DNA of 64,000 bases from Pavona decussata (lineage: Eukaryota): the NCBI GenBank assembly GCA_977016875.1, contig CDRNST010000096.1, positions 620,001 through 684,000 of the forward strand, read 5' to 3'. The position numbers were made by a program, and so were the translations under genes. Below, piece after piece: positions 1 through 64,000 of this stretch. Numbering within the stretch: the stretch's first letter is position 1; the number at the start of each line of letters is the position of its first letter. The notes beneath the pieces are model-generated. The model was not told the origin of the DNA. It ran no database searches and saw nothing but the letters and a program-made list of their open reading frames with translations.

Positions 1-675
1 TGAAAGATCTATAAATTGAAAGCATAAAATCACGCCCCCCCTCCTATATGAGACTTGATTTACCACCCCTCAAACTTTTGGATTTTTTTCCTTTGTACAT
101 TAAGAGTCCAGTTGATATCTTACAACAAGCAATGCACTGAGAGCTGTATATTAAGCTATAGTTTAGGGGGATACCCAGTATGTACAACGAAGAGGAAAAT
201 TTTCACTGTTTTTCTTTTTTCGTTTTGGACTTTTCTCACTCGAATATGTGACCTCTTCCGTCTCTGTTGGTGTGATTTATAGCACACCCCAGAAAATACC
301 TTTTAGATGGTATATCACATGTGGTCTCCCAGTTCATAGCTGGCGATTTAGAAAAATTCGACATTTCCCTCGGGCGGGAAAGGGTTAAATTGGGAATCTC
401 GTGAATCCCATTTGGCACATTTTCCGCGAAATTTGTACAGGAATCTGATGCTGCATTATTGTAGCCAATACAATTTTTTATTGTTTATGCCAAAAAGCCC
501 CCCCCCCCCCCCCCCCACGCAAAATATGTGTTTTTTCCAAAACTGTTACTCTCCCCCCTCTAAAACCGCCGGGTGAAAATATTAAAGGAACTATTTTTTC
601 CCATGCTTGAACGAAAAAAGTAACAATACTAAATGAAAGTTCACATGGTTCTTGATAGTGTAGTTACCGAGTGGT

Positions 676-1467
676 TTAGCAACTGCAACTGGCCATGGTC
701 TTATGAAGAAGTTCAAGGTACAGTGCCTTGCGACGGATGGGTTTCTGAGGCACCTCCAATTCCAGTTCCTTACAGATGTTTTGCAGCATTGCAAGCTGCA
801 ATCTCTCCAGCGATCCATCCTTCTTCATTGCACAAATATCATACCGATGGTACATGATGGGGTGCTGTAGGGTGATGGAGGTGACCACTTCTCTTGCCCG
901 TGCAAAGTTCTCTTCCTCTTGACAGGCCTGCATGTTAGCGTCATCAGGAATTTGCTGGCGCACCTTCGCAGCTAGGCGGGAGAAGTATGATGTAATCTGC
1001 TGCGGTATCAAGACCAAAGAAATTCTCGCTCGGTGCTAGCCGGGTTCTTTTTTTTTTCTTTCTACTCTACGCCCATAGTGAGGCCAGTCGAGCCAGAAAA
1101 GAATTTAAATTAAGGAACAGAATCGTAAAACATGGCGACGTCAGAAATTATAGGTTTTTGTGATCTTTTTGACTACGCTATCCTCAATGGTCGTCAATAG
1201 GGTCCAATAGCTGAACTCCTAGCAGTAGGTAGTTATAGGTTGTTATAGGCTACGCAGTAATCGGTTACCTGCTCGGGATAACAGCAACTTGCATTCGCTG
1301 TCAAGGGCTTTATCGCCACTCATCTTGTGGTGTTTCAAATGTCTTGAAACGTCTCTTTCACATTGTTTCAGGGAAATCACTTCTGTCTGCCCTGGATAAT
1401 CACTGCTCAATCCAGGGGCTGTTGGGCTCTCCAGTAGGGAGGAAAAACTGCACGATGGCGAAGCCAT
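676..1467 (-). pseudogene. Internally deleted Sola3-like transposase gene (first exon plus last ~110 codons)
   Basis: Exon 1269-1467 (MASPSCSF...LLLSRAG|gtaacc) and C-terminus 676-~1000 (LQNICKELELE..RRKALYLELL..SCSC) match the N- and C-terminal pieces of the gene at 14505-18503. The whole middle is missing and element ends were not found. Confidence 0.55.
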
Positions 1468-2206
1468 AGAGATCAACACAGAAAAAGTCCTTCTTGCCAA
1501 ACGTGGCTGGAGGTTTTGTTAGTATCTTTCGTATAATTTGATTAGCAGTAAAATTGCCACAGCACGTGCAAAAAAAAGAATTGGGAAATTCTGTCTGACG
1601 CAAGATCTCGGTTATGCTGAATACCTACAATACAGTACCATGATGATGCTTTTATTTACCGAACGTAGACCTCTTTTTATTTTACTTCTTTGTAATTTTC
1701 TCTTATAGGCAAAAACATAATAAGGACGGTGAGATACATTTCTTTCGCTGCAATATTTCCATGACATACAGCCGCTCGCTCCAACCCGATATTCGCAACC
1801 TCATGTGATTACGTGACTTCTATAATTATTCAACATTCTTGAATGACGTCTTGCGGGTCACAAGAAGGGGTCATTCATTCCTGTTGCTTATTACAACTGG
1901 TTGATGATTGATATCTTTGCTGATATGTGCCATAAGAAGTTGAAATTGAATTGAAACCAGTGTTTTCCAGCGCATTGGTGTTTGTATTGTTATCAAACAA
2001 GGCGATATTATTATAAACTGCTGTACGTCGTCCGCCGTGGGAATGTCCCCAGGTTCAGTTGAATTCACAGATTCCTATGTTTTCAAAATACCGTTTAATC
2101 GCTGATTTAGCCGTCCTTATTCACGATCAACACACCACTTATGAAGGGAGAAAGTCACTCAAGGACAGACGAATCGATTTTCGATTTTCTCAGAATTTGG
2201 CTTTAA

Positions 2207-3130
2207 AAAAGATCCTTGCTGGGCCATGGGTAGGCAAAGTTTTACTCTTCTTTACAAGAACAAGATAGTCATTGTTCTCTTTTGTCAAACTGTTGAATCC
2301 TCCTAATGTCATGTGTGCTAGAGGGCCCGCCCTGTTAGCGTTATCAATAGAGATTTCAACTAGCAAAAAATCACGTACCAGGTGTACTGGGATTAAGTAA
2401 TGACCACGCTGTGGGCACCGCTTAGCTGGCCTAATAAGCAAATCGCATCTCTTGAAGCTTTGCTTCTTTCAAACTCACTGATTTGTTCAGGAGTTATTAG
2501 AGCTTCAAAATCCTCTTTCATCTTCTCCCAATGGCGCTTGGAGCGTTGCAGTCAATATGACGAGGACCATCGTGTGCCTTTATCTTTAAAAGCAATAACC
2601 TTCTCCTTCAAAATAGGTACGCCTGTGGCACCCGTTAAAGAGAATGAGAAAAAGTGGCGAAGTCTCTTTAAGTATGACTGGATGGTTTTGGGAGTGTACG
2701 TTTTGCTTGTTTTCCCCTCAAGAAACTTGTCATTTAGGAGGTGTTCATCGAACAGCGACAGCAATTCATGCTTCTCATCTATTGCATTCAAGACCTTGAA
2801 GACTTGCTTGGTATGCTGTCGGCTAGTCTTTTGATCCAGCTTCCCACCATCAGCCGATTGAAGCCACGCTTCAAAACTAACAAGCTCAGAAGGCATATCT
2901 TTGTGTGTTGTTTTAGCCGAGCTGTCATCGCAATCTCTTTCTTCTTTGCTGCTGATCAGCTCTACGTCAATAGAAGGGGATGGATGCTCCAATGGATGAT
3001 CATACGATACAGTAGGCCTTGGTCTTTCGTGATAAGGTTTTCGATGCGAATCCTTTACGGGAGCTCTTTTTTTTCCATGACCTCCTGGTAATCCTTAGAC
3101 CCTGGAATTAGATGGTGTACTCTATTCAAA
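2207..3130 (-). pseudogene. Tyrosine recombinase (Crypton-like) copy 1, truncated fragment
   Basis: ORFs 2552-2992 (AWLQSADGG..QSYL..LRHF..RWSSSY) and 2190-2441 (RDFLLVEISIDNANRAG..THGPARI) are collinear with copy 3. Cut at a TTAA (~2203) before the RK/H/Y motifs. Confidence 0.85.
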
Positions 3131-3291
3131 TGCACGCAGACATGTTCTTGCAGTAGTAATGGACTGGCCTGCATCGAAGCTTGTAAGTGCATGACAACTG
3201 CCATAACCCCAACAAGGCCTGTGATTCTGATTCAGACGACTACGATGATCTGCGAGTCAATTATTAGATTATTAGACAGGATGAGAGTATA

Positions 3292-3798
3292 TGTTGTTGC
3301 AAACGCGTTAACTCGTACACAAACCAAACAATTAATGACCAAAGCAAGTACGAAAGGTAAGGTAAGGTAACTGAAAAATAACATAAAATAACAGACATAA
3401 ATAAACTAACAATAAAAATGACAATGACAATGCGAATAGAAAACGACAAGCGAAATAAACGATGAATACTTACAAGACGAATGTGACGACAAGAAAAACA
3501 CTTAGAACTTGGAACTTGACTTAAAGGCTAGACTTAAAACGAAACTGAACTTAACTAGAACTAGAACGACTTACGCAATATGAGCAGCAACAACAAAACT
3601 AACAAGTAACCTATAGATATAACGTTATGCAAAATAAAACTAGCGAGTACGAAAACAACCTAAGAAAACAAAGAAGACTAATGAACGAGAAACTAAGTAC
3701 AAAGGGTAACGGAGTGAAAAAACAAGAATGCTGATGACCTATAGAAATACGTAATGCCGACATACAAAAGAACAAAAATCTAAATTTTCGTGCCTACG
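3292..3798 (-). repeat. 3' LTR of BEL/Pao element 1
   Basis: Diverged direct repeat of 7743-8266, with substitutions and a ~20-bp indel. Confidence 0.92.
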
Positions 3799-5982
3799 TT
3801 CCGGCCCCTAAATGGAAAGGCGTAAACTTTGGGTTTACATATATGTGAACTAATAGATAAACTAACACTAAAGAATTAAATGTCTCTTTAAATCTCTAAG
3901 ACTGGGAAAAAATGTCATATGTGCGGTAGATTTGGAAAAGACTTGACTTTCTATTCAATTAAAGTGTTCCTTCTGAATGTTCACAAGATTCCCAAAGGCA
4001 TAGCTTGGAGATGGGTCGAAGTAAAGTTGAATTCTTCGTCCGAACTTTCACATGACGGACCAACTGTTGCTTGTTGGGAAAAACTTCTGTGATACGACCA
4101 ATCAGCCACATATTCCTGGGCGTAGATTCATCAACGACGATAACGATATCCCCAATTGCAAAATTTCTTTAAGGTTTGAACCACTTCTGTCGTTGTTGTA
4201 GCAGAGGCAGATATTCTTTTTTCCAACGTTTCCAAAAAACGTCCGCCAAATATTGTACCTGTCGCCATCTTCTTCTTGGTAGGGTGTCATTTTTCTCAAA
4301 AAATACCAGGAGGAAGAGGCGTGTCTTGACGAAGAAGAAGCAAATGATTTGGTGTAAGAGGTTCCAAATCTCTTGGATCATTTGAGACTGTCGTTAAAGG
4401 TCTTCCATTGATGATACTTTCTGCTCCACACATCAGGGTCTGGAGGCTTTCATCATGGAGGTTCTGTTCCTTCACTAAGCCACCAATAATCTTTCGGGTC
4501 GATCTTAGCCTTTCCCACACACCACCATGATGAGAGGCCGATGGCGGATTGAAGATCCACGTAATTCCTTTTATGGAGAGGACTTTGGTGGATCGCAGCC
4601 TGGTTCTAGCTTTCGATTATAACACAGAGCTCCTTTTTGCCTGCAACGAAGTTTGTACCATTGTCAGAGCAAATTTCTTTCACTTGACCTCTTTGGGCGA
4701 TAAAATGCCTCAGAGCGAGAATAAAGGAATCAGTGTCCAATGAGCGGGATATTTCCAAGTGAACAGCTCGTAGGGCTAAGCAGGTGAAAATCACTCCATA
4801 GCGCTTCACTTGGCTCCTCTTTTGGCGTACAAGAAACGGGCCAAAATAGTCTACTCCTACGCAAGTGAAGGGAGGCTGGTCCGAGGTGTCTCTTGCAAGT
4901 GGTAGATCTGCCATCTTTTGTTCGCCTGAAGAGGCATGACGCCTTTTGCAACCAAAGCAGGAGGATAGTACGCTTCTTACAACAGAATTTGCGCGAATTA
5001 ACCAGAACTTTTCACGCAATAGGCCTAAGACGTATTCTCTTCCGGAATGACCGCTTTTCTCATGAAAATGGCTAACAAGGAGACGAACGTGATGAGAATC
5101 CCTCGGGATAATGATCTGATGCTTCGAATCCTCAGACAGGGTGGCTATCCTCAGTTGTCCGCCAACACGGAGGAGGCCCTGGACCATTATTGGATCTAAC
5201 CTAACGAGCGCACTTGATTTCTTGACGGACTTTCCTTTCTTTAAGGCTGCTATTTCTTCAGCAAAAGCGATTTTCTGGTTAAACTTGATGATCTCTTGTT
5301 CTCCAATCTCCAACTCTTGAAGTGTGAGCAATTTGCACTTGGACTCTCTAGGAGAACCATATTAGTTTTGTCTGGCTTCTCTTTTTCTCTTAAGAAATCT
5401 TCTTTGGCAGCGAAGACACAGCGATAAACTTTAGCAGTCTGAACCAAGACGAGAACTGCGCAACGATAGAAACATATCCGTCCAGAAAGTGACTGTGTCA
5501 ATGGGCATTTCCAATTCTTTCTTCAACATTTTGTTCAGGCGAATCGATACTGTAGCAGCTGCTAATTGCAATCTGGGGATAGCCGTCTGTTTCAGAGGAG
5601 CAGGGCGGGATTTCCCGATGAGAAAAGAACAATGAATTTGACCATCCGAGTTGATGAGGCGAAGATTAGAAACTGCTCCATATGCAATCTGAGAGGCATC
5701 GCAAAAGTGATGAATTTGGCTGCTAGTAATTCTTCCAAAGTCAGGGGGCTTGACATGTCTGTAGACTGAGAATTCGGAAAGCTTCGGTAACCCATGCCGC
5801 CAGGAACGCCATTGAGACGAGAAATTGTCAGGAATCTCATCGTCCCAAGCAAGGCCCTTTCTACACAAATCTTGGAGAAGTAGTTGGGCGGGTAAGATGA
5901 AAGGTACAGCCATTCCTAAAGGATCATATATTTAACTGGTGATGGATAGTATTCCACGCCTTGTACATGGTCGCTCCTTTAA

Positions 5983-6351
5983 GGGGAAGTATCACAAAAA
6001 TTTGCTGTCATTTCAAAACCCAAAAATGTTTGACTGTCAGCAGAAACAACGAAATAATTGTCAAATTTGTTAAAAATTATCACCCCAGTGCAATAAAACT
6101 GTCAATTAGTGCCTCTGGCCAGAGACAGGATAGACCGGTTTGGATTAAAACTTGAAAAATATTAGGCTAATGTTTTTCAAGTTCTCGCATTTTTGTTTCC
6201 AAAATGCACTAGAACACATCACAAGTTGTTTCTTTCAAAAATTGAGTTGATTTCGTTCCTCTCGTCATTCTGAAATTATTTGGCAGGTGATTGAAGTTCT
6301 TATTTCATCATTTTTAACAAAAGATATTAAAAACCCCATGATACTTCCCCT
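5983..6351. mobile_element. Kolobok-type MITE inserted in BEL element 1
   Basis: TIR GGGGAAGTATCA...TGATACTTCCCCT with TTAA on both sides. Removing it restores the BEL pol reading DKLGFKVNVKERPCTRRGILS. Confidence 0.85.
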
Positions 6352-7742
6352 TTAACGTTGACCTTGAAGCCAAGCTTGTCGTTCTCTACGCACCATGATA
6401 CGCCTAAGGCTCTCTCGGTGGGAAGAGCATCTTCGGCTAGGTCCAACTCTTTGGCTCTCTCCAAATTGCTCTACGTGCATAACTGTGGCATGCGGTCCAC
6501 TGCAGTGGTGGCAAGGTTTCCTCTTTTGACATCCTCTGGGTTGATAACCAGCTCTTAAGCAAGCAAAGCATAGCCTCTTTTTCATTACGAAATCAAAACA
6601 ATCTTGATTGGATGCTTTTGCGAAATCAGAACAATCGGACAAATGGTGGGAGGCATGACAGAAGAGACAACCTTTGGCAGTTTCAGCTGAAGCAAACTTG
6701 CTACCGGTTGACGAAGATACGGGACGTACTTGACTGTCAGAATTCTTTTCAGTAATGGTAGCGAGACTTAGTTTCTTTGAACCAGGCTTGTCATTTCTGG
6801 GATTTAACCTCTTCTCTTTGTTAACAGAGGCTTTCTTCTCCATGCAGGGTAACTTGCCGAGGATGGGATTGCCTAAGGATCGCGACTTATGCTCTACAAA
6901 ATTTGAAATGTCTTCAATACAGATCTCTCGCTGTTCCACATTCAGGACCCGATCAGCGGTTTCGCGTCATTTAGCTCGTATTCTTTCTCCAGCTTCAGCT
7001 CCTACCTCTTTAACTCCAACTCGTATTGTTGTCTTTTAAGATTCATCTCCGTCTCATGAAGTCGATGACGTTTTAAGGCAGGGGCTTTGGCTTGAATTTC
7101 AGCGATTTTTGCCGCTTCTTCAGCTCGAGCAGAAGATATTGAACTTGCTTTAGATGCTCTACTGAGGATGGAACCACACGAACTTTTATGTTTATGTTGC
7201 TCGTTAGGGATAACTTGAGAAGCACTGTCATCTGGAGTTATGGCCATCTCATGCAGCTTCACCTCTGTAATGCGTAACCAGTCATTAACGGTATCGCAAA
7301 AAAATCTTAAACTTGGTTCAATTTCACTAAAATAAGCGTTAGATTGTTCCTTATGAGCTTCGTCCACCAACTCGCGATGATATGCGTTCTGAGATTCGAC
7401 GAACTTTTGAAAGAGATCCGTTATCTCGGCTAGCTTGACCTTAATTGCTTCCAAATTGTTGACATCGTTCAGCAAGTCATCAATCTCCTTGTGTTTAGCC
7501 GTAATACTCGACAAAACACCTCCTCTTTTCTTTCTTAGAACTCGAAATCGCTCCACTCGAATAGCATCTGGATCCAGCGTTACGTTGAGTCTTCGTACAC
7601 GTGAACTTGAACAAACAGGCGGCGGCGTATCAGAATGTGCTGGACACTGGCTCCTTGGCGACGTACTTGAACGACTAACATGAGGTCTCGTTTGAGACAT
7701 GGCAACGAAAACCGACGGCAAACGAGATTCGTCTTTTACGAA

Positions 7743-8266
7743 TGTCGTCGCAAACGCGTTAACTCGTACACAAACCAAACATTTAATGATCAAAGCAAGT
7801 ACGAAAGGTAAGGTAAGGTAACTGAAAAATAACATAAAATAACAGACATAAATAAATTAACAATGAAAATGACAATGACAATGCAAATAGAAAACGACAA
7901 GCTAAATAAACGACGAATACTTAGAAGACAAATGTGACGACAAGAAAAACACTTAGAACTTGGAACTTGACTTAAAGGCTAGACTTAAAACGAAACTGAA
8001 CTTAACTAGAACTAGAACGACTTACGCAATATGAGCAGCAAAACTTACAAGTAACCTATAGATATAACATTATGCAAAATAAAACCAGTAAGTACGAAAA
8101 CAACCTAAGAAAACAAAGAAGACTAATGAACGAGAAACTAAGTACAAAGGGCAACGGAGTAAAAAAACTAATAAACGAGGAACAAAAATCAAGAACGCTA
8201 ATGACCTATAGAAATATGTAACGCCGATATACAAAACAACAAAAATCTAAATTTTTCGGGCCGACA
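7743..8266 (-). repeat. 5' LTR of BEL/Pao element 1
   Basis: TG...CA bounded copy of 3292-3798, followed by TSD GTATA. Confidence 0.92.
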
Positions 8267-9469
8267 GTATAACATTTTTTCATTCTATCTTTCAAACTTG
8301 TGGATAGATTTATATTATTGAGTAAGTTAAAACAATTATGTCTTGTGAATAAGTATTCAGTTAATAAGTTTCAAGTATGAGTCTCGAGCTGTCGCTATGA
8401 AAAGGAATTACAAGAAACAGGTAGGATAGTCTAAGAAATGTATTAATGTATATAATGTTTTGAAAACAATTTAAATTGCCGAGTTTCAATCCTCTGATGA
8501 CAGTAATGGCTCGTCTAGAGCTAGTGACAAGACCTCAGAGTGATGGTACTGGAACAATCACGTGACCAGTCACGTGACATTTTATTGACACAAGTTGTAC
8601 CCTATTAAATATAATTTAAGTAATGTAGTATATTTTGTGAAGTTGTAGGGGTTTTGAGGTCCAAAACAATGGCTATTTCAAAATTTGAGTGCAGCCTCGT
8701 TTTCATGCCGCACTTCTGGTCACCTTTAAAAACAACCTCTTAACTTGAAAACTGATACCACAATCTGACTCTACAACATACCTAGTGTTAATCAGGAGGG
8801 TTCAATCTATCAGAATCCGTGTTCAAACCTCTACTGTGGAGTGGGTTCAACGGAACAATTTTTTTCTGGGCCTAGCTCCCCGACTATGAAACCTCTCAGA
8901 TTGAGGTTGTGTAAAGTCTTCATGTAATGTTCATGATGATGTGCATACTAGCAAAGCCCAAAGAAAACAGTGTCAATGCAGGTAGTTGGGATTCTTCAGC
9001 ACATTATAAATTTAATTGAATATCAGATGGGAAGTTGTATTTAGACTCCACAGTACTACACAAGTCTCCTTTTCTTCATGCGTGTCTGCGTTTTCCATAT
9101 TTAATTTGAAGGCAAACGAACAAATTTCCTTTGAGTTTTAACTCTTTCAAGTGGCTCCTCCAAGGGAAAAAATTGAATCGAGAAAACAGCGCTAAAAATT
9201 CGGCAATTCATTTTATTTCAAAATTGTTGGTTTAGTTTGATAGCCAGCTCTATAAGCTTTAATTTGATATCAGGGTTTAGGTATCTACAGTTTAAATCGG
9301 CCGCGTTACATTGCTTGGATGCAAGACACCTCTGAAGGTATAAGGCAATCTTAAGGTTGTGCAGAGGAGAGCACTCCATTTACATGATCACAATAATTTG
9401 CATGGTTTTCTCTAAGAACAGAAGCTAAACAGCCTGAGGTTGAAAGGAGATGGCACAGTAATAAATATT

Positions 9470-10150
9470 ACCTGCACAAATATCCTAGGCAAGAGAAGTG
9501 GATCATCTTAGGGTGCCAGTAATTCAGTGTTGCATGGAACCCTTCAAGACAGCTTGTCTGTGTGTCTGCAGACAACGTCTTTATGTCTCCAAGAATTTGT
9601 TTACTGTCCAGGATGTTTGACACCTTGTGATAAGCTTTTGTACCTGAATTTTAAAACAGTGAAGCAATTCTCAAATTGGAAAATTTTACATTGAAATAAA
9701 AGCACACAACATTACCTATCTTAATTCATTTCCTTGGAGCAATCTTGTCATGCGCATACTCTCTAAACAGTGCATCTGGATGGTCCTTGTGTTGCTGAGG
9801 TGACACATGAACGACTTCCACTAAGCCAAAAACAGATTTTCAAAGCCTTGTATGGTGTTCGTTACACACCAGTATAAATGATTCCTCACACCTCTCATCC
9901 CGTCTTTGATTCTCTCACATCCCTTTTCATTGCTAGCCTTCAGCAATTTCTTATTTATTGATCTGGCCACGTGCCAGATGATGTCAAAGAAATGAGATGT
10001 TTGTGGCTGAAACTGCATGATCCACTTAGCGATGCCCCTATGGCAATCAGAGACGAATGTAGCAACAGTCAGTCCCATCCTTTGCAAGAAATTGAAGTAA
10101 CGTTTTGCCCCCTCTAATTCCATGGCATTACTGCTCCCAGTTTCATTGGC
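9470..10150 (-). pseudogene. Kolobok-type transposase relic (spliced)
   Basis: SNAMELEG..FVSD(C)HRGIAKW..HFFDI.WH..NHLYW, then a further exon QTSCLEGFHATLNYWHPK. GT-AG boundaries near 10150, 9715/9643 and 9470. Confidence 0.75.
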
Positions 10151-10462
10151 CTAAAGAAAAGGAAGGAAAAAAAGGGAAAAGATAATAAAAGGTAATTTAC
10201 AACATTTACTACCAACAGGGAACTCTTTTCTGATGATATAACTAGTTTGGAAGCGTTTTCCACATCAAACATGGTTTTTTGGGAAAACAGGGTCTGAACT
10301 TCCTGGTGAATATTGTTTGCTTATACTTCCTGTTCAGAGTTGCTGCTAGCCTCTGTTTCAATATGAGACTATGTACAGAACCTTAGATAAAAACATGAGT
10401 TGTTGTTAATTTACAAATAAAACTAATTTTCATATCAAAAGTTTTTCAATTGTCCTCATGAT

Positions 10463-10697
10463 GAGAGAGAGAGAGAGAGGTAGATTGAAGGGCACTTTTG
10501 TCACGAAAAATAGGGCACTTATGTTGCGTTAGGGAACTTTGGTCACGATAGGTAGGGCACCTTTGTAACCTCAGGGCACTTAGGTCACATTAGGGCAGTT
10601 TGACAACGTTGAGTAGGGCACCTTTGTCACGTTGGATAGGGCACTTTGCAACGTTGCATAGGGCTCCTTTATCACGTTGTATAACGCACTTTGTAAC
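10463..10697 (+). repeat. (GA)8 microsatellite plus left terminus of a YR element with 10 phased TAGGGCACTTT-type repeats
   Basis: AG|ATTGAAGGGCACTTTTGTCACG at 10484. Repeat cores start at 10489, 10512, 10531, 10554, 10573, 10592, 10615, 10638, 10660 and 10683 (19/23-bp spacing). The same terminus recurs at 55902. Confidence 0.85.
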
Positions 10698-11100
10698 ATT
10701 ACAGAATGCGTGGTGCCTCTGTCTGAAAATGTTGTCTATCAAGTAGATTGTCTTGAATCATGTTTCTTACAATTTATAGAGTAGTCTGAATTTTTAGGCA
10801 TATATGAGTTATATTTCGCAAAAGGTGTTTTTACCATGCTGTGCTACCTTTCCAAGTTTAAAAACCTCATAACTATGTTAAATTATTCTTGTTGCGTAAC
10901 ACACTTTGTAACGTTACAGAATGCGTGGTGCCTCTATCTGAAAATGTTGTCTGTCAAGTAGATTGTCTTGAATCATGTTTCTAACAATTTATAGAGGAGT
11001 CTGAATTTTTAGGCATATATGAGCTATATTTCGCAAAAGGTGTTTTTGGCACACTGCGCTACGCTAGTATTAAATACCTCATAACTATATTAAATTATTT
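10687..11100. repeat. ~215-bp tandem duplication
   Basis: CACTTTGTAAC(A/G)TTACAGAATGCGTGGTGCCTCT...AAATTATT occurs at 10687 and 10903. Confidence 0.9.
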
Positions 11101-12078
11101 TCGTGAACACAAAGTTTTTTGTTTAATGCAAAAACTTTAATTTTCGGTCTTTGAAAGTTCGGTATTTCGCGCGCTGTTCACGGATTACGAAGTTAAAACC
11201 CCGACCACCCACCTTCACTGCCAAAAAATTCTTAACTCCTCAAAAATTTTAGGTGTTAGTGTGTATCATTCATAACTATATATTTCTTTCAGGAAACTAC
11301 TAAACATGATTTTTAACTTTTCAGAACATTCAAGGCTTCATAACAAGCACTATTTGCGGCCAAATTTATGTCAAACTGCAATGCTACCATCCACGTAAAT
11401 TAAGGATGGATTCTACCTAAACATACTTTCTTAGTCGCTTAATATGGATTTCACGTTAATATCTCGTTCACGTATCAAGCAATTAAAAATCCCTAAGCTC
11501 ATCCAACAAAGCATTGTTGTGGGATATTTTGTAAATTTTAGGTGGATTTTTGGGTATATTTGGGAAGAGATAATTGTTCTCAAAGGATAAGTTAAATTGA
11601 GTGAGATAGGAAATATTGATGTTGGATATAATAGCATTTGAAGTTAGAAATTAGTGGGCGGACACCAAACTGCAGAGCCTCTTGTGGGGTGTCAACTGTC
11701 TGGTGGTGTGTCAAAACATTTTTTTCACATTTCAATTCCTTCTTTAAATTCCTAGATTTCACTCCAATTGAGGTAGAATTCCCCCCGTAATAAAAGGCAA
11801 TATTTTAAAGAGTTCTTCTTCACTGTTTAATGAACAAAACGTATATCTTCGCGGGACTGCAAAAATAGATTGATTTACAACAACAAGTGTTTAAATTAAA
11901 GACGAAGAAGTTCAATCAGTCATTACATCCAATCCACGTCAAGTATGACCGATATTTTTGAAATTAAATGGCGATTTATCGAATTTCCTTAGGTGGTCCT
12001 CAGTAATAACACATGTATGGTGTTAACATTTTTTTTAATTTTTGTTTTCACTTAATATGTGCTTTTCAGAAAGATTTC

Positions 12079-12737
12079 CTCAAGCAGTTTAAGGCCTGGG
12101 TTAAGGGCTTTTAAGAGGAAAAATGGTTTATTCGAGATAACTTTAACAAATTCAATGGCACTGAACTGAAATTTTGAAGATAAAAAGATCTTATTCTGAA
12201 AATTTGTAAGCATAATAAGTAGTGCTATAGATCACGTGACATGTCACGTGATCGTTTTTGTGAAAAAAGCAAAGATTTGACAGGTAGGCTACGGTTTTAA
12301 GAGAAAACATCAAACAAAAACGCGTTTGCTTAAATATCTCCATCACTTCACGTTTGGAATTATCGTCCATTGTTTTCCAGAAAAAAAGTATTAGGACAAA
12401 GGTCATTTTTTAGTTCACAATTCAACCTTTGATTGCTAATTTCTCCAATTTAAAAACTTGAGGACGGTCATTCCAAACGTAGAAAGTTAAATATTTAAAA
12501 TCTGCTTCAGCAACACTAATTCAGTTATTCATATAAAGAAAATTCGCTGCCATATCGCCGATTTACGAACTTTTCATTTTTTGGTCACGTGATCAAAATT
12601 ATATGTTAAGGCAAAAGAAAACATCAAGTTTAATATTCAGGAAAAATTTCATCCTGTTCTATGCTGACAAACCGAAGATATAGGGATCATTCATAATTTC
12701 TGAACACCCTTCAAACCCAGGCCTTAAACTGCTTGAG
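12079..12737. mobile_element. MITE (possibly EnSpm/CMC-like)
   Basis: 24-bp perfect TIR CTCAAGCAGTTTAAGGCCTGGGTT; possible 2-bp TSD TC. Confidence 0.75.
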
Positions 12738-13215
12738 TCGAGAGAAGTGTTCAAGAAGCCATTCAAATATCGAGCATTGCAAAGAGTTATTCCAATGTTC
12801 ATTTCACTTTATGGAATACTGATAACGCATGACGTAGATTCAGTCTGTAACTATCATAGACGTCAAAGTAATTTATAAATATAATTTTTTTTAAGAACCT
12901 AGTACTTATACCAACACAACTAACAATCAACTGCCAATGCCTAATGCATTTTAACACTGTTACGATGACTTTGTATGGAACGAAATTAAGTGGTCAACAA
13001 AAATATAAACTTAACGAAGTCTTTGTTTGACCGTTTGACTGTTGATCTGATTTAACCTTCTTCAAAGAAGGTCAAGTTTCCGTGTAGATAGTATTCTTTA
13101 AAGTGCACTTAACCCCAAAATACTATTTTTGCTACAACAAATCTTTGGACCCGTTCGAAACGTACTGCGCTTTTTTTTTCATCTTTATTCAATCCTGACT
13201 TTTTATAGGCTTTAA

Positions 13216-16200
13216 GTGCATCTGTCACAGAAAACCGACCACTTTTACAAAGAGCTATGAAAATCAAAATTTTAGATTCCAGCCATTCTTTGTGCAGTGA
13301 TAGTAGCATGTGTATTGATAACAAATATCATGAACGTTTGGCCAACAGCTCTTTCTTTGTCACAAAACTGGGGCAGGCTTAGAGACCCGTAATAAGTGGC
13401 AACTATTTTGCATAAAAATGGCGAAAATAGGGCAGTCTTGACATTGTTTCCCCAAGTTATGAGCTGGACTCAGGATCTTTTCTTGGTAATATATCAGAAA
13501 GGTATCGTATAGGTTAACAAATAATGCAATTAACATCGTGCCATCTCAAAGGGAAAAAAAGTTGTAGATCATAAAAGATGCCACCGTTTATTAGTTAATT
13601 TATAGAACTGTTTTTTTCCAATTTTCAACAGACTGGTACTCCTTGTTCCAGCAAGATTAAGCTTTCTTTTTTTAATAGCGTTTAAGGATATAAACCTAGC
13701 TACAAAAAACTGCCAAGAGATTAATGGGCAATTTTAAAGTGTTGGCCTTATGAGCTTTGACTTTTTCCCTCATCAAGGCCTTTTGAAGCTGAGGGTCACG
13801 AGACTTATCTTTCACTTCAAATATGTTATATTATGGGCCATAGCAAAAAGAGTTACAGACGTGGAAAGACTGTGACGATATGAGTAAAGTGTGCAAGTTT
13901 GAGACTCCCGACGTTTAAGAGCGAGTTTTGATGACGATCTTTGTATGGAAACGGTGGGCAGAGAAGGGCCTTAAATTGCCGTTATACGGATCACTTTTAC
14001 AACAGGGGTCTCAAGTGTGACCTGTTTATTTTATTTTGCCATGCTCTTACCATTTCTGTTGTTCTTTAAGTTGTAGGCCATTAGATGAAATTAGTACCAG
14101 AAACTAGGTCACGTGACTTCCAGCTGCCAATCACCATTTCAGAACTACGAATAGGGACTGGGCAAGAGTCTAATTTATGAACTTAACTATGTGAGGAAAT
14201 TTATTTCCATCGAAAAAAATGGTCAAATAATAATCTTACAGAGTTTTATGACGTTTTCCGTTGAAACTGTTTTAACATCCCAACCAAAACATACTTAATA
14301 ATCAGCACGAATACATTTAGTCTTTGGGGTGTTTTTTAATTCGTCACGATCCCGGAATTTTCCAAATTATTCCAAGTAAAATTCTTTTGCCTTGTATCTT
14401 TTGATTGCCTTGTTTTTTAAATCTTACCTACAGTTTCTTTTTAGAACATGTGTAAGTTATCTTAAAAATAGCTGCCTGTACATTTAAGAGAATTAAACCA
14501 ACATTTAGCGATTTCCTTGTTTGTTAATACAAGTACAGCTATTCAGTACGTTTGCTAAAGCCTCGTTGTATTGAGCTTTACGACGCTTAAAGTTATCAGT
14601 TTCAATATCAAGAGAGTCGCATATGTTTTTCAGTTCAGCAATGTTGGCCCCTCGTCTTGGTTTACACTTCTTAAAATGTGTGATTTCCATTCTATTTTCT
14701 CCTTACTGTCATTTAACAGGAATTGAAGCTCATCCCTTTCATCACTGACCATGCTGCTCTTACAAACATTTCCAATGGCCTCATCTAAGGAGTCGAACAG
14801 ATGTCGTAGTTCCTCGCACCTATCACACTCAATTGAGTGACTATGAGTACAGCACTCCCTAAATTCTTCTTTCTTAGGGTCACTTAGTGCAAAATATCGG
14901 CAATGGTCTGGTGAGACAGACGGACTATCGTTTGTTGAATCATGCACGACATGTGTACTGTAATCTTCCTTTAAGTAACGCTTACAGGATAAAGTCATTG
15001 AACGGAGCCTTTGCGCCTCACAGTCGGACATCCCTGCATCATAGAGCCTGTCGATAACTTGGTCTAAATTTTCGAATGCCTCAGATCCATCTGCCGTGTA
15101 ATTATCCAGACCCTGAAGACTTTTTCTTGTAGAAGCTGGACAGACTTCAAGGATTCTTAACAGAGTTCTTTCACTGGCAGGCTTGAACTCGGTTTCATCA
15201 CAGATCTTTAAGTACTGGGCGATAATTCGCGCTGGTATCATTTTGCTTATTGGTTTGGGAACAAGTAGCTCTCCTCCACTTTGAAGTTTAATTTTAGAAG
15301 TGCCATATGCTGTGTCTTGTGAGATCACATCACTTGTTATGAACCTTAAGAAGTGCTCAACTTGAGTTTCATTGAGAGAGAACCTGTAGATTGCAGCTGC
15401 TGGTGTGGCAACACCTGGATCGTGCTGAATACAATGCTTCCTTGCCTCCTTGATAAGAAAATCCGTCAAGCCAGGAATTAGTTCTTTCAGTTTACTTCTC
15501 TTAAAATTTCGGGCAAACAACGATAGAATCTCCTTTCTAGAGTTTGAAGACTGTGCATTGTTATAAGCATCAACGAGATTCCGTAAGGTGCTGTCAGACA
15601 GGGTGCTAGGGACAACTTCGCCATCTTCATTATGGTTCTTGTCGTTGCTACTAAGACCCTCAATCGAACTGTCTTTCACATAATCCCACAAATGTTCTCC
15701 TTGGCCTGGGGCAATCGATTCCAAGACAGGTCTTATTCCTTGCTTTGCAAACCACGCATAGTGGTGTTTAGTACGAGGATGCACGTCTTTCCAATCTTCC
15801 ATCAGCACAGAGTCTAAATCTCTAAATGGCTGATTTATTGCGCACACCTGGTGCAGTTTAGAAACGTGGATGTTGTAGGCTATTTTTGCCCTAGCTGGTG
15901 TAAGTGGCTGAGTGTAATCTTCATCACTGATTAAGGACTCTTCTAAAATAGAAGGGCTACCAAACGCCTCAAATGGAATAGGAAATATTTTACGGGGTGG
16001 GTTGCTGTCACTTTCCATCTTTTCCGTGCTCAGAAACTGCTTCAGATGACAAGCATGCTTCTCTCGACATTGTCGGCACACACCTAAAAAATAACGGCCA
16101 CATACATACTTTTATTGCTTTTATTAAACAAAAAGATTCATTTCTTGTTTAGCTGAAGGGCATAAGTGAGCTTAGACTACAACACTCGTCTTCTTTTTGT

Positions 16201-19200
16201 GTTGGTTCGTCAATGGATGTGGGTGGTGTCGTCGAACGTAAGGTCTGGAGCGAGTGTGAAAATGGAAGTCTTATAATGGACATTACAAAATACACATGCC
16301 ATACGGAAGTTTGCGCGTGACAATCTACTTGTGTTTTGCTGGCTTCGCGCCTCGCGAGTAGCTGTGCATTTGGTGATTCCCAACTAGCGTTTTAACGAAA
16401 ACGCGACTGTACATGTTTTGTGGTGTAAGTGAGACACCATATCACTCACCGGGCCATCCGTCTATTTCAGGTGGAAGTGATAAATTCTCTTTTTCCCTTT
16501 GCATTTGCTCATCGTTTCTCTTTTTTTTTATACTAAGAAAGTGACAAACTCTGCTCTATATTTTAAGACCTGGGCACGAGTACCTAGTCTGAAAGGGGCC
16601 TTAATAACGACGGGCCTTGTCAACGTAGATAAGATGGCATATTTCATAAGAAAGTGAAAACGTACTTAAAATACACCATGCTTTATGTGTTTGTGTCTCT
16701 GTCCATATTGTCTGTCTGTCAGCGGTCAAAAACTGAAGTGTGCGTAAGTATTTCGTTACCTATAAGGCGCAGGAATTTAAGAAGAAGTACATATAATTGG
16801 TAGACCGAATTACTAAAAGAGGAGCACATGAATAATAGTGCATAGAAAATAGTGTATTGATATTTCGCATTGTACATAAACACGTTTTGTGGCACTAATT
16901 GAACGCTAAGGCAAAGCGCAACTCACAGCTTGCATGGGAGGAAAAAGATAGCGGATGTTTTTTTCAGTTTTTATGCTCCGGCCGTGTACTACTTTTAATC
17001 AATCTGCAATACATGTAAAGATTTATTATATATCCAATCAGAATTAAGTATAGATCCGCAAAAGCTTGGTGATGTAAGCAGCAGATAACGGCAAGGTCAC
17101 ATAAGCAAACAAGTTGGGCTTAAACTCTTCTGGCTTTGAGTTGGCTGCTTGGGAGCTCTTCTCAAGTTCCGATTGGTTACTCTATCTCGTGCAAGTCAGG
17201 TTGGACGTTCGCAGACTCATCCCCAGAATCTGGCAGTAAAGCGATGAGCTCAAGGAAGTTAGCAATAAGCCCACCACACTATTCGGAATTTTCTTAGGGA
17301 ATAATAGGGAGAAAATTTGGTAATGAAATCAACGAAAGTCGAGTGACTCGAAGGTGTATTTTCAATTCTAACAAATCGTGATGTGTAGGTGGTTTTTTAC
17401 TGGGATAGGGCATGAAGAATACTGGAATAGAATGATGGGTAAAAATGAGACAGTAAAAGCTGTGGGCTTAGTTAGCAATGGGTTGTGGACATCCGAGGTC
17501 TTTTTGCTCAGTTTATTTTGCACTTCCCAAATACCACGCGCACTTCATAGCAACCCCATGACCCTCCAATTATTTCTAGTGTGCCCCAGACTTGCCGATT
17601 TTTACTTAGGATAAAAATTTACTGAATATATAATTGGGACTGGGAACTTGTCTGAGACTTGAGCGCGTCGTGCTAACAGCCTGCAGTGCTTGTTATGAAT
17701 CACAGTGGTAACAAACGAATCAATAAATAAGGTCAAGTATTTACAGTACTTATGCAATCCAATAATACAGTTTGAACCATATATCAAGGTGATTTCCTTC
17801 GCTATATTTGGTGTTATAAATCTATCCGGAACTGAGACTTTTCGTTTCTGTGTGCTTCGCGTGTGTTCTGGGTGACAGCATGCACTCGAAGGCCTCCAGT
17901 GTTTTCCAAGCTCAAAGCGATGGACATACTTCCATCTTATTTTTTCTTCGTCATTGACGTCTTGAATTCCTGAAATATTTACGTGAAAATTGAAGTATTG
18001 TTAGGGGAGTTTATCGTGTGCTTCATAGAACCTGCCGCGATATTTCATTCTAACAATCACAATCCCAAGTCCAGTATTCCAGTATTTAAGAATTTCTTCG
18101 TTCGCCTTTTTTCGCTCTGTTGTTCGTGCTGCTTCTTTGTATAATCATTAAAAGCAATAGCTTGCTTTACTACCGGTAGGTTTTTTTGAACGAACGCTTT
18201 TGATTTTTGAGCCAATTTATCAAGTACAAGTTTGTAAACAATAACTACCACGGGTCGATTTAAGTACAGTAGAGTTAACTCCAGTTACAGAAACGTATTT
18301 TAAAACCCAATACAGAAATAACTGAAGCTCAAACTTTTACCTGCTCTGTTTAGAAGTAAATCTTTCTCCTGGATCTTCCAAGCTTCTATCTGAGCAGTTA
18401 ATGCCTCCAGTGAAGTCAGCAATAGTTGGTCGTCCGCCCTTTTCTCTTGTCGATTCCTGCATTGAATTGTGCTCGCCGCTCGAGCAAACGAACAACTGGT
18501 CATTTCAATGATCCACAAGTTAACCGCGATGTTATTGAAAAGATATGCAGTATCTTAGTACATTTTTATAATCCAGTTTAAATAAAAACGCTTCCTGACT
18601 GTGTAATAATAGTCTGAACGCTTGAACAAGAACTGAGGACTGCAACACTTTTGATAGCCAAATGTGCACTTTAGTGGCTTTTTTCCGTGCACCCTCTAAA
18701 TCGAATTAAGTTTAGCCATTGAGAGAAGTTGGTTCCCACGCTTCATTTTAGTATATTTTAATCTAGTCTTACGACTCGTTTCCTAGTCGATCCTATATGT
18801 GTGTTGATATTTCTAGACAAATTCTGATAAAGCAATTGAAAACACAAAATGAAAAGTCATGAAAAACTGGGGTTTTAAAAGACGGAAGCGCCGTGAATGA
18901 CTTGCTCAACACGGTGTACTGTGTACAGTGGGCGTCGAACAGGAACTATTTTTCAGCACTCTGTTGCATGCTTTGGCCATATTAAGTGCAGTATTTGTAA
19001 ATCAACAAGGAAACTCCGACATTATAGGTTAACACAATTGCAGGTAAACGTTTAGGTAAAATAACTGCTCTTCATAGCATTGAAATAAACGTTGTTCATT
19101 TCATACCCAGGTTTAGAAGATGGCCGAATAGAATATAAAGTGACAAAACAAATTTGGTATAAATAAAAATTGCCCAGGTATTTTATTTTTTCGCTTCAAT

Positions 19201-19672
19201 ACACGAACTTTAATCTTTGTCTTCGTGTAATTATTTTAGCAATTAAGTGTTGGAAAGAATAATTTAGCCGGTCTAAAAACTGCTAATTTTAAGAAAAGTC
19301 ACGTATGAACATTGAGCGGGTAGTTTCGAAAGCTTTTTCAAATAAAAGTTGAAAATATAGGAAACATTTTTTTACCGGAACTTAATCAGTTTGGATCAAA
19401 TAGTTTTGATATCAAGTATATTTTCCCTAGGCGCGCCTTGACTTTGAAAAATAAACGTTTAAAAATGGCTAAAATTCCACTTTTTTAAGCTATAAATCAC
19501 CGCCCTTTCAGCCTTGACCTTTGACCTTTTATTGTGACATCATTAAAAGGCCAAGGGCTTTAAAGCTGCACCAGTCTAATGAATATGTGAAGTTGTTGAA
19601 TCACACCAAATTTCATCAAATTCTGTGATTTTCATTTTCATGGTTCTGGTCGGTCCACCCTGACAGACGCAC
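13216..19672 (-). mobile_element. Sola3-like DNA transposon, non-autonomous deletion derivative
   Basis: TTAA TSD at 13212-13215 and 19673-19676. Imperfect TIR GTGC(A/G)TCTGTCA-n6-ACCGACCA. Carries a spliced transposase relic. Confidence 0.8.
14505..18503 (-). pseudogene. Sola3-like transposase, 3 exons, catalytic core deleted
   Basis: Exons 18341-18503 (..LLLNRAG|gtaaaa), ~17753-17969 (HRFELGKHWRPSSAC.HP.H) and 14505-16084 (QDTAYG..IPARII.QY...C..ASTRKSLQGLD..ALSDP..C.H.H...CDRC..WKSHILRSVNQDE). The last exon jumps at ~14650 straight to the C-terminal LKNICDSLDI..RRKAQY..SCTC. Family assignment is from remembered motifs. Confidence 0.65.
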
Positions 19673-19692
19673 TTAAAACGTAAAAGAACTAA

Positions 19693-19921
19693 GGGACAGA
19701 CCATTTGAAAAAACCGGAGAGGGGGTGACAATTCCCAAAAAAAAAAATTCCAGCAAGGGAAACTTGTCTAAAAAGAAATCCTGCAAGCGGTGGTACCTAA
19801 AACCAAAAGTCACACAGAGGGGAAAAAAATTCCTGCAGACAAGTGGGTTTCAAAAGAAAAATTCATGCACCGAAAATCCCCCCCCCCCTCCCCCCGCCGG
19901 TTTAATCTAATAATCCGTCCC
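19693..19921. mobile_element. PIF/Harbinger-type MITE
   Basis: TAA TSD at 19690-19692 and 19922-19924; imperfect TIR GGGAC(A/G)GA..ATT...AAACCGG. Confidence 0.85.
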
Positions 19922-22714
19922 TAAGCATCATTTGGTCCACGACCGAAACGTAAGGGGCGTGTAAGCATGCATGCAAATCAGTTTGTGACGTCAAAGCGAG
20001 AATAGACCCATTCCCCTTCTGACTCGGTCGTGGACCAAATGATGCTTAGTTTTCGTGAGTTTTAAAGCCTATAAAAAGTCAAGATTGGATAAAAATGAAA
20101 ACAAAGGGCACAATGCGTTTCAAACACGTTTAAAGATTCTTTGTAGTAAAGATAATATTTTAGGGTTAGGTGCACTTTAAAGAAGATTAAAGTTCAGTAT
20201 TGATGTTTCCCATACGAAACACTCTTTAGCTTCAAAAACACCATAATACATGCATCAATGCTCCCAGCCTATTGCCTTTTGTTCAACCATCTCTCGTACT
20301 TTAAACGGTTTATGATCTGTTCTATCGTAAATTTCTCTAAGAATTCCTTGCCAGCCTTGTCGTTTTTGAGAATGTCTGACGGCGGGTTTGGATATGATTC
20401 CACTTCTAATTGTTGCTCCAAATAGCCAATACAGACTTTCTTTTTCCTCGCGGGAAAATATGTTCCTGCTAAGGTAACTTGAATTCGAAGGTGCTTCGAA
20501 TTCTGAAGAACTTGATAAGAAGCGACCCATTTTATCTAATAAAGTGTCTTGTTCTGTTGGTAGTTCAGCTGCACCAGCAGACTCCAGGCGGCTTTCACTG
20601 TGGATACCACGCCATTCACTGCGAACACTGTCGCATACTTTCTTAGCGTCTTCATTGCTAAGCGTGGGATGGCCTTTGAGTTTCTCTCTTACCACTGCCA
20701 TTGTGACAGACTTCTTGTTTATTTCTTCATGGAAATGTTCTCTTATGGCTTCTATTTCTTGCTTGTTCCACTTGGTTTGCCCCTCTTTTGTACCTTTGGT
20801 ACTAATAGGATTTTCCTCGTTAACGTTAGTTATCGAAGTGACTTCTTTTGATGCTTTATTGGCTGCTCGCATGATTGCGGGAAGGTGTGAGGCTGCTTTT
20901 ATGCGCGATTGTTGTTTTTCCTGCAGCTTGTAGTACCTTTGCGCTGCCGACTCTTTATGTGCCATTAGATCAGCGAGTTGCCCTTTTATGTCTTGGTGGT
21001 TAGTGTGTACAGCAGTCACGGCAGACTTTCAGATCAGGGTTGAACTAATATGTCCCTCTACGCCTGCTTTTTTCCAAGCGGCATTAATTGCAATTGATAT
21101 CTGGCCTGATGCGAGGCTTGCTCCACTCCATGACAATATCACAGCATAGTCATCATCTTTGCTTTGACTTACTACACTTCTAACTTTAGCTACAAACACT
21201 TTCAGGTAGCCAAACAACGTAGGAGACAGCACCACCTGTGCAGGGCCATGTGAGTCTGCAGTCTTGTGCTTCTTCACACTAATGATGTAATTTCCTTCAC
21301 TTTGCTTTGCTTTGTTGAACTCACCCATGGTCATGTTGGCTAAGACGCCCAATCTATGGGCATTCGCTACTGTTATTTGAGTTAGGATGAAATCTCGAAT
21401 TAGTGTGTACTCTGCTTGGTTAACTTGAAGGCTGTGAGCCCCACCAAGTTGACCAATGAGGGAGATTGCCTTTCGCGTTGCTTCACTCTGTTTAAATTTA
21501 GCAAGCATTTCAGGTGATACCAAGTTAGAAAGATCTTCATCCTGTTTCTCTAGATGCCTGCGTTGACTATCTTTCTTGTAAGATGACGACCACAAGCGGG
21601 CCTTGTCGTCGATTAAGGTAATGGTAGCATCGTCCACATTCACGCCTTCAGGACGCTCTGTTAAGCTAAAACTGCAGAAATATCTTAGACTTAACAGGTA
21701 TGATTTAATTGTGTCCGACTTGTAGGTATTTTCTGCATGTTTTTTTAAGAACGTGTCGGGAATAAGTTTCTTGTCAAATAGTGACGCCACATCTTTCTCC
21801 TGATCAATAACACCTAGCATCTTGTCTAACTGTGAAGCATGTTGCTTTGATATCTTCTCAGGCTTCCTTCCACCATCAGCTGTCTGCAGCCAGCTGGCGA
21901 AAGAACAAAAAACTCCCTTGCTAGTTTCCGCAGTGCCAGCACTTCCACCTTCACTTTGTGATTCACTGTCAGATTTGCCTTCATAGCCACAGTTATCAGT
22001 AGTATCACTGCTACTCTCTGACCCTTCTTCTCCGCTAACTTCTCCTTTGTCTTCTTGAACACTAATTCTTACTGCACTGTCACTGTCACTTTGGTTACTG
22101 AGCCTTTTCTCAGCTTCGTCAACTGTTTTTGAAACTCGTGCTGACGCCATTTTTTTATTGGTTGAGCTTCCTTCAATGTTGCGTTGTATTCCAAGGAGCC
22201 CTTCTTCATTCCCTTGTGTACTTCTTTTAATTGGTAGGACAACCGCTTTACTACTGAGCAACAGCCTGGAATAGGACACTTGTGGTGGTAATGATAATCT
22301 TTCCACTCTTTTGCCTTTCCGTTTTCCACGACCTCTGAAGAAAAGCTTTCTCTCATTCTAAAATGGGATGTCACTTTTTGAGCTTTATCGCGTGACCACT
22401 TATGAACATCTCTCAAATGGCGAGGAGGATCAACTACCCGCGACTTACATCCTTTTAAAGGGCAAATACGCTTTTTCCTGGGTTTAAAAGACACCTGATG
22501 AGACTTTTTCTTTCCTTTAACAGCATTGTCGTTCTCAGTTGTCGGATTGGATTTCTTATTTCCCTTTATATTACTGTTTTTGTGGGATGCCTGGTGAGAT
22601 TCCTTCTCTTTTGTAAACTCACTATTGTTGTTATCAACTTCTCCATTAGCATTTTTAAGTTTTTCGCCGGCGTCACTGTTACTGGGAGTCCAGCCAGTGC
22701 TAATTACCACCTCC

Positions 22715-23161
22715 TGAATAGGCGCCCAAAAGGTGAGGCCTATCCCAATCGATATGAATTTGACGAAGTTTTGTTTCAGACGAAATTGACCAAGAAGGCT
22801 TGGATATCTTCCGAAAACTCCGTTTTATTCTGCAAATAATACAAATCACTAAGGTCACGCGGGCCGCCCGATTCACGGTGAAAATCCAAAAATAACAACA
22901 CAAATGTACGGAAATCACAGCAAATCACTAATAAACTTGACAACACTTCTTACCTAGTATCGACAATTAGCGAACGATCCAAGGTGGACAAAAAAGGCGG
23001 AAGAAAAAGGGGCTTCCAAAAACACGAGTGACTAACACAGGCGACGATCACAGAGATTGAATTTCGTTATTGCGTTAGTAATCAAATTTCTAGGGTACGT
23101 CAAAGGTCCTCAAAGGGAAGGCCGCTGAGCGGAAAGTGGGTGTTGAGCGTGGGCCTCAACA
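22715..23161 (-). repeat. 3' LTR of BEL/Pao element 2
   Basis: TG...CA, direct repeat of 33333-33779. Confidence 0.97.
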
Positions 23162-23272
23162 TGCTCCCCCCTTTGAACAAGCTAAACTTATACTAGCGTT
23201 CAACAAAAACATATTATGAATATAGCTCAAAACAGAGTTCAATGTTCAGGGTTCACTTCGGGCTGTTCGTGG

Positions 23273-25797
23273 TTACTTCGACTCCTCCAGGAGACACAGC
23301 TTGGAAATAGGGCGCAGGAGTGTTGAGTTTCCTGTCCTGACCTCGGCGGTTCGGACCAAGCCATCAGCCCCAGGAATAACTCGCGTCACTCGGCCTAGCA
23401 GCCACTGACCGCGTGGGGTGTTCTCTTTGACTACAAGATCGAGGTCGTTGACTGCTAAGTTGCGTCGCTTGAGGATCCACTTCTTACGTTCTTGCAGCAG
23501 GGGCAGATACTCGCGCAGCCATCTGGTCCAGAAGTGGTTTGAAAGGATTTGACCCCTTCGCCATTGCTTTCGGGAATACAGGTCCTCTTCTTGGAAGGCT
23601 CCGGGTGACAAGGACATCCCTTGACGCTGCTGAAGGAGATGACTGGGCGTGATTGGTTCCCGGTCATTTGGGTCGTCGCTGCTTGGGCATAAGGGCCGAC
23701 TGTTTAGTATCCCGACTGCCTCAGCAAATACGGTTCTGAGGGTCTCTCGTGCAACGAAGGCGTGCGGGTGGCCAAGGATAGCTTTCATGGTTTTGCGGAC
23801 ACTTCTGATAAGTCGCTCCCACACTCCAGACATGTGACTCGCAGTCGGGGGCTGGAAGTGCCACTTCTTGAGTGGCTGGCAGTGCCACTCGACATCCTTC
23901 TCATGTAGGGATCTCTGGATGATCTCCTGGTCCAAATCTTGAATGGCAACTGTGAGTTCTCTCTCCCCTCCGGTGAAGTTAGTACCATTGTCGCTCCAGA
24001 TCTCTTTTGCCGCGCCGCGGATGCAGATGAAGCGGCGTAAGGCTTGGATGAAGGCGTCTGTCTCGAGTGATCCAACGTCTTCGATGTGGATGGCCCTTGA
24101 TGTGAGACAGACAAAGATACACCCATATACCTTCTCCGTGCTGCGAGCGCGTTTGACGTAGAAGGGACCAAAGAAATCAAGCCCAGTGTAGGTAAATGGA
24201 GGTTCGTGAGGCGTGAGCCTAGCTCTGGGTAGGTCTCCCATCATCTGGTTCATCACGCCTTCGTGACGCCTGCGGCAGCTTATGCAGTTACGGAGTATCC
24301 GTCGGGTCAGTGCGCGGGCGTTGAGGATCCAGAATTTTTGTCGCAGCATTGACAGAACGTGTTCCCGCCCTGCATGTCCCAGGATCTCGTGGTGGTGTCG
24401 GATAAGCAATGTGGCAATGGGATGCTCGCTTGGAATAACCAGAGGGTGGATGGCTTGAGAAGTTACTGGTGCGTGTCGTAGTCGACCTCCAACACAGATC
24501 GCACCGTCGATGAGAACTGGGCAGAGGGCACTCAACTTGCTGTCTTTCTTCAACGGGTTTTTGGCCTCCAAGGCATCAAACTCTTCCTGGAAATACTGAC
24601 GTTGGACAGTCCTCGTGATTGCCCTCGAGGAGGCGTGTGTCTCTGCTAGGGTGATCTTGCAAGGTTTTGTTGTAGGCGGTACCCTGCGTTTGGACTTCAC
24701 GAAGTGGACAAAGCGCATGAGCCATGCTACCGTCTGGACTAGCCTGGGCCACGAAGAGAACTTCCTCAGCAACTCGTCCAAGGGGGAGCCAATTGCTATG
24801 GTTATGGTGTTCTGATTGGCCTTTGGGGCCATTACTTCCTTGTCGTCTTCTACGACGTAGCCAACTTCACGGCGAGGCCAATGATCTTCTGTCCGCCAGA
24901 GGAAGTCTGGTCCACACCACCAGCGACATCCGGATTGGAAGGCGTCTATAGGCAAGCCTCGTGATCCGTCATCAACTGGGTTCAGGACTCCGGGGACGTG
25001 GTGCCACTGATCAGGGGTGGTGTGCTCGTGGATCTCTTGTATTCGGGTAGCAACAAAACGATGGAACCGTCTGGTTTCATTCTTGATGTACTGAAGCACA
25101 GTCAGCGAGTCGGTCCAGAAAACTACACTGTCGATAGGAAGGTCCAGCTCTGCTCTGATGAGGTTGCTGGTTCGGACTGCCATTAGACTTGCCATGAGCT
25201 CGAGACGTGGGATAGTTGGTCTCTTTAGGGGGGCGTTGCGAGATTTTCCAAAGACGAAGGAGCAGTGAGTTTGGCCGCTGTGGACGTCACTCAGCCTTAA
25301 GTATGCCGAGGCTGAGTAGGCATACTCGCTCGCATCGCTGAACATGTGGAGTTGGACTGTGCTGTTGGTCAGCATGCTTGGGTCCCGGTAGCAGCGAGGT
25401 ATTTGAATATCTTCGAGTCGTGGAAGAGAATGTGTCCACTGCTGCCAAATCTTCCGATGGTGATCTTGGATTTCATCATCCCATCCGACCTTCTCTTTCC
25501 AGAGATCTTGTATCAACACCTTGACAGGGAGTACAAAGGGTGACAAAAATCCGAGAGGGTCAAAGAGCGAGCTGACGGAGGAGAGAATCCCGCGCTTGGT
25601 GGCTGGTTTGTCCGTGGACACAGTTTTAAAACAGAAGACATCCCTCTCTGCGTCCCAGTGAAGACCGAGCGTGCGGTTGATTGGTAACCTGTCTAACTCA
25701 AGGTTGAGAGTTGGATTGGCCCTTTCTTGGGACGGAAGTGCCGACAGAACCTCTCTCCGGTTGCTCAAGAACTTGGTCAGACGAAAGCCACCTTCAT
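23273..25797 (-). CDS. BEL/Pao pol C-terminal half (RT connection, RNase H, integrase)
   Basis: LFDPLGFL, HMFSDAS, IPRLEL, WTDS, HH..GH..C..C, GLDFFGP, SDNGTNF, WERLI. In frame with the upstream half once the LINE is removed. Confidence 0.95.
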
Positions 25798-28700
25798 GCT
25801 TATGCCTCTGGATTCCTCGAGGAACATAGGGCCGCAACGACACTCCTCCAACGCACTCGGTTTTGGCTCGTCCTCTTCAGTTCGGCCCACGACATTCCGG
25901 TAGACTTCGTCTCGGCTTCAATGCTTCTCCGCCAGGTCTGCTTCGGGCGACCAACTTTGCGCTTCCCCTGTGGATTCCAGTCTAAAGCCTGTCTGGTGAT
26001 GTTGGTTTCAGGCTTCCGCAAAGTATGGCCAATCCAGCTCCATTTTCTCTTCTTGATTTCAGTCTCCATTGGGGTCTGATTTGTTGTTGCCCACAGCTGT
26101 TCGTTGGAGATAGTCTCTGGCCATCTGATGTTGAGGATGTTTCTGAGGCATCTGTTGGTAAAAGTCTGAAGTTTGTGGGTGCTGGTCTTGGTCACTCTCC
26201 ACGTTTCTGAGCCATAAAGCAGGACTGACTTCACGTTGGTGTTGAAAATGCGGATCTTGTTGCGGAGTGAGAGGGCTGTTGATCTCCAGATTGGTCTCAA
26301 GGTGTTGAAGGCGTGTCTGGCTTTGTTGATTCGGCACTTGATGTCTTCGTCTGTCCCCCCGTCTTTACTCACGACGCTGCCCAGGTAAACAAACTTGTCA
26401 ACTTCTTTGATGTTCTCTTGGTTTAGCTGTAGTGGATCTTGCTGCTTGTTGTTCGCTCTCATGGCCTCAGTCTTTCCAATGTTGATTTGGAGTCCAGTCT
26501 TTACTGCTTCTTCTGCCACACGACAGAGCTTCTCTTGTGCGTCTTGATGCCTATGGGAGAGAAGGCTGATGTCGTCTGCGAAGTCCAAGTCCTCCAGCTG
26601 TCTAGTAAAAGTCCACTGGATACCTGTCCTCCGGCCTGCTGTAGACTGTCGCATAACCCAGTCAACCACCATCAGGAAAATCGTCGGTGAGAGTAGACAA
26701 CCCTGACGTACGCCGGTATGCACGGTGAATGGTTCCGTCAGTTTCCCGTCGTGGATCACTTGACAGGTGGCGTCTTCGTACATCTGCTGTATGATGGTGA
26801 CAAACTTTGGTGGAAATCCATAATGGTACATCAGTTTCCAGATGACGTCTCGATTAACACTGTCAAACGCCTTCTGGAAGTCCACGAAAACTGTGTACAG
26901 GGGGGTCTGCCACTCCAGGGACTGTTCGATGATGATCCGTAAGGTTGCGATGTGGTCCGTGCATGAGCGGTTTTGTCGAAATCCTGCCTGTTCGTCCCGG
27001 AGTTTCTTGTCTAAGGCGGTTTTCAGTCTCTCTAGGATGATTCTGCTCAGTACTTTGCCCGGTATAGAAAGCAGCATAATTCCCCTCCAGTTGTTGCGTT
27101 GTGAGAGGTCCCCTTTCTTTGGTAGCTTCACTAGGTGTCCTCGTTTCCAGTCCTCTGGAACTTGTTCCTCTTCCCAGATCTTGGTGAGTAGGGGGTGCAG
27201 CATGTCGGTTGAGGTCTGGACGTCAGCCTTGAGGGCTTCAGGTGGTATTCCGTCCGGTCCTGCTGCCTTGCCTGACTTGAGGGACTTGATGGCCTTGGTG
27301 ATCTCTGTCTTGCTGGGAGGGTTGGTGTTGATGTCTAGGAGCTCAGTTGCTGGTGGGATGTCTGGTGGGGTGGGTGGTGCTGGTCTGTTGAGTGTCTCCT
27401 TGAAATGCTCGGCCCACCTTGCTCTCTGCTCTTCCTCTGTCGCGATGGCATTCCCGTTCTTGTCTTTCACAGGACGACTTGGGTTGCTGTTCTTTCCAGA
27501 GAGTGTCCTGGTGATCTCGTACAGTCGCTTCATGTTGCGCTGATATGCTGCAGTCTCTGCCTCTTCAGTGAGCTCCTCTATGAACTTTCTCTTGTCGCTC
27601 CTTGCGCTGCGCTTCACCTCCTTGTTTGTCTCCCAGTATCGCCTCTGCAGTTCTCGTTTCTCTGCTTGGTCCTGCGTCTGGTTGATCAGGTCTTTCAGTT
27701 TCTTCCTCTCTGTGATGTGTCTGTTGTCAGCCACTCCTTGTGTTGCCTTGTTTTCTTCCCCAGGACTGTCGTGCATGTTGCCTTCCAGGTCTCTCGGAGG
27801 CTGCTCCATTGCTCTTCTATTGTCTCTTCTTGTAGGTTTGTAAGTACACTGAACTTGTTTCTCAGTTCTATCTTGAACTCCTCTGTCTTTGCCTTTTCCT
27901 TCAGAGTGCGGACGTTGAACTTGAAGGCCGGTCTTCCTGCCTGATCTCTGTAGGCTTTCAGCTTTACTCTCACAACTGCTACAACCAGGTGATGGTCTGA
28001 TGCTGCATCTGCGCCGCGCTTCACTCTCACGTCGTGTAGACTCCGTCTCCACTTTCGCCCGATGGTGATGTGGTCAATCTGGTTCTCTGTTCTGCCATCT
28101 GGGGAAATCCACGTGGTCTTGTGGATGGTCTTGTGTGGAAATAGAGTTCCTCCAATGACCAGGTCGTTGAAGGTGCAGAACTCGGTGAATATCTCTCCGT
28201 TCTCGTTTTGCTCTCCTGTGCCGTGTCTTCCCATAGTCAGCTCTCTGTCTGTGTTGTCCGTGCCTACTTTGGAGTTCAGGTCTCCCATCAGGATCTTCAT
28301 GTCTCTTTTTGGTGCTCTGTCTATGACTGCTTGGATCTGGTCGTAAAACTCTTCTTTCTCCTCCATGTCTGCCGTGTTGGTGGGGGCATAACACTGGAAG
28401 ATGGTGACTTTTCTGCCTTTTGAGTTGAATCTTGCTGTGAGGATCCTTGGTGACACAGGTTCCCAGGACAGAAGTGCTTGCGTTGCCTCAGGTGTCATCA
28501 GCAGCGCTATTCCGTACATGTGTGGTTGTCCTTCTTCTTGCCCCGAGTAGATGATGGTGTCTCCACTCGTAAGTCGTGTTCTTCCACTTCCATTCCACCG
28601 TGTCTCACACAGGCCTAGGATTTTCAGGTTGTAGCGGTGCATCTCTCTACACACTTGTGCACTCTTGCCTGTCTCGTATAGGGTTCGGATGTTCCAGGTC

Positions 28701-29133
28701 CCTATCCTGGTCTTGGCCTTGGTCGTCAGAAGAGTTGTCGGCGCACTGGCTTCCCGAAGGCTTTCACCAGCTCGCGTCATGCGCTCTACAGGAGAGGACT
28801 CTTCCTCAATCAAGAAGTCTTCAGTAGTTGTCGTTGCGGTGTCTGTAACAGGCTTTTGTTTTCTAGAATTGGGTTGTTAGCCCTATTCAAACCCCCAACC
28901 TGGAGGACCAGAGGAACATTAAATTCGGAGGAACCTACTCCTAGATGGATTGTCTTCACCACGACTGACGAGCTCGATCTACCCGGTGTGAGTGCTCTTA
29001 GTCTGGTCTCTACCCCTCGACCTGTCTGCCTTGGGTGGCCCTACCAGGAGACAGATCTCCGGACAGCATAGCTCTAAGGGTCGCTGAGACACGCAAGCCC
29101 CCTAACCACGGCAAGGTTGCACTCTCTAGGAGG
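25798..29133 (-). mobile_element. Full-length RTE-clade LINE inserted into the BEL pol gene
   Basis: 12-bp TSD AGCCACCTTCAT at 25786-25797 and 29134-29145. Contains APE and RT coding regions and a ~320-nt 5' UTR; ends 2 nt after its stop codon. Confidence 0.96.
25800..28813 (-). pseudogene. RTE APE-endonuclease/reverse transcriptase ORF with one frameshift
   Basis: APE motifs GTWNIRT, ETRW, YAPT, GDLN, IDHI, SDH; RT motifs NWRGI, QAGFR, DFQKAFDS, GVRQG, FADD, YLGS. Frame change near 27720 (EWLTTDT|ITERKKLK). Confidence 0.95.
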
Positions 29134-32100
29134 AGCCACCTTCATTCAGCATGGCAATTAGCTTAACTGCCAGGGTAGTGGCCTGGTTGGTGGTCTGGAT
29201 AGACTTGTGAAGGTCGTCGACATAGAAATTACGGCGGACAGTTTCTGCAACTTCTCTGCCGTACTTGTCCTCATGATCATCAGCAGTTTGTCTCAGGGGT
29301 TTATTGGAGCAGCAAGGGGAGGACGTAGCGCCAAATATGTGCACTTGCATTTGGTACTCCTCAGGTTCCTCGTTGAGGTTCCCACTCCACCATAAGAATC
29401 GAAGGGCATCGCAGTCTTCGGCAGGCACATGTACTTGGTGGAACATCTGTTCTATATCTGCAATAAGGACCACCTCTTCTTGTCGGAACCGCATGAGGAC
29501 GCCAGCTAGGTTGTTAATGTAATCTGGACCTTGCAGGAGCTGATCATTCAGGGAGGTGCCTTGAAATTTTGCAGCTGCATCAAAAACAACGCGGATCTTG
29601 CCTGGCTTGTTTGGGTTAATAACGGGGTGATGAGATAAGTACCAGGTCTTGTTACTTCTTTGATGAGCTTCCTCCCTTGTGAGCTTGCGGGCATGACCTT
29701 TGGTGACATAATCGTCAATGACTGACCGATACTTTATGTGAAGATCTTTGTCTCGTTCCAGGCGTCGCTTGAGGTGGCGCAGACGTATCTCGGCCATTGG
29801 GCGATTGAAAGGAAGGCTGGGACGTTCCTTTTGCCACAGGAGACCCATGCTGTAGTGTCCTTTTGTCTTAGAAATTGTTTTGTCAATGATCTGCTCGGCA
29901 CGCCTGTCTTCAACTGACAACGACTTGTAGGGTTCGGTGCCAAGGGACTCCGACTGCCAGAACAGTTCAACTTGGTGGTTGAGTGTCAGGTCACTAGCTC
30001 CTGTGTGGATGTGGTGAACATCATACCGCTGTTGTGTTGGTCTGTCACCGATTCTGCCGAGAACAGCGAAGCCAAGACAGGAACGGATAGCGATAGGGTC
30101 GTTTGCGCTTCCGTACCGAACCTCCAGGGGGACAAACACTTCGGGTACATCAGCTCCGATTATAAGCGAGACCTTCTGTCGCTGGACTTCCGGGAAGGGA
30201 ACGTCGTGAAGATGTGGCCATCTTGACTTGTTGGTGGCAATACACTGGTGGCGCAAAGGAATGCTTAGTTCTTTCCCGGACCACACCCTTTGTAGTTGAA
30301 GCTGTTGGGGATGGTCGTCGATAAGTGACTCCACTGCAAGATTTACTCTTTCTCCGTCGTGAGGCTCATTGTGATTGCTTACGGTTGAGAAGACCAAACG
30401 GTCTGGTTGGCCACTGAGTCCCAGGAAACTAACGAGTGACTGGTCCACCAGTGTGATTTCAGATCCAGAATCTAGCATTGCATAAGTGGTTACGGTTAAA
30501 CCGTTAGGACCGACAACTCGCAGGGGTACGACCTGCAAGAGAATGGTGCCCGATTCCTCAGTCCTGGTGGTGGTACAGGAGGTAACTGAAGCTGTGGTGT
30601 CGACTGCTGCAGTTGGGCCATCTGTGGTGTGGTCTTCTGATATGCTCACGTGAAGTTGCGTTGGGTGAAGGAGAGAGTGGTGGAATGCACCACACCCTTG
30701 AATCCGGCACCTAAAGGAGCTGGTGCAGGTGTCTGTTGAATGCTCAGTGTTCTTGAGACAATTGGGACACATTTTCTTTGAGGAGACAAGGGTCGCTCTC
30801 TCTTGTGGTGTCTTCTTCTTGAACTTTTCGCACCGGTACAATGGATGTGCTTGGCCACAACATCGACAGCTATTCGAACTGGCACTTCCGTTTTTCTGAG
30901 GTGTCCTGGATGGTTGTGGGGTGGTCTTGCTGTTATTGCTGATCGACATTGTTGTAAATTTCGGTGGCTCCTGTTTCCCACTGGGCAGCAGTTTTCTGTT
31001 CTTGATAGGGTTGTTGTAGCTGAACTGCTGGAATTTGCCGCTAATGGGGTGGTTGGCAATGTTCGCATGTCTGGTGAGAAAGTTAACAAAGTTAGCCAGG
31101 GTTGGGAACCGCTGGCCCTTCGCTTCCAGGTCATACGCTAGAGCGGCGAACTTGTCCTGGAGGGGCTTGGGCAGACGCGCTGCCATGTTCACGATGTTTC
31201 CTTGATTTATTTCTGCCAGACAGTTCATGGATGTCAGGGTAGCTAGGGCCCTCGTGGCTTGATCGGCGAACTTCCGGAGGGCGCTCTTGTCACCGCTTGC
31301 GATTGGTGGTCCTTTGACTAGGTTGGCAACAACAGAACCAACAATCATACATGGTCGACCGTATCTCTGGTCAAGGATCGCCAGAGCTTGGTGGATGCCG
31401 CCTGCAACTGTCTCGAGTCCCGACACAGCTTCTTTAGCCTCCCCATCAAGGAACTGCAACAGACGGGTCATCTTGCTCTCCTCGTCCAGGTCTTCCCGCG
31501 ACATTACGATGCGTTTGAAGCGCTGTTTAAACAGGGGAAACTCCTCCGGCATGCCACTAAACCTTTGGAAATGAATGGGCGGGAGACTTTGATTGTATGC
31601 AAGCGTTTGTTGCATCATTGAAATGTCCTTCATAGTCGACACAACAAGCGCAAGGACTTCATCGTGAGTGGACGATTTAGACTGTGCATGAGAGATTGGC
31701 CTCGCAGAGGGAGGTGAATAGGACTGGGTAAAAGGAAAACGATTGATAGTTGCTGTCGATGGGACACCAAATCCAGGAGGGTACACAGGGGTGCTAGTTA
31801 CCTTGGTGCAGGCGGGTCCATTCAAAGTTTGCTGGGCGGATGTAGTTGGAAAAGGCGGCGCCAAAGGGGAAAGGTTGTCTGCTGTAGGTAGATCCAGACC
31901 ATTTGCCGCCGCTGTCGCTGAAGCACCGATTCCAGAGGGGTGGGCAGGGGTGAAGGTTACCCTGGTAATGGCCGGTTCACACGAACTTGGCTGGGCTGAT
32001 GGAGCTGGAAAGGGCGCGGCCCAAGGAGAAAGGCTGCTCACTGCAGGTAGACCGGGACTATTGGTAGCTGCTGTTGAAGCGCTGATCCTAGGCGGGTGGG

Positions 32101-33109
32101 CAGGGGTGACAATCGTCTCAGTGGACACCCTCGGGATCGCAGAGAATACTGGTACAGTGGCAGTTGTCTGTTGGGAATCGAGAGCCAATGTACTCGGGAC
32201 AGTCGAAGTGTAGGTCGAGACGCCACACGTCAGCGCCGGAAGATTACCGCCAACAGGTGGGGCGTAACCCGCGGGCGTTGACACGACAGGTCCGTTACGG
32301 ACTTCATTGGTTCCGAAAACAGATGATGTCTCCATGTCCGACAATCCGTCTCCCGTTTCATCGACAATTTTGACTTCTAGATCCATCAGGGCAGCTGTTT
32401 TCCTCGCTTCAGCGAGCTTAGCGTCGGCCTCGGTTTTGAGGGATTCCAACCTCATAATGCCTTTTAATTCTTCTTCCTGAAGTTCTCTCATCGTTGCGTA
32501 TTCACGTTGTTTTCTTTCCAATTCGAGCATTTTGATTTCCGCTTCCACTAACCTTTGTTTTTCTTGTTCCGCGAAGAAAAGAGCCAGTTGAGCCTTTTCG
32601 GCCTCAAGCCTTCGTGCCTGGGCCTTTGAACTAGTAACGCTGGCTGAATTACGTGACGTTCCGGAAGTGCGTGACTTTACAGATCCACGGCGATGGCTGG
32701 ACATTTCTTGAAGGTTTTCCATCACGTGTTCGTTAAGGGCAGTTGCAGCGTTACATATAAAATTTTCCACGGTCGAGGAGAAATTTACCCTGAGTTGTGC
32801 TAGGGCGTCGAATTGTTTAGAGCACTCAATTTGTTCCTCAGGAGTCGCGGAATCCATAAACTTATTGTGTGACACAACAAAGTTTTTCCATTGGGCTTCG
32901 TATTCATTGAACTTTTCCCTTATCAATACGACGTCTGAGTGATCCTGCATGAGCTTTTCGACTTCTTGTCGAGTGTTGGTGGTAGCGCTTAGGTGACCGG
33001 CGCGCGAACGTTTTAAGGCGATCGCCCTTTCCCGTCTCACATCTTCATGGTTTAGTAGTGCGGATGGGCGCGACTCTCGTTTGTCGCCGTGTCTGTTTGC
33101 CATATCCAC
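29134..33109 (-). CDS. BEL/Pao gag-pro-RT N-terminal half
   Basis: 1327-aa ORF with three Cys-His knuckles, protease LDSGS, and RT motifs IRVVFDAA, ADIEQMF, FGATSSP, YVDD. Confidence 0.96.
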
Positions 33110-33332
33110 TAGGAGCGGATAGATGGGGCTTTATAACGAGCGTAGAAACATCACAATGTGTTGTGGTAATTCGTTGAATGCTGTGGTTTCCTTCCAATGG
33201 TAACTGGCGTTTGTCAGGATTGAACAGTTTCTCCGAACCACGTGCGCGATGTTGTTTGTGCCTGTGAAACTCGATGCGCGAACGATCTTGCAATTGTTAT
33301 CGAGGCGATGAACAATTACTAGAATAAAACCA

Positions 33333-33779
33333 TGAATAGGCGCCCAAAAGGTGAGGCCTATCCCAATCGATATGAATTTGACGAAGTTTTGTTTCAGACG
33401 AAATTGACCAAGAAGGCTTGGATATCTTCCGAAAACTCCGTTTTATTCTGCAAATAATACAAATCACTAAGGTCACGCGGGCCGCCCGATTCACGGTGAA
33501 AATCCAAAAATAACAACACAAATGTACGGAAATCACAGCAAATCACTAATAAACTTGACAACACTTCTTACCTAGTATCGACAATTAGCGAACGATCCAA
33601 GGTGGACAAAAAAGGCGGAAGAAAAAGGGGCTTCCAAAAACACGAGTGACTAACACAGGCGACGATCACAGAGATTGAATTTCGTTATTGCGTTAGTAAT
33701 CAAATTTCTAGGGTACGTCAAAGGTCCTCAAAGGGAAGGCCGCTGAGCGGAAAGTGGGTGTTGAGCGTGGGCCTCAACA
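33333..33779 (-). repeat. 5' LTR of BEL/Pao element 2
   Basis: Direct repeat of 22715-23161, followed by TSD CCTCC. Confidence 0.97.
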
Positions 33780-34854
33780 CCTCCTGAGAACAAAGATCAT
33801 CTGAATCTCTGCTGCCAGGCAAAAAATACTCAACGTCATAATCCTCTTCATCACAAGCTTCATGCTGTGTAATCAGCTCTGCCCTTGCCCATTCATTTCT
33901 CTTGCCTTCCAATTTTCTTCTGCACTGCAATTTCAGCAAAATAATTTGTGTGCTGTCACTAAGACACGTATGTGGCCTCACCTCCTAAGAAATATTTTGC
34001 CAGTAGGTAGTGACCGCATTCAAGTGATACATATTGAAGTTGATGAAAATAAGTTTCCAGTTACGTGAGGATATTGTAGATAAACGGAACATTAGAAACT
34101 TGCAGTTCCCTTACCATAAACCTTTACTTCTTTCAATCAAAATGTTGCTGCACGGTATGGGGTGGCTTGATGCAATGTTATAATTAATGTTTCATTGCTC
34201 GTTCAACTAGTAATTGATTTGTTAAACAACACAGATTGTCAACGGACACTTTGAACTGTACTGAATGGGAAACATTGAAACAGGGATCCGTTTTCATTAT
34301 CGATCGCTCAAGCCATTTCCGCTGCGCGCTGCGACTTTCAGCCCTATAGAAAGATATGCGATCGTTCCGGCCCTTCACGGTCAGTTATTTTCTAAGAAGA
34401 TTAATACCTGCAGGTGCATACACCTGAACTAGATATTTGTTATTTTCACGGCCTTAAAAAACGCGTCATGATAAAGTAATTATTATTCAGTGCCTCTCTG
34501 AGCACCATCTTAACGGCAGTGTAAAGGGCGACTTTTCTTTTGATATTTTAAAACAAGCGGGCTTTAAAAGAAATATATAGTGACTAAAGCTTTCGTCACC
34601 AACAACGCTGGATACGCCCTTTCAAGAATGAATGAGAAATGGGGTTAATTTGCTATAAACAATGAACGCGCATTAACAAGGAAATATCTCGTTCGTATCA
34701 ATGCCTGAAACAGCAGTTGGCACATTATGAAAGCAAGAATCACAATCAAGGACAAGAAGACAGCAAAAGAATGTAAGAAAAACGAAAAAAAGTAAAAGTT
34801 GCATCATGACTCAAACTTGACTCCGGCTCAAACTTTACTCGTGCTACGAGTAAC

Positions 34855-35460
34855 CTCCCTTGTAACGGGACCGTTTGCCGTACATGTCCCCACGTCAATC
34901 TGGCTCCCACAATAACAACACCCGAAGGGCAGATTAATGTCACAGGGCATTATTCCTGCGTCACGGACAATGTGGTTTACTGTTTGACATGAACCAAATG
35001 TCCATCAACAGTTTATATCGGAGAGACTGGTAGTAAGTTGGCGGTACAGATTCAGAGAACACCGCAGGGATGTCATCAACGGGAGAAATGACCTTCCTGT
35101 ACCCGCCCATTTCAACCAAGAGAACCACACACTCGAAGATCTAAAGGTTGCAGTTTTGAGGGCAGGCCTAGCCAACCAACAATACCGAAAGAAGCAGGAG
35201 ATGCGGTTCATTTTCAAATATGGAACTGTTAGTCCGAGTGGCATGAATCAGGACTTTAGTTTTGCTTGAATTCGTTTTTTACTTCCTCGCGCGCCGGAGT
35301 GCGCTAGCACGTATGTTGCGCGCACGCGTGCTTTTAGAATTTAGGCATGCGAGTAAATTTAACGAACTTTTGAGCGGTATAGTTTTGTACCCTGAAGAAG
35401 GCAGCATTGCCGAAACGTCGGTTTGAAATTATCTTTCAGCGTCTATTTTATAATTTTTGA
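34855..35460 (+). mobile_element. Penelope-like element 3' fragment (GIY-YIG endonuclease relic plus pLTR part)
   Basis: Manual translation CNGTVCRTC..NVVYCLT*TKC..VYIGETG..RFREH..PAHF..QEMRFI..P.GMN, stop at 35267-35269. One internal stop and one frameshift. Confidence 0.9.
35389..35422 (+). ncRNA. Minimal type I hammerhead ribozyme of the Penelope-like element
   Basis: ACC-CTGAAGA-AGGCA-gcat-TGCC-GAAAC-GTC-GGT: CUGANGA and GAAA core, stem II GGCA/UGCC, GUC cleavage triplet, stem I ACC/GGU. Confidence 0.85.
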
Positions 35461-38400
35461 ATTCACATCTACTAGTAACCTTGTTGGGAGAACTCGGATT
35501 TTCTTTTTCCGAGTATGTCTGCGTCAGTGACTACAAAAATGAACCATTTATCATTTATTCACCAGCGCCCAGTTGTTCAAAGCCCGATTAAGCTAATCCT
35601 GGATTAACGCAAACTTGGACTTGAGTTTAATTGCTAATGAACAAAGATTCTTCCAAAAGATTTTCGGCCCGTCAGTTTTGACTTAGACTTTTCTTTACCA
35701 TTACCTTGAAATTAGCAAACATAACATCACATTTATTTCACAACTCATTGTTTAGTTTTAAGGTACCTATCTTCTTACCTCTTCAATTCTTTTATTGCCA
35801 CTCATCAAGGCTTTTGCCAGATCCGACGTGCCCTTTGTTCTGGCAAGAAGCAAATCTTTCGTTACTTCTTCCATGGTTGTAACCTAAAAACGCACACAAA
35901 GAAAGAATGGTCAATCTTAAATGTGGCTGTTAATCGATGGTGTTAAGGTTCTGTTCATACGGATTTTTCGCTGCCCCCTTTATTTGCCTTGCAACAACAA
36001 TTTCTTGCTGAGTTGGTGAAAGGCAGACTGTCTTCTTCTTTTTGTTACTTTTCATAACCATGTGGCGTGATAGTTGTTTTTAGCAATTCCGGTGCAATGC
36101 TGGTTTCATTATAATTGTGTAGCAAGATGTCAGTAAAGTTGCCTTGTGTAAGGGGGCCTTCGAGCCAGTGGAGTGTTTAACCAAGAGGGTGTGCCAAGGG
36201 TTGGGCTGAGGGAAGTTTAGGGTTATAAATGAAAAAAAATAAAAAATGCCACACCACTCCACAATCCTAACTTCACATGAGTCCAGTCCAATTTAAGTAA
36301 AGTTTCCATCTTGGCTGGATGGCCGGTTCATGTGCGGCTGTCAGGCGGTGGGAAAAATACAAACAAAAACGGTTTCATGATGCAAGGACTAACACTGAAT
36401 CTTTCGACAATTGCGGTTCTTTTCACCATTGCCAACATTTGCTTAAACTGATTTTCATTTGATCGCTGCCAACTTTGCGTTTCACTGTCATCGATCGACC
36501 ACATGGAAACAGCGTTCAGGTTTGCTCCAAACGAAAATCATTTAAGATGCGTTGTAAAAACAAGCTGCAAATAACTTATCTGAAAATCTGACGCTGCATT
36601 TACATATTTTTTCCCATTCAAATAGGCCTTTACTGTGGAAAAAGTTATTTATTTGCAAACCATAAAAAAGCACGTGTTACTCACCTTCAAAGTTTTCTTG
36701 AAAGAAGACTTTAGTTACGCCACACAGAGTGTCATAGTTAATACGACAAATTTTTCCCAAGAAAATGTCGTTCAAACCGAAGAGCCAATTACATATATAC
36801 TGGAAATATGAGAATAAAATCATTATCTACTACTAAAACTAACGTTACAGAAAAGCCTAGAACGGTTATTCCTAGAAACATTGTGTGCTGAGATTTTTTT
36901 TTCGTGGAAGACAAACTAACGCAACACTGAGATCTTTATCGCTTAAAACAAATACCCATGAACACTTCAGCACCATCAGAACTGCTTAGAGTTGTTATTG
37001 TTGGTTAATATTGTTAATGTAGTTCATGAGCAGATTTGGGGTAGTTGAGCTGAAGTGAAGTTTTCACTGAGTTACAGGACAGCCCTACACACTCCAAAGG
37101 ATAATTATCTGCTGTGGGTATGGAGCGAGGTTGCGTTCTCGTCGACGTTTTTTCGAGCCCAGTCTTTCTGTATTTTCTAGATCTAAACCTGTATTTAGTG
37201 AAGTTTCTTTTTCACTTCTTTTACTTGAAATCTTTCTTCAGCTGGCTTCTTTTGTAGCCATCTAACCAAGAACAAATCACTTCCCAGAATTTACCTGCGA
37301 GGAAAATTTCCAAATTCCCGAGGGTGGTTGTAAGATAAAGGATACACTGTATATTGGCTGAAATTTTCTTTTAATACAGGTCCAAAAACACAAATCGAAA
37401 ATAGTGGCCAAGTGACGAACAATTTATCAAAACATCCCACTGAAAATGACGTGCTATAGGCAGAATTGACAGCCACGCATAGGAGATTGAAAAACTGCAA
37501 TAAGAAGATGGGGACACCGTGCTTTTTTTTTTTTCCCGGCGTGACCGTTATTGTAAGTTTTTACTGAGTTACGCGAGAAATGTTCGAACTTAAACAACCA
37601 AAATAAAATTGTTTTTATGTAGCAAAAACTATGAATAGTGGTGAAAGCAAGAGCTAACTGAAATTGTTTGTCTGGGCTATAATGTTTCAGTACAGTGGTT
37701 TCAAATTGCCCGATCTTGCAAATAAAGAAATTAATTGCATTTTGAGCGAAAAAGATTGCATTGTGACACTGCCATGTAGAAGAAATAACCATTTATATTC
37801 GCTGTGCCAAGTGTTGCTGTAAGAACTCAAATATTTACAGAGTTATGACTTCATTTTTGTGACCGTTACCAAAGTGCCTGATCCCACTTCTAAAATCATA
37901 CTTGTCTATCTGCTGCAAGGAGAGCTATTTGTTTTGATAAGTTTCGTGGATTTAAAGGTATATATTAACGCATTCTTCTGATGTGAAGAAATTTTCAAGA
38001 ATTACAAAAAGAGATAATTTTCGTAGAGCCTTAAGACATACGTGACAATGGGGCATTCATGCAACGCAGAATTTTTGCAAATCACAAGTGCTAATATTTG
38101 AAAAAAAAAAGTACATAGTCACTTTTCCTTTCAGCAATTCTTTTTTTGTGAACGAAGAACATAACATTCTTAAACATTTTCTCGTTTGCTCGCGCAAGGA
38201 AGCCCCATGAGCAACAATATTTCCGGTACAATGGGCCTCGTTTGCCACCGCCTTTATATTACTACTAGTCAGAGGCGCCAACTGGTGATGGATCCATTGT
38301 TCAAATTCAAGATTTCTTCCACTTGTAATGCTGGTGACTGTCCCCAATTATCAATACCAATTCTCATATTCTCAAGTACAGGACGTAATATGACAAGTGT

Positions 38401-39149
38401 TCTCTGCGACTGAGTAGCTATTCTCGCAAATAAAAAACGTGGGGCACCTTCATTTTGTTAACACAACCAAAAAAACCAAAAACTTTATTAATGATTCGAT
38501 CCTCACATGATCGCCAAAAGAGCATGGCATAAAAGGAGTAAAAAGTAACAATGATTAGGACTTCTAAAAAGCATGCGAGAAAAGAAGCACCGTAAAACTT
38601 TCAGCTGTTTCCTATTTTAAGGAAAGGTTTCATTTCTAGTCTAAAAATGAAACATAAACAATATTTATACTTGTTAACGTGGTTTTCAACCACATGCACC
38701 AGAAATAAGGCCAAGAATTTGAAAATAGAACGTAGTGTCACTCTTATGAAAAAAAGTTACTAAATCAGATAACACTCATCCCTTCACTAACTTCCATCTG
38801 AAATATTAACTGATCAAACTTTAAACTGATAAAACATGTCATCCCAAACTGTTACAATATCGGAACACTTGTAATAACCACAACAACTTTGCGCCTAGTC
38901 GCGTTCCTTCTTTAGCTATCCGCAATTGTTTTTAAGTAAACTAGTTCTTGCGTTTCATTACCATAGACAGATAAACATTAACGACAACAGCAATAAAGAT
39001 AACTCTGACAAAAAAGGACAACTATATGCCCCCTACCCGTAATTGCTCTTTTAACACTCGTTTTCAAACTCCATAGTAAGTTTGTACAAAAAAAGCCAGG
39101 AATCTCAATGAAAGGTCTTTGCACTCAAAATGTCCCCACAGAACAGGCA

Positions 39150-39307
39150 ATTTGTAACACGGTACGACTTTGTTGCGTGCGACAACCTTACAACAGGCCT
39201 ACGACACGAATTGTTTCATGCACCAACCTGCAAGTCACTTAGGCGGTGTATTGTAGGCCTGTCGTAAGCTTGTCGCATGCGACAAGCTTGTTCCATGTAA
39301 ACCGCCC
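39150..39307. mobile_element. Palindromic MITE (Harbinger-like), left end decayed
   Basis: TTACAACAGGCCTAC...GTAGGCCTGTCGTAA and GTTGCGTGCGACAA...TTGTCGCATGCGAC inverted arms; ends GTAAACCGCCC. Confidence 0.6.
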
Positions 39308-39450
39308 TTTAAAGGGAGTTAAAAACTGCAAAATTGGTTAATCGGCCTATAGCACCTTTAGCCCTGTTGCATGAAACTTTACAAAAAAAAAACAAAGTCT
39401 GCACTGTTAAAAACCCTGTGAAGGACATTTACAAGAATCCTCAGCTAGGC

Positions 39451-42400
39451 CTAGATCTTCTTGAGACCCCTATGAACACATCTTTCATATTTAATTCGAT
39501 TCACTATAGTGTCCACTGAGACCTTCTCTAACATATCCCTTCCCCAGCTTTTTTTCTCAAGAGTCTCTTTAATACGTGGTTTCGAGATTGGGGCAGATGT
39601 CACAATCATTTCCTTGAAAGTGTTCCTTACTTTTACCAGTACAGTTGAGGTAAATACATTTTTCACGCTGCTTGTCACAGTTGGAGGAATAATGTCACTG
39701 GTGTCGGCTTGGTCCTCCAGGGTTCTCTGGACTCGCTGTTCCAGTGTCTCTTGTTCAGAGGGGAGATCTAAAGGCTCTATTGCAGTCTCTTGTTCGTACC
39801 GCCACTGTGAACGAACTTTGTCCAACACCCGTTTAGGACTCTCATTCTGGAGCTCTGGATGACTAGATAGTTTTGATCTCACAATCTCTAAGGAGACAGA
39901 TTTTTGGGCAATTTCTTCTTGAAAAACGTCTCGAACCAAATTTTCTTTTGCAGGAGACCATGAGACCTTTGACGTTTTTGACTGACACTCCTTTGGAGAC
40001 GGGACAACTGAGATTCCTTCAGGATCACTTTCCTTCTTTTGTTTCTCTCCACGCATGACACATCTCAGTTGTCTTGAGGCCTTAACGGAAGATTTCGACT
40101 TCTCGTTTAGCTTGTAATAATGCCTAGCAGTAGCCACATCATGAGCCATTAAATCAGCTAAATCACTGTGGGTCTCACTACTATTGGTTGTGCAGTGTAC
40201 TCCTGACACTGCTGACTTTCGCAGTATGGTTGTATGTATGGTACCACCAATGTCCGCTTTTTTCCAAACGGATTTCATCGCCTTGCTTATTTGGCTCGAG
40301 GCCAGACTTTCCCCATTCCAAGACAGAAAAACATGATGATCATTGTCATTTGTGGCGCCTGAAACGCGGTAGCGAACTTCTGTGACAAAGATTTGTAACC
40401 ACCGACATTTTCTGGCTCAGAACAATTCGGGCATGTCCATGGCTGTACAATGTCTTATGGTCTTTTACAAGGATCACACTGTCATCTCCCTCTGTTTTCA
40501 TTTTTTTGAACTCTCCCATTTTCATGTTTCCAGATCTGTTAGCGTTGTCGATTGAAATTTCGACAATCAAAAAGTCTCTAAGCAAAGTGTACTGACCCTG
40601 TGATATGTCTATGTTGTGCGCGCCTGACAATTTTCCTAATAGACAGATTGCATCCCTGGCGGCCTTACTTCTTTCGAACTCCTTTATCTGCTCTAGTGAA
40701 ATGAGTGCAAATCCTCCTCCATCTTCTCCCAATGTCGTTTCGCGCCGCTACGACTAAATGAAGTAGACCATCTTGCTACCTTTTCCCTCAGCGCTATAAC
40801 CTTCTCCTTTGTTGTACTTTCGCCCAAGTCAGTGGTCAGGGAAAAGGAATAAAAGTGGCGCAAGCTCATCAGATAAGATTGTGTTGTTTTGGGATGGTAT
40901 TGCTTTTTGGCGTAGCCTTCCAGAAACTTCTTATTTATTACCTGATCGTCATATAACGAGGACACCTCCATCTTTTCATCGATGATGCTTAAAAGCTTCA
41001 ACATTTTCTTGTAATGCTGCTCAGTTGTCTTCGTGTCCAGCTGCCCTCCATCTGCTGACTGAAGCCACGCCTTAAAGTCCTTTAACACCTCATGTGCATG
41101 GACATTTCCACTGACAGTTTCCGATGTGTCTTCATTCTCATTGTTTTCTTCATCGCTGTCTGGAAGGACTATACAAGGTACTGTTTGGCTGCAATGTTCA
41201 GAAACTGAAAGTCGATCTGATTCATCTTGAAATTTGTTACGACAATGGAGCCTTTTCTGGTGAATAGGTACACGATGGGAGTCCCGAACACGCTTCCCTG
41301 CTTCCTTGGAAAGGGCTTTTTTCACCTCATCAGGAGACAATTTATGAACCTTACGCAGATGCGGAGGTAGCCATTTTACTAATGCTGTACATCCTTGTAA
41401 GGGGCAGTAATGATAGTCTTTTGATCCTTTGCTTTTACTAGCCTCTTCTTCTGTTTGCTTTTTCTTCTTCGGAGCTTTCTTTGGATGCGAAAAAGAATAA
41501 GTTTTTCTCATGCCATAACGCACTAGTGCTGTCCTTGCATGTATTCGCGACCACCCATGGACGTCTTGCAGGTGCCTAGGTATGTGAACAACTTTAGACT
41601 TGCAGTAAATTATGGGACAGCGCCGGCGTTTCCAGGTGCCTCCACTTCCACTTTGCTTGCCCATGTTGTTATCTTCACAGTTGGAATCCTACAGAAAAAG
41701 TAATTATAATTTAACTTGGATACTCTGATATGTGGTTTTTGCAGGAGAAATTCCATGAAATTAAAGTCTAGCAGAAATAAACTTTTATGATGTATATGAA
41801 TTATAGCATAAGTGTATTATAATAGTCTAATACTCAATGGAAGACAAAAAACATTTTTAAGAAGCAAAATTAATAGTAGCAACGTGTGTGTAGGTTTACA
41901 AGGGGTGGGTGCTCAGACTCATGTGTTTGAGGGCTATTGAGTGCATTTTAAACCACTTTTCAATACTTGTCTTTGCTTTTACAATGTAAATAAAAAAAAG
42001 GAATGGATGGATGGATTGATGAATATTAAACAGCCTTAAAATCAGAGACGAGGCTCTTCTCTGAAAGACACTGGTTTCTCTTACCTTAGAAGCTGAGTTT
42101 CCATCATCTTTCATCACCTCATTGCTTCTCGTTCCATCGCTATCACTTTCCTCAACTTCTTCCTTTGGTTTATCACTCTCATTCTCAGAAACTTCAGTCT
42201 CATCATTTCCGGTCTCCTCTTCATCATCGTACTCATCATCATCAGAATCAGCTGAGTCAGACTTATCAGAGCCCCCATCCTAAACAGTCCAAAAAAAAAT
42301 TAATATATATATTTGTAGCATTTATTATGATAAAAGCAAGTCTGGTCAATTCATGATAATTGGATACAAACAAACAATTATTTACATGCACAAAAACACC

Positions 42401-42773
42401 TTGATACCTATTAAACTGCTTCAATAAACAATGACCATGGATATAACAACATAATATATCTGACTAAATGCTTCAAACAACAAACTAGTAATTAAAATTA
42501 TATCAAATAAGATGTGTGATATTAACTAACAAACAGATAATTCATAAAGATATTTGAACATTGGGTAAGTGATTGTGACTACTTGCCAAAAGACATAATT
42601 TTTCAAGTAACAAACAACAATTGAAACAATCTTTGAATTGTTCAAACTGTTTCATGTTTTAAGCGTATTCATGTGTTGATTATTCAAAGTAATTAATAAG
42701 TAAAATGTACTATTGATGTACTCACAGAAGATTCAGACTCTGAACAGTGAAGCTTTTTCAAAAAGTCACCAGC
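39451..42773 (-). pseudogene. Tyrosine recombinase (Crypton-like) copy 3, spliced
   Basis: Phase-0 exons 42726-42773 (48 nt), 42085-42279 (195 nt, acidic) and main exon 39451-41688, all with GT-AG ends. Motifs NANR, DHKT, TILRKSA, LMAHDVATARHYY are all present. Frameshifts near 40705 and 40400. Confidence 0.92.
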
Positions 42774-43246
42774 CTGAAAGTAAAGAGCAAGAAATAAATA
42801 ATAAGGTTACTGATCATTTAACTTTTGAACACTATTAGAAAATACTGAATGATTTTAAAAATGTCACATGACATTCAATAATCATTCCAAAATTACCATA
42901 TACACTGTCATCTCAACAATCACCATATTATCCCCCGAACCTCCCATTTGCCCTTTAGCCTCAACCTTTTAATGGAAAGAAACCTACTTAAGGAACAAAG
43001 CTATTGATTTAACAAAATAAGAAAAAAATTGCTTGGCTGATTGGTCAACCTATCAATCAATATATTGATTGAATAATGGATGGATAGATTGAGCAAGAAA
43101 TTTAATTCTCGTACTCATTAATAATTCATCAAGAGAAAACAAAGAAAATCACTGCCGTGACCGTGGTTTGGATATGTGATCCTAATTACCATAGAATTTT
43201 GCCAACTTTAGCCTTGAATTTCTCCAAGAATTATTGATCATTTGAG

Positions 43247-43399
43247 AAGCTATATCAAACACTCAAAAGTGTGTTTCATCAGATATCCAAACACCTCGAA
43301 GTCGTTGAAAAAAACTCGGCTGCGCCTCGTTTTTTCAACCTACTTCTCAGTGTTTGGATATCTGATGAAACACCCTTCCTCGTGTTTGATATATTACTT
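43247..43399. mobile_element. Short palindromic non-autonomous element
   Basis: TATATCAAACAC..GTTTCATCAGATATCCAAACAC / GTGTTTGGATATCTGATGAAAC..GTGTTTGATATA. Confidence 0.75.
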
Positions 43400-44773
43400 G
43401 AAAGATGGGAAGATGAAAAGTGCTTCAGGACATGTTACCATGAATGCAAGGCCAAACCTTGAGAAGTGTGCAACATAATTATTATTACAACTGCCTGTTG
43501 TGCATGTATCAAACGGAAGGATTTGGCAAAGTTCCAAATTTAAATCCTTGTTAAATTGCCACGCAACTTAGGTTAGATAATGATTAGTCCAGGCGAACAT
43601 CCTCTGTCTGTCACGCAACACTACGTTTTCTCTAGAGAGGGTCCAGGGGCAATTGTCTGTGCATGCTCCATTAATCAGATCAGTTTTCTAGCTGCCCACT
43701 ACTGTCCATGTATTCGAGGTTGCTGTATATCACCTCTACCTCTGTTCTCTTTTAAAAGTTACTGGCGGTCAATGTAACACTCACTCCTATCAAATCACTT
43801 TAAATCTCAAGAATATTTTAATTGATTGTGTCTAAGATATCTGGTTTGAGCATGTTTATAATTTGTATCTCCTAGACTCAAACAAAATAGTTTGGTGGCG
43901 ACTCATTATGTGTGAATAGATGCTAAATAAATGAAAACAAATTCATGATTAAAAATTTGAAGGAAGGTATATTTGAATCCTGTCAAGTACTTATTGGGCA
44001 ATTACAAGACATTTGCATTTGTGGGAAAATACAACCATTGGCAGGTTTTGAATGTATGCCAATCAAAAACGTTTTCAATTCTGATTCATTAAATTTATCT
44101 ACAGTTTTATTTGGATGTATTTAAGCAGTACCTTTGAACATTGGAAATTCAAAATACTTTTGAGTTTAGAGACAACTGTGATTTGTGTTAATTAGGTAAT
44201 GAGGAAAAATTACAAATCAATCTTTAAATGCCATAGAACTAAAAGCTACCTTTTTGCCGATTGAACATAAGATGCACCTTGGGCGTTGTAAATTGTAATC
44301 AAACCTTTTTTTTTAATTTTTTTTTTAAGCTAAGTCTTGTATTGTATTTTCTTTGCTTGTATTTATGTTTGTAACTATTTCACTGTAACTCTTCACTGGA
44401 AGTGAAATAAAAAAGACAAAAAAAAAGGTACTGAGGTAGAGATGATTAATTGGGATCCGTCCAGACTTGTGTTCTTAGAGTGACAAATAATTAGTTCACC
44501 GTGGGCATGTGCAAGCAATTATTCCTGGATCCTATCTTCCAAGAGCATAGTGTTGCTTGACAGACAGCTCGAGGGCCAGAACCAGGTCATGATTTATTTA
44601 GCAGGTTACACTAAATTTATTGTTCTGTTTGTACATTCGTGTATCTACTCTGACAAATCAAATCATTATGTAACCTTCCAAATGAATCATCATGTGGTCA
44701 CAATTGGGTGACAACAATGATGGTTAGCAGAAATTATCCATCCAAGAAGGCACACATCAACTAGGTAGGTACC

Positions 44774-44970
44774 CCCGGGGAGTGCTCCCTCATATGGCCA
44801 AAGGGTATGGTCATTTAGCCGTTTTGGTCTGCAATAGGGTATCAAATTTCTTATCAGATATGAAATAGGGTAGGGAAAATCACAGATTTTGGTCTGAAAT
44901 AGGGTATGGGTTTCAGGAAGCCCGCCGCACACCCCCACCTAATTTTTCTGGAAGTATCACCCCCCTGGGG
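44774..44970. mobile_element. MITE with CCCGGGGG...CCCCC(T)GGG ends
   Basis: GC-rich inverted ends around repeated AATAGGGTA motifs. Confidence 0.55.
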
Positions 44971-46459
44971 GGGGGGGGTGGGTACACTAAAAGAAAACAA
45001 AAAAACATTACTTACATTTAATGGCTTCATCTCTTTATCGTACCAAATGACGGACATCAATTACAGACTGAATGAACTGCTCTGAAATAAATGTATAAAT
45101 GGAAATAAACAACGATTCTAACTTTGTTGCTTTGGGTAGAGACGGTTGACATCCATCAAAAGACTTGTCTAGACTTTTTAAAATCATAATAAGGCAGATA
45201 AAGAAGGTAATTGTTATGTTTCGTATCCATGAATCAGCTCTCCAGCTAAAGAAGGTAGGCTTTGAAGTTTAAAGTACAGAGCCAGTCAGACTTTTAAAGC
45301 ATGTGAGAAAACAAACACTTACCTCGAAAAACTCTTCACTCGATCGTAAGTCGAGCAAAACAGCTTGCAAACATTTAAACGCACGTGGAAAGACGAACAA
45401 TCCGATGGAGCGACTGCAGATTGGTAGTCACCGCCTCGACAAACTCCCAATTTGATCGTAAGCCAAGACACTCGCAGACGTCTTAACGCACGTGGAAAGA
45501 TGAACGATCAAATCGAGCAACTGCAGATTGGTAGTCACCGCTGTTTGAGCCGGCTGGCCGTCTTTGCTTATTTTGCTTTTCATTGAGATGACAGATTACC
45601 AGTAAATACAGGTACATGAGTTTATTTTTCGTCGAATTAATTATAGCACTTGTAATGCTAGTTTCTTCGAAAAATAAAATAATAACAGGAATGTTACAAA
45701 TGTGACGAATGTTACTATGTCTGACCGGGCGCCGGAAGCCACTTAAATAGACGATTATTTATTTCCATTAGTTTCATATTGATCTTGACAAACAATTCCA
45801 GTTCGCTGCTCTAACTGCTGCTAGGTAGTTCGGTAGGAGAGGCACGGTGTAAGGTGGAGGAGTGGCGGAGGAGAGAAAGAGGGGGGGACTGAGGGGGGTT
45901 TCTTGTACGTAGGTTCCTCAGTAGTGGAATACCCACACGATAAAAAAAATTGCGGAATTTAGACACTCGAAAATAAAACGACGTATCCGACTGAGTAGAC
46001 CAAACAAAAAGAGCAACAACAACCAAAACTAAACAAGTAGGTTGGATCACATGATTACAGATACTTGATTTGTTTCGTTTAATTTCGATTTTTTTAAGCA
46101 CGGTTTTGAAACCCTCCATCCTCTTTGACCTGTGTCGATTGGAAAGACTGTTCAATACTCGTACACTGCTTAGTAAACGCTCCTTAAAGTAGCCACGAGC
46201 TACACTAGGAGAAAATGCCATCCTCAAACCGAAAGAAGCGAGCTCCTTATTTTCTCTTGCCTCTAAACTACATTAATTCCAGCGTTCTCGCGACCTTCCC
46301 GTTCCCGCGATTTCATGTATAGGTGTCTAGATACATTCTTTTCTCATCGTTATTACGAGCGATAGGTCTTTTATTAAATAAGGAAAAAATACACATACAA
46401 AATGGCTGTTTTCATGAAGCAAGCAAGGAAAAATGGATTGCCATTGTTTTGTTGAAATG

Positions 46460-46864
46460 CTCGAATAAGCTTCCGAGGTGCTTATTTAATTTTCTAAGGC
46501 GAGAGGGGGGCGCTTATTTCGTTTATCAATTCTTAGTCTCAAAATGACATTATCTTTTTTGCTATTTAAAACCAAACTGCAACATAAATTCAAAAACCCT
46601 ATAGAAAACTACTTTTTGAGTACCGAAACTCATTTTTTCTTGGATATTTCTATCAAGGAAATGAGAAGCAAACCCGTGGGACTTTGAAAGGACATTACTG
46701 TTTATACTATTTAACAATGCGTCTCGTATATCGTACCGAGTACCGAAACTTATTTTTTCTCTGGGGAGGTGGGGCGCTTATTACAACTTTTGAGCCTTAG
46801 GAGGGGCGCTAATTCGAAGTGGGGCGCTTATTTGAAGCTGGGCGCTAACTTGAGTGTTTACGGT
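46460..46864. mobile_element. Tc1/mariner-pogo-type MITE relic
   Basis: Clustered GGGGCGCTTATT repeats; right end TTTACGG|TA. Confidence 0.5.
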
Positions 46865-47691
46865 ATGCCAGCGCGCGACTGACCTATCCCTTGCCTCTGT
46901 AATTTAAAACTCTCATTTATAAAAGCATTGAACACCTTACTGTAGAAAAGGATAATTGAAACATTACCAGCCCCGGAAAAAAGATCCATAGGGATAAATG
47001 TGTTTAAGTGGTGCAGAGTACTGCAAAAGAGCGTAATTTCGTATTCCGGGTCAACTTTTTCTCGTTGCTATGCTGTTCAACGCCTCTTCTAATATCTAAA
47101 AGGTAAACGATGAAAAGAGTACCAGGCAAGAAACCATGTTTGATAATAATGTTTGATATTGTATTTCGAAGACGACTTCCTTATATTGTGAGTCTCAAAG
47201 GGAATTAATTTTATGGAACATTATACCCCTTTAATTTTCGCGGTAGCGCAAAAGCGAAAAGAGTGAAAAAATAACTTTTCACAGGTCTAACTCCTTTTTG
47301 TTTTAAAGGACAAACCTGAAATTGAGGTCAGTCATTGCTGTCAGGCTAATGTTTAATTTGATTGTATTAATGATTGTTATCTCTCAAGAAATTGTGTGGA
47401 AAACCCTTGCTGGAACATATGGCAAACCAGGAACTTTTGTAACGTTGACGTTTTTGAGACATGGTTAACTTCAAATCTACACTAAAAAATAAGGAAAATT
47501 TTTATGAACTTTCTGTTTCCGTTGTTAAATTTCTTGATATCTACTTTAACTTGTGTCAAAGTTTTGTGAAGATTGAGTCAATCAGGGAGGCACAATTGTG
47601 ATTTGAAAGTCGCTTTGTACAAAACGGGAATTTTGCGAATCGTGATTAGGCAGTACTGAGCGAAAGAGGGAAATGTTACAGATGTGCCCTA

Positions 47692-47833
47692 NNNNNNNNN
47701 NNNNNNNNNNNNNNNNNNNNNNNNNNNNNNNNNNNNNNNNNNNNNNNNNNNNNNNNNNNNNNNNNNNNNNNNNNNNNNNNNNNNNNNNNNNNNNNNNNNN
47801 NNNNNNNNNNNNNNNNNNNNNNNNNNNNNNNNN
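47692..47833. other. Assembly gap (142 N) at the predicted unit A/B junction
   Basis: N run flanked on the left by inverted GTGCCCTA and on the right by forward GGGCACTTTT repeats. Confidence 0.99.
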
Positions 47834-47837
47834 CTGT

Positions 47838-47970
47838 CCAGGGACTTTTGTCACATGGGGCACTTTTGCAACATATCGTAGGGCACTTTTTCCACATTAC
47901 GGCACTTTGGCAACGTGGGTTAGGGCACTTTTGTCACAATAGGGCGCTTTGGCAACGGGCATTTTGGCCA
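47838..47970 (+). repeat. Left subterminal repeat array of YR unit B
   Basis: ~7 copies of the (T)AGGGCACTTTTG(T/G)CAC/CAAC motif, ~19-23-bp spacing. Confidence 0.85.
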
Positions 47971-48984
47971 CTTAACAAAGACTCTTTATTGAGAATAACT
48001 AGAGACTTAGCTTGCCTATGTTTAAATACAGCACACCTTTTTCGAGGCTAGTGCCAGCATTCAGGTGCAATAATTCTTATGTTGAAATTTCCCATTATAT
48101 TTCTTTCAAAGGCAAATTAAAAATGAAAAGTATATGTGCTGGCCTGTTTACAGCTGCCTCCTTTCCTCAAACTGCATCTATCCATTTCATTTTATTATTT
48201 TTTAACAGCCATACTGAAGCTATATATTAACGTGTATAAGAAAAAAATAATTTAAATGCATATGACTTGTAAAAAACGTGAATCTTTTAAGGACACAACT
48301 TACTAAATGTTTTAAGCTAAATAAAATTTGAAAATCGCTGATTTATGCTCTAACGATTATGCTCTAACGATTTTGTATGCGCCTCGCGGTAAGTGCGACT
48401 CAGCGAAAATCACAACTCTGCGTCTCCTTTATTCTGGCTAAAGGCTAAGTACTACCACATAATATCCAGCGAATTTTACCCGACTGTCGTTTCTTACAGG
48501 ATTCCCCTGTTTCGAAGACTATTCTGTTTTTCCATGCGAAAAATTCCAAAAAGAAGGCTCATGGCTTAAACTTTTGGAAGACACAGTAAAATACGGCGCA
48601 AGTTATCGTATATGGGATCGTTTCATCTAGTTGGTGATGGCAATTAATTCTCCCTCCTAGGTTAAAAATAGATAACATATCATATTTCTTACTGTAGTGA
48701 TGGTAGACCGTGTTGTGATGGTAGACCGTCATAAAATGATACATAACACATGGAATGCTTTCACCCCTGACTGTATTTTATCGTTGGCCATTTATAACTA
48801 TTTAGGATTGACTACAAATGACATTAGTGCAAGTGTTTTGGTTTTATTGTGATCTTGCAAAAGTCACGCATTCTCGACGTGACATAACCAAATAGTGTGA
48901 CATTGTTTTCCCTCAGTCACAAAATAAAGCAAAGACTTGTGTTTAATACTTTGTGGCCTCATTCTCCCCTAGACAATTTTTTCT

Positions 48985-50061
48985 TTAGTATTTAGTACGG
49001 CCGCCTCTACTGTTTACAACTAAATCTAATCGCTTATACATTGACCCGATAGTATTGTCAATAATTTCTCTTCGCACCGAGTATAGCGTACTTTTCACTC
49101 GTTGTGCAAACTCTTGAAATGACTCAGATGTCAGATGTGATGTTATCGCTTGTCTCCTTAACTCACGCTTTACTACATTAAAAACATTCTCGATAGGATT
49201 TAAATCGCCACTGCGCTTAGGAATAGCAAATAATTTGCCCCCAACGTCTTTGACAGCTCGTCGTGCCTTTGCACAATTCAAAATAGGACAATTATCATGC
49301 ACAAATAACTTAGAACCTTGTTTACCGCTCTTTGTAAACATTTTCGGAAAATTTCTACGTACAAATGCAGAGAAGTAATCCCCATCCAGTTTATCATACT
49401 GTTCACAATAAATGACCCCTTTCCAATATGAGATAGCCACAATCATTTTCACAACTCTACCCCCGGAGCCCACATGCGAACCCTTGGCAGTGCACGAGAG
49501 TCCTTCATTCCGTTTACGCCAAACTTTCCCCTGAGGTGTTCTTGCATCGTCCAACGGATTGGTTTTGTGATAAAAACTGACCCCATCGAGGTAAAAACAA
49601 ATGCCATTTTGGAAAAAGTCTTCCGGGTAGGTCCTTTTAACCGTACGAGCAAATTGACGACGTTCACTGTAATCTTTGTCCGTTAAGATACCTTTTTTTC
49701 GAGCCTCCATGAAGCGATATCCCATCCGCTTTAACGTACGATTTACTGTCCACGAAGATACGTGATGTAACCCTGATTCAGCTCTTATTCGGTGGCATGA
49801 AAAATTCCCTTCTTGCTTGCGCAGCTTGTTGATATTTCGTTCAATAACCCTTTCCTCTCGTCCAGTTATTGCACGAGGCCTCCCGCGTGTCCCGCGTGAC
49901 TGTCTGTTCTTGTCGCAAGTGTTTGTGTTTAAACAGCGATAAACGGACGCCCAAGATATACCACAGAGATGTACTATTTCACGCACAGTTAAATCGCTTT
50001 GTAAACGAAGACATCTCACATACGCTTTCGTCTGTGCATCTATATGTCCGCGATAAACCAT
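48985..50061 (-). CDS. Tc1-family DD34E transposase, open reading frame intact
   Basis: N-terminal HTH, GRPR linker, FYLDG, FVHDN, SGDLNPIENV with 34 residues between D and E, terminal GGRTKY. No matched TIR pair found. Confidence 0.9.
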   Translation of the reverse strand: MVYRGHIDAQTKAYVRCLRLQSDLTVREIVHLCGISWASVYRCLNTNTCDKNRQSRGTRGRPRAITGREERVIERNINKLRKQEGNFSCHRIRAESGLHHVSSWTVNRTLKRMGYRFMEARKKGILTDKDYSERRQFARTVKRTYPEDFFQNGICFYLDGVSFYHKTNPLDDARTPQGKVWRKRNEGLSCTAKGSHVGSGGRVVKMIVAISYWKGVIYCEQYDKLDGDYFSAFVRRNFPKMFTKSGKQGSKLFVHDNCPILNCAKARRAVKDVGGKLFAIPKRSGDLNPIENVFNVVKRELRRQAITSHLTSESFQEFAQRVKSTLYSVRREIIDNTIGSMYKRLDLVVNSRGGRTKY

Positions 50062-50290
50062 TTTCTTTTACACAACGGAAGAAAACAAGAAACTCCGTAA
50101 CGTCACAAAGAGCGAATTGACAATGCCACGAATTCGAACGGCCTATTTAGCGCACTTCCACCCCAATTAGAACCCTAAAATGTCCAGTGATGTACTAAAT
50201 AGATGTTGCATTTTCCAAATTTAGGTCAACATCATTTGTACGTTCCTCCACATCCGAGAAAAGGGCCTGGATGTTCACCCCTAACTCAGA

Positions 50291-50554
50291 CAACTAGTTG
50301 CAAAAAGACTTGAGACACTGTAACATATTTGGCCTTAAATGAAGTTGCCGTGATCACGTGCTTTCCATTCCCCCTCCCCCCCTTATCAATGTTGTTAGCA
50401 ATGCAAGATGACGCTCAAAATTTGGAGGAAGAACTTTGTATGGAGGGGAGGGAGGGGGGTACTGTCATGTCTCACAGATTTATGAGCGGCAGCAATTTGA
50501 AGTGGTAAAGGGCGATTTTTGGTTGGAGTGTCTCACTATTTTTGCAACTGGTTG
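50291..50554. mobile_element. Tc1/mariner-type MITE
   Basis: TIR CAAC(T/C)AGTTGCAAAAA..TGAGACACT / AGTGTCTCA..TTTTTGCAACTGGTTG|TA. Confidence 0.75.
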
Positions 50555-51211
50555 TAGCTTACAACTGTTACATTGGAAATCTCGCTAACTTTTATAAACA
50601 TCAAGATCTAGTAATGTTCCTACTCTTACTGGAAGCAGATGTTGATTTAACTTAGTAGAGGGTCATGATGGTACCGGTATGTTTGTAGTACAAATAAAAA
50701 AAAAACGTACCTGCGATGTACGGTGGCTAACCATAGGCCATTTTTCATTGCATTACTAGCCCTGTAGTTCAAAAAGCTAAATCTTGAATCTAGTATGACC
50801 TAAGAAATCTAGGAATCTTTAGGTGGAATTAAGCTTGCAATTCATCTTTCGCTCGTATTTTAAACGATTGGTGATTTGCTTCAAGGTGAACATCTGTAGT
50901 ATCTCTCTTCCCTCTTCCTCTTTGCTTAGTAACCCGTGAACAACATTTTGGGAAATGACGCCTGATTTCACCACTTCACCACAAAACTGGAGTAAATACT
51001 TTCTGTGCTCATCAGTAAACATATTCTTACTCACATAGCTCGAGTTTGAGGGAGGGGCCATAGATGCGCTGCTGTCATCGCGTGAAAAGTACCGACACAT
51101 CTTGTTGTCTAAAGTGTCAATTTCTTTGGGCAATTCAGGAGAGGGCTGGTCGTCAGCCATCTCTGACATTTTGTGGCTGGTGTTGTTGCTGAAGCGCCAC
51201 TCACTAAGAAT

Positions 51212-52186
51212 AAATGATTTATTCCTACAAATCAAAACTGTACAATTACATATGTATGCAGACGATGGTCAACTCTACACCGCCGATATGGATCTGGTAC
51301 GGTGCGTCTCTCGCATGAGGTAAGCTCAGCAAATGCCTTGTACGAGATCAATGGAATGATAGCAAATCCCAGCAAACACCAAGGGATGATACTAGGAAAA
51401 ACTGACCATCAGTTTAATTTCTCAGTAAATGACTCAATGTAACTTTTCGGCGTTACAATTGATAAAGATCCTACATTTAAGCAACATGTGTCCTCTATAT
51501 GTAACAATCAGTTTAGCGTTATGACAAGGTTTGGCAAACTGATGTCTACTGAGACCATGCTCCGTCTTTATAAGGCATTTATACTTCCTCACTTTTATTA
51601 TTGTTCTATGGTGTGGCATTTCTCTAGTAAACAAGATTCTAATAAACTGGACCTATTAAACAAACGTATTCTTCGATTTATTTTCAAGGATTTTAACTCT
51701 GAGTACAATAATTTACTTAAAAAGGCAGGAACTGCAAACTTTAAGGACAAGCGTTTACAAAACATAATTCTAACTATTTTTAAATGTCTTCATTTTAAAA
51801 GATATGTTTCATTTACGCTCTAGCACCTATTTTTTAAGAGGACATAGTATAATCTGTTTGCCCAAACCACTGACCACTTCTTATGGTATCAATTCCTTTA
51901 GTTACTTGGCAGCAACATCGTGGAATTCTCTTCCTGACCATTACTGCACTATTTCTGATTTTACTTCTTTTCAACGACTGATATCTACTGGGAACAATAA
52001 TTTACTTAAAAGGGCAGGAACTGCAAACCTTTCTACATCATGATAATTTACAAGTTAGTTGTCTAGGTAGTAAGTTATCTTATTTGTTATATAGAATTAA
52101 CTTTTTATTATAATTATTTATCAATGTAGTTGGCTCGAAGATATTAGCACTTCAGTGCTACACTGTAAATTCGAGGGTAAATAAAT

Positions 52187-52218
<32 letters not shown>
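51212..52218 (+). mobile_element. 5'-truncated CR1/L2-type LINE with (ATTG)n tail
   Basis: INDL..LHMYADD, LYKAFILPHF.YC.VW, GINSFSY..WNSLP. AATAAA followed by an ATTG microsatellite at 52190-52218. Confidence 0.85.
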
Positions 52219-52219
<1 letters not shown>

Positions 52220-52284
52220 CTTGTCATACACCTTTCTCGAGTCTAGAAAACGGAGCTTAGGATTTCCTTGAATTTTGTCTTTAA

Positions 52285-52889
52285 AGTGCCCCTAACCCTT
52301 CAATTTGTTTTCTTTTGGTAGATTTCCATATGTGTGAAAAACTCATTTTCGAAATTTTTTTTTAGAAATATTGAATCCTTTTTATTTTACGAGCACTAAA
52401 AGTTACTGAAATTTTTAAATTTTTGCGCGCTTTCAGCCCCGCTGGACAAATGTTTGTCTCGTGGGCTCATTAGGAACGAGCCAATGAGAAGCGTCTGATG
52501 TTTGACACTTTCTTAGCTGTGACGTAAGAACAGGACACCAGAAGGATTCAGAAGGAATCTTATGCACGCTGATTCCTTTCTCTACATTTCGAGAGTTGCT
52601 GCATCCCAAAACCACACATTCTTTAACCATTTTCTCTGTTTACAATTGAAGCATTACCCCGAATCTTCAGATATTTTTGCACGATGTCCTTTTCTTACGT
52701 CACGCTCCATATTTGGCCGAGTGGGGGACTAATGCGAACGATAGGTGAAAATATTGACAAGACTGCCTTCACTTCTAGTGCTCGTAAAAAGAAAAAGATT
52801 CAATATTTCTCAAAAATTGTTTCGAAAATGAGTTCTTGAAAGATATGGAAATCTACCAAAAGAAAACAAATTGAAGGGTTAGGGGCACT
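52285..52889 (-). mobile_element. Kolobok non-autonomous element with THAP-domain stub
   Basis: TTAA TSD; first 46 bp of the TIR perfect (AGTGCCCCTAACCCTTCAATTTG...), imperfect to ~120 bp. ORF 52433-52630 begins MVKECVVLGCSN..GISVHKIP (THAP start). Confidence 0.9.
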
Positions 52890-55865
52890 TTAACGACTGT
52901 CATACTTTCCAATTTCGCTTTAATTTTCTCTGCAAAGAGATCTTTTAAGGCAATAACATCTTCTTTCCAGACTATACGTGCCTTGGATCCTACAGCACCT
53001 GAATCCTCACGGTCAATTTCCGGAACGTCGTCATCACAACTTGTGCTGGTGACTTGTGTATGTTGTACCGTTTTGTTTGCTTCAGATCTCATAATGTGAG
53101 GAAGCTTACTTGCCGCTTGTAGACACGCCTCTTGCTTCTCCTTTAGTCGATAACATGTCCAAGCGGTGGTCTCCTTATGCGCCATTAGATCAGCCAAATC
53201 TGATTTCATTTCTTCATGCATATGCTAATTGTGCACATTTGTGAAGGCAGACTTTCAAAATAAAGTTAAATCCAACACCTGGCTTCGTACTTCATTGATG
53301 AACTGACTTTCAAATATGTGAACAAACTTGATGGTGATAACACTGCGTGCGCTAGGCCATGAGTATCAGCAGTCTTATGGCTTTTGACACGTATCACGAA
53401 GCTACCCTTCGCTTTTTTTGCTTGACAGTATTCGTCAAGGGTCATATTGGATAACACACCAGATCGATGTGCATTTGCAATCATGAAATTTAGGAGAAGA
53501 AAATCTCTGACGAGAATGAAGATGGATTGATTAATTTGCAAAAATGCTCTCCACTTGAGTTGTTCTATATATGAAATAGTGCTCCATGCTGACTCCTGCG
53601 TTCAAACTCATTGACCACCTCAGGAGTTTCAAGGTTGACGAGATCGGTGCTCATCTTTCCTAGATGCCTCCGTTTACTGTCCTTTTTGTATGGCATAGAC
53701 CAAAGGCGTGCTTTCTCTCTGGCCCATTTGGCAGACAATAGCAGAACTGAAAACCACGCTGCTAGATTTCTCAGCAACCATGCACGTACGAACAGAAATG
53801 CCTTAAACTGAGAAGATAAGCTTTCACAGTTTCAGCTGTATACTTCTTTTCGGCGTCCTTCAAAAATGAGTCCCGAATTAGAGTCTTATCAAACAGTGAG
53901 CTCTGCTGCTTTTGGGGTCAATTATTTCCAGAATACGCAACACCTGTGACGCATGTTGCTTAGATAACTTTTTATCCTTTCTACACTTTTATCCTTTCTA
54001 CCACGAGGCTGCTTTTGGGTCCTATCATTTGAGACCTGAGAGTACAATCTGTCATGTGCAGTGTCACCAGTGAAAATTGACACCTTTGGAAAACAGTTAA
54101 ATCAACACTTCATAAAACGTGATGCTAATATTTTGAAAACGCGTTTTTGCTGTCATTATCCACACATTTGATGACAATTTGTTTGAAGCCTCCAGATTTG
54201 AAATACAACGAATGGCCAGAACACATGTTTATTTACCTGTTCTTTTCTTGATGTCTTCTCAAAAGCGGCTTCAAGTATGCCTCATGAAATGTCAGTCCAT
54301 GACGTCAGTTCAATGTTATGACCGTCTGTTACTGACACTATGCCAAAAATATCTCACTTTTCATTTATTGTTAATCATTGTCGACCAACACCAGCTTTTA
54401 CAAACTTTGAAGTACATCAAAACTATAATTTTCATAATCGTTGTCAGGAAAACACCCTTTTCTTCCTGGCTTGGTTTGAATAGCATTTAATTTTTATCAT
54501 TTGTCTGGGTTGTATGTATTGTTAAAATGCCTTGCACAGCAAAGGGTATTATTAAATTCTTATATGGTGTAAAGACATTTCGATTGACGTCTTTTGCTTG
54601 CTAAAGGTAACGATAGATTGTTAGGGGCTTAATCTAGAATAATGTAGGAGACGTGTTTGATTGCCCGTCTGATTAGCTCTTATTAAATACCGGATATAAA
54701 AGGGCGGAAAAAGAGCTGTAATATAGTTTTTTCAAGTTAAAAAGCTTTGAAGCTCAAGTAAATTTTTTCTGCCCACACGTACATCAACAATTGCGTCAAG
54801 GTTGGGACCGTTGTGAAAGCACTCTAAAACTTTTCCGAAAAAGCAGGATCAGCGATAAATTGCGATTAACTTCATAAAAACAAAATTAGGATTAACCACC
54901 TCCATGTAATAGTAGTGAGCAAAATTAGACTTTTCTGCAAAATCTTTTGAAGACGTTAATCCTTCTGTTTTTAAATAGGGCACTTTTGTCACGCGGACTA
55001 CCGGTAGATGCAAAAAGGCCGAGAACAGAAGAGTAATTTGTTTCTTGCAGTTTAATAAGATTTTAAAGCTTGAGTAATATCTCAGCTCTTAGAGTACTTT
55101 AAGAATTGCGTCAAGTTTGGGACCGTTGCAAAAGTGCCCAAAAATGTTTTCGAAAGAATAAGCCAGTAAATCTGCCATAAAAAGCCCACAAATTAATTTG
55201 GAATTAACGGTGTCCATGTAAATATATTGGGACAATTTGAATTTTTTTGAAAAGCGTTCGAAGACACACTGATTCTTCCGTTTTTTGCTCCGTTTCTAAA
55301 TAGGGCACTTTTGTAACTCAGACTAACGGTAGAAGCCCACAATAAAAAAAGAAATTGAAAATAAAATAATGAATGGCTATTTCCTACAAAGTTTGATTTG
55401 GAAAATAAGGCTGGAGTGTTGCTGTAGATGTTTCAACCCTTTTGATCTCGAAAGTTTGCCTATTTTAAAAATTATCGACCAAAGCGTCAAAATTCATGTT
55501 GCGTTGATTTTTGATGTCAAGAAAAGGTCACAAGTCTATGAAGATGCATATGAACTCGTGCGATTTTTGACTCAAAATTTTTGTGAAGAGATTAAATTTT
55601 GGAAAGCGAGAGAAAGCAAAGAAAAAGTCTAAAAGACTGGATATCATGTTAGCCACGGAAAAACGAACGAAAATTGTGTTAATTTGGGCTTTCAAGGCGT
55701 AGGGCACTTTTGCTGCCGGTATGGAAGAAGAAAAAATCGTATGTAATTTAACTTCAATGGTGAGCAGGTATGGTTATAATACATTGAATTTTCTTCATTT
55801 ATTCGTCAGGAAAATGTCAACCAACGCATTTTGTTGAAGTTATAAACGAGAGACTTGAAAGTGAT

Positions 55866-55917
55866 AAAAGTGCCCGACTTTCAATATTTAGAGAGAGAGA
55901 GATTGAAGGGGACTTTT
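55866..55917. other. Right-end/left-end junction of two YR units (att-site-like)
   Basis: AAAAGTGCCC-gact-TTCAAT-attt-(AG)6-ATTGAA-GGGGACTTTT: inverted repeats around an AG spacer. Confidence 0.75.
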
Positions 55918-58900
55918 GTAACGCCAAATCAGGCACTTATGTAATGTTAGGGCACTTATGTAGCGTTCGAGCACTTTCCTTATTAAGTCTTTAGCATGCT
56001 GATGGACACTTATTAAACTTTCGGTGAGCCATGTTTTACTTGTCAAAATTGATCTTATGAACTTATCTTGCGTGTTTACAAATTATGAAGCGTAGCATTC
56101 AACAAAAGGTCCACGTATACTTAAAGTACCGGTGTGCTGTCGTGTTTACAACATTTGTAACTAGTTTGGGACACTAGTTGTTACTATTACCCGTAAATAT
56201 AGGTCCAATTTATAAACAGGTTCGCTTTACATATAGGGACGTTTTTACAATGACCATCCGTAACGCCGCTATGTGTAAAGTGCCCCTATATTTAAGGTAA
56301 CATGAACTAGGGGCTCCCTGATCTAAAAAAAAAAAAAGCAGTCGTGGTTTTCAATATTTAGACTGGTGGTACTCTTTCCGAATTTAAGCTGCTTAAATAG
56401 ATTAATACCCATGGCTTATGTGTGTGAAACCACTGATTTATTTTCCCGAGTCGCCTATATATATATTGTAAGAAAACCGCATGTTGCCTCCATACGTATG
56501 TAAAGTACGTAACCTAAAAGCTATTCTGGCTACTACACTTGATGTGCTTTCGTAACTATCGCACATAATTAATGTTTCCTGTTTGCTACTGAAGAGAAGA
56601 GATTTTGCCAAAAAAAACCCTAGGACTATACCTAACCCTATCACATCTCTAAATCGATAATCATGAAGAATGTCTTTGCATTTGTGTACATAAATATTAA
56701 GTGACACAAGTTGCATTTAAAAAATTAAGGCGCCTGCATTTATGGTCCTGAATCCCAAGTGCTGGCATACATATGAGCTGGCCCCACCTTTGGCCATTCG
56801 TGTTTTTTTAATAATGTCGTGAATGCCCCACGGTGGGGCCAGCTCACCACACACCAAAATATGGACCGAGACTCGCATTACAAAAGTACGGAGAGGCCTT
56901 GAATTCTAGGCAAAGGGATTAAGCATGCTTGGGTTGGAGTCGGCAAGGCTCAGGTTAACTTAAATCAAATCAAAATCGTCCTTATATGTAAAGCCCCTTT
57001 GTGTTAAGCCCCATTCGCGAATCACTAGTCTACTTTCCTTTAAATCATGAAACCACGTATATTTTTAGACCATTTCCCTGATCACGTATTTACTATACAT
57101 TCTTGAAGAAAGTCTCAATATCTCAGGCGAGCTCACAGTAACGCGTAGGGCCAGAGAGAACATGCCTCCATACAAGATTAATCTTTGGCTTTATGATCTA
57201 GGACATTTGTCAAGTTTGGTTTACTACCGTAAATTGATTTTGAGTACGCAATTTTTCTTTAGCGGTTTTCATGTGTCACGCTATGGTTCTGTTTGTATCA
57301 CACGTCACTCTGAACATATAACCCTAACCTGCTATCACCTGCTAGAAAAAGGACGCCTGTCCACTGGTTAGCTTTACCCCTTTACCATCCTGCATCTCAC
57401 CTAACATCACTAACCGCAGGAAATGGTTTTCATTTACGAGCCGGCAAATTCAAGGTTAAGAAGTTAAATCAATTCCCAGTTTCAAAACACAATTCTATAC
57501 CGCCAAAACAATGCCTCCTTTGAGGGTCCGCATCCTGCAGTTATATCTTTGTGACATCCACATTCAAACAAACTTGCGGTGAAAGATTGCATGACAATCC
57601 CAAACAGCTTCTGCGTAGGTTACCTCGAGTGGGGGATTTAAGTCCACATGGAAATTTTTCCACATTCACCCATTACTCCCCATCAGACGTGATTAGTGGA
57701 TTTAAGATAGAATAATCCAATGCCCAAGATAGAACAAAAAAAACCTCCAATAGCGTTACCCAATCCATGCTATTGTGCGATTATTGCCACTCAATTTGAT
57801 GATAATCGTTTTTTGGTATTTAGTAGTAAATTAACATCTTATTTAAATACTTGCCTTCATCAACAGTTCATTTAAAATACTTTCATAAACATCTCATTTA
57901 TGGCAAGAAGCCCAATTTCTTTTCTAAAATAGTTAAACATCTCTTCATCAATGTTTCGTTTAAAATATTTTCAAAATGAAACAAATAAATATCTCATAGT
58001 AGAAAGTCCAACTTATTTAAAATACTTTCTTTCATGAACGCTTCATTGAAATTATTTTAAAAAACATGTCATTTATAGCAAAAAACCTATCTTATCAGAA
58101 ATAATTTCAGAAACATCTCATTTACAGCAAGGAACCTAAGCGTGTGACCACTTTAATTAAATAAGTCTAGTTCTTTTATGCATGCAGACCATCTGAACAT
58201 AAGGCAGGGACAGCTAATTTTGGTTTATGATTGGATGGCACGCCCACACAAAAGAATGAGAGTTAACTAAAGGTCACCCTCTTTGGTCCCTAAATTGCTG
58301 TAAAATACTAATACAATTTAAACTGTTCACAATGCTACAAAAAAATGTGGCCATACACGTAAAAGAGAAACATCTTCTAAATGGGCCAGGTAACCTTGGC
58401 TAGCCCAGTTTCCTATATCTCCCCTCGATAAAATTTATTTTGTACAAATTTTGTTGTGTTCATATAAGGAGGAAAACTAGCGCAGTTGCCGAGTAACTGG
58501 GCTGGAAATTTTACCATATGAACACTCCAGCAAGGTTATTAGGATGACAGTTATTGTTCAACATAAACATGCATTTCTACAAAATAATGGTAAGCCAGTG
58601 TTAGATTACAGTGAACTCTCTCTAACTCTCCCAACTAGTTCCATAAGGAATGTATGGCCAATGAAAATAATTTTTATCTTGACATTAGGACTTACTACAA
58701 CATCAAATTCTCCCAACTAGTCCTATAAGGAATGTACTGCCAAGATCAAAAAACCTCAATCAATGTTTTCAGTTTCGATTCTTCCTCAAGATTACATCAT
58801 TTGTTTAAATTTGTATCAGAGTGAAGACAATCTAAGGTTTGGTTGACTTGCATTTACATACTAACCCTTCCTCTATACTAGCCTATTTCTTGCTGAGGAA

Positions 58901-58927
58901 TGGCAAAATAAAGCATGTTAGCTTCCT

Positions 58928-59338
58928 TGTGGATTCCCCTACATTTTTTGTGGATTTCCCTACCTTTTGTGGACTTCCCTACTTTCTTTGTGGATTCCCC
59001 TACATTTTTTGTGGATTTTGCTACCCTTTGTGGATTTCCCTACTTTAGCCTTTAAGGAGGCTGTGGATTTCCCTACCTTGATTTTTTAAGTTGAAAATGT
59101 TGGCTTTTTATGCGGGGTTTGCCTTCTAAATCGTTCTAATCTATTGTTAAGGAGACTCTATTTATGAATAATGCTGTTAGAAGGTTTAAAAAGATTTAAT
59201 TTTTTTTTAAGTTTTTGGCCGCCATCTTGGATTGGCGGCCATGTCGGATTTCTGTTGTTAGTCATAGTCTCTAAAACTTACTTGTGGATTTCCCTACTTT
59301 TTTGTGGATTACCCTACCTTTTTTGTGGATTTCCCTAC
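58928..59338. repeat. Ten copies of TGTGGATTTCCCTAC, probable subterminal array of YR element 5
   Basis: Copies at 58928, 58949, 58968, 58989, 59010, 59029, 59062, 59283, 59303 and 59324; mostly 19-21-bp spacing. Confidence 0.85.
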
Positions 59339-60339
59339 ATTTGAGAAGTTGACTTTTGTCTTAGTTTAACTTTCAATTACTCATGTGCATTACGTTGTTT
59401 CTTATTAATTTTTTTTTCATGCACGCATTGATGCATTGACTACAGTTTGCACGTAGTTTTTTAATTTGTTTTAAAAATGTTTTAAAGCTATAATTTTTTT
59501 AGGACACGACTGTTTTACTGGTACTTTAGACTGCTTCTTAAGGTATGTATCATACTTTTGAACTTTTTCACTTTGAAAGGATTTATTCCTTTAAGCTAAA
59601 ATTTGGGGGAGGTACAGGATGAAGAAAGGGAATGTCAGGAAATATAAATATCTTTTATAACAACTGCGTTTATCGGGTCTTTTACAACTTTTATTTATTT
59701 CTTTAAGACTTTGATGCCGACCTTAAAATTGGTTATGGTTAAACTATAGCCAATCACCGAGCTTTAAAGCTGGCAAGATGTCACTTGCATGGTTTACTAT
59801 TGAAATAGTTATCTATGGAATAAGTGAAAGAAATAGTTTACAGTTTACGTTCGATCGTTCAACTCTGACATTTGAAAGTTAGGCTTGGTTTTTCGTCAAA
59901 AGGGTTGACTATAGACTTGGCTTGAAACTTTAAACTCTCCAAAACCTTCATTTTAGTTTGAAAACATTGAGAAATGATATTTGGCAATGTTTCAAGAGTG
60001 ATTTTGGTTTCCTGGTCCCCCCCTTGTACTTCATTGACGAATAACAAGGGTATTATCCTGAGACTGAGATAGTTGAGACACCTGCTTACTTCGTGGGGCA
60101 ATCCCCGGGGGTTGAGTACCCCAGCTCATGTTTGATCCCAGACGAAGTTTAACAGTCACCATATCACAGCCTTTCAGGGGGTATCATCGGGTAACCAACC
60201 CGACTCATTGTCGCCAGGATAGCATCATCTGTTGATGAAATTAGCTCACAAGTCTTGAGGGGTGTCATGGGGGAACCGTCCCCACTCATTGTTGCCAGGA
60301 TTGTATCTTGTTGATACGGTTCCCTGGTCCCCCCCTTCC

Positions 60340-60580
60340 CTTTTTTTTGTATTTTTTTTTTAATTTTTTCAGTCACCGTCCAGTTTTTTTTTTTTTTTTT
60401 TTTTTGTATTTTTTTTTTTGCCCAGTCACCGTCCAGGGTTTTTTTTTTTTTATTTTTTTTTCCAGTCACCGGCCAGTCTTTTTTTTTCTATTTTTTTCAG
60501 TCACCGTCCAGGTTTTGTTTTGTTATTTTTCCAGTCACCATCCAGGCTTCTTTTAACAACTTTTGTTTTAAGTCACTGTT
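60340..60580. repeat. CAGTCACCGTCCAG units separated by poly-T tracts
   Basis: 5 clear copies plus 1 degenerate copy, directly 3' of the YR5 stop codon. Confidence 0.85.
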
Positions 60581-63551
60581 CAATTTGTCTTGCGCTTGAA
60601 CAAGTTCTTGACCTTTTCGTAGGTTCGGTGGACTCCATTTCGTGTCACAATATCTTTCAGGTCCTCAGTGGTTTTCAAGATATCCAGTATGATTGCCTTA
60701 CATGGACATCTTGTGTGTGCTTGAAAGGCTTCCTCTAAGGCACTTTCGTCCTGTCTTGACCAGGACTGGCGTTTACTAGAAACAGTGAAGATTGTAGATG
60801 TGGTCTCAACCCAATCACTTGTTTGGGCTGTAGCATCAGCGTCAGGGAGTGACTCCAAGTTATCTTTCATATGTTTCTTTTGAAGATATTTCACTCGTTT
60901 ATAGACCTTATTTACAATGATGTCATCCTCTACGAATTCAATCAGGCTTGCGCACTCACTCATCTGGCGCTTTGTTTCGACAATTGAGAGTGGCGCATTT
61001 TGGGTGATGATGTGACCGAAGAGAAGATCAATGGCGTCTAACTGCTCAGAGAGACCTTTCCACTCGGGCACTTTGTTGGGCGAGGATGCTTTCTGTGGTG
61101 AAGGTGTCTTTGTTGGCAGTGTGTCCTTCAGGCCAATGTTGCTGGTTAAGACTTCATGTCCTTTTGCGGCCATGTCGCCGAGATTTTGCATCATGTAATA
61201 AGTTTCCGCTGTTTTGGTTGAGTGGCACATTAGCCTATGTGCACTTGCCTTAGCAGCAGGATCTGCCTGGCTCAGCTGCGACGCATGCATCTTCCTAAGT
61301 CGTGTACTGGTTACATTTTCCTTACCCGTTGCCTTACGCCACCATTCCATGATTCGTTTCCCGATCGTGCCTGGGTTGAATGCCGTCCCCGAGTCGGTGA
61401 CAAAGAGTGCTTCTTCGTCTTTCTTGGCAAACAGTGGGCGTACTTTCTGGACATAGACGTCTAAATTAGATTTTAAATTCTTTGACAAGGTCAAAGGGGC
61501 AGGGCCGGCTTTGCTATTGCTATTCTTATGCCTACTGACATACATGATAAATTTCTCTTGCCTGGCCTCTAGTCGTTGGAAATCTCGTAGGCGCGCAGTC
61601 TCGAACGGACCTGGCAATTAAAAAGTCCCTTATCACAAGGAATTCTTTTCGGCTAGGCTTGTAAGTTTGTGCTTTCATTAAATATGTGCTGGCTGTCTTT
61701 GCAATTGCTGAATCAACCATTGAGCTGGTGACTGCTGGATTAACAGCATTGACTTGATCTTCAAGGATCTGCTCCCACCGGTCGTGCGCATAAAGTTGAT
61801 TAACAGATGTACCCATAGCCACGAATCGAGGTATCACTGCTGTGATTCTGTCGATTGTGTTCTGATGTAACTTGGGGAATCCCTTCACCTTGTGTTGGTG
61901 GTAATCAACAACAAACTCCAAGAAGCGCACCAGTGATCGCAGGGCTGCTCTAATAGTGCCTGGTCGGGACTTTTTTGCATCTGAAGAGAGGCTTTGCCCA
62001 GGAATTCCACACTTCCAGACCACCGTTAGAGATCACACACTCGAGGGTACTGTCTTGGCTGTCGATACTGTCGTGGATTCTTCGCACATTCTGCGCATGG
62101 AGAATTGCGTCCCCTTCCTTCTTACACCCTCCTATGATGTGTTGGAGATGACTGTAATATTTGATGATCAGCTCATCGATCAAGGACCCAGCCTTCCCTT
62201 CCCTGTAATACTCTTTCCATGTGGAAAAGTCAGCCTCGTCATCGCTTTCACTCGACTCATCTTCCTCATAGTCGGAATCACTGCTTCTCTCATCCTCTTC
62301 GTCTTCACTGTCATCAACCATTTTCTCTTCTCCAGAGCCTTCCTCACTCTTTTCTTCATCACTGCCATCCTCTTCTTCACTCTTGCTGGAGTCTCCTTGA
62401 TCATTAGCATCACTTCCATCAGCACTTGCATCATCATGGTCTGGCTCCGGTTCTTCACTTGCTACATCGTCATGGTCTGCCTCTGGTTCTTTCCTTGCAT
62501 GAGCAGTAGTCATAAATGATTTAAGGCCTTTTAGAGGAGTTGCTGGTATTGTGTTAGGGTTAGGCTCGAAATCCTCATCGGATGATTCGGACGGGAGAAG
62601 TTCCTCTGCAAGCAGCTCCAGAGGACTCTTTTTGGGACCCTTTTCTTCGTCGTCACTGTCAGATTCTTGTTCCACTTGTTTTAAGCGCTTGTATGACTTG
62701 GGGCTGGGAAGAAATGAGCCTTTCCGCTTTTCATGAATTATTTTCGTGTCCCACAACATCTCTGAGGTCCTCCCATAGAATGGCCGAGCCAACCTTAGGA
62801 CCATCTGATACTCATCACTGTCCTTTGCTAGTCCATGGACTTTTCTTAGGTGTTTTGATAAGTACAAGACAACGCTGTCACATTTAGGGCAGATCTCCTT
62901 GACACGTAGGTAGACACGATTCTCTCCACCTTTAGTTTTGGTCTTGAATCCGCCACCCTTGATCTTATTCCCGTGCCTTGCCATCTCCATCAACGGTTTG
63001 ATTCTGATTTCTGGAAGAAATTCGTTTTTGTTCACGTGTAACGCTTTCAGGTGTCTGGAAAGGTTACACACCGTTTTTTGGCAGATCGGGCAAACTCGAC
63101 TTGCGTAGTGCTTCTCTTTCGCGACTTTGGCTGTTTGTGTTTTCGTACCCGTTTTTTTCATTTGGGTTGTTTTTTTGGCATTTTTGTCAGAAGAACCAGC
63201 AACCTCTTCAACAACTCTAACAGAAGGTCTAGCAACCTCTTCTACAACTCTAACAGAAGGTCCAGCAACCTCTTCTACAACTGTAACAGAAGGTCCAGCA
63301 ACATCATCAACAACCCTAACAGGAGGTTCAGCAACCTTATCAACAACTCTAGCAACAGAAGGCCCAACAACATCATCAACAACCTCGGTTACATTCTTAT
63401 CTGTCGCACTTATAACAGCAGGCGTAGCAGAAACCTCATAACAAACAACAGTAGACACTTCATCATCATCATCTGCTTTGGCAGCATCGCCACTAGGCCC
63501 TGACTGATCTTCACCTATATCTAATCGCAGCGAGACTTTCATCTCATCCAT
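60580..63551 (-). pseudogene. Tyrosine recombinase copy 5 (divergent subfamily, intronless, two frameshifts)
   Basis: CPICQ..RHL..LH and CPKC..KHLRKVH fingers, acidic tract, GG.KK..H..NVRR, RDFLIA, RHKN..GPA, TRLRKMH, LMCHSTKTAETYY, C-terminal Myb-like repeat WSRQDE. Frame changes near 61985 and 61612. Confidence 0.9.
63190..63385 (-). repeat. 33-bp coding minisatellite (VVEEVAGPSVR-like, ~6 units)
   Basis: Repeated 11-aa unit near the start of the YR5 ORF. Confidence 0.9.
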
Positions 63552-63859
63552 TAGGCCAAGCTTGTCTCTCCAATGTCCTCTGCGGAAACTAAGAGGGGCT
63601 GTAGTGTCTTGTTGTGGAATCGCTTAGCTAATACTGCAATGTTTGAAATGCCGCTCAGCGCTGTTTTTTCTAACATACCAAGACCGAGGTTTCTTGCTGC
63701 CGCGGCCACTTGGCTGAGGCAAAATTGTTCAGCTTCCAACGCCCTCATGGACACTTTTTCTAATGGCTTAGGTTCGACGTTGAAATCGTCCAGCTCATCA
63801 AAGTTCTCTTCGTTAATAATACGTCTTAACTTGAGGGCAAGCGAATTGAACGACTCCAT
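63551..63859 (-). CDS. Hypothetical 102-aa protein overlapping the YR5 start (TAATG)
   Basis: ATG-initiated ORF whose TAA stop shares its last base with the ATG of the YR5 ORF. No recognisable domain. Confidence 0.5.
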   Translation of the reverse strand: MESFNSLALKLRRIINEENFDELDDFNVEPKPLEKVSMRALEAEQFCLSQVAAAARNLGLGMLEKTALSGISNIAVLAKRFHNKTLQPLLVSAEDIGETSLA

Positions 63860-64000
63860 ATTAAGACACTATAATTAATTAGATAATGGTAATGTAAGAG
63901 GCTACACGTTGCCAGTAGGTAGTTATCATCGCAAAAACAATACCCTGTAAGTTTCTGGTAATAATATGGAATCCTTGGAAAGTTATAAGATGTTAAGGCG

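Follow-up and report, generated by a model that had tools for sequence, protein, structure and literature searches.

What has brought five divergent tyrosine recombinase (YR) genes together, all in one orientation, in a stretch of 64,000 nucleotides of a Pavona decussata contig? The whole stretch is called the window here, its contig C96 and the YR copies c1-c5; other C-numbers denote other contigs of the same genome. The first-pass annotation, which had reported the cluster, proposed that several related families converged on one locus. Five homologous YR genes were found, all on the (-) strand (Table 1). Two CPx2-4C..H..H fingers had been described for the better-preserved copies, and both were found in c3 and c5; in c2 one finger fits the search pattern and a second similar motif lies within the same ORF, and a remnant of the finger region is left in c1 and none in c4. 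The acidic tracts and two C-terminal helical repeats were likewise recovered in the better copies. The TxxRK motif, held to be common to all copies, is intact only in c3 (TILRK) and c5 (TRLRK), because c1 is without the motif and a stop codon stands in place of the Arg codon in c2 and c4. The span of c1 corresponds to residues 124-439 of an intact relative of 761 aa (52-62% identity); besides TxxRK, it is missing the second His and the Tyr, as well as the two C-terminal repeats. All five genes of the window are broken and dead.

Five such genes per 64 kb are far more than a background density would give (P ~3e-10 per window even given 300 evenly spread loci); homologues are too rare for that, and the copies form no locus-specific clade. 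The similarity pattern noted earlier was reproduced, with a core identity of 60% between c1 and c3, 40% between c2 and c4 and 16-21% between c5 and the others, next to 41% for c2-c3 and 45% for c1-c2, the figures for c4 being too low because of its frameshifts. The tree of YR loci, a quick search with long branches that covered 50 of 54 loci (four short loci were left out), groups c1 with c3 and a family on C8, sets the clade of c5 apart, and joins c2, c4 and c5 to elements of other contigs, in agreement with the proposed convergence of several families. The nearest relatives of c2 and c4 on other contigs reach 91-96% nucleotide identity. The five genes represent five different transposon lineages.

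Table 1. Features of the window, with YR copies listed under the elements that carry them
Feature	Position	Strand	Remarks
YR copy 1, internal fragment	2193..3132	-	rest of finger 2, SAM-like domain, first Arg and Lys motifs
LTR retrotransposon adjoining 5' side of copy 1	3291..8265	-	LTRs 89.6% identical over 530 bp (old)
(GA)8 tract, left edge of row, at 3' end of element 2	10463..10478	+	
Element 2 with YR copy 2 (20258-22714, frameshifted)	10479..38171	-	92-96% identity to GA-bordered copies on C195, C49, C144, C6
Later insertions in element 2	12079-12737, 13210-19677, 22715-33779		
LTR retrotransposon in 5' part of YR copy 2, with nested LINE	22715..33779	-	LTRs 447/447 identical (recent)
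1.2-kb segment common to element 2 and an element-3 derivative	36973..38171		
Element 3 with YR copy 3 (39454-41688, two frameshifts)	38172..47691	-	visible 5' terminal sequence reaches N stretch
N stretch, meeting point of element 3 5' end and element 4 3' end	47692..47833		
Element 4 with YR copy 4 (~50822-54100, heavily broken)	47834..55890	-	90-94% identity to C162, C382 copies
Later insertions in element 4	48662-50555 (Tc1/mariner), 51212-52217, 52277-52897		
(GA)6 spacer, element 4 5' end joined directly to element X 3' end	55891..55902	+	
Element X, sixth YR element, 3' part	55903..58918	-	86-91% identity to C67:3153 kb element
Element 5 with YR copy 5 (60583-63623, two frameshifts), nested in X	58919..64000 in window	-	7.07 kb, right end C96:685992

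Each YR gene is carried, as the only gene, by a separate DNA transposon whose terminal inverted repeats are short and imperfect. When whole, such an element measures about 5-13 kb and has one long ORF, imperfect inverted ends of ~25 bp, and family-specific arm repeats clustered at its 3' end. Of 12 bounded YR elements, 11 contain a single long ORF or the pieces into which it has broken; the twelfth and two non-autonomous elements show no ORF reaching 150 aa. None of these 14 bounded elements, which measure 4.7-12.6 kb, had a second long sense-strand ORF among the ORFs of at least 150 aa listed. Dispersed copies on C129 and C50 that are 99% identical point to recent mobility.

Elements 2, 3, 4 and X stand head to tail in a single orientation. 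Where their ends are visible, those of 2, 4 and X adjoin (GA)n, and for element 3 the border is supplied by a 91-96% identical non-autonomous derivative on C81, whose ends carry (GA)76 and (GA)59-83. Only two GA junctions (10463 and 55891) are read directly within the window; the junction between 2 and 3 is without GA and requires a deletion, and that between 3 and 4 lies beneath the N stretch, where a GA spacer is inferred solely from the relatives on C81 and C162. Element 2 retains its 3' inverted repeat and subterminal arm repeats (10479-10700), with the final ~480 bp of its 5' end gone. In the segment that it shares with the element-3 derivative, diagnostic sites are element-2-like up to 37984 (29/30) and C81-like from 37990 to 38115 (8/9), and a crossover near 37990 likely removed the 5' end of element 2 together with the 3' end of element 3 and the GA spacer between them. 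Element 4 has arm repeats at 47840-47957 and a complete 5' inverted repeat, and the 5' ends of its copies on C162 and C382 adjoin (GA)n, one C382 copy being without GA at its 3' end. Element X resumes at C96:685993, with a YR remnant at C96:686.8-687.7 kb, and a GA-rich spacer adjoins its 5' end at C96:694131. The row reaches ~38 kb past the window, through a non-autonomous element of the C8 family and remnants of another family, to a last (GA)5 at C96:722201. The first-pass annotation had noted neither the element ends with their GA and TTAGGG flanks nor element X, nor that the row continues outside the window.

Neither ends nor a catalytic half of copy 1 were found in C96:600-631 kb, and no close genomic relative was retrieved. 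It is a fragment without ends, and because both are lost its tie to the row is unsupported. A shared partner gene downstream of copies 1 and 2 (remnant 679-1518; gene 14633-16111) was considered and rejected, the region 13210-19677 being a separate insert that is absent from the relatives of element 2. The window also carries two LTR elements, a LINE, a mariner, a Mutator-like piece and MITEs. From ORF motifs, we take 3291..8265 to be BEL/Pao-like and 22715..33779 to be BEL/Pao-like with a nested RTE-like LINE; the relatives of element 2 are uninterrupted across the site of the latter. The mariner ORF in element 4 matches Pfam DDE_3.

Element 5 is of another type. Its ends read TAG| on the left and CCTAA|TTAGGG on the right, with arm repeats at 58922-59342, and its clade is flanked by telomeric TTAGGG. 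A paralogue of element X on C67 lacks the element 5 insert and reads CAGGTAAGG at the insertion site. A joint skipping the insert was found in contigs of three of four runs, but it carries the letters of the C67 paralogue and is therefore no empty allele of this locus. CCCTAA-type repeats occur at nine of the ten loci of the telomere clade, by a loose repeat pattern and with five of the ten in one cluster on C195 and those on C315 and C743 near-identical. The clade builds trains of its own on C67 and C195. Element 5 likely entered X at a near-match site, bringing TAG and TTAGGG along, and its clade may use (TTAGGG)n as other families would use (GA)n.

Evidence that GA tracts are the target comes from loci elsewhere in the genome that were chosen by their YR only. 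A (TC)6+ tract on the YR sense strand was found within 13 kb in 11 of 15 clade-A loci outside C96, and (GA) in 0/15. With 879 starts of (GA)10+ runs over the 602 Mb of the genome, the chance is 0.037 per locus and P is 2e-13 for 11/15. No tract was seen in the DNA examined around the other four clade-A loci (C382:1534k, C45 and two on C326) and around two of nine clade-B loci. Among 75 GA/TC tracts in 1.6 Mb sampled, element ends lie on both sides of 9 (8 outside C96), on one side of 54 and on neither side of 12, and 76 of 89 end signatures adjoin GA and none TC; both counts are partly circular because the signatures were derived from junctions and some loci from a GA-demanding pattern. The search with that pattern counted 23 distinct ends, a match overlapping the N stretch of the window being left out. 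The eight doubly occupied tracts outside C96 hold two elements head to tail, and the trains on at least C49, C6, C8 and C33 join two different families. Those on C49 and C162 share the same host repeat and the same flanks and carry different families. By a hand count of sampled elements, with tract length not weighted, ~32 sites outside C96 are GA-bound, eight of them with two elements, against the 879 run starts.

Given the different lineages, the row with GA-bordered ends and the nested telomere-type element, growth likely proceeded by repeated insertion into the same short repeat and not by gene duplication. We are fairly confident that the window holds a head-to-tail train of single-gene YR transposons from different families, likely serial insertions into one (GA)n, plus a nested telomere-type element. 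For the copies in the row, the cause of the convergence is likely a shared polar microsatellite target.

Alternatively, dispersed elements could have been brought together once inserted, through ectopic exchange between their GA tracts or shared segments, or the row could have arrived as a concatemer. The crossover between neighbours visible at 36973-38171 and the same-family pairs on C162 and C308 speak for such an origin, but decay varies from member to member, as does identity to the respective relatives (86-96%), the family order of the row is repeated at no other locus examined, and matching host flanks on both sides of the C49 and C162 trains are expected of insertion and not of exchange between loci. 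We regard this origin as improbable. Slightly less probable still is a gene-free transposon graveyard in which YR elements merely accumulated. The other transposons of the window, the position of element 5 at a non-GA site, and C67, which likewise has GA-type and TTAGGG-type elements no more than 30 kb apart, would all suit a graveyard, and weak selection probably helped the row to lengthen. However, accumulation gives neither base-exact end-(GA)n-end joins nor a single polarity and is refuted as the main cause. The genes could also be imagined as parts of a single large unit, composite element or endogenous virus, that carries several recombinases, in view of endogenous nimaviruses, which are described as entering telomere repeats using C2H2 and SAM YRs in the available text of PMC10871703; this is very improbable, as the units of copies 2, 3, 4 and X are found separately elsewhere with their own ends, the bounded elements are without a second long sense-strand ORF, and the other long ORFs of the window are genes of retro- or DDE-transposons or belong to one unclassified insert. 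Local duplication of a single ancestral gene followed by divergence is scarcely credible, for although copies 1 and 3 share a four-member clade and copy 1 lacks a close relative among those retrieved, c1 and c3 are no closer to each other than either is to the C8 family (58-61%), and the grouping of copies 2, 4 and 5 with those of other contigs refutes it for these three.

For serial insertion into (GA)n we propose that the recombinase would bind the element ends and excise a circle with an end-(GA)n-end junction. Integration of this circle by recombination with a chromosomal (GA)n would follow, in an orientation set by the polarity of the repeat strand. Each insertion would leave tract on either side, so that the next GA-targeting element of any family could land flush, and since long GA tracts are scarce in the genome, sites would be reused. 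Later LTR, LINE and DDE insertions, with one deletion between neighbours, likely broke all five genes. A bolder and distinctly tentative extension is that the YR transposons insert by preference next to an element already in place, whose terminal arm would be half an attachment site. Unrelated families would in this way form trains like those of integrons and exchange sequence within them, and targets would have switched repeatedly in one genome, among (GA)n of either polarity, (ATC)n, (ATCC)n and telomeric (TTAGGG)n. If true, the genome would offer a natural series of animal integrases with differing repeat specificities.

Structure prediction supports the assignment to the YRs. In a model of an uninterrupted relative (pLDDT 76), a core-binding (SAM-like) domain and a catalytic YR fold are predicted; Foldseek matched it to XerA, XerH, Cre and lambda Int (best E 2e-5), with 42 PDB matches at E<=0.001 and YRs making up all 36 of those listed. 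By sequence the PDB search gave only XerA, weakly (E 0.45), in an alignment that puts Thr on the His of HxxR, and Pfam PF00589 matched under its cut-off in five of seven long ORFs. In the aligned homologues the catalytic residues are kept at 96-99% (Arg 175/182, Lys 174/179, Arg 163/165, His 161/162, Tyr 150/152), and the position of the HxxR His is occupied in 165 homologues by Thr (128), Asn (23), Ala (6) or Ser (5). Two C-terminal helical domains are confidently modelled, which correspond to the repeats labelled Myb in the first-pass annotation. Among three-helix domains the first is closest to a homeodomain (Z 6.7, rmsd 3.6, 59 aligned), tied with Myb/TRF-type domains (Z 5.0-6.1) and with no match at Z>=8, and the second to FF domains (Z 5.6). 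Among the matches listed, the BFVD search gave only distant integrases, with a nimavirus label on 0 of 50, and the ESM Atlas search gave unnamed eukaryote clusters, mostly of molluscs and chordates. Named homologous proteins are from the stony corals Montipora, Desmophyllum and Porites.

For Cryptons that target microsatellites, a database note is nearly the only source, and the literature searched describes neither their ends nor their targets nor their mechanism. Mixed Crypton trains, a TTAGGG-targeting Crypton and several target switches per genome found no description in the searchable literature, to which Repbase Reports, subscription papers and supplements do not belong. In this genome the ends are exactly defined, the target has polarity, several families retain uninterrupted ORFs, and sister clades have other targets, telomere repeats among them. 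Two questions thereby become accessible to experiment: by what means a repeat is recognised by an animal YR that lacks the customary catalytic His, and in which domain target choice resides. An arrangement that annotation would treat as a gene cluster is accounted for as well.

The closest known system is described briefly in PMC8869645: CryptonV (Kapitonov & Jurka 2012, Repbase Reports 12:2034) comprises cnidarian YR-only DNA transposons that are target-specific and lie in microsatellites. Compared by description and not by sequence, the elements here may work like CryptonV, the YR being the only encoded protein, without reverse transcriptase, and insertion being specific to microsatellites (11/15 clade-A loci) with fixed polarity; mixed-family trains, the TTAGGG clade, and inverted repeats with arm arrays are absent from that short description. 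CryptonA, I, F and S are described in the available text of PMC3212892 (Kojima & Jurka 2011) as YR-only DNA transposons with non-autonomous derivatives, as found here too, and a proposed circular intermediate. Animal Cryptons have, in that account, neither terminal repeats nor a C-terminal domain, whereas the elements here, set against CryptonA and CryptonI, end in imperfect inverted repeats and encode a YR with two helical domains at its C terminus. Unlike in CryptonA and CryptonF, a DUF3504-type YR or GCR1_C is absent from all seven long ORFs (no Pfam match at E<=0.05), and Thr replaces the HxxR His in contrast to all four groups. The YRs of endogenous nimaviruses, as far as the text of PMC10871703 describes them, are crustacean and reside in viral genomes of 280-400 kb, possibly as concatemers spanning a repeat tract; by description they resemble ours in the layout of C2H2 finger, SAM-like domain and YR and in insertion into telomere-type repeats. 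In contrast to nimaviruses and Polinton-like viruses, no capsid, polymerase or other viral genes are linked to the one-gene elements here. DIRS, Ngaro and VIPER differ in that our bounded elements are without reverse transcriptase or RNase H, the RT ORFs of the window being separate inserts absent from relatives. With bacterial YRs (XerA, XerH, Cre, lambda Int, Tn1549 Int) the predicted core-binding and catalytic fold is shared, at an identity of 11-15%, but the core here is a long dinucleotide or telomeric repeat. In lambda-type att sites a short core lies between inverted binding sites and arm repeats accompany it, and the inverted ends and arm repeats of the elements here may be their analogues.

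The five tyrosine recombinase (YR) genes of the window (contig C96, positions 620001-684000) are homologous and co-oriented, as the first-pass annotation had it, and all lie on the minus strand. Its assignment of TxxRK, the motif at the canonical HxxR position, to all copies fails for copy 1, which corresponds to residues 124-439 of an uninterrupted 761-aa relative and ends upstream of the motif. All five genes are broken: the TxxRK Arg codon is a stop in copies 2 and 4, and two frameshifts disrupt each of copies 3 and 5. Core identity was highest between copies 1 and 3 (60%) and lowest between copy 5 and the rest (16-21%). In the coral's own genome (602 Mb), searches found at least 60 matches to the copy-2 core and at least 32 to the copy-5 core, and 54 YR loci were taken into the analysis. 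Five genes per 64 kb exceeds background density, with P ~3e-10 per window even assuming 300 evenly spread loci. The earlier proposal that several related families converged on the same locus was supported, and a likely cause, targeting of a simple repeat, can now be added.

A structure model was obtained for an uninterrupted relative on contig C8 (mean pLDDT 76), with a predicted layout of two ordered finger modules, a core made up of SAM-like and catalytic parts, and a pair of helical domains at the C-terminus; its structural matches include XerA, XerH, Cre and lambda integrase. Across 191 homologues, conservation at aligned positions is 96-99% for five catalytic residues, namely the first Arg, Lys, second Arg, His and Tyr. 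The HxxR His position is Thr in 128 of 165 homologues, and Lys directly follows the HxxR Arg in 159 of the 165. Both C-terminal repeats gave confident predicted folds, the first resembling homeodomain, Myb and TRF domains (Z 5-6.7, tied) and the second FF-type bundles; from these models, the proposed "double Myb" architecture is a fair lead. The YR family amounts to 1841 clusters at 50% identity, and its named members are from stony corals.

Each gene corresponds to one transposon (elements 2-5 for copies 2-5). When three segments of the window (8266-22714, 33780-53000 and 52000-64000) were used as DNA queries, each unit was also found alone elsewhere in the genome. Element 2 has copies of 92-96% identity on C195, C49, C144 and C6, which lack the window's MITE, 6.5-kb insert or LTR element; element 4 has copies on C162 and C382 (90-94%), and element 3 a non-autonomous derivative on C81. 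Homology to relatives ends at (GA)n tracts. Fourteen elements with defined boundaries measure 4.7-12.6 kb. On the sense strand, their long ORFs correspond to the YR gene or fragments of it, and most of the elements have imperfect inverted terminal repeats of ~25 bp, the 5' repeat often being 3-4 bases longer. In a GA-bounded non-autonomous member of the element-3 family on C81, 53-bp direct repeats flank 1.2 kb of sequence from element 2, which is sequence exchange between families.

Positions of features in the window (plain numbers) and on contigs, with the C96 row in plus-strand order
Feature	Position	Remark
Remnant of 6.5-kb insert's ORF	679-1518	distant
Truncated Mutator-like element	8887-10471	Pfam PF20700, E 0.0014; 94% to C2 and C25 copies
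Row: (GA)8	10463	
Row: element 2, element 3, N stretch, element 4		
Row: (GA)6	55891	
Row: element X		
Row: GA-rich spacer	C96:694132	
Row: non-autonomous C8-family element, remnants of further family		
Row: (GA)5	C96:722201	
Family-specific arm repeats, 3' end clusters	10489-10697, 47840-47957, 58923-59342	
6.5-kb insert	13210-19677	90-98% to copies on C314, C79, C29
Its long ORF	14633-16111	
Short ORF	34988-35266 (+)	within 5' part of element 2
Tc1/mariner element	48662-50555	99-100% to many copies
Tc1/mariner tandem arrays	C246:56-122 kb, C192:796-831 kb	periods ~4.1 and 2.5 kb
Element 5	58919 to C96:685992	
GA tracts, several with a common outer flank	C67:3130207, C354:368567, C81:106866, C127:653493; also window 52190	
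C81 exchange element	C81:107-113 kb	
C195 train	C195:3250-3405 kb	

Targeting was assessed at 15 loci outside C96 of clade A, a YR group by tree, picked by YR only. A sense-strand (TC)n tract within 13 kb was found at 11 and (GA)n at none; each of the 11 has a tract of at least 10 units, and the other four showed no tract within the DNA examined. The genome has 879 (GA)10 run starts, a chance of 0.037 per locus (P 2e-13), and no GA run was found in a 140-kb control region distant from any YR gene. Clade B has the same repeat in opposite polarity at 7 of 9 loci (one ambiguous), a third GA family has a GA repeat at 3/3, and other clades have (ATC)n (3/3) or (ATCC)n (1/1). Among 75 GA/TC tracts in 1.6 Mb examined, a count enriched through the choice of loci, an element end stands on both sides of 9, one side of 54 and neither side of 12. 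Pairs are of mixed families on C49, C6, C8 and C33 and of the same family on C162 and C308; the trains (head-to-tail rows) on C49 and C162 have identical host flanks but different families. By hand count, co-oriented clusters hold 20 of the 48 YR loci outside C96, with one opposed pair (C219).

GA tracts beside elements reach 70-170 units at many loci, against only 5-8 units at the C96 junctions, which are old; insertion may favour long tracts, or tracts may grow on insertion and shrink afterwards. The outer flank common to several tracts combines a TAAATAAA-like signal at its end with (TCAT)n or (ATTG)n and resembles a LINE or SINE tail; such tails may seed target tracts.

The row on C96 comprises six GA-type elements across ~92 kb and extends past the window, where the GA-rich spacer at C96:694132 and the members listed after it are located. 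GA is missing at the junction of elements 2 and 3, which have a 1.2-kb segment in common. Diagnostic sites there show 29/30 element-2 states and then 8/9 C81 states, switching near 37990; six more sites at the very edge have element-2 states, owing to a small deletion in C81 at that point. Crossing over within the shared 1.2 kb would delete both ends and the GA spacer of this junction. The 3/4 junction is hidden under N, and in relatives of elements 3 and 4 the corresponding ends carry GA. Copy 1 is without element ends that would tie it to the row; since the Mutator-like element stops at the first GA tract, a deletion probably removed any sequence linking copy 1 to the row.

Element 5 splits element X, a sixth YR element extending past the window end. 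A C67 paralogue of X is uninterrupted at this site, and contigs from three of four runs carry this paralogous form. The ends of element 5 match those of elements that lie within extended (TTAGGG)n arrays (C315, C743), and those of trains with TTAGGG spacing on C67 and C195; in its telomere-type clade such repeats are on the expected strand at 9 of 10 loci, by a loose pattern and at loci that are not independent. The empty paralogous site has no TTAGGG, only CAGGTAAGG, and therefore element 5 likely entered a near-match site, bringing TAG and TTAGGG from its donor site; alternatively, the two X lineages may differ slightly at this site. An interstitial train on C195, larger than the window's, has at least nine co-oriented, TTAGGG-spaced YR copies, whole or as remnants, from the telomere-type clade and a sister clade, and includes an intervening tandem repeat (period ~5.5 kb).

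Among other inserts, the 6.5-kb one is an unclassified transposon family, whose long ORF gave no convincing match in Pfam. The short ORF resembles the terminal GIY-YIG part of a Penelope-like element, a likeness for which a Pfam search gave no support. The Tc1/mariner element also forms long tandem arrays elsewhere.

The analysis establishes that each element has a single YR gene and defined ends, that each clade has a polar repeat as its target, and that different families join flush. The Crypton model, in the portions of the sources used, has circle excision followed by site-specific reintegration (PMC3212892, section 3; PMC9977147). By analogy, these elements would excise as a circle and reintegrate site-specifically; each insertion would leave two tracts, and the scarce target would thus be renewed.

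In the literature searched, no account was found of mixed-family Crypton trains or TTAGGG-targeting Cryptons. The elements do not fit the published description of CryptonA or CryptonI, and DUF3504, GCR1_C, reverse transcriptase and viral genes are absent from them. Microsatellite-specific insertion is stated for some CryptonV families in the part of PMC8869645 that cites a Repbase report on target-specific cnidarian Cryptons; the portion of PMC5753468 seen lists CryptonV by name only. The window elements resemble CryptonV in this behaviour. The telomere YRs of nimaviruses, as far as the partial account goes, have the same domain layout and habit as these elements, but sit in giant genomes.

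Follow-up and report, generated by a model that had tools for sequence, protein, structure and literature searches.

An inverted-motif site around an AG microsatellite in Pavona decussata, probably the boundary of two dead Crypton-type tyrosine recombinase elements

This study revealed that a short site built around an AG microsatellite, at positions 55866-55917 of the window (the whole stretch of 64,000 nucleotides of Pavona decussata DNA that was analysed), is very probably the boundary between two neighbouring dead transposons of the Crypton type. These two tyrosine recombinase (YR) elements, here called Ed and Ee, would have inserted independently of each other into one (CT)n.(AG)n microsatellite, both pointing the same way. 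The alignments show that the left arm of the site is where Ed has its left end, and that the right arm is the right end of Ee, which belongs to a different lineage. The AG run between Ed and Ee is what is left of the target microsatellite. The original prediction had regarded the site as a core site of the att/loxP type, with inverted half-sites around an asymmetric spacer. These half-sites were found to be genuine ends of tyrosine-recombinase elements, and the notion that they form a free-standing core site had to be given up. The positions of the features are collected in Table 1.

With regard to the sequence itself, the predicted layout proved to be exact and to recur far beyond chance. It consists of AAAAGTGCCC (55866-55875), GACT (55876-55879) and TTCAAT (55880-55885), followed by the linker and the AG run listed in Table 1 and then by ATTGAA (55902-55907) and GGGGACTTTT (55908-55917). 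TTCAAT and ATTGAA are perfectly complementary (6/6), and the outer arms of 15 nt, 55861-55875 and 55908-55922, are 80% complementary. The symmetry is imperfect, as GACT forms a 4-nt insert between the sub-sites of the left arm and the right arm carries no such insert. Runs of at least four AG units occur only twice on the plus strand of the window, at 10464-10479 and at 55890-55901. Both are preceded by ..AAAAGT..TTTCAAT and a linker of 4-13 nt, and both are followed, 0-4 nt on, by ATTGAAGGG(C/G)ACTTTTGT and then by an array of repeats of about 21 bp. The motif ATTGAAGGG has only three occurrences on the plus strand of the window, and the core of the repeat, AGGGCACYT, was found in 12 copies where 0.84 would be expected, always on the plus strand. 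A chance palindrome at 55866-55917 was ruled out, because the association is seen at both AG runs of the window and at 18 of 19 ends of the family.

Table 1 Positions of the two junctions, the element ends and the recombinase genes in the window
Feature	Position	Strand	Remarks
YR copy a, fragment	2199-2995	-	beside nested BEL/Pao LTR element (3291-8265)
Second junction of the 55866-55917 type	10445-10504	-	TTCAAT, 13 nt, (AG)8, GTAG, then ATTGAAGGGCACTTTTGTCAC
Right-end iteron array of element Eb	10484-10697	-	spacings 23/42/19/42/23
YR copy b, carried by Eb	20272-22710	-	TGA stop; frameshift near 22069-22306
YR copy c	39469-41664	-	frameshifted, in three pieces; weak Phage_int_SAM_1 match
N gap	47692-47833		left-end-type motif in opposite orientation (ACAGATGTGCCCT at 47678) just before; right-end iteron array just after
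Element Ed, degraded YR element	47834-55885	-	right-end iteron array 47834-47979, directly after the N gap
YR copy d, remnants in Ed	50840-53982	-	50840-51211, 52889-53266 and 53305-53982; 35-63% amino-acid identity to P0016
Left terminus (YR sense) of Ed	55866-55885	-	minus-strand reading ATTGAAAGTCGGGCACTTTT
ATTT linker, microsatellite to Ed terminus	55886-55889		variable among left ends
(AG)6, (CT)6 on the YR-sense strand	55890-55901		target microsatellite remnant common to Ed and Ee
Right terminus of Ee	55902-55987	-	ATTGAAGGGGACTTTTGTAAC and further iterons, 19/23-bp spacing, core GGCACTT
Ee body, 3' non-coding part	55902-58915	-	74-86% identical to L003 12216-16412
Fifth, distant YR gene	60580-63551	-	21.6% identity to P0016; PF00589 E = 4e-4

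The left arm was assigned from the complete element in L002, to which the left end of Ed aligns. The homology begins exactly at ATTGAA, position 420 of L002 on the YR-sense strand, and 55866-55885 is therefore the left terminus of Ed. A terminus of the same form, ATTGAAA(G/A)T(A/C)GGGCA, is also present in L122 and L123. At other left ends, the linker between microsatellite and terminus reads AACG, CCCTGAAT or GGAG, or is a stretch of 13 nt. The right arm aligns to L003. As the Ee body resembles the part of L003 that lies downstream of its YR gene, a separate element has its right terminus from 55902 on. With this terminus, the right ends of L014, L086, L085, L034, L017 and L059 share 75-82% identity. 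The match between Ee and L003 resumes at 60061-60146 (L003 8899-8984). The recombinase gene is missing from this copy of Ee, which is thus deleted or non-autonomous, and no left end was found for it between 60.1 and 60.3 kb. Where its recombinase gene would be expected, there are two arrays of a repeat of about 20 bp, TTGTGGATTTCCCTAC, at 58923-59046 and 59278-59342. These arrays have no homology to L003 and may be iterons of yet another element.

The other junction in the window, at 10445-10504, has a degenerate left arm, which reads ATTGAAAAACTTTTG on the YR-sense strand and aligns no further. The left end of the element Ea showed no alignment to other left ends past ATTGAA..ACTTTTG. A third element junction with its microsatellite is probably hidden by the N gap at 47692-47833. 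The boundary between Eb and a following element Ec was not found in the interval of 33.8-39.4 kb that was searched.

Self-comparison and tblastn with an intact relative revealed at least five YR genes in the window, all of them on the minus strand. The four close copies, a to d, are all degraded. In copy b, the TGA falls at the second catalytic arginine (STLI*KSAV, compared with STLFRKSAV in the family), and copy d is split by a MITE (52277-52897) and by other insertions. A Tc1/mariner transposase (48985-50061) is likewise nested in Ed, as a foreign insertion. The presence of at least five units of the same orientation within 64 kb could suggest local tandem duplication or unequal crossing-over of one ancestral unit, the junction then being a repeat boundary. 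However, the proteins of the units share no more than 31-49% identity, and yet the units have kept long open frames, each of them is closer to sequences on other contigs than to its neighbours (52-63% to P0016 for copy d, up to 86% to P0010 for copy b), and the non-coding parts of adjacent units do not align. Such a duplication is therefore highly improbable, and the low mutual identity, combined with closer relatives on other contigs, argues for repeated independent insertions of different lineages.

The protein of the family is a predicted tyrosine recombinase, an assignment that draws on both sequence and modelled structure. A piece of 425 residues from copy b (21032-22306) has coral homologues, with a best E of 4.8e-149. 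Its 75 matches comprise the window's own protein and 74 relatives, 16 of the matches carry PF00589, and the named relatives come from the stony corals Desmophyllum pertusum, Montipora foliosa and M. capricornis. Full-length relatives match PF00589 at E = 2.5e-5 to 2e-3. A Pfam search with the window's own YR ORF pieces gave weak SAM-like matches only, and a profile search against PDB sequences gave nothing significant, the XerA match having E = 0.3. The AlphaFold model of P0016 (711 residues) has a mean pLDDT of 71.7, with high values over residues 140-495. When this model was compared with the PDB by Foldseek, the best 50 matches were all tyrosine recombinases, including Cre (E = 1e-4), XerA, lambda Int and XerH, and the alignments of about 370 columns span the core-binding and catalytic domains. 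R327, K357, R440, H464 and Y473 are invariant in an alignment of 12 sequences of the family, and T or N stands in place of the histidine of HxxR. The corresponding set in Cre is R173, K201, R292, W315 and Y324. Upstream of the recombinase domains are two Cys/His motifs, CPxxGCxSxVxxLxxHLxxVH, and the tyrosine of the catalytic region is followed by a conserved C-terminal domain of about 200 residues. Uninterrupted natural ORFs exist in the family (P0016, P0059 and P0063), so that the "resurrection" of a consensus YR is unnecessary.

The complete L002 element (420-12092) contains one long ORF only, which is the recombinase, and neither a reverse transcriptase nor a DDE ORF. With a single recombinase ORF and no reverse transcriptase, it is a Crypton-type DNA element and not a retroelement of the DIRS/Ngaro type, which was thereby ruled out. 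A cut-and-paste TIR transposon of the DDE type was also rejected, since the complete element has no DDE ORF and its flanks are CT runs of variable length. In agreement with a Crypton, CT repeats border the L002 element on either side and are present at both junctions of the window, and there are neither LTRs nor long TIRs. Where the window does have reverse transcriptase ORFs, these are parts of nested BEL/Pao elements that have LTRs of their own.

The ends of the family were surveyed on the YR-sense strand in independent coral genome and metagenome contigs. CT adjoins 13 of 14 right ends and all five left ends, and AG adjoins none. Element orientation tracks the CT/AG strand without exception, and the asymmetry of the stretch does explain, as had been proposed, why all units point in the same direction. 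On the left side of L002, (CT)5 TTAT (CT)4 AACG is followed by ATTGAAAATAGGGCAT; on its right side, AAAAGTGCCCTTCAAT is followed by CTTTCTCTTT(CT)4, so that CT repeats flank both ends. The right end of L001, GCGCCCTTTAAT, is followed by (CT)15. A scan of metagenomes with a terminus pattern that did not include CT gave 116 matches, most of them due to chance and set aside by a repeat-motif filter; genuine ends were recognised by extra copies of the motif upstream. Seven contigs with family ends remained, six of them independent (L079 and L017 are duplicates), and every one of these ends leads into a CT microsatellite or into CT-rich DNA. One left end in L122, one right end in L124 and one end of each kind in L123 all adjoin CT runs (4/4). 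The single exception is the right end in L003, where the first CT does not continue into a run. L004, a distant lineage with 35% protein identity, has nine copies of an unrelated iteron of 21 bp, which end directly at (CT)18.

The core of the family motif, AAGTGCCCT, occurs once and inverted at the left end, and as an array at the right end. Right ends carry 4-12 copies of the iteron of about 21 bp, spaced alternately by 19 and 23 bp; two units would thus make 42 bp, or about four helical turns. The expectation that other family ends adjoin an AG repeat and carry TTCAAT/ATTGAA was borne out in its first part, as they adjoin AG/CT, and for most ends in its second. The hexamers are common and not universal: L123 and L124, which form one sublineage, lack TTCAAT and end in TTTCTTCTGG. 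The inverted AAAGTGCC/GGCACTTT motif is a more general feature of the ends than the hexamers are. The sequence of the iterons varies with the YR lineage, being TGTGCAGCATATGTCACATGT in L004 (20403-20636) and GGTTACCAATGTGCCACA in L123 (3570-3813), and the architecture, an array ending at (CT)n, is the same in both. This comparison suggests that the protein and its sites co-evolve, the iteron sequence shifting with the lineage and the architecture being kept.

One could also suppose that the CT/AG run is a part of the element, a terminal simple repeat that is made or carried by it, rather than its target, in which case it would have no bearing on target choice. No empty site was seen in the sequences examined, and in one subfamily the constant part of the element reaches into the repeat, as TTCAAT is followed by a constant CTGC at three loci. 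Nevertheless, CT runs flank complete elements on both sides, these runs differ in length (4 to 21 units) and pass into degenerate CT-rich flanks, the same flank is found in lineages with unrelated iterons, and microsatellite-specific insertion of cnidarian Cryptons is mentioned in a passage of PMC8869645. It is thus quite improbable that the run belongs to the element, and we continue to regard it as the target. Given the variable linker of 4-13 nt at left ends and the constant TTCAAT-CTGC, the exact point of crossover cannot be placed. Such variation of the linker is unexpected for a precise site-specific crossover, unless the linker is a lineage-specific sequence of the element. In L085 (149-225), the microsatellite at the right end reads (CT)13 AAAT (CT)4 AAAT (CT)7 AAAT (CT)3. 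In the window, too, AAAT (55886-55889, minus strand) joins (CT)6 to the left terminus. The AAAT units in L085 could be footprints of earlier elements, or the flank could only be a compound microsatellite.

Junctions that join a right end to a left end across a CT run were found three times, twice in the window and once, independently, in L123. This recurrence could mean that resident ends bind the recombinase and that occupied microsatellites are preferred. Together with the inverted arms around a strand-asymmetric CT/AG stretch, it is what could be expected if 55866-55917 were itself a functional core site of the att/loxP type, either as a preserved circle junction or as the internal junction of a dimer that was integrated as a unit. 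The form of the site is also the one that the Crypton model predicts for a circle junction, and to this extent it equals the junction of an excised circle, as had been proposed. Its arms, however, come from two different elements of different lineages (L002-like for Ed, L003-like for Ee). Moreover, the inverted motifs are separated by 16 bp at 55886-55901, by 33 bp at 10451-10483 and by 46 bp between AAAGTGCC and GGCACTTT in L123, whereas the overlap region of tyrosine recombinases is typically 6-8 bp (PMC3212892). The right ends of L123 and L124 are devoid of TTCAAT, every recombinase copy of the array that was checked is broken, and outside the window 10 of 11 right ends stand alone, with no left end beside them. 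A functional core site at this position is therefore unlikely. Spacers of such differing lengths, set against an overlap of 6-8 bp, indicate that the genomic junction is a passive boundary rather than a core site of fixed geometry.

For two independent insertions into one microsatellite, the Crypton circle model of Goodwin et al. (2003), which PMC3212892 and PMC9977147 summarise, offers a mechanism. The recombinase would cross over between the flanking CT repeats and excise the element as a circle, in whose junction the right end, (CT)k and the left end would follow each other. Integration would then proceed by strand exchange between the CT stretch of the circle and any genomic (CT)n, and the orientation would be fixed by the strand asymmetry of CT/AG. 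Each insertion would split the microsatellite into two usable targets, and later insertions into these could build up head-to-tail arrays. The array of iterons may offer accessory sites to which the zinc-finger or core-binding domains bind. A circle junction, like an empty site, was not seen among the sequences examined, and we infer the excision as a circle and the crossover within CT from the model. An active Crypton that ends in CACCG does target CAYCG and is cleanly excised (PMC9977147).

It is conceivable, though rather doubtful, that the CT repeat is itself the crossover region of a true attP-like circle junction. By analogy with lambda, the iterons would then act like arm-type sites, a complex of several protomers would capture a bare (CT)n without binding arms, and occupied microsatellites would be preferred targets. 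If so, this preference would explain the arrays of unrelated lineages, and intact copies of the P0016, P0059 and P0063 types would represent a eukaryotic integrase with a set orientation and, as its target, a simple repeat that is common in animal genomes.

The animal genome from which the window comes is rich in repeats, and several further ones were noted in the window. In the left part of Ed, a tandem duplication of about 320 bp (54698-55336, 67% identity) holds one iteron, AGGGCACTTTTGT, in each duplicate, at 54977 and 55302. The two BEL/Pao LTR retrotransposons, at 3291-8265 and from 22715 to about 33800, carry Peptidase_A17, RVT_1, rve and DUF5641. The larger one has its LTRs at 22715-23180 and 33333-33798, and its insertion point lies 4 bp past the 5' end of the recombinase ORF of copy b. 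It apparently has a second reverse transcriptase ORF, with DUF6451. An element of 7 kb at 13089-20189 has terminal inverted repeats of 127 bp and an ORF of 483 residues (14630-16081) without a clear family. The MITE of 620 bp inside YR copy d is a derivative of it, and both were rejected as members of the YR family, as they form a separate nested family. The tip of the terminal inverted repeats, TTAAAGTGCCCCTAACCC, holds a motif almost identical to the core of the Crypton iteron, AAGTGCCCTAA; this likeness may be a coincidence or reflect a common binding motif. Just downstream of the C-terminus of the distant YR gene lie five CCAGTCACCGTCCAGG repeats (60341-60564), in long T runs. This gene may represent a further Crypton lineage whose target is a different one, perhaps poly-A/T. 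The ORF 61950-63551, the N-terminal region of this gene, contains six tandem copies of a 33-bp repeat (63188-63385), which would encode a peptide repeat of 11 residues.

No class of eukaryotic DNA transposons is less well understood than the Cryptons, whose activity has been observed only in Chlamydomonas, where the active Crypton is CryptonF-1_cRei (PMC9977147). The site in the window is no more than a fossil, marking where two dead copies meet. The ends of the coral family are unusually legible, with fixed termini, iterons that vary with the lineage within a conserved architecture and a strict, strand-specific association with (CT)n. Given these ends and the intact natural genes, the model of circles and site-specific recombination becomes directly testable. 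The build-up of same-oriented arrays of unrelated copies at one microsatellite also finds an explanation.

A new eukaryotic pair of recombinase and site had been proposed, and the pair found here is not new in kind. Some families of CryptonV, a YR-encoding lineage of cnidarians (Repbase Reports 2012), insert specifically in microsatellites, according to the passage of PMC8869645 that cites them (ref. 33 therein). With CryptonV, the coral elements share the cnidarian host, a tyrosine recombinase without reverse transcriptase and microsatellite-specific insertion. A microsatellite-targeting cnidarian Crypton is thus already known as a kind, and it is by host, enzyme and target, as given in that passage, that we liken the coral family to CryptonV. 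As in Cryptons in general, the recombinase is the only enzyme encoded, and the model is one of circle excision and site-specific integration. In contrast to Cryptons in general, the "direct repeat" of the coral family is the microsatellite, and its protein has the two N-terminal Cys/His motifs and the conserved C-terminal domain described above. For animal Cryptons, the published description gives neither terminal repeats of any kind nor recognisable ends (PMC3212892; Kojima & Jurka 2011), whereas the coral family has imperfect inverted termini of about 20 bp and a long array of iterons on one side. These legible termini and the iteron array go beyond the published descriptions that were found.

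The coral recombinase resembles Cre and lambda Int in its predicted fold and in keeping R-K-R-H-Y with a Cre-like spacing, and it differs from them in the T or N that replaces the histidine of HxxR. Like loxP and att sites, the ends of the family present inverted motifs, with predicted binding, that flank an asymmetric stretch, and the additional sites arrayed on one side are reminiscent of attP with its arm-type sites. Unlike in loxP and att, the spacer is long and variable, and the arms in the window come from two elements. Endogenous nimaviruses, which have telomere-repeat-specific or rDNA-specific tyrosine recombinases (PMC10871703), are also comparable, being eukaryotic mobile DNA with a YR that has a zinc-binding and a SAM-like N-terminal domain, insertion into a simple repeat and a fixed orientation. 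Those are giant viral genomes of crustaceans that target (TAACC)n or 28S rDNA (PMC10871703), whereas the coral elements measure about 8-12 kb, carry a single gene and target (CT)n.
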